Assembly: GCF_037042905.1 (NCBI RefSeq)
Contig: NC_087247.1
Span: 17,794,001 to 17,858,000 of the forward strand
Direction of reading: 5' to 3'
Source of the DNA: Lytechinus pictus
Taxonomy: Eukaryota
DNA: 64,000 nt
Every line of letters begins with the position of its first letter. The stretch's first letter is position 1. Below, one piece after another: positions 1 to 64,000 of the stretch. The notes under the pieces are model-generated. The model saw only the letters and a program-made list of their open reading frames with translations, made no database searches and was not told the DNA's origin. The translations under genes and the position numbers were made by a program.

Positions 1-365
1 GGTTCACTGTGTTCAAATTGTAACTTTTGCCGGATTTTTTGTACAAATTGAAAATTATACATTTTTGAAAACATCATGGTATGAGCTATCAGAAAAAACA
101 ATGTTTTCATTTGCACCGACCCCTATAAATTTGGCCGCCATCTTGGATTTTTCAAAATGGCCGCCGTGAAAGGGGTTTTAGGCAATACCTCGGCTTCTAA
201 ATAACCTAGAATCATAATTTTTGCATCTAAACCACCATTTCTGAGGTCAAGGAATCTACTGTTATCAGAATAATCAACCCTTTTTGAGAGAAAATAACAT
301 TTTAATTCAATTTTCTGTCTTTTTCTATGATATACCAGACTCAATATATATATAAAAAAATAGAA

Positions 366-402
<37 letters not shown>

Positions 403-1118
403 AGCGGGTGGATGTATGTGTGTGTATTACAAAACATTAATTCTTATCCAAGCTAATTTATCTGAGTTGACCTTTGACCTTGGGCCATTCAGTACCCCCA
501 AATACTATATCTAATTTTTGATATCTGTCTACAACCTTATTCACAACCTTAACCTTGGTTAAGATTTGTCAATGTTGATGCCACAACTTAATCAAAGTTC
601 ATGGACCCTTAATGACCTATGAGGCTATGACCTTGAGTATGTTAACTGAAACTCATGTCAGATGACCAGTGATACGTGATTACCCTAATGTCTAAGTTTC
701 ATGAAATTGACCTTAACTGACCATTTGACCGTGATCATGTATTGAAGTGCATGTTAATGATTAACGGAAACATTTACGACATCCTGGTGTAACATTAACC
801 TTACTGAAAAGTAAAGTTTGGGTCACATGATTTGACATTTAACATAAGTTTGAGTCTGGTAATTCACAGAAAAGACAGAAAATTGAATTAAAATGATAAG
901 TTCTCAAAACTTATGATTCTAGGTTATTTAGAAGCCGAGATATTGCCGAAAACCCCTTTCACGACGGCCATATTGAAAACTCCAAGATGGTGGCCATATA
1001 GGGATCGCTGGTAATGAAAACATTGTTTTTCTGATAGCTCATACCATAACGTTTCCAAAAATGGAAAGTTTTAAATTTCTCCAAAAACATCCGGCGAAAT
1101 TACACAGTGAAACCTACT
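1..1118. mobile_element. Non-autonomous inverted-repeat element with nested repeat fragments
   Basis: 1-~330 is the reverse complement of ~865-1114 (e.g. CGGCTTCTAAATAACCTAGAATCATAA / TTATGATTCTAGGTTATTTAGAAGCCG). The centre holds a (TA)n(TG)n microsatellite and TGACC-rich pieces related to 60264-61292. Confidence 0.8.
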
Positions 1119-1734
1119 ACATATATATTGAGCTAGTCCAGTGTAAAGATTCATCGGTTCATCTTCTGAATAGTCTATCTAAAAAGCAAGTACTGTCCCA
1201 CGAAATGAAATATATATGACAATCATCATGCTCTGTTTAAAAATGACTCTGAAGATATTGTAAATTTTATCGCCCTTGCATGCTCCGATAGTGTCCTTCT
1301 CTCCTCCTTGTCGTCTCTCCCCCACCCCTCCTCCCCCTCTCTCTCTCTTCCCCCATACCCCCCTCTCTCTCTCTCCGCCAAGGCCCAATAATAATAATTA
1401 CGTGTGAATCTCAGTATATTAGTTCAGTAATGGAACACCAATCAAATAAAAGTATCAAATATCGCATTGCTGGTAATAATGAGTATTCAAGCGGAGAAAA
1501 TAAACCGTGTTTCTTATAACAAGACTGTGCACTTGAAAATCAACAAAGAGCACTATATCTATTAAACAAAAAATATCATACGCATTGTGATTTTACAAAA
1601 TAGCAGTTTTTAAGTATAATTTGAAGGTATGTCATGAAGTAGTAGTAATAGTAGTAGCAAGTAGTAAATTTGGACAAGTTACAAGGACAGTCAGTGAACC
1701 AGTATGTAAAAAAATCCAATATGGCTTTCAAATT

Positions 1735-2378
1735 TCATTACATTTTGTTTGCAAAAGGGGTTAGATCCACAGAGCAATTTTTTTGGAAAAGAATATTTAA
1801 AAAAAATATGAAGACAGGTAGATTTCTTTTATATCCAATTTTATGTTCACGTGGTAGGGTATCATGAAAATTTAGTTTCGCATAAGAATATTGCAATATG
1901 GGAGAATGAAAGAAATTATTTTCTTGGAGTGGATCTAACCCCTTTTGCAAACAAACTCTTCCGAATAGCTCATTTGTCAAAGGGGTTAGATCCATTTTTC
2001 ATAAATTTTATTGATTTTTTGCCTCAAAACCTATAGATTTTAGTCGCTCTGATGTTACCAAAGGACATTTGAAATTCCCATAAAAACGAGAATAAAGCGG
2101 CAAAGAATAATCAATTTTTAATTCAAAAGGGATTGGATCCATTTCAGTTTGCTTGCAAAAGGGATTAGATCCACAATGGTAATTTTTTGAAAAAATATTT
2201 TAAAAAAATGAAGACAGGTAGATTTCTTTTATACCGAATTTTATGTTCACACGGGAGGGTAGTACTTCATGACAATTTAGTTTCTCATAAGAATATTGCA
2301 ATATGGGAGAATTAAAAACATGATTTTTCTCGGAATGGTCGAAAGGGGATCTAACCCCTTTTACAACCAAACTCTTCA
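1735..2378 (+). repeat. Dispersed repeat/MITE with internal duplications (copy 1)
   Basis: Repeated AAAAGGGGTTAGATCCA and its inverse TGGATCTAACCCCTTTT. Colinear with 54657-55431. Confidence 0.85.
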
Positions 2379-3225
2379 TATGTATTCAGCAATCGTACTC
2401 TGCAACGTGGATAATCCCTTTCAAGCTCCTTGTAGCTTTTTTATTTTTCCCATATTTCTCTTTTAACATAAGTTTTATAATTTCAAATTCATATATCTCT
2501 TCACTACAGGGGTGCGTCTAGGATTTTCCAAAGGGGGGGGCACATTTTTCGGAGAAAAAATTTGACAAAAAAAGGTCTTCATTTTCAAAAGAGGGAACAC
2601 ACCTCTGTTTTAATCGCATTTTTACATTACAAATTTTTATTTTGCTTCTCAAAAGGGGAGGGGGTGGGCCACGGGTCGGCTGTGCCCCCCCCCCCCCTGG
2701 ATCCGCCAGTACTTCACTTTATATTATTGATTCAATTATTATGCTTTTATTGCTTGAATGTATGTATTTTGTATTGTTTTTATCGTGAGAAATAAAATCT
2801 ATCAATCAATCATAGATTGCTGACGAATCAATCGGATACATTATGTTTTCAACCCTCGGTATAAAAAATATGGCATAGACCACAATTTCTGAAATACAGT
2901 CACCCATAGAAATAGTTAAGTAGAACCGCTACATCACGGCGCTTCCTAAAATTAACCTAAAATGCCTAAAACACTTTTTCTGGACCTGACTTTATAGCCG
3001 ATCGGCGCTCCCCAAAGTTCCTTTGAATAATTTGCAATTTTTTAATGTTTGTTGGTAAATCATGCCTACATTTTTGTTCAAAGGAGAATATGTGTAGCAA
3101 TGTGTCTGATTCTGATACACAAGTATTTGAATTTGGTAAGGAATCGACATAATTATATTCATCAGACCTTCAATTAAATCATGTTGCATGTTCATTATGT
3201 TTAAACAATTATCAATGATCCATTT

Positions 3226-3866
3226 GGGCAGTTCCACGGTTACGGAGTGACATTCAGAAACAAGGTTTTAGCATTCAAACAAAGATATCACCCATATCTG
3301 AATAGTTATTTGCAAAGAAATGGTACCTGACAGTAGTTGCTGAAAACCCACTTTTCAAAATAATAACATTTGTTATCTTGATCCACTGAATTAATGAGAT
3401 ATGAATATTCATAATCATGGTTACGGAGTGACGTAAAATGGACATGCATATTTGAAGAGAAAACATATTGCTCAAACTCTGTGAACTATAAATGGCTATC
3501 AAAATGTTGAGTTATTGATTAGATTCTATGTTGTTCTAGCTTTAATATGCTGCATTACATTAAAAAAATGGTGTATTTGTTCAATCTTTACAACTTAAAA
3601 CATAAACCCATACCCGGTTACGGAGTGACATCTGAAATATTCACACACAGGCAACGTAAAATGAACTTATATTTTAAAATTTTCTTTTGATATGATGCAA
3701 AATGATGACCTTCAGATTTACCAAAAGAAAATTTTACAAAACAAGCAATAGTTTTCTGTTAAATTGAAATTAAGTAAAAAACAATATATGTAGTCCCAAG
3801 TATGGAATTTTTTGTATCGTTTGAATTCTCCTATGAGGAGCTGTGTAAGAAAAATAGGAATTGCCC
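3226..3866. mobile_element. Non-autonomous DNA element with 4-bp ATTT TSD (Sola-like)
   Basis: Termini GGGCAGTTCC ... GGAATTGCCC with ATTT on both flanks and three internal GGTTACGGAGTGAC motifs. The superfamily is inferred from the TSD only. Confidence 0.7.
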
Positions 3867-4897
3867 ATTTCTCTTTATATGAAAAATTAAAATGTTTTGT
3901 TGATTGTACTATAATATATATATATTTTTTTATTTTGGAGAGAAATAAAATATTACTTTAAGAAATAGAAAGTAAATATACAAAAATCAGGGTGTGGTAT
4001 TGAGAGGGTATGATGCGATCATTGATAATTGCACACATTCGTCTACCATGTTTGTACTATTGCTAATTTTATTTGAAGTTGTTACGTTTTTGCCTATTAA
4101 ATATGACTATTCTGGAGAGGGACGAGGATAGACTCTAACATCTGTGCTGTTCATGGTCCCATTTTACTAGCTTTTACCCTTTACTGTTCCGAAGCTGGAA
4201 CAATTAATTTTTCAGAGATCTTTGAACCGATAGAAATTACGTTTTTAGCATACTATCTATAAGTAATTTCCTTTGTATTACTATGCTTTGTGACTTGTAA
4301 AATTGTCGAAATTAGAAAGTTTAGGAATAAACAGCTCTGAACGAGAAACATATATTTTACTCAAACGCAATTTTGTCATACGTACCTACCCACTACCTTT
4401 CACTAGCCTACTCTATGACCGTTTTGAGGGAGTTGTTGCTCCTCCAAAGTCTTCAGGAAACTGGTACATTAAGGGTAAACTCATCGTGGCACTTATTTTT
4501 CAACATAAGAATGTTCATCAAAGAACACTTGGCCGATTCTACTTTCTTTCACTCAAGATTTGTATCGAAGTAATTTCTTTTTCTTGTTAAGGTTTAAATT
4601 ATAAAACGTATAGAAAGGTCAGCCCTCAATACGCCACGACACTGGTAGCTTTAACATAGTTATCAACAGCCAACAACACAACACTTTTGTTCGATAAATA
4701 ATGTTCGTTCCATTTCATTTCTATGTTCTTCGTGTTTAAGTGGAAGAATATATAAACCGCATTCCTGACTTTCTTTAGTTCTTGGGAAGCTACATGGCAT
4801 TTGCATCGTCTTTCAAAAGCATCATACGCATGATTGACATCCTTCGATTACAAGAAATTGTATGGAATTATGTATAAAAGGTAAATATAATAGCTCC

Positions 4898-7800
4898 ATG
4901 GTATAAGTTTGAATATAAAAGACGGCCCATTAGTGCCTTTAGCTCTCAGTCGATACTAATGTATCGACTATCTATATTTCACATGACTATGAGTATATGG
5001 TTTGTGATTATCTCAACTCCATGAACCCCACTGTAGAATCTCTATTTATTGAAATTAATATTCCTGGTAGCAAAAATATGATTATTAGTGTAGTTTATAG
5101 ACCCCAAACTCAAATACGAATGACTTTCTAACTTACCTTTCCGAAACAACAAATAATCCAGCTCTCGTTAATAAGGATGTAGTATTTATAGGTAATTTTT
5201 AGTGGAGCGTTTTGGCCCAGTGGATTAGTCTTCGGACTTTGAAACAGAGGGTCGTGGGTTCGAATCCCAGCCATTGCGTAATTTCCTTCAGCAAGAAACT
5301 GATCCACAGTGTGCTGCACTCAACCCAGGTGAGGTAAATGGGTACCGGTAGGAAGTAATTCCCTAAAAAGCTGTGTGCGCTATGAACGCCTAGCTTAGCC
5401 GGGTAATATAGGAGCGCCTTGAGCACCTAACAAGGTGGATATGTGCGCAATATAAATACCCTATATTATTATTATTATTATTATTATTAACAATGATTTA
5501 TTGAAACACAACAATATATCTCAAGATTTTATTGAAACTTTTTTTTTCGGCCTCCTTCTTGCCGCTGATTTCTAAACCTACTCGTGTAGTTATGAAACTG
5601 GTACAGTTATTGACAATATTTTCTGTAACATTCTCCCTCCTCCCGATTCTTCTATAATACTTTCTGACATAACGGACCATTTCCAGATTCTTACTCATTT
5701 TTCATTAAGACGACCAACTAGACCGATACACTCCCAACAACGAAGACGCAGACCTACGCACGAAAATACAGCCAGTTTAGTGCTTCTTTGGATAATGTCG
5801 ACTGGTCAGTTGTATACAATTCTGTAGATGTTAATTCGTCCTTTAACCTTTTTATGAATATAATTAATGAGAAATTAGACCTGCATATACCGTTAAAAAA
5901 GGACAAGCGTAGTACATATAAAACGATTACTAAGTCACCATAGATATCGCCATCTCGCTTACGTTCGATTAATAGAAAAATAACTTATTTCATAAATTCA
6001 AAATGAAAGGTACACAACAATCAAAAATAAAATAAACATCTTATAAGAATACACTCACTAAAATATTACGCATTGAAAAGAAAAATTACTTTGCTGGGCA
6101 GTTGGCTCTATATAAACACAACATGCAAATCACATGGAAGGTTCTAAAACAGACCATGAACTTATCCAATAATAAATCAAATATTTCCAAAATTAGATTT
6201 AATAATGCTATTGTTGATGATGGTGACAACCTTTCAAATATGTTTATTAACCATTTCTCTTCTATTGGCGCAAATCTGGCTAAAGATATTCCTCCCGCGA
6301 CAAAAAGTTTTCGGACTATCTCGGCCCGCCTAACCCAAATTCAATATTTTTTGATGAAATTAATAATTTCATCTTAAAATCCGTAATAAATTCTATTGTT
6401 TCCCCGTTGGTGCATGTATTCAATCTTTCCTTAGAAAATGGTTCAGTTTCAAATCAAATGAAGATAGCCAAGGTAATTCCTTTATTTAAAAAAGGTGACA
6501 AGTTTGATGTCGGTAATTTCCGACCTATTTCTCTTTTGTAAACATTTTCTAAGATCCTTGAAAGAATAGTATACGTTAGAACCGAAATTTTTTTGTCAAT
6601 GCATGATATTTTATCTGATGTTCAGTTTGGGTTTCGCGAAAAGCACAACTTCACTCATGCCCTGATGAATTGTGTCAACAAAGTAGTCAATGCTCTCGAC
6701 AAATCTAGTCACCTTGTGGGTATTTTCCTGGACTACTCCAAGGCCTTCGATACCATCAATCATGAAATCCTACTTAAAAAAATATTTCACTATGGTGTGC
6801 GAGGGAAGACCTTGGAGTGGTTCAGGAGCTACTTATTCAACAGACAACAATACGTGTTTGTTAAAGATCACAACTCCAATTTGAAATATGTCAACTGTGG
6901 TGTCCCTCAGGGCAGCTTATTGGGCCCGCTTCTTTTCACAATTTATATAAATGATTTCTGTAGATCTTCCAAAATCTTGTCCCTTATCTTGTTTGCAGAT
7001 GATTCGACCTTATTTTTTTCTCATCGGAATCCACAAACTTAGTTGATGTTATCAATTCTGAACTTATTAATGTTATTGAATGGATAAGAGCCAATCGATT
7101 ATGTTTGAACCTTAACAAAACAAAATACATGTTATTTAGTAATTCCATAGACAAGATACCGATGAACATTATGTTTGATAATACCCCTATTGAAATGGTA
7201 ACGTACACCAAATTTCTTGGAATATGCAGTTGACCGGAAACTTTCTTGGAAAAATCATATTGAAAATATATCCAAAATAATTTCACGAAATATAGGTATT
7301 ATTAATAGGCTAAAATTTTGCATTCCCTCCACATCATTAATCATGCTTTACTCATCCTTAATTTTGCCTTATTTAAACTACGGGATTTAATTCTTATTTG
7401 GGGTAATACCCATCAATATTTATTAGATAAATTGTTACTTTTGCAAAATAAAGCACTTTATTATTTATAGTACAGCTTTCCGTTCTCATACGGACCCACT
7501 TTTTCTAGAAAGTAAACTGTTAAAAGTCAAAGACCTGTATTTACTACAGTTAGGGCACTTCATGTATAGTTATAATAATAATGCACTTCCCCATATTTTT
7601 GATGCCATGTTCCCTAAAAATCAATTTTATCATAACTACCCCACGAGACAGTCTGACGAACTTCATACGCCACTTTACAGAACTTTACTGGCCAAAAATA
7701 CATTCCTATTCAACGGTCCTAAATTCTGGAATTCCCTATCTAACAATGTTAAAGACAGTGTCTCTTTAAATTCATTCAAACGTAAACTCAAACTTATCCT

Positions 7801-8425
7801 GCTTCATTCCTATAATTCTTCGCAACGGAACTAAGACTTCATTATCTTGATTATCATCCTTACATTTTTAATTTTTATTGTTTTATCTTTTTTCATCTTA
7901 TATTGTCCAGTTATATCATATTTTGTTACTTCACCAGATCAAGCTGGTTTGTGGTCAGCCCTTCCCCATTTTGACTTTTCCTCCTTTTAATTTTTTTAAA
8001 CTTATTTTGTTATCATGTCTTGTACTGTCCTGTCTCTTGTTTTGTCTTGTCTTCTATCTTTTGTCATTCCCTCTCTTTGCTTTTTCTTCTGTCTATTGCG
8101 CAACATATTCTTCACAGCGAAGTTCTGTAATCATGCTTACATCAATATGATTTCGACCTGTTTGTTCCTTCTCTTTTTTTCTTTCCTGTTTATAAACGCA
8201 TATATGAATAAGTCGATTATATTTTCTTCATTTTCAATGGGGATCCACACTTTACAAGCTTTGCTTTTAAGTGGACCCCCCTCATTTCCATTTATGCTCA
8301 ATATCATACTGTTTTTTGTTTTACGAAGTAAGAATGCTCGTCTGTAAAATTGTATTTGATTTGTATTACTTTATATTACTTTGTATTATGTTTTGAATGG
8401 AAATGGAATAAAGAATTTAATTGAA
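4898..8425 (+). mobile_element. Decayed CR1/L2-clade (Crack/Daphne-like) LINE, ORF2 and 3' UTR, 5'-truncated
   Basis: APE endonuclease motifs (VESLFIEI, VVYRP, FIGNF, KPTRV, IDNIF, SDITDHF) and RT motifs (QFGFR, FLDYSKAFDTINH, GVPQGSLLGPLLF, FADD). The C-terminus reads KFWNSL..SLNSFKRKLK. Several frameshifts and stops; AATAAA near 8407. Confidence 0.92.
5202..5489 (+). mobile_element. tRNA-derived SINE nested in the LINE
   Basis: A box TGGCCCAGTGG, B box GGTTCGAATCC, central domain ending GTAAATGGGTACC, and an (ATT)n tail. Near-identical to 51646-51921. Confidence 0.92.
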
Positions 8426-9555
8426 TGTCACCTCGGATATTTCCTTTTTGTGGAGTTCTATGAACATCATTTTACCATTTTTGCTGAACGACGACGAGGA
8501 TAATGATCGGTTTAAAAAATCCACTCATTCCTAGTTATTTTGCTAAGTTGCTACAGGTATTAAAAAATTGGTTCATTTATTTTTACAAACTGTGGTTCGG
8601 GCCAGATTTCAGGATGTTGTAAAGTGAACATTCATGTCGAAGTATTAACATTCGTCACCACTTGCGTACAGATGGGCTTGGGGTTATAGACCACAAATTT
8701 TTCACGACTAAGAAAAGAAGGAGGAAAACGAAAGAGAGGGAAAGAGAGAAGAGGGAAAGAGAGAAGGGTGAAATATGATATAATTTTCTGAATATTATAT
8801 CATTATGAGAAAGGTGGGATTTAATTCGATTCTCGTTGTTTGAGCTATTGAAACAAGGTCTACATGGCTGCAGATTGTTAGGTCTGTATTCGAATTCCAA
8901 CACGGAAGTAAGCAAAATAAGGGGTTTTCACAATTGCACAATTGCTCGTGCGATCGTTTGTGATCATTTAGTCCCAATATATGTTGCACAAAATCGTAAC
9001 GGTTGTAAGCAGTCGTACCACCAATTGTGAAAGGGGCTTAAAGTAAGCAAATAAACGTACCCTATACCTTAATTGTTGCACACATTGATCGTTAAGTTCT
9101 TAAATTCTTTTTTTTTTTTCAATTTGAGATCAGGGCCCCGGGAACGATTTTTGGCTAGGGGTGCTGAAGTAAATTTGTAAAGCAAAAAAAAAAAAAAGGG
9201 GGGGGGGGGGCTTCACGTTGGCACGTTGGTCGTTTTCCTTAAATTTTTCTCATTTGCCATACCTACCAGAATTCCTGGGGTGCTGCCTATGGATAATAAT
9301 ACACGCAGCACCCCCTGGGAAAATCTTGGGGTGCTACAGGGCCATGTTTGAGATACTCGCGTTTTAAAGGTATATATCATGATCATCCGGTGATTCAATC
9401 ACCAGTACCACTACCATCGTCTTTCTCACGGATTCGATTATATCTAGCAACCTCAAACGGCAATGTATCGAATCTGATGGTTAAAGGAAATGATCAGATG
9501 AACATTGAATAATCAGCTAAAATGAAATAATACGAATAAAACCTCTATCACTTAC

Positions 9556-10222
9556 TTCTGCTTATGGTAGCCATGTCCTGGACATCTTTCCGGATATCGA
9601 ACGGGTTAATCAATTCACTTTTAAAAGTATAATTCAGCTCCCTGAAGCTGCTAGCTATGGCGTTAGAGAAGACTGTCCATCGAGGGTGATCCAAGGCAAG
9701 GATTGAACAATGTGACCAACCAAACGCCTTCATCAACTCCGTGGTGGCTTTGGCAGAATCTCCAGACAAAAATCCTGTCCGTGTTACAGTTCTGTACCTG
9801 GATTTATCATTTAGTATGGACGATGATGAGAGGCCAGATATCAGAGGGAGGTTCCAGACCGCGGCAAGATCTGCCAGTCCCAGAGCTTGATCGCTGCAAG
9901 GTGGACCAATAAAACCAGCCAATTCCATTTCGGTATTCCAGAAAACCTCGGCGCCCAAGGCAGGAGTGGTCTGAGGATAAGGCTTACAAACAATGCTTCG
10001 ATGATCCACCTCGATGGAGAAATTTAAGTACACGCCTTGTTTCACCAAATCATTGATGTGATTAACCGCTAGATCCACCCCAGGTGCAATACTTGACTCG
10101 AGCAAATGGCGAAAGTGACCGTATATCGCAAGTAAATGCAACTTTGGGTTGGGTTGTAATGCCAAACATGGCGTAAGAATAAGTAATAAAAATGCATTTG
10201 TTAAACTCAACATCGTCTTCAT
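9556..10222 (-). CDS. Receptor guanylyl cyclase / natriuretic peptide receptor-like gene, first coding exon (signal peptide and ANF-receptor ligand-binding domain)
   Basis: ATG at 10222 (or 10213), followed by a hydrophobic signal peptide (NAFLLLILTPCLA). Motifs GFIGPPCS, LAAVWNLPLISG, DKSRYRTVTRT and FGWSHCSIL match the periplasmic-binding-protein-like ectodomain. It ends at an A|GTAAGT donor, phase 1. No downstream exon was recognised in 1-9555. Confidence 0.88.
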
Positions 10223-13200
10223 GAACAGATACACGCACGCAAAGAGAGATTGATAAAGAGCGTCATTACAAGTTGAATAGAAAGAATGTTGTTTTTTGTC
10301 TGAAACAGCTGCTATATGACATGTATGAAGAGTACGGTGTAGGAATTTGTGGCGCTTTTTAGAATGTTCGCGCGGATTTCATCCATGAGACTTCAATCAC
10401 ATCGTAACGGATGGAGCTGTGCGCTCTAATTAGTACATTAATTTGGTGGTGCAGTAGGAGTGGGTGGGCGTTCGTTGTGCCCCCCCCCCCCCCCGGGGGG
10501 GGGGGGGAGTCAAATGTATTGCTGTACACATGCGTTCGGTTCGGTGGGGAAAATGTGTAATAGAGAATAATGGTAGAATCTTGGGCTTCATATAAAATTC
10601 ATATAAAGTCAATAGATAAAAGCTATGAAAGAGAGAGAAAGGAGAGTGAGAAAAGGTCGGCTGGAGAGATTAATATATAGAGGGAGTGAAAAAGGATGAG
10701 AAAAGGGGCAAACAGAGACAACTTGAAGTGAGAATTGACGAGTAGACTGGTCCGTGCCCATGAACACAAAATAACAATGATTATATACATTCAAAATTGG
10801 AATTCATCGCAGATTGTGTTAAGAAGCTTTGATGGATACCGCAACAAAGATGAAAATGATAGGATGAAAGTGTAGCTAGGTATAGGGCGGTCATCCTATC
10901 AATTTTTCAAGCGATAATAATCGAAAAACATAAATGAGAAAAATGAAGAAAAAAATAAGAAGAAAACTGAAAGATTATTGAAAAGCGATGCTAGATAGTG
11001 TAACAAACCAACAATGATATTGAACATCCATATTTTCATTCAAAAATAAATCAAACTATCTTTGGATCACCCCCCCTCCCCCCTACAAGCAAAGTACCCT
11101 CATGGTGCCGCCCCTGGAAAGGGAAACGAAGATAGAAAATTGTAGTCCTAAATACGATATATTGTGGTTGATGCCAATATCGTATCTGACAACTATCTAC
11201 ATGTACGTGTTCAGAGCGATGAGCAGCGCCGAATTTAGCTCATAAAACAGAAAATATACACAGTAAGACTTAAATAAAAAAATCTTCATCTTATAACAAA
11301 TGCATTTATTTGCCTGGCTGCTCCGTGAAATCAATATCATAAAGTGTGACCATGGCACTGAAGTGATATCCTTCTGTTCGATTGGAATGAAAGGTTTTAT
11401 CAATACTAGATGTGAAACCGTCCTTGTATGTCCATTGCAGCAGGAGGGGCGTCGCCAGTGTTTTGTGATGATCGAGGAGGGGGGAGGGGCTCTATTACCC
11501 AAACGTATACGTTTTGTTTTTGTTGTAATAACTGAGGTTAACGATCGATTGATCTTTCAGTGTTTTTCGTTGTACCTTATATTCTCACTCTCTGTTAATA
11601 TTTAGAAAATATATTGGGGGTTCGTCACCCACCCCTGAAGTGTCATCCCCTGTGGAACATAGGATATGGTATTAATGCAAATTCGTGGCCGTCTTGATCA
11701 TTCCAAAGGAATATGTTGTTTTAAATCATATTTTTTATTATTATACATAACGTGTGAAAATAATGAATAACACAAAATCATTAACATGATTGAATCAGAA
11801 TTCATGCAAAACAATTTAAACTGAATATTACAAAAGTAAACTAAGAATCAATCTGCACGTACTTCTTTAACAATTTATAGGTTATAATTATAAGGTATAG
11901 TAATACAAAATAAAATCTTCTAGAAATTTTTTTGAAAATAATTATTATAAAACATACACATACTTAGGCTTATAATCTATAAATTTCAAGTTGAACATGA
12001 TCTCTTTTTCATGTACAATAGCATTAAACAAAAATAATTTGAGGAAGTTATGATAAAAAAAACACACACCCTCACACAAAATAAACACACCCTCCGCCGC
12101 ACTTCGCCCATTCCACCTCCACCCAACCCCCAAAAAACAAAGCGAATACGGGCCTATCGATTGCTGTCAGTTACAGAATCGATTCAATTCTTATCAGAGT
12201 CGTACGCATGGGCCGCGGAACAGTTTTCAAAGTGTGGGGGGGGGGGCAGACCATGCAAAAAAAAAACAATCATATGGTAATTTTTACGTTTCTGTACACG
12301 GTTTTGGAAAAAAAAGTGGGGGCTAAAGCCCCTGGTACGTCCATACCACTTTGGTGTAAATGATAAAACCATGTTTCTGTAGCTAGAATTGAGACTTAAT
12401 TTTATAAATTATACCACATATAACTGCGTATGTGATCATTATCCTAGCGTTATTCTGTGATTAGCCTGAAATAGGAGAAAACCTGGAAAAAGATCGGAGA
12501 GGTGGGAGCTGAGTAAATAGAGGGTATGTTTTCATGGCATAGGCCTACATTAATAATAAAAAAAAAACGAGTCACATTTTGCAACCTCCATTTAATGTAA
12601 CACCAAGAACTCATTTGGCAGTATTACTTTGCACATTTTGGACTCTTATTTAGATGCGATATGTCTAATGAGCCTTTATTGGACATAACACTGGGTGCAA
12701 ACAAGTTTGAAACGATGCGCCTGTGCACTCTGCTTTTGCTTTGTTTGATTTATCTTATTTTCTTTTACATTTTGAACTTTTGCAGAACTTTGGCGAATGT
12801 GATCGAAAAAGTACGTACATAAAAACATGACAACGAATGAAAGCCTTATTATCATTATTTTATCAAACATATTGTAATTGCCGGAGAAGAACGATCGTTT
12901 ATATGAAAAAGGAGTTTGCTTGAATGCATTTATACAGCCCTGTTACAACCGATAATGTCGCAGCAACGCATAATGTCACACCAACGCATAATGTCGCAGA
13001 TTGCGACATTTGCCACCTTTCGCAATCCTCACGGACGCTAATATTAGGGTCCCCCTAACACAAAAGTTGACGCTTAATCATACACTTGATTTTTAAGATT
13101 GATTGTACATTATAGTCAATAGAATCAAACGTAGAAAACTGCTCTACAATCAATGCTAAGATTTGTGTTACAGGGGGTTACGGGCCCTACAGACCTGCTT

Positions 13201-13650
13201 TTCGTGTGCAAAATTCTTTCCCGCGACACCCGCACCATACATGCATGTATTATGACTGATGGCTGGAGATATTTGAAATGCAGGACCTAAAATAGAATAT
13301 GACATGGATAAGAAAGTGGTTTTTCAAACAAATCGAGTACATATTGAGTGAGGAAAAAGTTACTGAATTAAGGCTTAGATATAGATCATTACAGTCCATC
13401 GAATCGATATTGCATTTAATGTGGACTATTGGTGGATGACTGGCAATTGATTCCATGGGTCAGATCACCTCTCCAGTCGAACCCATTTCGTATGCGTTGA
13501 TATGTACACAGCGTATGCAATACGTTTGAACATGTGGGTTTCTTTTGTTTCTTTTGTTTACTCCTTCTACACAAACGATACGCCTCTAGCACACGATGTA
13601 ATGGGCATTATGTTTTACTTTCCCCAGAAATGGGGGATTAGATTCAAATT

Positions 13651-13955
13651 CCGGGGGGACCACTTCCATTGATGAGTGGATACCAGGCACGACCATGGGG
13701 TTTCGAAAAGTAGACCTACCCTAAACAAGGGAAGCAAGTCTTTTCCAGATTATGAAAATGCATCTTTTAACAATTATTTGGCTTGTGAAACCCTACAAGT
13801 ATTGGAAATATATCCCTTTTTTCAGTATTTTAATCATCGTTTTTGACACCTTTATAACGTTACATAGGCCTATACGTAACGTACTTACCCACTCTTTCCC
13901 TTTTTACGCGTGGTTGCGCCTGGTATCCACTCTTCAATGGAAGTGGGCCCCCGGG
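13651..13955. mobile_element. MITE with CCGGGGG termini
   Basis: CCACTTCCATTGATGAGTGGATACCAGGC ... GCCTGGTATCCACTCTTCAATGGAAGTGG form inverted arms. Confidence 0.8.
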
Positions 13956-14495
13956 CGGCCTCTCGAGCTCTGGGAGGAACCAAATGTGGATTTGGAAAGT
14001 CGTCCTAAATCGGATATATCACTGTTACCATAGGAGTAACCAGAATTTTGCACACGAAACGCAAATTGAATGTTTCCGTTCCAGATGCGAAACGAAAAAA
14101 AAATCTCATGTCACACAATTTGCATTGCAGGACAGAGGTCTAAGACCATGAAGACGGGCCCAAAAGTCTCTTCCAAAATCAACTAACGTCGTAAATAAGC
14201 GTTCGCGTTCTTCCAACGAAAGGTTATGCCAAGTGCGTCCAACGCATAATGTCGCAGTCATCGCATAATGTCGTAGCTTTTCTACTAACGCATAATGTCG
14301 CAGCGATATTCGCTTCAGGACTCGAGTTAAATATAAGACATAAAATATGTTTTCACTGATTAATTTGTGCAAGCTCTGTCCTATGAACGTTTTGAAGAGC
14401 GTGTTGGTGGGGCAGGTGCGGATGCAGGGGAGGGGGTCAGTATCGAATTCATTGTCAGGAGAGAAGGGGGTGGACTTTGAAAAATTGTAATGTGT

Positions 14496-15203
14496 GGACT
14501 ATTGAAACGCAAGTATACGCATACCACCATTCATCTGTACACTTCAACTTATTTTGCGAGAGAGTAAGGTCATCTAGGTGAAAACTAAATACAAATTTAC
14601 AAAAAACATTATATTTCATTGTTGTTCATGACATTTTAAAAAATAAATTATATTTCGTATTGTTACTCGGAAAGTGCCATCATTAGGCCTATATTAAAAA
14701 AATAGGGCGCGATTCGCACTCGCATATCTTATACTGCCAGAAACTGCTCAGAATGTTCATTGCTTTGGTCGAAATGCATCCAATATCCAAATCTTGTTTG
14801 TAAGAATAAAGCTTATTAAATGTACTTAGAACTTCAGTCTTTAGTTGGGACTATTGAAACGCAAGTATACGCATACCACCATTCATCTGTACACTTCAAC
14901 TTATTTTGCGAGAGAGTAAGGTCATCTAGGTGAAAACTAAATACAAATTTACAAAAACATTATATTTCATTGTTGTTCATGACATTTTACAAAATAAATT
15001 ATATTTCGTATTGTTACTCGGAAAGTGCCATCATTAGGCCTATATTAAAAAAATAGGGCGCGATTCGCACTCGCATATCTTATACTGCCAGAAACTGCTC
15101 AGAATGTTCATTGCTTTGGTCGAAATGCATCCAATATCCAAATCTTGTTTGAAAGAATAAAGCTTATTAAATGTACTTAAAAATTCAGTCTTTAGTTGGG
15201 ACT
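14496..15203 (+). repeat. Near-perfect 352-bp direct tandem duplication
   Basis: Copies at 14496-14847 and 14848-15203, with GGACT microhomology at all three junctions. Confidence 0.92.
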
Positions 15204-16010
15204 GCTCCCTTTATAAACCAACATAAAAAAATTGGCTTTTAAAAGCGGCCGATCGGGGAAACATGGATGAAAACATTCTGCGCCCTACCCCTTTTGGCGA
15301 AATCCCGCTCTAGAAACACATATGGACACCTACTGGACTCCAACAGGGACCCAAACTTTGGATCACTCTTCTTGACCACTCTTCATCATAATGAATTCAA
15401 TACTGCCCCCCCCCCCCTCTGCATTCGCGCCTGTCCCTCCAAACACACTTTCAAAAACGGTCAGATGACATAACTTGAACAAATCACTGAGTGAAAACTT
15501 ATCTTATATCTTATCTGCAACTCGATTCCTGAATAAAATACCGATGCGACATTATGCGTTAAGACTTGCGACTTTATGCGTTAGCAATTTAAGCTACGAC
15601 ATTATGCGTTGACTGTGACATTATGCCAAAATCATCCAATGCATAATGTCACAGTCAATGCATAATGTCGCAATTGCGACATTATGCGTCGCTGCGACAT
15701 TATCGGTTGTAACATGCCCCACCAGACACGCTCTTCAAAACTTTCATAGGACAGAGCTTGCACAAATGAATCAGTGAAAACATATTGTATGTCTTATATT
15801 TAACTCGAGTCCTGAAGCGAATACCGCTGCGACATTATGCGTTAAGACTTGCGACGTTATCCGTTAGTAGGAAAGCTACGACATTATGCGTTGACTGTGA
15901 CATTATGCGTTGGACGCTCTTGGCATGTCGCAATGTGCGACATTATGCGTTGCTGCGACATTATCGGTTGTAACAAGCCCCGAACGGAAATCATTAAAAC
16001 AGACAAAATA

Positions 16011-17906
16011 CACTACTCAAAAAAAGTTAAGGACCACTTTTTAAAACGTACATAAAGATTTTATACAAGGTGTTTTATTTCTGGAAATACCTCAGTACAA
16101 CTGTCCTAAATGTCCTTAAACACGCTGTAATCATTTTCACGCATGGGTGGTTTCAGTTGTTGCACAATGTCTCTCGCATCACTGCACATCCTGAAAAGTG
16201 GGCCCCGAGGGGTATCAGCTACCGACATGAAGTGGTAAAAACGAATGTCTGAGTGTCTTTCAGGCAGTTCAGTAACGAGTGTGACCACCTCCTGCAGCAA
16301 TAACGGCTTCACAGCGCTGTCTCATGGAGCTGATGAGGCGATTGATGTCTCTGACGTCCAGTGCATCCCATGCAGCCTCCAGAGCCACACCCAGCTGCTG
16401 CAGTCCAAGTGGATGGGCTTCGAGCTGCTCGAGACTCCTCCCCATCATGTCCCAGACGTGCTCTATCGGGTTTAAGTCCGGGGACCTCGCTGGCCACTCC
16501 ATACGCTCAATCCCCTGGCCCTCAAGGAACTCGGTCACCACCCTAGCTCGGTGGGCACGGGCATTGTCATCCATGAAAATGATGTTTTGTCCCACATTTT
16601 CTGCAAATGGCACCACTATAGGTTCAAGGACCTCATCCCTGTACCTCACTCCTGTCATTGCTCCCCCTGGGACCACGTAGAGACGAGTACGGTTGGCGTA
16701 GGTGATGCCTCCCCACACCATGACGCTGCCTCCCCCATAACGGTCATGTTCTGCAATACAGGGGTCTGCAAATCTCTCTCCTGGTCGCCTCCAGACTCTC
16801 GAACGTCCATCATTGTGGTCAAGGGAAAATCTGCTCTCATCTGTGAACAGAACTCTACGCCATTGCTGTCTGGTCCATCTGACATGCTCCCGGGCCCAGT
16901 TGAGACGAATTCTTCTGTGAGCAGGGGTGAGTGGGACACACTGAGCTGGCCGTCTGGCATGCATATTGGCTCTGTGAAGTCGGTTACGGATTGTTTGAGT
17001 GGAAACAATCACTCCAGTTGCTGCAGCGAAGTCATTGTTGAGGCGGCGTGCACTGTGAAAGTGGTTGCGGAGGCTGAGATTCGTCAAGTAGCGATCATCT
17101 CTAGGGGTTGTCGAAACTGGTCGGCCAATGCGGGGTCTCTCGGAGTATAGCCCTGTCTCTCGGTGTCTTTGATTTGCTCTGCTAATGACACTGTGTGACA
17201 CGCCCATCATTATGGCTACTCTTCGCTGACTGAGGCCAGCTTCCAGCATCCCTAGGGCTCTGGCTATATCTGTTTCACTCAGGTGGTGTCTTGGCATTGC
17301 TGTTGTAGGCAAGCTGTTGATTGTACAGACTAAAGACGGAAAATGCTTTGGAAGACACTTGTCTTATGGCCCACTGCAATGATGCCAGAGACATCATGAA
17401 AGAACTGCATGTGTGAAATTGATGTCATTGTGTTTGATGGCATTCTGGACAGCTGTATCTTGGCATTGCTATTGTCAGCAAGTTGTTGATTGTAGAGACT
17501 AAAGACAGAAAATGCTTTGGAAGCCACTTTTGTACGGGCACATTGCAATGATGCAAGAGACATGAAAGAACTGCATGTGTGAAATTGATTTCATTGTGTT
17601 TGATGGCATCCTGGACAGCTGTATCTTGGCATTGCTGTTGTCAGCAATTTGTTGATTGTAGAGACTAAAGACAGAAAATGCATTTGAATCCACATTTGTA
17701 CCACTTCACAATGGGCCCACTTTTCAGGATATGCAATAATGCGAGAGACATCATGCAACAACTGAAACCACCCATGTGTGAAATTGTTACAGGGTGTTTG
17801 AGGAGATTCAAGACAGCCATATTCGGGTATTTCTAGAAATACAACACCCGGTTTGAAAATTGTATACACACATTAAAAAGTGGTCCTTAACTTTTTTTGA
17901 GTAGTA
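16011..17906 (-). mobile_element. Tc1-family DNA transposon, full length, TA target duplication
   Basis: Imperfect ~195-bp TIRs (16011-~16206 and ~17713-17906) begin CACTACTCAAAAAAAGTTAAGGACCACTTTTT. TA lies on both flanks (16009-16010, 17907-17908). Contains a transposase ORF. Confidence 0.95.
16269..17297 (-). CDS. Tc1 transposase (DD34E), intact 342-aa ORF
   Basis: N-terminal HTH region and GRP motif, VLFTDESRF, VMVWGGI, FMDDNARAH and WPARSPDLNPIEHVW. There are 34 residues between the second D and the E. The first ATG is at 17297 (the ORF track starts at an upstream TTG). Confidence 0.95.
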   Translation of the reverse strand: MPRHHLSETDIARALGMLEAGLSQRRVAIMMGVSHSVISRANQRHRETGLYSERPRIGRPVSTTPRDDRYLTNLSLRNHFHSARRLNNDFAAATGVIVSTQTIRNRLHRANMHARRPAQCVPLTPAHRRIRLNWAREHVRWTRQQWRRVLFTDESRFSLDHNDGRSRVWRRPGERFADPCIAEHDRYGGGSVMVWGGITYANRTRLYVVPGGAMTGVRYRDEVLEPIVVPFAENVGQNIIFMDDNARAHRARVVTEFLEGQGIERMEWPARSPDLNPIEHVWDMMGRSLEQLEAHPLGLQQLGVALEAAWDALDVRDINRLISSMRQRCEAVIAAGGGHTRY

Positions 17907-17949
17907 TATATGTTCATTGAACAAAATAACGTAATCGTGATCATGATGG

Positions 17950-18091
17950 NNNNNNNNNNNNNNNNNNNNNNNNNNNNNNNNNNNNNNNNNNNNNNNNNNN
18001 NNNNNNNNNNNNNNNNNNNNNNNNNNNNNNNNNNNNNNNNNNNNNNNNNNNNNNNNNNNNNNNNNNNNNNNNNNNNNNNNNNNNNNNNNNN
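17950..18091. other. Assembly gap (142 N)
   Basis: Run of N. Confidence 1.
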
Positions 18092-18251
18092 AGGGTCGCA
18101 CAAGCAGAACAGTGACGGATTTACAGGAGGGAAGTGAGGGGGTAGGACCATAAACAAATAAATACGTAGGGTAGGTCGCAGCTCATCGTCACTGGGTCAA
18201 ACGACCTGGTGAATCACCCTCTTATCAAAAAGCTAGATCCGATACTTAGTA

Positions 18252-21200
18252 GACTTGTTAAGCGGTTGGACGCTGCATTTTTTAGTACAAATGTCCCACT
18301 TGGCACAAATGTTCCTTGAGTCAAAAGAAAAAGATTCATCCAAAGAGACACGCTGTCTCTATGCAAATAAGCAGGTAATTTGCATAAATTTGCATATTAT
18401 GTCGATATAGCGAAAACAAGTATTTAAGAGTATATATTTAACCAGAACTGCTCCAAAATTGGAAACAAAGACTTAGGGTCAGAAAGGGAAGAGAATTGTC
18501 ATAAAAGAATTGGGATATCCTTGTTTACTTTTACCTAATTTACATGAATTATACAAATTGAATAATTTAAAACAGAGTATTTGTTTCATGAATCATGCTT
18601 CATGACCTTATTAGTAATTTGCTTAGAAAGAGGGAAAATATGTCAAAATGTATTACGTGATATTGCCCTAAAACGAGACCAAAACAAACCTCTTTGTCAC
18701 AGTCACACTCACGAATCCGCTATAAGCGATCAATAATATGTCATTCGAGATAACACAATCCCAACACAATAGCTTCCATCGGCTTCTCGTATCGCTTTTG
18801 TTGGTGTGTCTGCCACAACGTAATAATTATATGGTATATGCGGGCAAAATGCATTTTGGTATCGGTAAAACACAATTTGTTTTATTTGTTTCTAATTTGT
18901 TTCTTTTGGAAAATTTAGAGGGGACATTACTTTGCAGGTTACTTTAATGAAGCTCTGGCACATCAAAAATATAAACACATGAATCATGACGAATGTACCC
19001 CAACCTCAATCCATATTTTAACTTTATTAAAATATCTATCTTTTGGAGACCCTGAAGTGGCAAATCTGCATTCCCGCTACTTTACAAAGTTTGAGATGTA
19101 TTATCGACTTGGAAAAGACAGATGTTTGAGACATCAGTCAACATGTTCCCTGAAGAAAGTTTTTGGTTTATTTAAGCATACGCCCACGGGAGTCCTCCGA
19201 ATTTACCCCCACCCCTCTCCGTATTTCGACACAATATAAAAATATCGTGTTTTAAAGCCACCGGCAAGGCAAATGGCGTTTTTTATAAAGCAACTTTTAT
19301 ATTTAGGGAACCTCTTTTATTTAGAGGGGATATTGTTCTGCAGCTCTAGCACAGTAGAGGCTATAACCCAACAGGAGCATGCCTAGGGTACCTTTTCCGC
19401 TTTTGGTTTTATGTATTCAAATATAATTTATTGTCTTTAGAACTCCAAAAAGATTACTTTTGTTTGTATTGATATCTTGGAATAGATTGAGGAGAAAATA
19501 CTCTCAAGTAACATGTACATGAGCTGTGGTACATTGAAGAACAGCCACACGTAAGCTCTAAACTACCCAAACCTCTTTATTGATTCCACTCTATATGTTG
19601 AAATAAAATATTTTTAGTGACCCATCGGAAGAAAGATGCATTTCTACTACACAGTAAAGCCGCTTTACATTCTCCTCTTGGTAAAAAAAAAAACAGAGAA
19701 GGCATAATTTTATATCGCATGAAAATAAGTCCCTGTGCATGACGGGACCTGTCGAAGTTGCCCCACCCTTTATTTTGTTTTGACAATATTTATTGAAAAT
19801 ATCGTCTAAATGAAGCCCTCATCTGGAAAAGGGCACTTATTAACAGCAGCATCTACATTATATAGAGGAGGCCCTGGCACTGGGAAGCGTGGGCTGAAGC
19901 ACCCGCAAGATTTTCGGGGGGGGGGTGCTGCGTGTATTATTCTCCATAGACAGCACCCCCTGGAATTCCGGCAGATGTGACAAAACGAAAACAAAAAGTT
20001 ACCAAAATTACCTTCATTTTATATTAAACCTTTTTGCTTTTCAATTTACATCAGCAACCCCTGTAAAATCGTTCACAGTGCCCAGGAGGAGGCATTGTTC
20101 TAGTGCACAGGCTATATAAATAAGAAATTCAGGCAATTCGAGCCTACTTCTAAGGGAGCTATTTCCCCATCCCTTTCCATATTTTGACTATATTGAAATA
20201 TTTCATGTGTTTGTAGCCCCCACAGTGGCAAAAAAGGCGTCTTCAACACCTAGTAAAGCAAAGTTTAGTTTTATGGAACCTCTGTTTTATAGATAGAGGA
20301 GACGTTGCTCTGTCGATTTCATGTTATAAGTTCATTAGATCCTATTCCACAAAGGAGCCTGCCTGTCGAAAGTATCACATCCCATCCCGCATTGACTCTA
20401 TGTTTGAACTAGCGTCCTTTTGGAACTCTCAATTGGGACAAAACGTCATTTTTTTCTACATGGAAAAGCCACTTCCATTTTTTTTTAACATAGAGGGGAC
20501 ACTCTGCCTGTCTGCAAGTAACAATTAGAGAAAATCCGGCACATTGAAGCATATCCAAAAGTGTGTGCCTGTCGAAGCACACCCCCCCCCCCCCACAATT
20601 CTACATATTAATTTAGGTAAATATAGGAAGCATCATTTCACAAGTTGCATGTAGAAAATTCATGGTACAGAGCGTACCTTCATGGTTCCCCACTCCTTTC
20701 TATACTACATTTTTTAAACCCCCTTTGGGGCAAAAATCATTCCTCTTACTTTTTGATATTTACCATGGCTAGCTAATGTATAGTAAAGGCACATTTTCCA
20801 ATGGAACATCTTCATATTTTGTATTACATTACAAGAGGATAGTGGAAAATGTATCAATACCCATCTAAATGAAAGAATACTACATGATTGTTACGAACAA
20901 TAATATATTTTGATGCGTGCTCGTGTACTATAAATGCCATGGGGGCTCCCATTGGGAAAGGCTTTGATGTTCCAAATGCAAATGTAACCACTGGTTACAT
21001 GCTCTACTGGTTACTAACCAGTAGAGTAGGTTCTTTTATTTCTTATCCAAGAGAACATTAAGTATTGAATTGGTTTTACAGTGTAGCAGAAATTGCAGAA
21101 ATGTAATTGATAAGAGAATGAGTCGTGCAACTTCTTATAGGTTTCGATGGGGAGAGGATTTAATTTGTCAGGATTTTTCTTCACTTAATCCTTATGCCTC

Positions 21201-23266
21201 CTTTATCTTAGGACGTTAATGAAAATAGAAGCTGATTTAATTTTCAACAAAAGCGCCCCTTTTACAGAAGGGGCGTTATCAAAAGGATATTTTAAATAGA
21301 ATAATATAGTCTAAGGAAAGTGATGGGGCTACTTTGACAAGCAACGTAAAATAGTAAAGGGTATAGGCTTCAATGTACCAGGACGTCTTTTAATGCAACC
21401 TTTAGAACAATGTGTCCTCTGTCTTTTTTCAAAAGATCAGTGGAAATGATAGCGATAATTTCGAATAAAAATGATATAACTCTTGATATTGAGAAAGGGG
21501 TGGGGAGTACCTTCGAGAGGCTCCCAATGGGGTTAGGCTTTCGTTACCAGAACGTTATTGCATGTAAAATCCATAGCAATTTTTTTTAATTTTTCTCCAT
21601 GCATAACAAGAAATAAATTGACTGAATATAATGTTACATATAATACAAAGTAGGAACTATGAAAGCATAAACAAGAAAATGTTTGAAGTGCAGAGTTCCT
21701 TAAATAACATCGTATGTAAGTTATTCATTTGACTAAACATGGCTCAAAATACGCATTCACAGAAACCAGAACAAAAATTAATTCAATACTAAAACTACAA
21801 TAATAGTACCCTTTTCAGTCTTTCTCTAATTTTACCAACAACAGAGGAGGTTTCATAAATATAAAAGTTGTTTTGCTAATTGTGGCATCGCAGTGTTTAC
21901 AGTGGTTTAGGAAAATATAAAAGTTTCAGACTATTAACTCTAAACTCTAAAATTTTCTTTAACTGTGGGACCAATTTTTGTAAATATAACCCCATGTATA
22001 TGTTAGAAGAGAATCAATTCAGTTGATACAAGCAATTAAATAACACTGTCTGGAACTATATAATTATACCAATTGTAATTAGCATGATATGAAAAGTTGT
22101 GTAGTTCTACACCAAATAAACTATTCTATCTGTATTTACTTGTCTCTTCATGTAATATTGAACTTAAGTTTTAATTGTGCCACAATTTTAATTGGGAATC
22201 AGGTATAAACTGCGAAAATTAGCCATTTTATGTTCGAATTTGCATAATGTATGATAATTTATGAATAATCTACACATAATTAATGTAAATTAGACGACAA
22301 TATGGACTGATAAACGGCTCGTTGGTAAATGTTTTCTTTTCCTCCATCCATAGAACGTTAGTACTGATTAAAATGCCTCAGTTTTGTTGATTGAAGTTTT
22401 TTACACTACTCATGGAATTAGTATAGGTAAACACATTAATATGTATTTATGGTAATAAGTGGTCATTTGCATATATGTAGTGAATTCTTTGTGCCCGAGT
22501 ACTTTATAATAACCCTATTTAACACATATATCATTATTTATTAAGTTTAGATCATTCAAACTCACACAAAAGTTTAATATAGTACTAATTTGCATAATTT
22601 ATGCAAATTATGCACTGAATATAACAAACAAATGAAATTAACGCAAATATTAAAAATTACAAAGATATAGTTTTCTCATGTATAGTTTTCCTTTTATCAT
22701 CATTAGATTGTCACGAGTAAGACATGCTTTACTATTAAAGCGGTTTTTCTAATGTTCAGAGCATTTTGCGGTTTTATGCATAAATTGTGATAATTAGGGA
22801 TTATTTGCATATTTAAAAAAAGTTCATTTGTCCAATGTCTTTCCCAGACTCTAAGACACATTTCTACCATTCATTATTTACATACCACATTTATTGATAC
22901 TTTTATCCAATTCAGATTATCCAGAATCATTTGAAAAAGGAGCACTTTTTATTGAAAATTTTTGCAAATAAGGTAAAGAAATGTATGGTTACTGCATTTT
23001 TTTTTCATTAGTTTTCTTTTGCTACTTCCACAAACGCTTTGCATCAAATTTGACATTGCTATGAAGTAGCTTTACATTTTTACAAGTGTTTTTAGTAAAT
23101 TACTAATTTTAGAGGCTAATTAACATAATTTATGCTAATTTGCATAGATACAGAGTGTCTCTTTGGATAAAAAATTTCCAATGGGTTCAAGGAATAAACA
23201 TGCCAAGAGGCACATTTGTACTAAAAAATGCAGCGTTTACCCCTTTTTTTTTGCAGTTAACAAGTG
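18252..23266. mobile_element. ~5-kb non-coding element bounded by diverged TIRs and TA
   Basis: ACTTGTTAA..ACGCTGCATTTTTTAGTACAAATGT..ATCCAAAGAGACAC..CTATGCAAAT at the left end is mirrored at ~23130-23266. TA lies on both flanks. Confidence 0.7.
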
Positions 23267-23714
23267 TAATGTTTAACCTTCATTTCTTTCAGGAAGCCAC
23301 TGAGCTATCGCTTTGTTTTTACATTGAACATTTTAAATACCCATTAATAGCCCCCGATTCCCAGCATGTTTATACCCGGATTTTTTTTTTTGCTCTTTGC
23401 AGTTTAAACGACTTAATCAGTAATTCTCATATTTTGCTCACACACAAGTCTTGGGGTAAAGATGGGCAAGACATATTTTTCCATGTGTTGGAAACTGTTG
23501 CCATGATAACCGCGTAGGGCGGGGTATTATTTAGTCTTTAGCGATATTCTATTTAAAGCCTGTAAACATTTTTTTCCGGGGCAGAGCGACACCTTTCGTG
23601 CAATAAGAGCCTGATTTTTTTTCGTAAGATAGAGTTTCATAAGTTAGAGTAAAGTTACATCCATTTAAATATTTTTGATAAGATGTTGAAGGTACAGTAT
23701 AAAAAATATAACTG

Positions 23715-23990
23715 ATATTCCTTCTTTTTTCTCATCTACATATTCCTTATTCTCTTCCCTTTGTCTTCCTTCTATTTTCTAAATTTCTTCTACTCATTTT
23801 CATCCAACTACAAATCCTCTCGTCTTTTTTCTCCCTTTTCTCTCATTATTTTCCTTATATTTCTTCTTCGTTACGTTCTCCCCGTTTTCTCACGTATCTT
23901 CTCCCTTCAGTTCGTCGTATTTTCCTCATTCTTTCTTTTTTTTCCTTCTTCGTCCTACTCCATTTTGTTTTTCTTATTCCGTTTTCCTTT
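23715..23990. repeat. Pyrimidine-rich low-complexity tract
   Basis: Almost exclusively C/T on the + strand. Confidence 0.8.
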
Positions 23991-25288
23991 TATAGAGTGT
24001 TATCCTTTCTTTAGTATGCATGTTATTTGTCAGCAGCTACTTGGCAACCAGAAAGTTGGTCTTCACCTTCTAGGGAGCCTTTAAATAAATGATCATCAAA
24101 TCGTAAGAAACCATCTTTTAGCGAAATGTTGATACACGGAAAACCAAGTATGCGGAGTGCGATTGAGGACGAGCAATTTTATTTGCGCCTAAAAATGTTC
24201 ATGTATCACACCGGGAAATGAATAGCTCTCGATATTTTACTTAAACCTTTAGAATGTGTGTTCAATTTGCAGTTTCATGAAAAGAAAGTTACACGAATAG
24301 CCAAAGAAAATTTTCTCATTTCGAGCAAAGTGTACCTATAAATGCAATTAAAAATCTAAAGTCCTTGGTAAATTTTCTCCCGACATGCATCATTCATAAT
24401 GGTCAGTAAATATGTTCATATAACTTAATACAATATAAATATATCATAATTATATTCCGAACACTAAAATGCCGTCCGAATGTCAACAAAATTAATTTGC
24501 TATTAGAACCACTCGTACGAGTTTCTTAGAATAGGCCAAAGTCAATTCCGATATTAAGTTGAATAAGTACATATATATGAAATATGTTCCATAAGAAAAC
24601 ACATAGAAGAAAACAGAGAACTTAATTTAATCTAAAATAATAAAATACAGAAGATAGAGCGTGTAGAACTATCGGCTCTCATTTGCATAATGCCAACGAT
24701 GTTTCATATCACTGTTTTGTGAAAATAATAGCAAATTTTAAATAATTAACTTTCTTTTTTTAATATGATTTTGATGAAATAAACTTGTTTGATATTCATC
24801 TATATATTAAACCCATTAAACTCATTTTTCTTTTGGGGAGGAAGGAACTGAACTTTACGAAACTAATATCTGGACTTTCAATTTTATGGTAAACATCCAC
24901 ATAAAACAGCTTTTGATGGTGAACAAGGTAAAGTTGATCCTGTCAATATCGTTATAAAATACAATTAAGTTAAAACACAACGGAAAAAATGAAAAGAAAA
25001 AAACCACGAAATATAAATGTGGTTTTAGTATTCAAAAATAACTTTTATTCTGATCTGGCATTTTTATTACATCAGCATTTGTATATATAGATTCACAAAT
25101 ATAATAAATTATCAAATATAGAGAAGATATAAAATTCATTTTGATTTAAGAGAACAAATTGACATTATACCCCAAAATTTTAAATTTGCACGTACATCAA
25201 GTGTGGATCTGACTATCAACATTCAAATCAAATTCAGAAAAATTAAGGACCTGAAGAAAAAGGAGTGAAGAGAATAAAATATAATAAT

Positions 25289-25707
25289 GGGCCATTGTTG
25301 GTTACGTGTGTGACCAAAATTATGAAAAATTTTGACTTTAATTTGTTATAACTCAAAAGTTTATAGATTTAGCAATTTGATGTTCATGTGACAGTAACAT
25401 GTTTGGTCAACTATCATTTGGAAATATTTCTTGGTGACAACAATATGCACATTCAAGGTCAGTGGTAAAAAGAAGTGGGTGACGTGTGTGACTTCAAAGT
25501 GTCACACACGTGACCCACTTTTTTTTTACCTCTGACCTTGAACATGCATACTGTTGTCAGCATGAAATATTTCCAAATGATATTTGACCAAACATGTTGC
25601 TGTCAGATAAACATTGAATTTCTAAATCTATAAACTTTTGAGAGTTATAACTAATTAAAGTCAAGGATTTGTCATAATTTTAGTCACATAATTGCTAAGA
25701 ACGGCCC
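25289..25707. mobile_element. Fully palindromic MITE, TAAT TSD
   Basis: GGGCCATT ... AACGGCCC termini. The arms are complementary up to a centre near 25495, with TAAT on both flanks. Confidence 0.85.
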
Positions 25708-27509
25708 TAATATGCCTGTTAAGCCTTAATACAAAATATTTTATAAACAGCAGAAAGTTTAATGAATATTCTGGAAATACTAATTCCATTTTTTCATAGA
25801 AAGCAGATGCAGATGCTCAGAATATTAATTATCAACCTTATCAAAGGCTCACAACGTTTAGTGACAACACAAATAAGAATATATTTCTTAGAAGTTTTCA
25901 GTATATATATAGAAAGATAATTAAAATATGTGTAAATAGAAATATAATTGTTCACCATATATGTATAAATATTTGTATAATCTGCAATGTCTCTTAATAA
26001 ATTATTTAGTAACTGAAAGCGATGATTTCCAAAAATTCAAATTCTTGTTTTGTAGGAAATGATCATTTAATATGGTTTCTTCTGCTATATTAACACAAAA
26101 CTATAGCAGAAGAAATTGGACTTTTCACATAATATGAAAGATTTGCATTGTCATCGTTGCAACCTGTAAAGTCTATTTGTGATATTATATGACTTGCATG
26201 CATGCTTGAGATAGGCATGTTACAGCTATTGCTGCTAATTTCTCATATTTCCCTAGTAGGCCAACATATTGTCTATTGACAGATGAAGACAGTGGAAAAA
26301 GAACTTACCAGGTAATAGAAGAGCAAAGGGAAATTATCATTTATCTAAATTAATATAGATATATAAGACTTCCGCACCAATCACAAATACCAAACACATC
26401 TTGCACACAGATACAAGCCTCTGATTAAAAAAAAAAAAAAACATGTATATTTCAGTTTTACCATTTTCTACAAAAGCATTCGAAGGGATACATCTTGTAG
26501 TGCTTTATTAAGACATGATCATACTTGTATGCTTTCTCTGTAATTTTTATCATATCACTCCTGCTTCAATTTATGAAAAATTTGAGGGAAAGTTACATAG
26601 TCAAATAAGAGGAATGATCACATATATACTAATGACGGATTTGTTAAACATTAACAGGTGTCTACTCTTCAGAATCAATTAATGGGTGATTTAAAGCCAC
26701 ATACTTACACAGATGGACTAGTAGTGTGGTATGAATAAAGTGAGAACAATAAGCCACAAGAATGGATATATTTAGCTTTGTTCTCTTAAATAGTTATAAT
26801 CTCGATAAAATTCAAAGCTAAAGTGTCAAGCTTTCATGGCAAAGGTATTCATGAGTACTTAAGTCAGCACAGTTGTATGGAGACAAATCCCAAGGAATGA
26901 TTAGCTTTGTCTTTAACATGACATGCTTGGCCATCCAGCAAATCCAAAGCCTTGACCATCAGGAAGAACAGGACACAAGAACACAATTATCCATTTAATA
27001 ATGCAAAGTTGCTATAACATGAAGTTTTTGAGTAAATATTCAAGTTTGGTTTATTAATTCAGCATAGTCAGCTTTTTACAGATTCAGTTGATGTTTGGCG
27101 AAAGAAGTGGGCACACCTTGAAAAATTTCAACCTCATCCCCTAAATTGCTTCATTTGAAAGTGATTTTGTTTTGCTTCAATTCATCTCCTTTTCTGGAGA
27201 CAAAATGCACTTCATTTTGTAAGTGATAAACTTTTTATTGAGAAAGGGGAGGGGTGGTTTGCTGGTCAAATTTTGATGACGAATTGCAACACCTTAATAA
27301 ATCTTGGATCCACGGCTGTAGGCCACACACAATAGCAGAAACTTTAAACTACGACAAAATCTCATGAAAATTCAAGCTAATATAATTCTGTTTCTAAAAC
27401 ACAGCTTCCTAACTTATCAACAACCATCTCCCATCATAATGATTCTTTTGAAAAAAATAACCCTTTGAAATCATTAAGGCGACTTTGCTTAGAACAAGAT
27501 GAGATCTTA

Positions 27510-27800
27510 TTGTTGCGGCCCAGTGGATCAGCCTCCAAACTTTGAAATAGTGGGTTGTGGGTTCGAATCCAGCCATAGGATAATTCTTTAAGCAAGAAAT
27601 CTATACACAATGTGCTTGCACTCAACCCAGGTGAGGTAAATGGTAGCTGGCCGGAAGTAATTCCTCAGAAAGCCGAGTGCATCGGAATCGGTAGCCGAGC
27701 TTAGTTGGAGTATATAAGTAATATATGAGAGCCTTGAGCACCTATCAAGGCAGATACGTGTGCTATACACATACCCTATACTATAATCATTACTATTAAT
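27510..27800 (+). mobile_element. Older diverged copy of the same SINE family
   Basis: GGCCCAGTGGATCAG..GGGTTCGAATCCAGCCAT..CACTCAACCCAGGTGAGGTAAATGG..CCTTGAGCACCTA is colinear with the 5202 copy. Confidence 0.85.
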
Positions 27801-30800
27801 TTGAGGTAGAGAACAATTCAAATACTCTATATATGTTAATGGTCTGTCAAGGTCATATCATTGGTAAATTTACAAATGATCGATTTTTTTAATGCAAAGA
27901 TGATGCATGCAAATTTAAGGAGTACACCATCCAGTTAAAATTACACAGAGAATACTTAAGTGATATAAGAGAAGTGGTGACAATGCACAGGTTTATAATC
28001 CATAATCTGAATAAAACTTTGGTCCGACGGATAAGGTCAGTGTTGCAGGTTGCTGAGCTTGCTGCTTTTTACTTGATGTATCTGAGGTATTATACTAGAG
28101 TAAAGAAGCAGTAATTTATTTCATAAAACATTTAACACATGATGTTCTATTACCTACAAAGTCTAAAATATACATAAACTAAAACAAAACTTAGCATAGT
28201 TTGTTCAATTGCACATGAAGTACGGGGCTTTTATAGAAGATGAATAAAACATATCAGGGGCTGTCTCATGAATCTGATCTTAAAGATTACCAATGAGTTT
28301 ACCAACCAATGGAATGTGAAATGTAATTCAAAATGTTCCCCAAAGTTTGTGGATTAGACAAATAATTCAACAGTGTGGCAAATTTTGTAATTACTACAGA
28401 AAACAGAAAAACAACACATCCCAACTTCAGCTAAACTGATTATGAAAAACCCGATAACTATTGGAATAGCGTGCATGCCACTTAGGAACAGCTGTATGAC
28501 AATGCTTCCTGACATTTGCTCCTGTGACAATTGCTCCAGGCTTTTTTTCATCTTAAGATGTAGGGTTGGGGTTGCAATACGGTTTTATGTTAGGTTTAAG
28601 GTAGGGCACAACGTTGAATCCAGGGTTGAAAATAAATCTTCAGTTGGTGAGTGGATTTGGAGCGGAGCAATTGTCGCCAGAGCATGGAACTATACAAAAC
28701 AATTCCTTTGTGTCTAATTGAATACCATTTTCAATTTTTCAACAAATCAATACAAGAACAACAAAAAATCAAAATAGCAATGAAGAAACATTTCTTAAGG
28801 CTAAAACAAAAGCAGCAATAGTTTGTTTTGAAACACATACTCCCAGATATAAACAAATTTATGGAGTGAAAGACGATTGTTTCCATTACCATTAATTCAT
28901 GTTATTCCTTTCAAAGGGAGAATAGCAAAACATATTTGTGATTGATCACAAATTACCGTTGCAAATCTGCAATCAATGCATCAAAATAGACCATCAGTCA
29001 TCGTAAATTTGCAATTAACATGGATGGATATAGAGCGTATGAAACACATATGCGAAGAGTACACAACGGATACCTAACGTTTTCCAACGGATGGCAAGAT
29101 TCTTTTCCAATTCACATCCTCTCTGCATCCGTTAATGCAGTGGGACCAAGCCTTTATATTCTCTCTAGATCTTCTGACAATGCCAAAAACAATCTGCCAC
29201 AAATATTGCCAATAGAGGGCAGCCTTCTGTTTGATTTGGTTACAAAATGGGGTGCCTTAGTGGCGTGGACGACTGCTCTAAGATGCCTGACTACACCATG
29301 AACGTCCAGGGGTCGATACCTGGCATGGCCATTGACCAAGGCATTTTATCTACATTAAGTGATCTTTTATCTTGCATCAAATAAATGAAAATGCTTTATG
29401 CATTAGTGATGCCAATGCATTATTGATTCCTGGGACTGGTTGCATAAAAGTTACCATTATGGTAACCATTGAATGGTAACTTGCATGGAATGCTTCATTT
29501 TGATTGGCTGATGAGCATTGTTACCATGGCAGTTACCATTGGATGACAAAGTTACTATAATAGTAACCTTTGTGCACTGGGGCCATGGTATGGCACTTAA
29601 GGTCTTGGAGCAAAGGCAAGTTGTCTCCATGTCTCTTTTTATCTTGCATCAAATATTATATCATGTAGGCATAAGTATACAATGTGTGCATATGTTTCAA
29701 AAGAAAATTGCCGCTTTGTAACTGTCAGACAAGGAGAGAACAGAAGATAACATTGGGATTGTAAATGTATAGTTGGTTGCACTCTGTAATTAGTATAGAT
29801 TTCATATCCAGTCCATGCATGCATAGGGCATCACTTGCAGCCTTGTGCAGAGCTATGCTACACTGAAGTGAGTGAACAATAATTATCTACTATGCATAAT
29901 GAATTAATAACAATATCAAACACTTCATGTTTGACTCTATACTGATGATATGAAATACCTTGGAAACAATTACTTGGAAGTTGCAATGCAGTACTAAAAT
30001 ACCTTATTACCGCCTTCTCATTAGATAAATTGGTTCTGCATAGATGTCTCGAGGAATGCAAAACTAAATAAAGAAAGTTGTTTTAATTGACTATGCAATG
30101 ATTCAGGTGCATTGCTATGTCAGTTCATTACTGATCTGTTGGACAATGGCCATAATTAGTCTCTTGTTATCTTATCCTGGCAATCTACCAAAAAGCAACT
30201 CTATTTCTCAACCTACATGAAAATGCATATCCTTGGAAAAAATATGGAGAGGGAAGATTTCATCAGAAGAGGAATGCACTACATTTACAATAAACAACAT
30301 ATGGAAGATCATTTTGGAGATGTTACCAAAAAGATGGGTAATTTGTCACCAAGACAATAGGAAGACTTTTCCTTTGTTCTTTGCAAATCTTGAATTATTG
30401 GATTCAAGGTTCCCTTTCAACCCAAAAGGCAACTTTCTTACCAATATTTTAGTTTGTTGGAGGCAAATCCCAGAGAAGACTTTGAATGGTGACCATATCA
30501 ATGTAAGAAATGTTTATATGTTGTTGATGAAATCTTCATTTTGAAACCCATGTATTTTTTTTTGCAATTCGGCAATAAAATTGAATAAACAGTGTATTTT
30601 CAGTCAAACAGTGTAAAAGGGTAATATTCACGAAAGTTTATTCTCCACAAGTGTTCACAAATTTGGTAATATGGCAGGGATCAATTCAAGCAGCCAATTT
30701 CATTTTAAGTGCAGATGTGACCTTTGTACTCTATTTCTCTATTTCATTGTTACTGGTAAATTTCTTTATGAAGGTGAAACAATTATCAATAACTAATTAC

Positions 30801-32089
30801 AATTACAATTATAATTCACCCAACCAAATGTACAGCCGATCATGATTTTAGGGCGACCTCATTTCAGGAGTTGTGTATAGAGAATGACAGCATTTAGTTT
30901 TACACAGCAAACCACTGAGTACATGAACTTTTATCAAAGTAACACTCTTAATATGATTTAAATTTTTTTTAGAGAGATCTTTATCTTTATGCCACAATAG
31001 GGCATATTCAGAAATGGAGTCAGTATTGGTAATATTACTTGATAACAATTATAATCACAGTTAAGACCCTTCTCATTTGGCAATAATCAGGCAATAATTA
31101 GTATAGCAGGTTAAGAGTGAAGTAAAGTGTTATGGGTACAAGGAGAATGTCATTTCCAGAGCACCATAAAATGAACAAGAAAGTAAATGGGTAAGAAAAA
31201 CAATACATAATGAGGATATACAAAAATTATATGAAGAAAATAATAAGGGATATATTTGACAATGGAAGAAATAGGGAAAGAACAGCAGCTCATTTTTTTT
31301 GCTTCGTTTTTTTTTTTTGCAAGGAGGTGCCTTTTATTTCATTTTAAACATATCTATTCAAGAAACCTTGAGGAGTTGAAGTCAAAGCAATGTAAGATTA
31401 TATTACCCTGTATGATCATAATGAATAGGATTACGTATTAAAAAAAAGTGATGTATATAATATTCTTCAAATAACTGGAATATCTTTTTGGGGGGTTCCA
31501 GTTAAGCTGCATCTTCTATATAGGAGAACCATAATTATTTTTTTGGTACATCTTCACGTAATATTCTTAAGCACTGCCACATCTGTAAGTGCTGGAATGA
31601 TTCTTCAAAGTGGATCACTTTACAACAATGGACTTCCTTAAAAAAAAAACTATATGCAAATTTCAGCTTGTAGTGTAATCATCACATAAAGCATGAACTA
31701 TGTCTCATCAAAGCATGACGGATGTACTCTCTAACTTCAAAATAGAAACATCAAGTAATATCAGCATTAAGTTGTTCTTAAACCCTGCATTAGAATCAAC
31801 AAGCAGCAGTTAACCGAACGGTTATCCACACAATGCTCTGCAACATTTCGTTTAGCCTTTGGACAAGGCCCTGTGTCTGACATAATGTGTATATCAGAAA
31901 CCTGAGTGACTACTAAAATAGCGATCATCTTTAGTGCTTCATGAAAGAGGAATGCAGGAAAGTTTGAAGAGGTTTGGCTGTCCATAACTAGACCATGGTC
32001 AAACTATACCAAGGTCCAGAATAAAGACAAATACTGTAAGCTTAGTGAATGGAAGGACCTCTGGATTTATTCTGATTGGCTCCTCACCA

Positions 32090-32232
32090 TCACAGCTCTG
32101 AGCATCTTGCACAGTTGGTCATGGCCTCATGTTGGTACTTTTCTACTTGGATGGTCATGAAATGTATTCCATATTTTTTTTGTATCATCTTGGATGCTTC
32201 CTGTAAAACGTCTTCGCTATCTGCATCTTCAG
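32090..32232 (-). CDS. SLC30A2: SLC30 zinc transporter last coding exon
   Basis: CAG acceptor. Translates (A)EDADSEDVLQEASKMIQKKYGIHFMTIQVEKYQHEAMTNCARCSEL*, with the TIQVE motif and the terminal CxxC typical of ZnT2/3/8. TGA at 32092-32090. Confidence 0.93.
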
Positions 32233-32440
32233 CTGCAAGAAATAGAAAATAAGAATATCATGTTAGAAGGAAATCAGTTTCACTTGTAAAACAAGAAGTA
32301 AATTTCAAGTAAAAATGAAATTATAAATACAAGTATATGTGCAAAAGCCTTTTTCCCTTCCCCCTCCCTCAAATTGCACTTCACAATATACTTACATAAA
32401 TACATAAATGTTGCTTATCGTTTATTTGTTATCAGCTTTG

Positions 32441-32854
32441 ATGATGATGATGATGCACATCATTTGTATAACGCCATATATCTGTCAAAGACATTTGAAT
32501 GCGCTTTTTTGGAGCCCGCCAAACTGGGTCGCCTAGAAGGGCGCGCACACAGAACTGTGACCCGCAGGTCTCTCCTCCCGATATAACTGAATGGGGAATG
32601 CAGGTGGACCACTACATCGGGGTTTCCCCTACTCTTATTCGAATAGTGCAGTGGATTCTTAACGTGCAAAGATGGTGACTCTCCTCTACACGGGGCCTCC
32701 ATAGTGTTTTCCACTGTTACATAGCCTGCATCTATGAAACAGGGGAGAGACATTTACACACAACGCACTGGCTTCAGTCATCTGCCCAGGTTGGACTCGA
32801 ACGCATGATCTTTAGTTCGACAGGTAGACACTTTACCGACTGAGCCAACTTCGC
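32441..32854 (-). mobile_element. tRNA-derived SINE with Deu-domain-like core
   Basis: Minus-strand head TTGGCTCAGTCGGTAAAG..GTTCGAGTCC. Core CCCCTACTCTTATTCGAATAGTGCAGTGGATTCTTAACGTGCA resembles the DeuSINE domain as recalled. (ATC)n tail. Confidence 0.75.
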
Positions 32855-33914
32855 TTTGTGGAATAATGCTCAAGATTTACCCCTCAGTAAAATGATCATG
32901 TATCAGATTTGTTGAGCTGATTCATGCACATCATATAGTGCGTGTCTAGCAAGTACTGTAGGTGTCAGCGCTTTTACTACAATGTCTAGTTAATTAGAAT
33001 TCACAATCTTAAACATCAATATTAACAATAAAAAAAATTATCTAAGAATTGTATAGTTTTATGCATTTTCTTTTATAAAGAGTGAGAATATCAATGGCCG
33101 CGAGCTTTTTTGACGTAAATATTTTCACTTCACATGTAATATAAAACAATATAAGCAAACATGAAACGTTTGAAGTGAATCACTTTTTTTCCGTTCATAC
33201 GAGAGAGCCCAAATATATTGTATTTTAATACTAATGATGTTCCCTTTTGCAAAATATGCAAATAAAATAAATGGAAAAGTGAATAAAGAAATAACACTAT
33301 CAAACACTTTTTTCAATAACAGAAATTATCTTACATAATTACCAGAAGGTTATTCTTTCTTTGTCATAAAACTCATTGACACAGTGTTCCTAATAAAAAA
33401 TAATTTATGAAAGAAATTGGTATCATGGGAAAATATCTCAAATCCTAAAAAATTCATTTGAGTTTCCATTGCTTCTGGTTATAAGAAGTCAAAACAACAA
33501 ATTAATGAGGCAGGCTCATGAGGCCATCAGTATATCAAATAGCACATGTACTGTACATACATATATGCATTCTGTAGGTAAGGATTGAACAGGAAGCCTT
33601 GTATTAGCAAAATGTACAACTTCAACTATAATTGACATTGTCTACTGACAAATCCATTGGAAAAAATCACAATATTGACTGGATTAAATAGCGCCTTCCC
33701 AACATCTGTAGGGAATGAGAAGATCTAAAAATATCCACGGTAATCCCTTGACTGTATGAATGAATCCAGTCTAACCTCAAGTTAATCAAGAAAAACATGG
33801 GAGTCATTTGGACACACATCATAAGGGGAACTGTATACCATACCAATGCAACAGCTGCATGAACATAGAATGTTGATGCATACCTGTAGACAAGCATGTT
33901 TTTTTTTTTTTTTT

Positions 33915-34338
33915 CTAATTCGTCTAATGCCAATTCGTCCAACGCCAATTCGTCCAATTGCCAACTCGTCTACTATCATTTGGTCTACCATCAGTTCGTC
34001 CACTCAACACATGGTCTACTAATAGCCTAATGCCATTCCGTCTAATAACCAGCTGGTTCAATAGCCATTTAGTCCATATACATGTACCATTTGGCCTAAT
34101 TGGACTATGCGTTAAATTGTGCAAAATGAATGAAAATGAAATGGATATTAGACCAATATTAGAGACGTAATGGTCATAGACAAAATGGTCATTAGACGAA
34201 GTTATGATTGGACCAAAATGTTAATGGACCAAATGGTTGTTAGACAAAATGTTGATGGACAGAATGGCATAAGACTAAATGAAAGTAGACCACGTGGTGA
34301 TTGAATGAGTTCGCAGTAGACAAATGGGCAATTTACCG
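33915..34338. mobile_element. Foldback-like MITE built from ~15-bp units
   Basis: GTCTA/GTCCA-type units on the left are mirrored by TAGAC/TGGAC units on the right. Confidence 0.75.
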
Positions 34339-37155
34339 TTTTGTCATGTACTCTCTGACTTCAGTGCAGTTGAGTAATCTGCTTCCATTTTTAAAAGTGA
34401 GTTTTAATTTGAGGGGTCATGTCTCTCAGATTGCGTCCTCACAATAAGCTCCACAACTTTATTCCATGGCGACTAACATCATGACTTGAACAAATTTTAT
34501 TCATCAGGGTAGAGGCCATTAAGAGCTCTATTTAATCTGAAACGTTTGTTTGATTACATGCTGTTAAAGAGTGTTAAAATTGACTGCATAGCTGCCCTAC
34601 ATTTGATGATGATGATCAACACCAAGAAGAAGAAAAAGAAGATGAATATATATTTTCATTCCATGTTTGACACATTTATCTGAAATTCATGTGTATCAAA
34701 ACAAAACACATATTACAGTGAAGGGTGTAAAGTATTAGTATTTGGTGAATCAAGATGGAATGACCCTTAGCATCCATTCAATATATTATCATATGTTATT
34801 TCAAACAGAAGACAAATATTTCCAGTCAGTATGAATCATATTGCACATAACAAATGAGGTAACAGCTGGTATGTAGCAAGTGCTTTGTATCCTCAGGCAA
34901 AATGCGCTATAAAATCCAGCTATTATAATATTATCATTATTGTTATGTTATGTCACAAATAAAAAAATTTAAAAAAAGCATTATACTTTCGTGGATTTTT
35001 GCCAAACTATATTCAGTTATTATCAGTAATGTTTCATTTTTTCTGCTTTTATACAGAAAAAAAAAAAACTTGATGTCAGGGTGAACTCCCCTGGGTTTCC
35101 ATTGTTATTATGACAGGCAATGTGCATCTCTAAGTCAATGCCTGCAAAAAAGTTTCCCCAGTTACAGGCTGAATATTTACGATGATCACATGCTGAGCAT
35201 GCATTGTGGAAGTAATTGGATTATCAAAGAAGATATTCTGAGGAGTTTGCTCTCTCCATGGGTTGTATGACTTTAAAGTCAGTCATGTATGAATTGTACA
35301 ACCTAAAATAAATAAATATTTGCTCCCTCATTAATTTCATCTGTTCTTCTTATGTATTCAACTGTAATGTGATTGTAACCATTATTCATTCGCTTACAAG
35401 CAGTCACTCTTTTTTTCTTAAAGAGGTGAGGCGAGGTTATCCCGGGATAGTTTATCATGGGTGCGAACATTCACTCTGAAGGCAACACCTCTACAGTCTG
35501 GGGACTGTACCATTGTTTGAGGCCACTGTGAATAGGGTAAAATTATCTTACCCTAGCCTGGTGGTTCTACAAGCAGCCCTAAAAGGGCGGACATATTTTA
35601 GCCCAATGTTTTTCAGCAATTCAAAATGATTAGTATGGTGCAGGTGCAGATAACTATTTAATGAAACGGGTAGGAAAAGAAAACACCAGAGGGCAGGCCT
35701 GAAATGACAGGAGTGACTGAGTATTATACTTCTTCAAAGCAATCGCATAAGCATTCTTTTTAATGTCAAAGAGCCATGAGAAAAATGCAACCTGGGTTTG
35801 GGATGATAAGAAATGTTAATACCATAAACTAGGTGCTTTCATACCCGCTTGATAAAAAAAAATATGTCATAGTCGCAGGAATATTTGCAGTGTACTAAAA
35901 TAAAATTAGTTCTACAAGAAATTCAAATGTGACGTAAGTTACGAATGTAATGATCTTTAAAATATAAATGCGCGAGACTTGATTTCGGTTATTATCTACC
36001 AGACCTCTGGTTCAGGTGGCTGTGAAGAGAAAATAAATCATCATGTATGATGAGGCCTGAATAGGTTCTAATTACTAACAGGTATACCTGTGAGTGGGTA
36101 GTATTGTGTAGTTTGTTTGAAGCCACCCGACCCATGGGATTGTTTGGAAAATGCCTCTGTGGTTTTCATTTTAATACCTGATGTTTATAGCGAAAGCAAA
36201 TCAGGAATTTATGAAAAAAAAAATATTCTGTCTTCTTTGTATTGTACGGTGATATACATGCACAAATATTTTCTAATGAAAAAAAAAATACTTGCATTTT
36301 TGGGAGTCTAACTCATGGCAACAGGAATCAGAATGTATTCAAAGCCAACAATAATAAAGAAAGGAAGAAGTCAAACTCAAAAGTGACTTCATGTCCGTAA
36401 CATATTTTTATCAGCTTATCTCAAAGAGCACACTGTACATGCCACGCATTTACAGTAAAGTTCCATGTTCTATGACGAATAAAGTTTGCACACTAAATGG
36501 CCAGCAAAGCTACATTATGTAGTGGAAATCTAAACTGATCCATTTAAGATCATTTGATTACTTTAAAGTTGTGGTAGTCTTTAACCTAATTAAACCAATA
36601 TCAATCACTAAAACCTTGTTGACATGTATATACTCTAGGCCTTTTACACCTTATGCAAAACTCAAGCAGCAATTCACAATAACCTTTAGAATCATCCAGC
36701 TTAAGTTAAGACTTAATACCTACCTAACTCCCCTCCTCCCCCCGCGCCACTTTTTACAACTAACATAATCTTACTGGGGAAATCCACTGGTTGGCTTCGA
36801 TAAAAACAGGAAAATGTGACAAAATATTTTGTTCACAGAAGCATATTTGGAAATAAATTGTGTCTGATTGTATTTACAAAAGGTTTAATCAATTTCAATT
36901 TTGTGAGAGAAAAAAAAAACTCTATGGATTTTATATTTAACCCCTTTTGACTTTTATATGAACACCAACCTGATGTCATGGTGGATTCCACTTTTAAAAA
37001 AAATGAACACTTCATGGAAATGTTTCATGAAACAAAGAGTCAGTGATCTTCACTGACTAATTTGTTCTGGACCAATCAGATGCAAGGATTTCAGTAGCTA
37101 GTAACAGTTGTCTACCAACTATTAGCTTTCTGAAACCCTCCCCATATTAACTTAC

Positions 37156-37290
37156 CTTTTGCTAGGTGTACTGCTATGGCTGCTTTGGATGTTGTCAAGC
37201 TCCATACATGAAGACTATGAGCAAATTTGACTCCTGGTAATGTATCTAAATCATTCTTAAGAGTTGGATAATTGATATGTCTGGGTACAC
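37156..37290 (-). CDS. SLC30A2: SLC30 zinc transporter exon (cytosolic C-terminal domain), 135 bp
   Basis: CAG acceptor, GTAAG donor. Translates (G)VPRHINYPTLKNDLDTLPGVKFAHSLHVWSLTTSKAAIAVHLAK. Confidence 0.95.
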
Positions 37291-38840
37291 CTGCAAATTT
37301 AAAAAAACACAAGCATCAATCACACAGAAAATTACATATTTTCGTATATACATGTAAATGTCCAGTGCACCATTCAGGAGGCATTTCTGCTGAAATTAGT
37401 TAGACTTTTTTGTTCTTGATTTAGCAATCATACATGATATATGTTTAGAAAGAGAAAAAAATGTTTTGAAAGATTTGTTCCATTTCCAGTGAATTTGCTG
37501 TGCAGTTTATGAATAAACTTTTGATCCCAACATTCTCTTTAATTGAGAATGAAAATAGCACATCACATTAAGAATGCAAACAGACAATTTTTCACATAAC
37601 ACTATCATTTACTCTGACCCATGTTATTTAATCTTTTCTACTTAAAATATGAAGGTGAGCCAACTATTCGAAAATCAACAGTCGTTTCCAATATTTGAAG
37701 GCAAAGCAGATTAAACTAGGCCTTATAGGAAAGTGACTTTATCAAAGGTCAACACCAATATCAAAGAAGATGCATGTGCATTCACATTTACATCTATAAA
37801 CATGAATGAAATACAGAAGAGTTTGCCACTGATTGAAGAAGGTGCACTTATGTATTAAACCCCATTAATACACTGATCACCAAAACCTCTATAGAATTTA
37901 TTCTTCCTGTTATCCATAATCAAAAGGTATTAATAGAAATTTTCAACACACAGGTATGTGTTACAAGGTCTATACTACTGTTTATTATTTTGGTTAGTAA
38001 ATCAATTTTTTAGTGAGGCATTAGACTCAATCATCTATAGCTTCTTCCCATTTTACATTTCCTGTACATATTTCCAGTACATGTTATGTCCATACATGAC
38101 TAATACAAATACAAAGACATGCTGTAACTTTGCCATGTCTACATGTACATGTATACAACTTTGTCTTAGATTAGAAAATTACACCATACAGTTTTGAAAG
38201 TAGGGAGTGGGGAGGGGGCTGACCATGCAAGAAAATCACAATCAGATGGTCATTTTTGTCCAGTTTTGGGGAAAAAAAAGTGGGGGAGGGGCTGAAACCC
38301 TCCCAGTCCTCTGGTTCCACAGCCCCTGTAAAAATTCACTGAGCTTTCACTCAAGGATGAGACAGTCTCTTTGGGAAGACTGTGCAAGAAATATTGACCC
38401 TGGTTCATAAAAACTTGTTTTTAAAGAAATTATAAAAAACTATATGTATGAAAAAATTGCATGTGTGTATAATCTGTCTCCTTTATAATAAAACTAATTT
38501 CAGCAATGAATATCTAATGCACTATAAATCAGTTGTCATTCCATTTTTCTTTTTATTCTTGAAGGAAAAAAATTTGAATAAACATAATTTCATAAAATAA
38601 AATACAAAAAACAAGTGGAGATATGACATCACCAGTTTGGTCATTGAATATTCATGAAGACATGCATCAAACTGTTTCAGTGAATATCTTAAAAATGTCA
38701 TAACTTTTTTTAATCCTTGTCCAATTTTGATCAGTGTTTTGTTTGTCTGACTTTTATCTGTTCAAATCATATTACTTTTACTTTCAGCCTGGAGTACCCC
38801 TTACTCCCACTACTTATCATATCTTGGCTTTTACACTTAC

Positions 38841-38946
38841 CTTCCATTAAAACATTGAGAGCATCTCTTAATACAGTAAGAGTTGTGATGAGTACTAAGA
38901 TGGAAAACAAAAATGTACAGATAGGATCCGCAATCTTCCAGTCAGA
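38841..38946 (-). CDS. SLC30A2: SLC30 zinc transporter exon (TM6), 106 bp
   Basis: CAG acceptor, GTAAGT donor. Translates SDWKIADPICTFLFSILVLITTLTVLRDALNVLME(G). Confidence 0.95.
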
Positions 38947-39283
38947 CTGTTGATGAAAATAAAGAAAGAATAATGAAGTTAACAGGGAAAATATACTATA
39001 TGGTAAAAGCTTTTTGAACTCATTTTTTTTTCATTCATAAGTTACGCAACTTTATAAACGAAATGTAAATTTATATTGTTGATGTGAAAATGAGAATTGA
39101 CTAGTGGACCAGACTATCTCCTTGTAATATCATCACGAATTTTGAGTGAGGTTCAGCTTCAGCATTTGGGGAAAATCCAGTGCAACACCTTTCCCTTCCT
39201 AAACTCTGGACAATATCTGCACCTGTACATGAACACAATGGGGATTAGGAAATTCAGCAAAGCTATGGAGTAACTTTTGTTAA

Positions 39284-39707
39284 AGTGGAAGTTCACCCTG
39301 AAGAAAAGTTTGTTGTTATAAAAATAATTTAAAATATTGGTGAAGGTTTGAGAAAAATCCATTGATTATTAAGAAAGTTACTAAAATTTAAAGATTTGGA
39401 TCTGTGACATCATAAACGAGCAGCTGCCCCATATAAAATGCATATATTTCAATTTTTGTATGGTTCGTGATTACTTATTTTTGTCTGCATTTTAGAAACA
39501 GATGTAAAATTATTTGTCAATTAATATACATGTACTGAAGGTAGAGTAAAAACCGTGAAAGCTGCTCGCATATGACATCACAGATCAAATAAAAATTCTT
39601 TTAAAAAATTATTCTTTGATGGATTTTTATAAAACCTTTGCAAGTACTTTTATTATTATTTTCTGCTATTTTTACAATAAACTTTTTGTCAGGGTGACCT
39701 TCCCCTT
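39284..39707. mobile_element. TTAA-flanked MITE (Kolobok-like)
   Basis: TTAA-AGTGGAAGTTCACCCTGA ... TCAGGGTGACCTTCCCCT..TTAA, with long imperfect arms. Confidence 0.75.
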
Positions 39708-40195
39708 TTAATTTCTATTTAGCCTAAAAGACTTGCCAACAGAACTTATTTTTGTTGAGTGTTATATCTACAAATAGAGTTATGTACATATTAAACACAC
39801 AATGTTTTGTTTCTTTTTAGAAATGGATGTAAAATTATTTGTCTATTGATATACTGAAGGTATTTCAACAGAATTTATTTTTGTTGAATGTAATGTCTAC
39901 AAATAGAGTTATGTACATGAACATATTAAACACATTATGTTTTTGTTTTCTCAAATCATATAAATATTTTCACACAAGGTTCAGAAATACATTGTGAAGC
40001 TACATGTATCAAGGGCAGCTAAACAGAATTTAGACAATGCTCCCTTCAAATGTTGACAGTGCTTTCTTCATAACATAAAAGGTAATAAAAAAAAAACATT
40101 ATCTTGTAACTAAATGTTTCCCCTAGAATCTCACAGCCATGTTAGTTTGAAATCTCAAAGACCTTTGAATCCAAGGTTGCATATAATTATGCACG

Positions 40196-40426
40196 CACTG
40201 CAAAAACGCTGGTGTAAATTAAACACCAGCCTGGTTTCTATATCGGTACACACCAAAGAGGTGTTGAAACAACACCAGTTAAGAATCGAACCCATATCGG
40301 TTTAACACTTATTGATGTTGCTTAAATGCCACATTGGTGTAAGCCTATCACAAAACTGGTGTTGTTTCAACACCTCTCTGGTGTGGAACAATATAGATAT
40401 AAATTTATAACGGCGTTTTTGCAGCG
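40196..40426. mobile_element. Palindromic MITE with CACTG terminus (CACTA/EnSpm-like)
   Basis: CACTGCAAAAACGC ... GCGTTTTTGCAGCG, with internal AGAGGTGTTGAAACAACACCAGTT and its inverse. Confidence 0.8.
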
Positions 40427-41811
40427 CATTTCTTGCATTAATTTCCCCTTTAATTCTATACAGCTTAAAAGACTTGCCCAAAAAACAAATCTTTTTGTTG
40501 AATGTAATGTCTACAAATAGTTGTACATGTACATATTAAACACATTGTTTTTGTTTTTTCAAATCACATAAATCTTTTCACACATGGTTATCAAATGCAT
40601 TCTGAAGCTCTATCAAGGGCAGCTGAACAGAACTTTAGACAATGTTCTCTTCAAACTTTTAAAGAAAGGCCAATCAAGCTGCATTTATACAATTTCATCA
40701 TACTGTTATTTAAAAAAAAGATTAATTAAAAGAAAGGAAGATATTATCTAAATATCTTGTAACAATCTTTCCCCTAGAATTTCAGTCATGTTGGTTTGAA
40801 TTCTCGAAGGTAGTTTTGAATCCAAGGTTATGCACATTTCTTCTCATAATTTTGTATTGCAACTTTAACGCAAGAAAAGTCTAAAAAGTGAATGCACATC
40901 TTTGTAATGGGGTACTCAAAATTTCACACTTGTTGCATTGCAATTTTGAATTGATGGTGTGAACCATAAAGCTTGAATGTAATGAACAAGTGTGATGAAA
41001 ACCTGCATGCATTAATGGACCCTTTCTCAAGTAAAAACTATTCAGTGCATACATGTACATGTACAATCACAGAAACCACAGAAATTACATTTAATTTGTG
41101 TGTTTTGTATACTGTTCTGGCATTTTAAAAAGAAATAAACGATCACGGACATTAGGCCTGGGAGTAAAACTTTAACCATCAAAGCATCTGATTGGTTAAC
41201 CAATAATTGGCAACTGAATACTACATTTTACACTCATCTATATAATGTTCGCCAAATGTGATTACTGATTTGAGATATTTTTTATGTTGTTTATTTCAAG
41301 GTTTGGGTGTATTTTTTGGTTGGGACGATAGGCGCTAACAAATTAAAATCAATTTTACAAGTATATCTCTAGGAATTAACTATATTTCTCCAAGAAAAAA
41401 TATAAATGACACACTTTTCCGACATACCATAATCAGAAAGGCAAATAAAGATAGTAGTTGCCAAAATCTCAGATTATTGCCCATTAGATTTGGACATATA
41501 AAGTGTTTTGACTTCTTCACTGTTAAGAATTAAAACAAGAGTAATTTTTAATGACCATCGATCAATCTGACAAAAAATGACCATCGATCAACCTGACAAA
41601 TTACATACTATCTATGTAAGATTGCGGTCAGCATGAAATCCAAGAATATCAAATGACATTTATGCTAAAATTTAATAGTTCCAAACACTGTATTAATCTG
41701 CACTGGTGACTGCACAAGTGCGCATCATTCAGCTGTGTAAATGTGTGTGTCAAGAGGCACTCTGGCACTATACTGACTCATTCATGACTACCAAGGGGTA
41801 AGGTAAGTTAA

Positions 41812-43257
41812 AGTTGAATTGAGAAGGGGGTGAGTTTCCATAAATATAGGTTCTACATACAATATATAGTATATATAAGTTGTTCAAACACATAGCATGT
41901 CACAATAATCCTCTGCCTTCTCGATATTTTGCTTTGAAAGTCTATGAAATTAGCCACCTGTCAGAGCCCGAGAGACGAGTGTACAGAAAAGTCACTCGGA
42001 GTGTGACGTCACCGGGGGGAATTTAGTACAAGAGGTGCCTGAATGTCATACAGAAATGCTATGCAGAGAGAGAAAGATATTTTACAATTTTTTTTCAAAG
42101 CAACTCAAATCAAATAAATAGGACTGATATGTACAAATCTTTACTTTCCCTGTATAAAAAACAGTATGAATAACCACCATGAACTCTTCAATCATGATGT
42201 AAGATAGCAAACAGTGAGTTATTGAATGATATTTTCACTATTTCTCATTTATTTTATCACGATGTTCAATCAAGTGAGTAGCTGGAAAGTAATTCCGGCG
42301 GCTAGCTCAGCGCGCGCTGAACGCATAATACTAGTACACACAACACCCAGGCATTGAGTGTACTGTTATGGTCTGGTATGTCGACTTAGTTCATGGCCGT
42401 GCAGCGATCCCCTGGCGTTTTTTCTTCTTTTCTTTTGTCTTTGACTCCACTTTTATATCCTCTGGATCATTTCCACTCATAGCTCATTCCACAGAACAAT
42501 CTTGAACCAAACGTTCTTTCTCGGCCTTCTGAGTTGTTTTCTATATTTAATTACGCTAGGGGTCACCGTCACACATACAAACGCAATTCGGAAGTGAGTT
42601 GAAGACAGAAAGATATATAGTAATTAGTATACATCTCTATGGTTGAAGACAACAAGAACGGTACGGTAGCTCGACAGCTAGCTGCGCCGGAGCGGGCGGC
42701 CGGTCGGCACAAAGCAATTCCGCAACCAACTGTGTTTTTTTGCAAGAGCCGCGTCACACGCGGATAAATATGTCATAATAACACGTCTGCTACGTTATCG
42801 ACTGGTGAGAAGATCTCGATCAAATTTCATATTATTCACCTTGAAATTATTCCTTTAGGGTCTATGGTATCATTCTGAGGGAATTCACATATTTGGAATA
42901 ATAGTACGGCCACAAATATTTTAATCATTTCCTCTTTGCAAGTTCTATGGCTCGCAGATACAACTTCAACTGCAGTTATTCCATATGAAGGAGTACGTGC
43001 ATAGTACACAAAACGGCACTGCCTTGATTACTACACCGGGACCGAATACCCCCCGGTGACGTCACACTCAAAGAACACCCGTCTCGGTAGGCATTGCAGG
43101 AGCGAACTCAGGGAAAATGGGTAGGGATAAATCGTTCAAATTCACTATTTTGAAAAAAGAAAATGGGGGGTCGAATCACCTATTAGTGTTTGGGGGGTTG
43201 TAAGGTTGCTATTAATGTAAATATCTCAATATTTGGAATCGTCTTCTTAATTCAACT
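41812..43257. mobile_element. TTAA-flanked 1.45-kb element (Kolobok-like deletion derivative)
   Basis: TTAA-AGTTGAATTGAGAAG ... CTTCTTAATTCAACT-TTAA. Subterminal inverted pair AGTGTGACGTCACCGGGGG / CCCCCGGTGACGTCACACT and a CpG-rich core. Confidence 0.8.
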
Positions 43258-45499
43258 TTAAGTACTGTACATGTAGGTCAACTTTTTTGTGATTTCTGAT
43301 AATCCAGGAATCTTGATTGTTCGAAACATGCAACTAGTTAACAATTGAATGTCATAAAAGGTGTTCGTCTCAGGCCTATTGGACATTCCACTTCGAGAGA
43401 TCTACAGTGTACCTGATAACATAAATCCAAAAATGGTTTCTAATGCTCAATATACATGTATGTTGTGAATACACATTTTAATTGTCATAGCAATCTTTGT
43501 GAGTGTGCATGTAAAGATGAATATCCCAAAGTAAAATGTACTATGCTTGACAAAGACAAAATTCAAATAAGAAGAGGTACATGTAATAATGCAACATCAA
43601 ATTTGACCAGCCAGCCCAAAATAGCTAAAAATAGTAATTTGGTCTTCAAAAAGCAAAAGTATGAAAATTAGCATAATATACTGCCCTCAAAATGTTTAAA
43701 TTTTGAGATATGAGATTTTATCAGCCCAGCCACAATAATATTGAAAGAGTAATTCTTCTTCTTCATACTGTGAAAATTTCAAGTTGTTAAGTTGAATAGA
43801 AAACAAGATACAACAGTTTCTTTATCTGGAAGAGTAAATCTTCTTCATACTGTGAAGAAAACAATATGAATCAGTTTCTTTTCAAGACACAAGTTTTTTA
43901 GACTGCTTGGAAGCTTCACTGAGATTGCAGTGTGCACATCTTATGCTTGAGTAAACCTCAAGAGAAGTGAACTTCTAAACCTTGTTTTCTCCTTTTTTTT
44001 TAAGCTCTCACTGAGTTTCTTTTGCATTTAATCAAGTACTTTTGTGGGTAATTGTTGATCAATTTTGACAAGCTAGACATTTTTAAAAAGGCTTCATGAG
44101 GATGTGCTTTTTCAAACTCAATCAAAATCTAAAAATTCATTTTTAGTAACTTAATGTTGGTTTTGATGTGGCTGGTCACAAATATTTTGTCCAGACCTAC
44201 ATGTACATTAAACGTAGACACAACCACAACAAAAAGGAAGCAGCACACTGACTGGTAACTTCACAAATCTCTATTCAGATGGCAGCCATACTTCTTCCGC
44301 TCTTCTGACCAGTATAAAATTTTGTTGCTGTAGCAGTGGTACATATTTCTAGTTTCAAATTAACCATTGTAACACTGCTTACCGGGGGGAATACGAAGAT
44401 CATTGACAAGGGTGTACCTTCAGTCTCTTCTCTCCTATTTTTGCAAGGGGGGGGGTCTGCATACCCAACTGAATAAATTATGTGCATCATGATTCAAGGA
44501 TGATGCAATCACTGGTTAATTCATTGCTTTCACTTCTTAATCATGATTTTTGTTCATTGTCTTGACCCGAGGCAAGTTCTTTCAATAAATTTAAGCTTGT
44601 CACAGCTGGATCAAACATTTTAAATTTGAAGGAATGAAAAGAAAGATGGGTTGTACACATACTATTTCAGATATTAAAATATTCATCTATATACAAAGGA
44701 CAATTCGATTTGGACTTCGAACTACTCCTTTGATAAACATGAATTTGAATAAAAGCTCAAACCCATTATTGAATTAAACCTGATTCTCTGTATAAAGACT
44801 CAATACACAACACATTGTCCACTTTGTCCACTTTTGAGATTAGTAGATAAGCAAACATTTAAATGCTCTAGTTGTCACAGTTTAGGTTCACAGTTTTCAG
44901 GCCCATATCAATCTACTTCCGCTTCAATTGGCAGCAATTAATAATTTTTTTCAATTTGCATACTACTACAAAGTTGATGTTATTGACTTTCTGTACACTC
45001 TAGTTTATATTGACTGGATCGAGTGCCGTTATCAGTAAGAACATTCTGTCAATTATCGGTAAATATATCTTACTGATATATACATAAGAACATTTTATTA
45101 ATAGGTGACAATTCCATTAATTATACAGAAAATCAATACACATTGCATTGATTAGCGGTGTCACAATACTCGCGCTGGTCAAAATTTGTATCTGCCACTG
45201 TACCAACAAGGCTTTAAAATCCGTGTTCATCAAATCTAAACGAGTATATAACATATTTTAAGAAACATATTTAGCATCAGTGGCGTACCTAGGATTTTCC
45301 ACAGGGGGGGCAAAACCGTCCGCCAAAGAATTTGACAAGCAAAGAAAAATTGAAAATGTCCCAACTTTTTTTTATTATACATCTGATTTTAATGAAAGTT
45401 TTCAGCAACATGCTTGTTTGATTGCTCTTCATTCAAATGAACTTTTTTGTTAGGGGTGGACTTTTCCTTTAACAGATGACAAATACAGATATCACTTAC

Positions 45500-45713
45500 A
45501 TTTGCTTTGATGATACCAGCTGCTATTAAGACACCAATACTCTGAATGAGATCACCAATAACATGGATAAAAGCTGCTCTAACATTAATATTCTTTTTAT
45601 CATGTTTGCTGTTTTTGCCCCCTTCTGCATCCTCCTCCACCAGATGCTGATGGCCTCCCCCACCCCCATGACTGTGTAGGTGGCCTCCACCTGCCTGCAA
45701 AATGATGATTAAT
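45500..45713 (-). CDS. SLC30A2: SLC30 zinc transporter exon (His-rich loop and TM5 HxxxD), 214 bp
   Basis: CAG acceptor, GTAAGT donor. Translates LIIILQAGGGHLHSHGGGGGHQHLVEEDAEGGKNSKHDKKNINVRAAFIHVIGDLIQSIGVLIAAGIIKAN. Confidence 0.95.
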
Positions 45714-45821
45714 CTGGAAAAAAAGGACAAAGAAGAGTATTTAATGTTTAGAGAGTTTCATAATCAGACAGTTCTCCATTTTACACATATAGCAACAGAT
45801 TGTTCACTGAGGTAGGAAAAA

Positions 45822-46296
45822 CGGTTACACTTCGTAATTCCGAAGGTTCGTAATTCCGAAGGTTCTTTATTTCGAAGGTTCGTAATTCCGAAACACGTAA
45901 ATTGCCTATACCTCGATGTTCGTTAATCCGAAAACGTAAAAGGGTTAGTTAATCCGAACATTTGTGGCGTTATTCCGAAGGTTCGATAATCCGAAAACGA
46001 AATAAGGTTCGTTGTTCCGAAGGTTCGTTAATCCGAAAACAAAATAAGGTTCGTTGTTCCGAAGGTTCGTTAGTCCGAAAACGAAATAAAGTTTGTTAAT
46101 CATTTCGTTTTCGGACTAACGAACCTTCAGAATTTCGAACCTCATTACGTTTTCGGATTAACGAACCTTCGGAATTACGAACCTCACTTCGTTTTCGGAC
46201 TAACGAACCTTCGGAATTACGAACCTTCGGAATAACGAACCTTCGAAATATCCGAACCTTCGGAATAACGAAGCTTCGGAATTACGAATGTATGCG
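45822..46296. mobile_element. Palindromic MITE of tandem TTCCGAAGGTTCG units
   Basis: The left array is mirrored by a CGAACCTTCGGAA array; GGAAAAA is duplicated on both flanks. Confidence 0.88.
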
Positions 46297-48062
46297 GGAA
46301 AAACAACCTAAATGTACTGTTCTCCATGTACATGATTCTTTTCATTACATTTCTTCATTATCAATTTGATTTTCCTGAATCTTGGAGAAATACATACATG
46401 TACTGTACATGATATATTATCAAGGTATGGCAAAATCAATCATAGCATAGATTGCATTGAGATACTTGTCAATCCACAAAGACTGGGTTTCAACTTGAGC
46501 TGATGGAAAACAAACGATTTATTACATGTACGTATCTAATAAGGCACTTAAGAACCACTTGGCCAGCATAAAGTCAGGTATAATAACTTCCACACAGTTT
46601 TAATGTACACACCAGTGAGTACGCCTCTCTGTAGGACAGATGTGCATATTTATTCACTGATAACAATGACAACTTTATATCCATGTCTCAGTTTGCAGAA
46701 TAAAAAGAAGTGAACTTTGGAATAGTGTATGATCTTCAAGACCCATTACTTTGCGCATCTATCCTACAAGTAATTAGGCAATCATAAACATATACTCTGT
46801 CTTGTCCTGTGCTATTTGATTTGTCTATTTACAAGCTATTCAACATATTCATTGCCACTGTAGTTTAATTGTATCTCTGTGTTTCAAGAGTTCAAGTGAA
46901 TACATGTGAATGTACTTGTATACTGTGTACAAAGTCACATCTGCTGTAAAGTAGGTAAATTTCTCACTGTCTACAGACGACAAAGTGAAAGTCCCATGTA
47001 CATTCATGGACCTGTATACTCATCATGCAGAATATTTTAGTATTGAGTGACATGAGTCAATAAAAACAAAATGACTTGCAATCCTGACATTTCAAGACTC
47101 TATCATCATGCATTAGTTGACACCTAACACTTGTTCACTTACATTGCAACATGCACAGTACATGAATCCCATTTTTCTGTTTTCTGAACACCTACATGTA
47201 CAGGCAAATTCTATATTCAGTGTAAAATTCAACTTCTGTTCTTATATTATTAGGAGATATTAAAGAAGATATACGATAAAATCAATTTAAATTGGCAAAA
47301 TCTGTTCAAAACACTATATGTAAAAGCTACAAACAGGTTGGATATTTTCACCGGCATACAATTTTGCTTCCAGGTGGGATTTGCAATGATAAGTTCAGTT
47401 GTTGCATTCAACGGAATCCCCACCCCAAAAAATAAGTTTCTGAGAAATTGTGAATTCCATGCAAATATTCTGTATTCCATATGATCAGAAAACTAGGGGT
47501 GTAGATCAAGAATGACATCCATTTCCTCAACAACTTCTGCGGTTTTACTTCAAATCTTAAACTCCTAAGTAAAATCAATCATTCTGTAAAAAGAGTATAA
47601 ATATGCTGGCACATGTTGTGATATAGCTATTCTTGTCCATTTAAAAATTCAGTGTTTGTGCACATGCAGGGTTTACCTGAATGCAATTACATACTAGTCA
47701 GTTCATGGATTCTTTCTGAGATTACCTTGTATTTGGAGTAATATAGGGTCAGAGAGAAAAGAGTGGGTGGGTGGGGGTGGGGCATTACAGGGGCTATTAT
47801 TATTATGCCTTGCTCCCTTTTATAATCTACATAAATGTATGTAAAGAGTTCCTGGAATCTCTGCAGTAATTACAAATCAAAGAAAATAATGCCATCATCA
47901 GTAGCAACATCTTCAATGATTACTTGTCATTATTACATGAATTAACATCTCTATTGTCAGCATTATTATGAATATTTTCTTTATTCAATATTCCAAAATC
48001 TCACAGTTTTGGTACCATTAGGTACATGTATGCCAATGAAACCGCTAAAGCATACCATTTCT

Positions 48063-48337
48063 GGGGCCCCTCTTACAAAGAGTTACGATTGATCCGAATC
48101 AATCACAACTATGGACGGCCAGAAATGTCAACATCTAAAATGCATGAATGTTAAAAATGTTTTCTAGAAATGACGTAAATTACATAAATTCATTGTTTTC
48201 TTGATATTATGGTCTGCTCTCCTTTGTTTACAAAGGACATTTTGAAAATTTTATATAGAAAAAATTATGACACTGATGGATTTCCATAGAGTAAACGATC
48301 GATTGGATCAATCGTAACTCTTTGTAAGACGGGGCCC
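48063..48337. mobile_element. MITE (Harbinger-like GGGC termini)
   Basis: TCTTACAAAGAGTTACGATTGATCC ... GGATCAATCGTAACTCTTTGTAAGA. Confidence 0.8.
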
Positions 48338-48428
48338 AGGTCACACCTTATCTGTGCATAGCCATTTCCCATTTTCATCTCCTGATTTTTGTATGGCTGT
48401 TAATATACCATTTTATGCATGTACTCAC

Positions 48429-48582
48429 ATAATATTGATGACCACTCCGATTCCAGAAGTAATAAGCATAATATTGGGTTCTATTTTATATTCATCGTTG
48501 ATAATCCTCAAGACAGCCAGATAACACAGAATTCCAGTCACAATCCAGATTATTAGCACGCTTATTACGGCACCAAGGACCT
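48429..48582 (-). CDS. SLC30A2: SLC30 zinc transporter exon (TM3-TM4), 154 bp
   Basis: TAG acceptor, GTGAGT donor. Translates (E)VLGAVISVLIIWIVTGILCYLAVLRIINDEYKIEPNIMLITSGIGVVINI; phases 1 and 2 fit the neighbouring exons. Confidence 0.95.
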
Positions 48583-49372
48583 CTAGAATTGCAGAGACAG
48601 AAAAGGAGATAAAATTCAAGATATCAAATAAGTGTCCATTGCACTTTTACTCCATACAATGATTTTTCACCCTGATACCAAAGAATCACAATATGCTTTA
48701 GGCCATAATATATTCCACTGAATACCAAAGCCTTGAATAAGGATGAGGTCCATGCCAAAGGCAGATGAAACTCTTTAATGGAAAACTTTAATGCATTTTT
48801 TCTCTAACTAATTTCACAGTAGTAATAATGGAAGATGACCATGATTTCAAACAATACATTTTTTAAAATCCAAGTATCTTCTCCCAGTTTAGGGGAGAAT
48901 TGCATCTCTCCTCTATATGAAGGCATATCTTCTATCATTCTGGTCCACTCTTGAAGTTTTAATTCACTCCAATTCTTGACATTCTTTTTCTAGTTTATTC
49001 TGGGCCTCCCTTATAGTTCCCTATACTCTTTCATCTAATTTACTAGTATCTTTGACAAGGCTTTCATGCTGTTTAACATTGCCAAAGTATCTAACTTTTT
49101 TTTAACTATCCCTTCCCATATTTACATTATTTATCTGTTACCGTGTGCAATATTTCATTATTGGTTTCCATTCATTTTCAAGATGAATTTCTTGCTGAGG
49201 GTAAATAATGCTATGGCTGGGATTTGAAACCAAAGACAAGTGTCGGAACCACTAGACCACAATGCTTCCACACAATATAATCAAAATTTCTGTCAAATCC
49301 CTTGTCTTCATCGAACGAGTCATTCCTGAAAAAAAAAACCTTCACAGGAAGTCTAAACAAACCCCTATATAC

Positions 49373-49519
49373 CTGCTCTATAGTAGCCAAATGACATCCT
49401 CGTTGTAGCTGGTCTCTTGGCAACCCACAGGGCAAAGATGCTGATAAGGAAACTTGCGAAGTCACTTAGAAGATGGGCAGCATCAGTCATAATAGCCAAA
49501 CTATTGGCAAGTGAACCCC
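49373..49519 (-). CDS. SLC30A2: SLC30 zinc transporter exon (TM2, HxxxD motif), 147 bp
   Basis: CAG acceptor and GT donor. Translates (G)GSLANSLAIMTDAAHLLSDFASFLISIFALWVAKRPATTRMSFGYYRA(E), the CDF signature with HLLSD. Confidence 0.95.
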
Positions 49520-49723
49520 CTGAAAGATAAACGAAACATTTAGTGGAAATTAAGCATACAATACCAAGATTTCTAGCTCATCTTTTGGATAAAAAAAGAG
49601 GAGTAGATGTACACATGTACATGTATGCTACTGTACATGGTCACATTTGGTCTCAGGGATAGCATAAAACTTTGGCCAAATAAATTTCAAAGTCTATACT
49701 ACATGTAGTTAGCAATCATTATA

Positions 49724-50144
49724 CAGACCTGTCAACCTTCTACAACAAAAAAAGGTATTCTAGTAGGAAAAAACTTATTTTTTGACAAAAAGAGTATTTT
49801 TGAAAATTTGTCTCAACGTAACAATCGCCAGCCTGTTGTAGTGAGATCGGTGAAAAAAACATGTGAAATTACTCTACTTGAAAACTTGATAATTCACCAT
49901 TTTAAACAGGTGCACGTTGGCAAGGATTTACTTGTTCATTTCATGCAACAAGTTACTTGCCCGACAGTGATTTTTACCGGTCTGGGACTGTCGGACCGGC
50001 GCTAGCGTCCCGCGCTGCGTATAATACATACTCCATGATCGGAAATTTAAAAAGAAGTAACAAATCATACAAAGAAGCGTATTGCCGTATTCATAGCAAA
50101 AAAGAGAAACAAATACTCTAAAAAGGGAATGGTTGGCATGTCTG
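49724..50144. mobile_element. MITE with CAGAC termini
   Basis: CAGACCTGTCAACC ... GGTTGGCATGTCTG, with ATTATA on both flanks. Confidence 0.65.
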
Positions 50145-51645
50145 ATTATAATTTTAAAACTGAAACTAAATTGGGGTATATTTCAATAGGTCCCTATACA
50201 TGTCAAGCTCATACATGTAGCAAAAAAGGAAAATAAATTTCCAAGACTTCTTAATAGAAATAACTCCCTCCACCATGGTCCATGGACCCTATCGCTACCT
50301 TAGATTTATTTAAATCCGCCATACCTTACGCACAAGCTTGCGCTCAAAAAGATGTACACGCCTGTATACCCTGTGATGTAGCTTGCTTGCTCGCTCACTC
50401 AGCTGATGGCTCATGCGCACTTTGGAAGTAAGTTTTGAAGTCTGGAAGTCAAATGACTAGAAAGCTGCTATACAGCTCATTGAAAAAAAAACAAAAAAAC
50501 ACACACACAAAATGCAACATGCAAAAACAAATGAATACATTAACTTTGAATTTTAAAATGAGTCTGAAATACATTTTACATGACATACATGTAGTGTTTG
50601 TACAGAACACGTGTGTATGATTGTAAATCCTACATCCATTATTAAAAGGGAATGAAACCATGGGGAATAATTATTTTAATGAAAATAGAGAATAGAGTAC
50701 TTTAGCAACTTAAAACAAACGATCCATTAAAATCATTTACATAATGAGAAAGTTATGAAAGTTTGAAAGGTCTATATTAAAGGTTATTAGACGATTCTCA
50801 AATTGGCAAAGTTGATCCATTGTGATAGGTATTAGTAATATTACAACTACCCTCTACAGTGTATATAATGATTTGTTGATTTGTAACTTTCACATCCTCA
50901 TTACCTCTCAAAGTACATCATGTACGGTATACATGTAGCTTGATTTCTTCTCAGCTACTTTCTATCCGCAGAGATAATAACACACCCTTAATGCGTACTA
51001 GGATAACGGATACTGTCCTTTTTATAGACAGGTGAAGACATCTTGCCTGCAGGATGAAGACAAGGTCAATTTGAAGAAAACTAGAAATATCACTGAAGGT
51101 CATTAATACCCGGCCCTAATGCATTACCATGGTAATGCAGTTAGAAAATCTTGCATGCCCTTTATGTACTTGTATGTGCCGGCCAACTTTCATGAGCACT
51201 GGCTAAAAATTGGGAAAGGAGTTTAATCCAAAATGAGTTTTCCTGGATTTTTTTCTATATGTGGCAACACAATTTCTGACAAATGCACAAAAAATGTGTC
51301 TTGCACATCATTCCCCCAATTTGTGTGCTGAATTTCATGAGAATTGCTTAAGAATTGAGGAAATAGGTCAATACCGGTACTCAAGATTTTCAATGAACCG
51401 ACCGACCATTGGACCTTAAGCAGATTCCTATATGAATACCCCCTTCAAACTTTGTTAAGCAGGTTTAAAAAAAAAAAGGTTTTTAACAAAAAATTAAGGG
51501 AATTTCATCCACGAAAAAAGGGGGGGGGGCACACTTCTGTTTTAACTGGATTTTTACATTACAAATTTTAATTGTGCCTCTCAAAAGGGGGGCACGGCTG
51601 GCTGTGCCCCCCCCCCCCTGGATCCGCCAGTGAGCAGGGATATAA

Positions 51646-51921
51646 GTGGAGCGTTGTGGCCCAGTGGATTAGTCTTCGGACTTTGAAACAGAGGGTCGTG
51701 GGTTCGAATCCCAGCCATGGCGTAATTTCCTTCGGCAAGAAACTGATCCACAATGTGCTGCACTCAAACCAGGTGAGGTAAATGGGTACCGGTAGGAAGT
51801 AATTCCTTAAAAAGCTGTGTGCGCTATGAACACCTAGCTTAGCCGGGTAATATAGGAGCGCCTTGAGCACCTAACAAGGTGGATATGTGCGCAATATAAA
51901 TACCCTATATTATTATTATTA
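51646..51921 (+). mobile_element. tRNA-derived SINE, same family as 5202-5489
   Basis: Only a few substitutions relative to the 5202 copy; pol III A/B boxes and an (ATT)n tail. Confidence 0.92.
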
Positions 51922-52143
51922 CATGTACCTAAAATAGACAGATTTTGCCTACCGTTTGTGGAAGCTCATTTAAATAGAGAAGATGTCAAGAAAATGCGAT
52001 GTACTAGAACAGGAAGCAGATACAATTTATTTTAAAAAGATGAATAATTGTGAGGGTTGAAGAATAACATTTGAAAACAATTTTTCTGGAACACGTGTAC
52101 AGGCCAAAAGAAAATGTTACCAATATACAATGTGTACTGGTGT

Positions 52144-52330
52144 ATTGGCTCAGTTGGTAGAGCGTTCACCTCACAACTGAGAGGTCGGGACTTCAAGCCC
52201 AGCAGCGTCAGACCATGGACCTAGGTACATGCCAATCCTGTTTGGCCTTCAACAATTCTTAAGGGATAGAGCAACGTCGATCTGGCCCTGCTCAGTGGCT
52301 GCTGGGCCCACGATCAATCAGGCAAAATGT
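52144..52330 (+). mobile_element. Degenerate tRNA-headed SINE fragment
   Basis: ATTGGCTCAGTTGGTAGAGCG..GAGGTCGGGACTTCAAGCCC gives a tRNA-like head without a proper acceptor stem. Confidence 0.6.
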
Positions 52331-52941
52331 ATTTTTGGAATGGTGACACTGTAACACTTTCTTATAAATTATGCGACAATTGCTCCACGATTAATTTCGT
52401 GTAAGATGTACCGTACTGTAGGGTTAGGGTTGCAATAGGGTTTTACAAACAAAGGTGTAGGGTTACATGTAGGTATACTGTAGTGTTAAACCCAGAATGA
52501 AGTTGGCCATTCCATTAGTGTGAGGAGTTTCAGGAGAGTGGAGCAATTGTTGCTAAAGCAAATGTCATAGAACCTCTGGAGTATTTACATTCTGATTTCT
52601 ACACCAATAAAATGTAAGTATCATTATTATTATCAAATTATTTCCCTCGTCTATGACAAGTACTAGCCTACATTGCCTATGTATGAATAATGAGTCTAAA
52701 ACTACATGGTATTTTGTACAATTGTACTTCACCCACCCCCGCCCCCCCCCCCAAAAAAAAAAAAAGCAGAGCAGACTGACACATCAACTGTCATAACTAA
52801 ACAAAGTCTTTTAAGTATTACGCATGTAGCCTTCATCCTCAAGATATACAGTAGACATGCACACACAGCATGTACATACATGTACTTGTAAAACCAGAGG
52901 ACAATAATTTAAAGTTTAAAAGTTCAGTCGAGTGTCAAATC

Positions 52942-53101
52942 GGTAATTTACACTTCATTATGTACACAATAGATATCAGGCCCTGTTTTCATAAACACTA
53001 CAATGGATCATTTAATGACTGGGTAATTTATACTTCATTATGTACACAATAGATATCAGGCCCTGTTTTCATAAACACTACAATGGATCATTTAATGACT
53101 G
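52942..53101 (+). repeat. 80-bp tandem duplication
   Basis: Copies at 52942-53021 and 53022-53101 differ at about one position. Confidence 0.92.
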
Positions 53102-54656
53102 TAATCAATGACACCCATGTAAGTGATTATATTATCAGAGTCTGATCACTGTGAGATGTGAATACATGAACATGTATATCGCATGTCATTGAAAATGATT
53201 ATAAATTTTCTTTTTCCTGTTATCAGGATCAATATTATTGAAACTCCTGTGACAGCACTGGACTGGTCTCAGGGACTTCACTATAGGTCATTAAAACACA
53301 ATAGGTTTCCTGTCTACCAGATGAGCCTCCTTCCTACAAGTTCATGCACTGTGAATAGTGTTTCCTGCAAGAAAATGCAGTCACTGCCATCCTTCGTTTC
53401 TTTATGTGCACTTGATGCAAATTCAACTCCCAAAATTAAGAAACATAACAATTAGAAATTGGTACCCAGTCAATGAATATGACTTTTTTATATTTATAAG
53501 CATTAATTGTTCTTATACATTGTATGTTTTTGTTCTTTACTTACATTTTTTTCCTTTCACTTTGTACATAAATTTGATGTTCATTCCCCCATTGACATTG
53601 TGTACAAATGTCCCATACATATCTACGTAACGTTTTTTTTTTTGAAACTTTTTATGGTATAACATTTCTATACTCAATAAAGAACTTCCTAGAGATGCAA
53701 CAATACAAGTATTGTATTCTGAGAAACAACTTTGAAAAAAAAAATCCTCAAAGTGTTAGATATGGGACATTCCATCCATTGACAATACCTAACTTGCATT
53801 TTCATTCAAGAATAGATGACACCACTTTTTTCCTCCCAAAGTACATGTACATATAATTAAGATGTTGGGGGGTCCACGTCCCACCTATGTTTTGTTTTGA
53901 TTTTCTACGAGTTTTTATAATTGTCCAATATGTAACGTCCATTTTACCAATTATGCAAATTAGGTACCCTAAATTAGCATAAATTTGCATATTATGAAAT
54001 TTCTATTAGTGAAATATTAAAATTCAACATATATGTGCTTTCTTACCCCACCAAAGATAACTTCTTAAAAAAAGAAGAAATTTGGTCTTCTAGGGTGAAC
54101 TTTTCTTGGACTTGCCCTTATACATGTACTTCCCCATGCCAGAAACCCTGATTCACGAGAAACAACATTCTGAAATGCATTTTTTTTCTTAAAGTAGAAA
54201 TATATTGAAAATCCCCAAAATGGCAAATTATATACAAATTGAAGCAGAAAATAAGAAGAACACAATTTATCATGGACAACAAAGAAAGTCTTTTTTTTTA
54301 CTTTTTAGAGTTCTCTCACAGCTTCAAACAGGAAATGCCAGCTGTGAAACTGGGGAGTGTTTCATGAAAGGACATGTTAGACCTTCTATCCAACAAGTCC
54401 CATTTTATCCGACAGTTACCATAGTTACAGTGCTTCTTAGTCAGTCAGAATCAAGGAAAGATATCAGATCTGACAACTTGTCAGACAAAAATGTTGATGA
54501 AACAGGTCTCTTTTTTATGACGTCAATACTTGTTCAATACTCAGGTCAGTACTGGCCCTCTGTGGAAATTGACCATGCGTGCATTGCAGTAGGCTGTGCG
54601 ATTTTTCACTGACATTGATTCACATTTTGTAATCATGCAAATTGAAATAACATATG

Positions 54657-55431
54657 AAGAGCTCACTTTCAAAAGGGGTTATATCCATTTTTCATCAAAT
54701 TTGATTTTTTTTTGTACATGTAAAGATTTTCAGGAGCTCTATATATAAATGATACCAAAATGATTCCCATTAAAAAGTGAACTAAAATGGCAAAGAAAAA
54801 TCACTTTTTTCAAAAGGGGTTAGGTCCATTTCAGTTTGGTTGCAAAAGGGGTTAGGTCCACACAGAATTTTTTTGGAAAAGAATATTAAAAAAAAAATGA
54901 AGACAGGTAGATTTCTTTTATACCCAATTTCATGTTCTCATGGAAGGGTATCATGAAAATTTAGTTTCGCATAGGAATATTGCAATATGGGAGAATTAAA
55001 AAAATGATTTTCTGGGAGTGGACCTAACCCCTTTTGCATCCAAACTCTTCTGAAGAGCTCATTCGTCAAAAGGGGTTAGGTCCATTTTTCATAAATTTTA
55101 TTGTTTTCTGTTTCAAAACCTCTCAATTTTTAGTTGCTCTGATGATACCAAAGACAATTTGAAATTCAAATGAAAATGTGAATAAAAGTGGCAAGGATTT
55201 CAGTTTGCTTAAAGGCTAAGCATTGATGATAATTTTTTTTTATAATTTTTATAGAAAAAAATTGAAGACAGGTAGCTTTCTTTTATACCCAATTTTATGT
55301 TCACATGAATCATGTGGTAGTACATCATGGCAATTTAGTTTCTCATAAGAATATTGCAATAAGTGAGAATAAAAAACATTTTTCTCGGAATGGTCCAAAG
55401 TGGACCTAACCCCTTTTGCAACCAAACTCTT
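54657..55431 (+). repeat. Dispersed repeat/MITE with internal duplications (copy 2)
   Basis: Repeated AAAAGGGGTTAGGTCCA / TGGACCTAACCCCTTTT. Colinear with 1735-2378. Confidence 0.85.
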
Positions 55432-56281
55432 GAGCAGTAGCATTATGAGAGATAATACGTAGACCCACTTCCATTAGGATACAATCTATTACGTTGCAAA
55501 CTCCAAATGAATAACAATTACTATAGATCTACTAACTTTACATGTACATCGCACAGTCCATTGCAATCCTCGGCAAAATACTACCAACTATGACTACACT
55601 GTAGACTCTAGTTGCTTCTAACGTTAGTTATTTTTCACTGTTTATGATCACAAATGAAATTATATATATTAGATGGATTGATTGAAATCAATTTCTACCT
55701 TAGTGTTGTCCTTCACTGTAAAAAGATGTTTTATACGATGACAATGAAATGTTTTTGTGCACACTATGAGCTGTAGCACAGCAGCTAGCTGTAGATAGCT
55801 GCACGTGCAGCTAAGCAGCTATCTCTTGTTTACATCTAGCTAGCTGGTCATCTAATTTTAATTTACCTCAAATATTTGATTCAACAAAGTATTAGTCATA
55901 ATGAAAAAATAATTTTAATTGTAACTTTATTTTTATATGAAAAAAGAATTCACTGAATTGTGTAATTTTGTCAGAATAATGATATCAAAATTTGATCAAT
56001 CAGGTCAACCGAGTATCTTTCCCATGCGTGAAGTTCACTTTCTCTCGGTGCATATTGTCTGCTGTAAGTCGTGAGTTGATTTGGATACATAAATTATTTG
56101 GTTCGGACATAATATTTTTACTTTTTTTAAGTACACTGCAAGCATTATTTTCAATTATTATTTTTTATTATATTTCAAAATAAATTTGTTGAGTGAGTGA
56201 AGAGACTCTGTCGTGGACTTAATTTTTATTGATTTGGTGGTGAATGTGAGATGATGTACGACAGGGGTTCGTCCCACTCAC

Positions 56282-56540
56282 CATCACTGGCCTAATTCCC
56301 CTAATTTTCCTTCTTCCACGTCGCTTTGTTGTTCACTAGAGCAAGAATCTTCATCATCAATATCTTCTTCTTCTTCAACAACATTTATTTCGAAATCGAA
56401 ATCTCGATATAACTTCTGGGTTTTCTTCCACTTCGTGACCAAACTATTCAGTGACAGTGTGGAGGAAATCGTACATACCCTAACATTTGCAATAGGTTTT
56501 GCACGCGAGTGGAGCTTGATGTGGGAGAGCCAATCAGGTC
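56282..56540 (-). promoter_or_regulatory. Candidate internal promoter and alternative first exon in the ZnT intron
   Basis: AGCCAATCAG (CCAAT 56530-56534), MRE core TGCACGC (56500-56506), locally retained CpGs, and a strong donor ATG|GTGAGT at 56282/56281. Confidence 0.45.
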
Positions 56541-56889
56541 TCTTGTACAAGCATGCTTTTGAATTCAAGTCGATTCAGAGACCGATTTGAGGCATATTTC
56601 GGAGAGGCATTTTAGCGCTTTTTTATTGGCGATTTCCACCTTTTGTATTTTTTTTTTTTTTTCAAATGACATAATGATAATCCCCACGTCCTTACCTTTC
56701 CATTGATATATAATAAGATCATATTCATAATATTTCTCCTCAGCGTTCTGAAACATTAAAGAAGAAAATAAGCAAGGATGCAACCATGTTTGTAACTAAA
56801 TAAACTAAGTCTAATCACATATGAAAATGCCGATTCTGGCCTGAAAAGTGGACACATTAAACACACCCATAATTTACTGACTGTTCAGT

Positions 56890-57486
56890 CCGGGGGGAGG
56901 GGGAGTCAAATATATTGCTGTACATGTACACACGCGTGACTAAAAAAACACGTTTAAAGGGGTGTTTTTTTCAGTTTTTGACGCGGGCCGCGCGTGCACT
57001 CGTTAAGGGTATCAAAAACACTGAATTTCAAAAATAAGGTTGGCTTTGAAAGACTGGTCAATGGTCAATCACGGGGTCAAACATATTTAGGGTATGTTTT
57101 TTTTCCAAAGCTTTTTTTTCTAAGACTAGCCAAACGTATTTAGGGTATGTTTCTCCCAAGCTTTTTCCTCTTCGTTTCAGATAAGTGTTCAGGTTCTTCG
57201 TGATTGTGGTATTTTAACCCTAACTGCACTGGGGGGTATGCAATACCCATGAATATAGTTTTGTCTATATTTAAATGTATTTATAGCAAGAAGACAAAAC
57301 TTGTTTAGGGGGCATTTTCTGGCGACAAGGGGGGCCGAAATTAAGGGGGCCGAAATGTGTTAATGAAGCTCGCGAAAAACTTGTTTAGAGGGTTATTTTG
57401 CACACAGAAAAAAACTAGTTTAGGGGGTGTTTGGAAATAATTTGGCCACGCGTGTGTACAGTAATACATTTGACTGGCCCCACGGG
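56890..57486. mobile_element. MITE with CCGGGG termini (partial copy at ~10490-10535)
   Basis: AGTCAAATATATTGCTG..CACACGCGTG is mirrored by CACGCGTGTGTACAGTAATACATTTGACT. Confidence 0.8.
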
Positions 57487-60263
57487 TGTTCAGCACACTG
57501 GGGGATTTGAACCAATTTCAGATATGAAAATCTGCTACCATCAGTAATAGTAGTGCATGCACACTTGTACAAGAAGTTGTAGTATCATCATCATATTTCC
57601 CAGAAAATCCAAACTGCATATGTATATTTGGCAATTGGTGACCCAGGTGAGGATGCACCCCCTACAGTTGCATGAACACCATTAGTGACTTTCATGGATA
57701 ATTAAATTATACAAGCTGTGTGCAAAACCTATGACCAAGGGTAGTGTGCAATACCTGTGTGTTTACCCAACAAATAATACCCTGACTACTCCTCAATCAG
57801 AGAATTGTATTATTGTAGAGTGAAAAGAAGCACTTCTTTTTCACATACTGTGTATCTCCAGGTATATATTCATTCTGATGAGATTCATACATGCATGCAC
57901 ATTTTACTCCATTATTAAAGCAGTTGTTGATTGCTATGACCTGATGGGTCATTAAAATGGGCAAGAACAAATGACTTCATTTCCGCATCAATGTAAAATT
58001 TTCTCAAAATTGTTGCACCCTTTACTAAAACAGATATTCCATGCAATGTGCAAAAAGTCTGTAAGCAAACAACAGCCCTGGAATACAAAATTTTCTGCAA
58101 TACCTTTCAAAATGTGATTGTTATTTATAAAACATGAATAATCTGTTTCATGGACTACCTCTAGTCTGCAGGCACAGAACCTGTTTGAAACTTTGATCAA
58201 CAAAGTGTGTCTCCACACAAAGACTTGCACATACAAAACTTGCTGTTTTAAGGGGGCCTTCAGTACACAAGGCATGAGTAGGCTACAATTCAGACCCTTT
58301 ACTCGAGTGAAGGGTTTGCACAGCAAACTAGACTACCTCCCACTTTTGCAGACGAAACTAACTTTTGCATCTGGTCAGAGCACACATCATAACAAATACG
58401 GTGTAAGGCTAATAATCCTGGACTTTGATTAGCTCTGTATTTGCCAATCAGCTATTTGTTTTATATTGAGCCATATATCTTTATCACATTGAGTATCAAG
58501 GTAAATATTGGGGAAAAGATACTTTTGTAGTCTATTTGATGCATGGGAGGGGGGCACTGAACTTATATTTTGATGGGGGTGTGCCCCAAAAAACCTGGAA
58601 AAGGGGGTTAAGAAACTCTGTAACTAAATATATACCAGGCAGTGTGAAAAATAGGATCTACAGAACAGGATCACGGTACTGTACTGTACAATGTACATGT
58701 AGCTAGGTACGGTACACGCTCGCGCTGTGCATGTATAGCTAGCCATGCATTAATGTAGTAACTACGTACAAATTGGAGAGATTTGTGAAGCAGTGCGTGC
58801 AGCTACCTTTGCAATGCTCACGCTAGACAATTTTGGCAGGTGGGGAACAGAGATGTTTTGTAACAGGGGTCTTGCGAGTGGGACGTGGCAGCTTCTAAAC
58901 AGAACTTGTCATTCGGAGTATCTCTAAAACTGAAAATTAGGTCTGAAATAGGGGGTCATCAAAGCGACACCTCCCACCAATGTATGTGAGTGCCCCCCCC
59001 CCCCCCGCCATAATCACGGTCATGTATTTTTGCATGACATAAAAAGGAAACACTTTTCATGTGCTGATAAATCTGAAGGCTGAGAAAATAATAAGAAATT
59101 GTGATATGAACGAAATTACACACATGAAAGCTGTACTAAGTACTAAATTCCACTATTGACTGAAAAACAGATATTTAGAGCAACCAATCAACAACAACAA
59201 CAAAAAAACATACAAAGAAGAAATGAATAGATTAAATGCAATTTGGCATAGGACAAGCATTAATATATTGGATATATTGGTTGGATAATAGATGGCCTGA
59301 TGTCACTAGCTGGCATCTGATCTGACCTTTTGACCTGAATCAGCATGCTAAAATTGAGAGCTTGATTAAAAAAACAAAAATTGGATGAATGTACAAGAGT
59401 AACCTTTCATTCATATTAGCATTTTTATGACATCATTGTCCCACTGATCATTTGTTTATTCTGGCCAATTCCATTCATCAATTCTCTTCTATTGTCTTCA
59501 CAGGATGATCGCAGGGGGGATCCTTAGTTTCTGGGTCAAAGTTACATGTAAATCACCGGATTCTCTGACAATTATTAACTACATCTCCAAACCCCATTCA
59601 ATTTCGGTAAGTCCTGAAAATCTGAAAGACAGTGTTTTGCACTTATTCATGTTGTCTTCCACTGGAAATTGAAAAAAAAATTAAATTCACAATCTAGAGT
59701 GGAAATCAAGAAAATTATTAATCTTTTCTACACGTGTACAAACAAACCTATGTAACCATAACCCTCTTGACAGAGTGTGACCTCATTTTTGTACCAAAAG
59801 ATGGATTATCTCATTCTCATTATGATTAAGCCTACCAGTAGCTCATTCGCTCTTCTTCATTACTTTCCAGAGTTTCCACATTTTAGTGCAATTATTTTTA
59901 CTCTACATGTACATGTACATACATGTACGAGAACCAACTTGCAAGAACCATCAATACCAGATAAACTACATGTATATTATGCCCAGCCATGAATATTTAG
60001 TAACTTTTGTTTTATTGTCCAAAGTTGCTGTTTCAAGAACAATACTGTTATTAATTTTTCAACTGAAAAAGTATGCAGTATGCAGACTTGACATCAATAA
60101 AAATAAAATCTTGATCTGTATTACAGAACTTACTGTGAAAGAGCCATTATTTTCACAGCAAACTTAAATACATGTAAGATTTCAGTTTAATTGAATTTTA
60201 TCTCATCTAAAATTACAAAAAAAAAAAAAATAATTGAACAAACAGAATATCTACAGTAAATTT

Positions 60264-61292
60264 AAACAAGTGGAATGCCTCTGGCCGTCTCACCTGCATC
60301 ACGCGATTCAATATAGCAGCAGTGCTGATTTTGAAAACTACTATAACTCGCACAAGATGTTCAGTGATACATGTACTTGGCTTTGGGCCTAATGGGAAAA
60401 GCGCAGTACAAATAATAAGTAATAATAAATAATAATAATAATACTCTTATTTCCACGTTTTATGAACTAGACCAATACACTTATAGAGATATGATGGCAA
60501 TTCAACAAATACCCCCAACGTGGCCAAAGTTCTTTGACCTTACATGACCTTTGACCTTGATCATGTGACCTGAAACTCGCACAGGATGTTCAGTGATACT
60601 TGATTACTATTATGTCCAAGTTTTATGAACTAGACCAACACACTTTCAAATTTATGGCTGTAATTCAACAAATACCCCAATTTGGCCAAAGTTCATTGAC
60701 CCTAAATGACCTTTGACCTTGATCATGTGACCTGAAACTTGCACAGGATGTTCAGTAATACTTGATTACTATTATGTCCAAGTTTCATGAATCAGATCCA
60801 TAAACTTTCAAAGTTATGATGGTAATTCAACAGATACCCCCAATTCGGCCAAAGTTCATTGACCCTAAATGACCTTTGACCTTGGTCATGTGACGTGAAA
60901 CTCATGCAGGATGTTCAGTGATACTTGATTGACCTTATGTATAAGTTTCATGAACTAGGTCCATATATTTTCTAAGTTATGATGACATTTCAAAAACTTA
61001 ACCTTAGGTTAAGATTTTGATGTTGATTCCCCCAACATGGTCTAAGTTCATTGACCCTAAATGACCTTTGACCTTGGTCATGTGACATGAAACTCAGGCA
61101 GGATGTTCAGTAATACTTGATTAACCTTATGGCCAAGTTTCATGAACTAGGTCCATATACTTTTTAAGTTATGCTGTCATTTCAAAAACTTAACCTCAGG
61201 TTAAGATTTGGTGTTGACGCCGCCGCCGTCGCCGCCGCCGTCGGAAAAGCGGCGCCTATAGTCTCACTCTGCTATGCAGGTGAGACAAAAAA
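60264..61292 (-). mobile_element. Non-autonomous Helentron/HINE-like element with internal tandem repeats
   Basis: AAACAAG at one end and an A-tract at the other. Subterminal inverted repeat GTCTCACCTGCAT (60287-60299) / ATGCAGGTGAGAC (61274-61286), a (GCC)n tract, and four ~165-190-bp TGACC-rich units. Confidence 0.75.
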
Positions 61293-62682
61293 TGAATAAG
61301 AATCATTTGTTTTAAAGTAGATTTGACATTGAATGGTAAAATTTCAGATAGATACATGTAGGTCTTTGCATGAAAAAGTTTATTTCAAGTGGCATTGTGA
61401 CTGAGTTTTTCTGTTTACATGTACATGTAATTTTGGGAATCAACTCTCACAAAATATGAAATATTGACAGGAAATCAATTTTCTGCATATTTCATGATAG
61501 CATGTACATGTATCAAAATTAGTGAAACAATCTAAACCATGGGGCTTTGTCTCCGGCCCGCATGCTCAAATTGATGTATGTTAAACATGTAGACATGAAA
61601 ATACTATCTCTATGTTCCAATCTTTTTAGATGGAAAGACATAGTTTCACTGCATTTTCCATTGATCTAATAGAATTTTCAGTGAAGTATGGTAGTTGATT
61701 GCATCACCAAACACTTTTCATGAATTCAATCATATCAAACACACTCTCATAAAATTTACAAAATTTTCACCATAAATACACTAATACCTACAAAATATAA
61801 TTATGCAAAAAAATGTTTACGAAATCGTTTTTCTTTTTTACAATATCAGCTTCCAATTGGACCCCTCTCCGCATGTGAAATATTTTGGTCACTAAAAAAA
61901 GGTATCGTATTACCGAACGTGTGTTTGTATGGGAAATGTTGAGAAAACAACATAATCACTGATGAGCTATTTCAACCAATTTTTTTTTTTTTTTTGAGAA
62001 CATAAAGACTTTGAAAATGTGTTTTTAATCATTTTTCATCATCTTTCTATTCAAGTTCCCTTTGGAAGGATGTTGCAAGGTTTTGAGCATATGAAATTAT
62101 TTTCTGATGCGTATTATGCACGCGTTCGGTAATACAAGGCCAGTCGGTAATGCAATCACTCCCTATATACACATTCTATCTATTATTCATTTCAAGACAG
62201 TATGATATGAATTTGGAAAATTTCGACAATTTCATGGGGGCAGGCATGGTTTCTTTTAAAAACTTTTTTCTTTTCTCTTTTTGCCCACAGTTTATTCATG
62301 ATGTTTTTAAGCCTGTCTATTTGGTCTATTTGGTAAAAGGGTCAGACTCAGTATACTCAAGCATCACCGAACGTTACAATATTACAGTAGAAGTACGATC
62401 TTCATTGAATGCAATTTTATACGCACTGACGATCTACATGTACCATGTTTGATTAAAGCTCCGCCCATCAAGCCATGAACTATACTGTACGATTGTACAG
62501 CTCGGGATATTACCAGCTTGTGACATCAGATGTCAGGATTCATAGCATTGCTAAATTTGCAACGTTGGTTGGAACTATCTTTGGTCACATGACAGAGTTT
62601 AGACCAATCACTTGTTCCGAAGCCCTTTCCGAGGACCCTCCTTTTTACAATAAGCCTGCTCCAGAGCCCCCGTTTTTCCCAA

Positions 62683-63725
62683 GGGGGGGTCACTCACCAC
62701 ATGGACTGCTACCCACCCGTATCCGACAACCTCAGAAATGCACCCTAAACGGCGTAACTACATTAACTATAAAATTTGCAACCCTAAATGGCGTAACCCA
62801 TGAGAAAAACCACCGTAAGTGGCGATAACAGGAATAAGCCCCTAATTTGATACCCAAAGTGGCGTAAACATCGAAATTGATTTATTTGATACCATACTGA
62901 TTACTGATGTTAAATTGATGTTACATACAACAGGTATAAATTTTTGGCATTAAAAAAAAAAGTTATTGCAAGTAAGGCCAGAATATGACACCTCTCTTTT
63001 CCACTTTGAATAGCCATCTTTTAGCCTAAATTAATGAATGCAAGTGAAAAATGTTGCTTGCCTTGACTGACTGATGCATCACTTACCATTCGTTTTATCA
63101 ATTTCATCAAAACTTGAAAAATGGAATCCATACCAGTTAATTAATGTGTTGAAAAATACATAAAACATGTATCTTCTTTTTTTGGTTTTAATTGATAATA
63201 AAAGAAAAAAATTCAATATAGGAATCCCCAGTATGAATCAAACAAAATGGTATAGAAAAATAGGCCTAAACCCTAGGCGTGCTGCCTAGTATAGAGCCGG
63301 GTGTAAGACTAGAGACTATACTGTACGGGGGTATTCTCTCATAAGTGATGCACTGGCCAGCGTGTGCGAGGATTATTTTGTATCCCTTAAAATCACGTCC
63401 TTCATGGTGTTTATGGCTTAGGTGTTAGGTCTGCTCCAAAATCTAAAATTTGCTAAATGGCGTAGATCTATTCATATTTGCACCCTTCAATGGCTTCATC
63501 TTCATAGCCAAATAAGCAACCCTAAATGGCGTGAAGAGAGACTCAGAGAGAGAAAAGCAAAAGGCTACCCTAATAAAAGGCGATTTACCAGCGAATGGTG
63601 CTGAAAATAAATGCAACCCTTTTTGCCAGACGTCGACGACGCCCGAGTGCCTGAAACGGGACCCTTTTCAACGCTCTTTCTGGACGCGGGTGCGTAGCAG
63701 TCCATGTGGAGAGTGACCCCCCCAC
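62683..63725. mobile_element. Non-autonomous TIR element
   Basis: GGGGGTCACTCACCACATGGACTGCTAC ... GTAGCAGTCCATGTGGAGAGTGACCCCC, with internal CCCTAAATGGCGT repeats. Confidence 0.8.
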
Positions 63726-63917
63726 CCCACGGGCGTTTTTTGTCTTGCCCGTGGCACATACCTACCACTTTTTGGTCGAGTACCCCCCAAGAATCAGGTA
63801 AACCAAATTAGATTCAAAGACAAAGTTGAGGCTTGAGTCTGACTTGACAGGGAAATTATAAACAAACTGACAAATGTACAGAAAACCATCATACTTCTCT
63901 TGCAAACTGATACTTAC

Positions 63918-64000
63918 CAACCACTTCTGCTATCATAAACATGACACTGACACAACAAGCAATTATCAACTGTTTTTGTGCCCGTGAGTTACTTGTGTCC
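63918..64000 (-). CDS. SLC30A2: ZnT2/ZnT8-like zinc transporter (SLC30/CDF family), TM1 exon, partial (runs off window)
   Basis: Reverse strand reads DTSNSRAQKQLIIACCVSVMFMIAEVV-G, the TM1 of ZnT2/3/4/8. It ends at a G|GTAAGT donor (GT at 63917-63916), phase 1, compatible with the exon starting at 49519. Confidence 0.9.

What the first reader, a model, noticed from the sequence alone, without database searches (positions are those of the whole stretch)
34079..62445. ZnT introns are dense in TACATGTA motifs that look like transposon excision footprints
Seen: by eye, more than 30 copies of the palindrome TACATGTA lie between 34 and 62.5 kb, often stacked (e.g. ~38140, ~41050, ~59904), against about one in the first 25 kb. 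Base composition predicts roughly one per 25-30 kb. Paired repeat copies show that it is a 6-bp insertion at a TA. (1) The left arm of a MITE has GCTG-TACATGTA-CACACG (56921-56928), while its right arm and the copy at ~10520 have CTG-TA-CAC. (2) 39527-39534 ATA-TACATGTA-CTGAAGG compares with the duplicate at 39852, ATA-TA-CTGAAGG. (3) 60368-60375 CAGTGA-TACATGTA-CTTG compares with sister units at 60597 and 60922, CAGTGA-TA-CTTG. Known: Tc1-type elements with CA...TG ends and a TA duplication leave TA-CATG-TA on excision and end-joining. Inference: a past burst of insertion and excision left about one scar per kb, confined to this transcription unit. The scars may record germline-transcribed or accessible chromatin.
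Basis: partly seen in the sequence, partly recalled or inferred. Interest (0 to 1): 0.82.

Follow-up and report, generated by a model that had tools for sequence, protein, structure and literature searches.

The report
Transposon excision scars crowd one gene
A 25-kb stretch of a zinc-transporter gene carries 42 copies of the 8-letter palindrome TACATGTA, each a 6-letter insertion at a TA, which is the scar expected when a Tc1-type jumping gene cuts itself out; the whole genome holds about 200,000 more copies than chance predicts, grouped in sharply bounded fields.

Summary
TACATGTA occurs 44 times in the window (1.85 expected), and 43 copies lie between 34,079 and 62,442. All sit in different flanking sequence.

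In a 264-kb neighbourhood the dense field is 37,349-62,442: 42 sites in 25.2 kb against a Markov expectation of 1.1. Both edges are sharp. Genome-wide there are 224,046 copies, one per 3.6 kb and 8-10 times expectation. First-stage notes on other windows of this genome report the same motif.

CpG decay and simple slippage do not fit.

The flanks carry a Tc1/mariner-like target signature (A at -3). The window also holds a young, apparently intact Tc1-like element with a TA duplication and CA...TG ends, from a family of several hundred near-identical copies. Tc1-type excision footprints are therefore the best reading (about 0.78).

- The main donor family is not identified. The target preferences of the resident families do not match the scars.
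- The scars look recent, not an old burst.
- The field covers the 5' two-thirds of the gene, not the whole transcription unit.
- The link to germline transcription or open chromatin is untested.

The parts
37349..62442 (.). Dense field of TACATGTA scars. 42 motif starts: 37349, 38140, 38146, 39527, 40001, 40524, 41050, 41056, 43268, 43453, 43578, 44198, 46395, 46523, 47193, 48023, 49618, 49700, 50212, 50586, 50930, 51920, 52464, 52877, 53842, 54121, 54715, 55539, 56921, 58694, 59543, 59904, 59910, 59920, 59967, 60169, 60368, 61353, 61416, 61422, 61505, 62435.
   Evidence: One search gives the positions. One search gives 42 observed against 1.1 expected (order-2 Markov) in 25.2 kb. Searches give 42 of the 74 sites in 264 kb, Poisson P about 3e-19, with none in the next 5.5 kb on the high side.
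34079..34086 (.). Isolated scar in the last intron of the ZnT gene.
   Evidence: A paralogous copy 92 kb upstream reads CCATA-TA-CCATTTG, without the 6-bp insert.
11198..11205 (.). The only TACATGTA in the first 34 kb.
39527..39534 (.). Scar with an empty paralog at about 39,852 (ATA-TA-CTGAAGG).
56921..56928 (.). Scar in the left arm of a MITE. The right arm (about 57,445-57,471), the copy near 10,520 and a further copy all have CTG-TA-CAC.
60368..60375 (.). Scar in one unit of a tandem repeat of about 162 bp. The sister units at 60,597 and 60,922 have GTGA-TA-CTTG.
38140..38153 (.). Stacked double scar, TA-CATG-TA-CATG-TA.
   Evidence: The same form occurs at 41050-41063 and 61416-61429. Four stacked arrays in the field against about 0.7 expected from random TA re-use.
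59904..59927 (.). Compound array TACATGTACATGTACATACATGTA: two full units, one 4-bp partial unit (CATA), then one more full unit.
40524..40535 (.). Full scar plus a 4-bp partial scar (TACATGTA-CATA). The same kind occurs at 53842-53853, and mirrored at 46391-46402 and 52873-52884. The paralog at 39,912 has TACATGAA, so this scar predates a local duplication.
16011..17907 (-). Young Tc1-like transposon with TA target duplications at 16009-16010 and 17908-17909. Its ends begin CACTACTC and finish GAGTAGTG in the family; this copy has TA in place of the terminal TG at its right end. It lies outside the scar field.
   Evidence: at least 40 full-length copies at 99-100% identity; all 20 copies examined are TA-flanked with CA...TG termini; 440 intact ends genome-wide.
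16269..17312 (-). Open 347-aa transposase frame of that element.
   Evidence: DDE_3 (3e-19) and HTH_Tnp_Tc3_2 (1e-17); 98% identical 342-aa proteins, and 50-58% identical Tc1/Tcb-type transposases.
49371..49550 (-). ZnT (Cation_efflux) exon, profile positions 8-67.
48410..48586 (-). ZnT exon, profile positions 66-125.
45503..45724 (-). ZnT exon, profile positions 114-162. Held by about 14 probable transcriptome runs of two species.
38839..38985 (-). ZnT exon, profile positions 153-198.
37160..37297 (-). ZnT C-terminal-domain exon. The dense field ends just above it.
   Evidence: tblastn with P0014, 80% identity.
32093..32233 (-). Last detectable ZnT coding exon, outside the dense field.
   Evidence: P0014 residues 130-176 of 177, 79% identity.
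9548..10234 (-). ANF_receptor exon of the neighbouring gene, which is poor in scars.

Best explanation
Each TACATGTA is the donor-site scar of a cut-and-paste transposon of the Tc1/mariner (IS630-Tc1-mariner) superfamily.

Inferred steps:
- The element inserted at a TA and duplicated it.
- It later excised with a staggered cut that left its terminal nucleotides on the flanks. Either CA and TG were left by a 2-nt stagger as in Tc1/Tc3, or a self-complementary CATG was left by a 4-nt stagger.
- End-joining sealed the break as TA-CATG-TA, a net 6-bp insertion.
- Repeated cycles at neighbouring or identical TAs gave the stacked and compound arrays.

Shown here:
- The motif is a 6-bp insertion at a TA.
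- It is hugely over-represented, locally and genome-wide.
- Its flanks carry a Tc1-like target signature.
- Active-looking Tc1-like elements with a TA duplication and CA...TG ends live in this genome.

Not shown:
- That the scars come from excision. No occupied allele was seen.
- The width of the stagger.
- Which family was the donor. It is probably not mainly the two resident families examined.
- Why the scars pile up in bounded fields such as the 5' 25 kb of this ZnT gene. My preferred reading is a domain-level bias of insertion and excision cycling, set by chromatin or transcription state in the germline. Repeated local hopping is a contributor.
For: - Enrichment: 44 against 1.85 in the window. 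42 against 1.1 in the 25.2-kb field. 224,046 genome-wide, against about 23,000-29,000 extrapolated from the local null models.
- Specificity: it is the only enriched TA-N4-TA word, and GCATGC, CCATGG and TCATGA are not enriched.
- Insertion at TA: clean 6-bp gaps at a TA in paralogs for window sites 34,079, 39,527, 56,921 and 60,368, for neighbourhood sites -90,757 and +133,652, and for copy L005 of an unrelated 1-kb repeat family.
- Among 63 distinct 6-bp insertions seen in all repeat alignments, the commonest class is the CATGTA rotation, with 5.
- Target signature: A at -3 in 49% of 136 half-sites locally (z 3.6) and in 58 of 100 left flanks on another chromosome (my tally), against a 34% background. 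T is depleted at -1. ACA|TA|TGT contexts are frequent.
- Companion scars: the Sleeping-Beauty-type 7-mers TACAGTA/TACTGTA are 3-fold enriched in the same field (14 against 4.7, P 4e-4). 4-bp partial units (TACATA, TATGTA) sit next to full ones.
- Agents: a Tc1-like element with an open 347-aa DDE_3 transposase frame, TA duplications and CA...TG ends. At least 40 copies are 99-100% identical and 440 intact ends were counted. A second family with CAGTGCGTAT ends has 2,868 intact ends.
- Literature: Tc1/mariner footprints equal the first or last 2-4 nt of the element between the two TAs (PMC6943129).
Against: - No allele or ortholog with an element sitting at a scar site was seen. The one read-laying run was swamped by repeats.
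- The flank preference of the scars at -1 is A 0.48, G 0.27, C 0.12, T 0.14. The young family has A at -1 in 91 of 100 ends, and the CAGTGCGTAT family mostly has TA at -2,-1. The main donor is therefore unidentified.
- Young copies are not clearly associated with scars genome-wide: 7 of the intact ends (440 counted; my estimate about 530) have a scar within 22 bp, against about 3.4 expected.
- Natural excision footprints described elsewhere are heterogeneous; in rice only 8 of 94 were simple (PMC4423477). The uniformity here needs a very regular repair outcome.
- Tc1/mariner integration is usually close to random at the domain scale (PMC7827188). The sharp 20-fold field is not predicted by the known biology.
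Confidence: 0.78

Rival explanations
1. The clustering is the trail of one or a few resident elements. An element landed in this gene on the ancestral chromosome lineage and hopped locally dozens of times, leaving one scar per hop. On this reading the field reflects local hopping and not chromatin or transcription. This rivals the domain explanation only, not the footprint reading.
For: - Local hopping is general for cut-and-paste elements; 30-80% of Sleeping Beauty re-integrations are local (PMC7827188).
- Stacked and compound arrays exceed random TA re-use: 4 against about 0.7.
- Three young copies have a scar 2-4 bp from their end.
- The scars in the field are all young.
Against: - Density is flat across 25 kb and drops to zero at both edges within 1-5 kb. 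It does not decay with distance.
- The upstream edge coincides with the end of the CpG-depleted gene body.
- About 40 successive local hops would need more than 97% local re-insertion per hop.
- No element remains in the field.
- Other first-stage notes describe the same excess over gene bodies elsewhere in this genome.
Confidence: 0.25
2. A 6-bp insertion made at TA by something other than transposon excision. Candidates are a domesticated TA-cutting transposase or nuclease acting without a mobile element, or a templated repair error, followed by slippage of the 6-bp unit.
For: - No occupied allele was seen and no matching donor family was found.
- The product is unusually uniform.
- Stacked units could grow by slippage (the site at +85,025 is ambiguous).
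Against: - Single units cannot arise by slippage, because no repeat pre-exists.
- The inserted letters are exactly what CA...TG-ended, TA-duplicating elements leave, and such elements are abundant and young here.
- The flanks show the Tc1-type A at -3.
- Sleeping-Beauty-type 7-mers are co-enriched.
Confidence: 0.08
3. The motif arises by point substitution in methylated gene bodies, for example CpG decay of TACGTGTA, TACACGTA or TACGCGTA.
For: The field is CpG-depleted, with observed/expected mostly 0.04-0.6.
Against: - Paralogs show 6-bp indels, not substitutions.
- The CpG precursors are essentially absent inside and outside the field (TACGTGTA 0/3, TACACGTA 0/0).
- Other NCATGN words are not enriched.
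- The equally CpG-depleted stretch at 28-37 kb has only one copy.
- One site, 54,715, does look substitutional. That fits the small chance background.
Confidence: 0.02
4. TACATGTA is a selected functional motif, such as an intronic binding site for a protein or RNA-binding factor, kept at high density in certain genes.
For: It is palindromic and confined to a gene body. The same word is a known transcription-factor site in oomycetes (PMC11134190).
Against: - It appears inside MITE arms and satellite units as a fresh insertion.
- It stacks head to tail.
- It occurs 224,046 times.
- Its flanks look like transposon targets.
- A gain of function through insertion of exactly 6 bp at TA would be an odd route for selection.
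Confidence: 0.03

Closest known systems
Tc1/Tc3 excision footprints of Caenorhabditis elegans (2-nt staggered cut)
   Same: TA target duplication, element ends CA...TG, and scars made of the terminal dinucleotides between two TAs. The 4-bp partial forms TACATA and TATGTA also occur here next to full units. The C. elegans footprint forms are recalled from the classical literature and were not re-read here. The general rule of 2-4 terminal nt is in PMC6943129.
   Different: Here the full 8-mer dominates. It is fixed or segregating in the germline genome about 200,000 times and is grouped in sharply bounded fields. The donor family and its stagger were not determined.
Sleeping Beauty canonical footprint TAC(A/T)GTA
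   Same: Same logic: TA, terminal nucleotides, TA, joined by end-joining. The two 7-mers are 3-fold enriched in the same field.
   Different: Sleeping Beauty leaves 3 nt (a 5-bp net insertion) because its CAG overhangs pair. The main scar here keeps 4 nt (a 6-bp net insertion).
Minos 6-bp footprint (TA plus four terminal nucleotides)
   Same: A net 6-bp insertion at TA, made of four element-derived letters.
   Different: Minos ends are not CATG. A CATG-ended element would give one self-complementary overhang and one uniform scar, which would explain the uniformity here. No such element was found. The Minos details are recalled, not checked here.
Genome-wide DNA-transposon excision scars in rice (Roffler and Wicker 2015, PMC4423477)
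   Same: Excision of Mariner/Stowaway-type elements is treated there as a measurable genome-wide source of small indels.
   Different: In rice 86 of 94 excisions carried deletions or filler DNA, and only 8 were simple. Here one canonical product predominates and is numerous enough to be the top over-represented 8-mer.
Local hopping of cut-and-paste transposons
   Same: Clusters of events near a donor site (PMC7827188).
   Different: Known hopping windows span 100 kb to megabases and fall off gradually. This field is 25 kb long and flat, with sharp edges, one of them at a gene-body boundary.

Membership tests
Tc1/mariner excision footprint | Sits at a TA that is present once in the unoccupied ancestral sequence and twice in the scar. 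| tested here: met
   Seven clean TA versus TA-CATG-TA paralog comparisons. Three further cases are ambiguous or complex, one predates a duplication and one is substitutional.
Tc1/mariner excision footprint | The letters between the TAs equal the terminal nucleotides of an element resident in the genome. | tested here: met
   Two resident TA-flanked families end CA...TG: the CACTACTC family and the CAGTGCGTAT family. CA plus TG gives CATG.
Tc1/mariner excision footprint | The flanks match the integration preference of the donor transposase. | tested here: inconclusive
   A generic Tc1-like signature is present: A at -3 in 49-58% against 34%, with T depleted at -1. But -1 is A in only about 48% of scars, against 91% for the young family, and the CAGTGCGTAT family shows TA at -2,-1.
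Tc1/mariner excision footprint | An occupied allele (element at the same TA) exists in another haplotype, individual or species. | tested here: inconclusive
   Reads laid on 57,000-62,900 with two same-species runs, one sister-species run and one RNA run were dominated by repeats. The sister-species contigs break near 58,694 and stop short of 59,904. The protein-based route to orthologous contigs found nothing.
Tc1/mariner excision footprint | A potentially active transposase of the superfamily is present. | tested here: met
   An open 347-aa frame with DDE_3 and HTH_Tnp_Tc3_2. At least 40 copies are 99-100% identical.
Tc1/mariner excision footprint | The transposase cuts with a stagger that leaves exactly these nucleotides. 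| not testable with these tools
   Needs an excision assay.
Sleeping-Beauty-type 3-nt footprint | A 7-bp TACAGTA or TACTGTA at a former TA. | tested here: not met
   The main motif is the 8-mer. The 7-mers are only a minor companion class (14 against 4.7).
CpG-decay product | Orthologs or paralogs carry CpG-containing precursors of the same length. | tested here: not met
   Paralogs differ by 6-bp indels. The precursor words are absent.
Microsatellite or slippage product | A pre-existing tandem unit that expands. | tested here: not met
   57 of 68 arrays are single units inserted where only TA existed. Slippage could add to the 11 compound arrays.
Field equals transcription unit | The field edges coincide with the start and the end of the gene. 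| tested here: inconclusive
   The upstream edge (62.4 kb) matches the end of CpG depletion at about 61-62 kb, but the first exon was not mapped. The downstream edge (37.3 kb) lies 5 kb short of the last coding exon at 32,093-32,233.

The most novel reading that the evidence does not exclude
A Tc1-type element cycles in and out of particular germline chromatin domains, here the 5' 25 kb of a broadly expressed, gene-body-methylated ZnT gene. It does so often and cleanly enough that its canonical scar is a major indel class: about 200,000 copies genome-wide, and in hot fields about one scar per 20 point substitutions. On this reading the genome carries a heritable, base-resolution record of where the germline was open to transposition, and it harbours a transposase with unusual domain targeting and very regular donor-site repair.
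Probability: 0.3. Interest if true: 0.85.

Novelty: new variant of a known kind. Interest (0 to 1): 0.66.

Why it matters
Excision footprints are normally rare, messy and studied one locus at a time. Here a single canonical scar appears to be among the most over-represented short words in an 812-Mb animal genome, and it is laid down in sharply bounded fields.

If the reading holds, it matters in four ways.
- It gives a direct count of past cut-and-paste events. These are normally invisible, because the element has left.
- It shows that transposon excision can be a quantitatively important source of small insertions in introns. The insertions are in-frame and create a palindrome.
- It offers a natural map of the domain-level targeting of a Tc1-type element, which can be tested against germline expression, methylation and accessibility.
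- It points to transposases with very regular donor repair, and possibly chromatin-directed integration, that could be characterised as tools.

If the fields are only trails of local hopping, the finding is still a rare natural record of hop-by-hop transposon movement.

Tried and rejected
- Read laying: 57,000-62,900 at 85% likeness with two same-species runs, one sister-species run and one RNA run. The tables were swamped by dispersed and tandem repeats. Same-species contigs are identical to the window over 58,937-60,286 (six motif copies). Sister-species contigs break or stop before the scar sites. No TA/TACATGTA polymorphism could be scored.
- Orthologous contigs through proteins: the ZnT exon ORF gave only distant fragments, at best 81% identity over 42% of the query. 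The ORF spanning the 59,904 array gave nothing.
- Haplotig idea: the young Tc1 copy on unplaced contig C34 has an allelic copy on C6 that also carries the element. No empty or scarred allele was found.
Target logos of other families therefore rest on pattern listings, which I tallied by eye.
- The 249-bp TA...CA-looking element at 48,074-48,326 was considered as donor and rejected. Its flanks are conserved in more than 5,000 copies, so its true inverted repeat starts further out (GGGGCCCCGTCT...).
- The young Tc1 family as main donor: rejected, on target preference. The apparent 3-of-21 adjacency to scars shrank genome-wide to 7 ends out of an estimated 530, against about 3.4 expected.
- Young repeats as the reason for scar-poor flanks: 24-37 kb is as non-repetitive as the field.
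- CpG depletion alone as the determinant: 28-37 kb is equally depleted but nearly free of scars.
- Literature: no paper in the library combines this 8-mer with transposon footprints.

Full report
**1. The observation**

TACATGTA occurs 44 times in the 64-kb window. Dinucleotide-preserving shuffles give 1.85 +/- 1.44, and none of 100 exceeds 6. One copy lies at 11,198; the other 43 lie between 34,079 and 62,442.

The 25-nt flanks of all 44 sites differ, so the motif is not carried by a repeat family. Among words of the form TA-NNNN-TA it is the only outlier: 43 in the second half of the window, with the next word at 8. The other CATG contexts (GCATGC, CCATGG, TCATGA) are not enriched, and the 8-mers that rise with it all overlap it.

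I extended the view to 264 kb by fetching 100 kb on either side. The dense field is then 37,349-62,442. It holds 42 of the 74 sites in 9.5% of the sequence (Poisson P about 3e-19). There are no sites in the next 5.5 kb on the high side, and only one (34,079) between 11,198 and 37,349. An order-2 Markov model built after removing the motif expects 1.1 copies in the field and 8.4 in the remaining 235 kb, where 31 are seen.

**2. It is a genome-wide feature**

The window is C3:17,794,001-17,858,000 of an 812-Mb assembly. The whole genome holds 224,046 copies, one per 3.6 kb. Extrapolating the two local null models gives about 23,000-29,000. The stacked 14-mer TACATGTACATGTA occurs 9,353 times.

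The listed positions on another chromosome are visibly clumped. For example, there are 12 sites in 497-507 kb, next to gaps of 24-36 kb. Six first-stage notes on other windows of this genome report the same excess, two of them "across gene bodies". These notes are unchecked, but they agree with my counts.

**3. It is a 6-bp insertion at a TA**

- At 56,921 the MITE's own right arm (about 57,445), the copy near 10,520 and a further copy read CTG-TA-CAC.
- 39,527 against 39,852.
- 60,368 against the sister units at 60,597 and 60,922.

I then compared every site in the 264 kb with all the sequence I held, and searched 20 copies of an unrelated 1-kb repeat.

- This gave four more clean cases: 34,079, -90,757 (six paralogs), +133,652 and copy L005.
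- Three cases are ambiguous or complex. At +85,025 a CATGTA could be a duplication. At 40,001 there is a 4-bp gap plus a change. In L007 the insert is 12 bp, GTCC-TACATGTA.
- One scar is older than a local duplication: 40,524, whose paralog reads TACATGAA.
- One site arose by substitution (54,715), as expected for the small chance background.

In an unbiased census of indels in all repeat alignments, the CATGTA rotation is the commonest of 63 distinct 6-bp insertions.

CpG decay is excluded. The precursor words are absent, the paralogs differ by indels, and the equally CpG-poor stretch at 28-37 kb lacks the motif. Slippage cannot create the first unit; 57 of 68 arrays are single units.

**4. 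What makes such a scar**

Tc1/mariner elements duplicate a TA on insertion. They excise with a staggered cut, so end-joining leaves the first or last 2-4 element nucleotides between the two TAs. For Sleeping Beauty the result is TACAGTA or TACTGTA (PMC6943129). TA-CATG-TA is what an element ending CA...TG leaves if two nucleotides stay on each flank. It is also what a CATG-ended element leaves with a 4-nt self-complementary overhang.

The genome has suitable agents.

- Window 16,011-17,907 is a Tc1-like element. It has an open 347-aa frame with DDE_3 and HTH_Tnp_Tc3_2, which is 98% identical to 342-aa proteins in the databases and 50-58% identical to Tc1/Tcb-type transposases.
- At least 40 full-length copies are 99-100% identical.
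- All 20 copies I aligned are flanked by TA, start CACTACTC and end GAGTAGTG.
- 440 intact ends were counted.
- A second, older family (86-93% identity) ends CAGTGCGTAT and has 2,868 intact ends.

Three further observations fit the footprint reading.

- The flanks of the scars carry A at -3 in 49% of 136 half-sites locally (z 3.6) and in 58 of 100 left flanks on chromosome C1, against a 34% background. T is depleted at -1, and ACA|TA|TGT contexts are common (the C1 tally is mine, by eye).
- This resembles the A-N-N-TA-N-N-T / CAYATATRTG preferences I recall for Sleeping Beauty and Tc1. That comparison is from memory.
- The Sleeping-Beauty-type 7-mers are 3-fold enriched in the same field (14 against 4.7, P 4e-4).
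- 4-bp partial units (TA-CA-TA, TA-TG-TA) sit directly beside full units in six arrays.

**5. What does not fit, or is open**

- *Donor.* At -1 the scars have A 0.48, G 0.27, C 0.12 and T 0.14. The young family has A in 91 of 100 ends, and the CAGTGCGTAT family has mostly TA at -2,-1. Neither can be the main source. In my first sample 3 of 21 young copies lay within 20 bp of a scar. Genome-wide the figure is 7 of the intact ends (440 counted; I estimate about 530 in all) against about 3.4 expected. Three of those seven have the scar only 2-4 bp from the element, which is suggestive but anecdotal.
- *No occupied allele.* The single read-laying run was uninformative.
- *Age.* One-mismatch derivatives number 32 against 21.5 expected in the field, so decayed scars are at most about a quarter of the intact ones. 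The mean age is therefore roughly 1-3% divergence. This is younger than the divergence of about 5% to the sister species implied by its 0.18 share of 31-mers. This is a recent or continuing process, not an old burst. At that age, about 40 scars in 25 kb amount to roughly one scar per 20 point substitutions.
- *The field.* The ZnT gene lies on the minus strand. Its Cation_efflux exons are at 49,371-49,550, 48,410-48,586, 45,503-45,724 and 38,845-38,985. Its C-terminal exons are at 37,160-37,297 and 32,093-32,233. CpG observed/expected is low from about 28 to 61 kb and rises beyond 61-62 kb. That suggests a methylated gene body with its promoter near 62-66 kb.
- *Edges.* The upstream edge of the field coincides with that transition. 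The downstream edge lies 5 kb short of the last exon, and the last intron is equally CpG-poor and non-repetitive.
- *What this rules out.* Neither "the transcription unit" nor "the methylated body" describes the field exactly.
- *Expression.* The exon is held by about 14 probable transcriptome runs of two species, but the tissues are unknown. The one RNA run I laid shows no reads in unique intronic bins.

**6. Why a bounded field**

Two readings remain.

- Domain-level bias: insertion and excision cycling is favoured in certain germline chromatin. The flat density, the sharp edges, the edge at the gene-body boundary and the other notes of gene-body excess all favour this.
- Local hopping: a resident element leaves one scar per hop. 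The excess of stacked arrays (4 against about 0.7) and the very close element-scar pairs favour this.
  - Known hopping windows are much wider and graded (PMC7827188).
  - About 40 successive local hops would need more than 97% local re-insertion.

I give the first about 0.5 and the second about 0.25 as the main cause. They can act together.

**7. Comparison and novelty**

The scar itself is of a textbook kind. Three things are unusual.
- The scale: about 200,000 excess copies, which make one footprint a dominant over-represented 8-mer.
- The uniformity: natural excisions in rice are mostly messy, with only 8 of 94 simple (PMC4423477).
- The sharply bounded, gene-associated fields.

No paper in the searchable library links this word to transposon footprints. 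I rate it a new variant of a known kind.

**8. Verdict**

| Question | Verdict |
|---|---|
| Observation | confirmed |
| Excision-footprint interpretation | well supported but not proven (0.78) |
| Donor family | unidentified |
| "Past burst" | should read "recent or ongoing" |
| "Confined to the transcription unit" | only approximately true |
| Link to the germline chromatin record | attractive but untested |

Noticed in passing
window 16011-17907 (ORF 16269-17312, minus strand): An apparently intact young Tc1-like transposon. The family has at least 40 copies at 99-100% identity, 440 intact ends and size variants of about 1.7-2.9 kb, so it is probably still mobile. The window copy has a changed right terminus (GAGTAGTA in place of GAGTAGTG). 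It abuts the N gap at 17950-18091.
   Followed up: yes
window 60442-61188 (tandem units of about 162 bp) and 60152-61333: This repeat family is very strongly and strand-specifically represented in an rRNA-depleted RNA run. First mates on + reach 1,500-5,500 per bin, against 10-36 on -. Flanking unique sequence has none. The reads probably come from many genomic copies.
   Followed up: no
window 62684-63729: A 1-kb element with inverted repeats of about 40 bp (GGGGGTCACTC.CCACATGGACTGC). There are more than 2,000 first-look candidates genome-wide at 77-91% identity. It sits exactly at the upstream edge of the scar field.
   Followed up: partly
window about 48060-48335: A MITE with more than 5,000 copies genome-wide. 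Its inverted repeat extends at least to GGGGCCCCGTCTTACAAAGAGTTACGA, so it is not a TA/CA-ended element.
   Followed up: partly
74,116-75,497 and 87,926-88,863 in window numbering, beyond the window end (L024, L025): A non-autonomous Tc1-like family with CAGTGCGTAT ends and inverted repeats of about 430 bp. It has 2,868 intact ends genome-wide, copies are 86-93% identical, and it is nearly always preceded by TA-TA.
   Followed up: partly
window 37349-62442: The Sleeping-Beauty-type 7-mers TACAGTA/TACTGTA are 3-fold enriched in the same field (14 against 4.7). This may be a second class of excision scar, from elements with CAG ends.
   Followed up: partly
window 9548-10234 (minus strand) and 6593-7042: An ANF_receptor ligand-binding exon of a neighbouring gene that is almost free of scars, and a reverse-transcriptase fragment.
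   Followed up: no
L063 (C34:514787-517886) and L064 (C6:28466127-28469226): Unplaced contig C34 duplicates part of chromosome C6, including the same Tc1 insertion. It is probably a retained haplotig. Such contigs could serve as a second haplotype for scoring scar polymorphism.
   Followed up: partly
window 58937-60286: In two same-species runs, the contig covering this stretch (six motif copies) has about half the depth of neighbouring contigs. This may be heterozygosity for a different haplotype.
   Followed up: no
L007, about position 377: One copy of the 1-kb repeat has a 12-bp insert at a TA, TA-GTCC-TA-CATG-TA. This is a full scar next to a 6-bp unit of another sequence, possibly the scar of a different element.
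   Followed up: no
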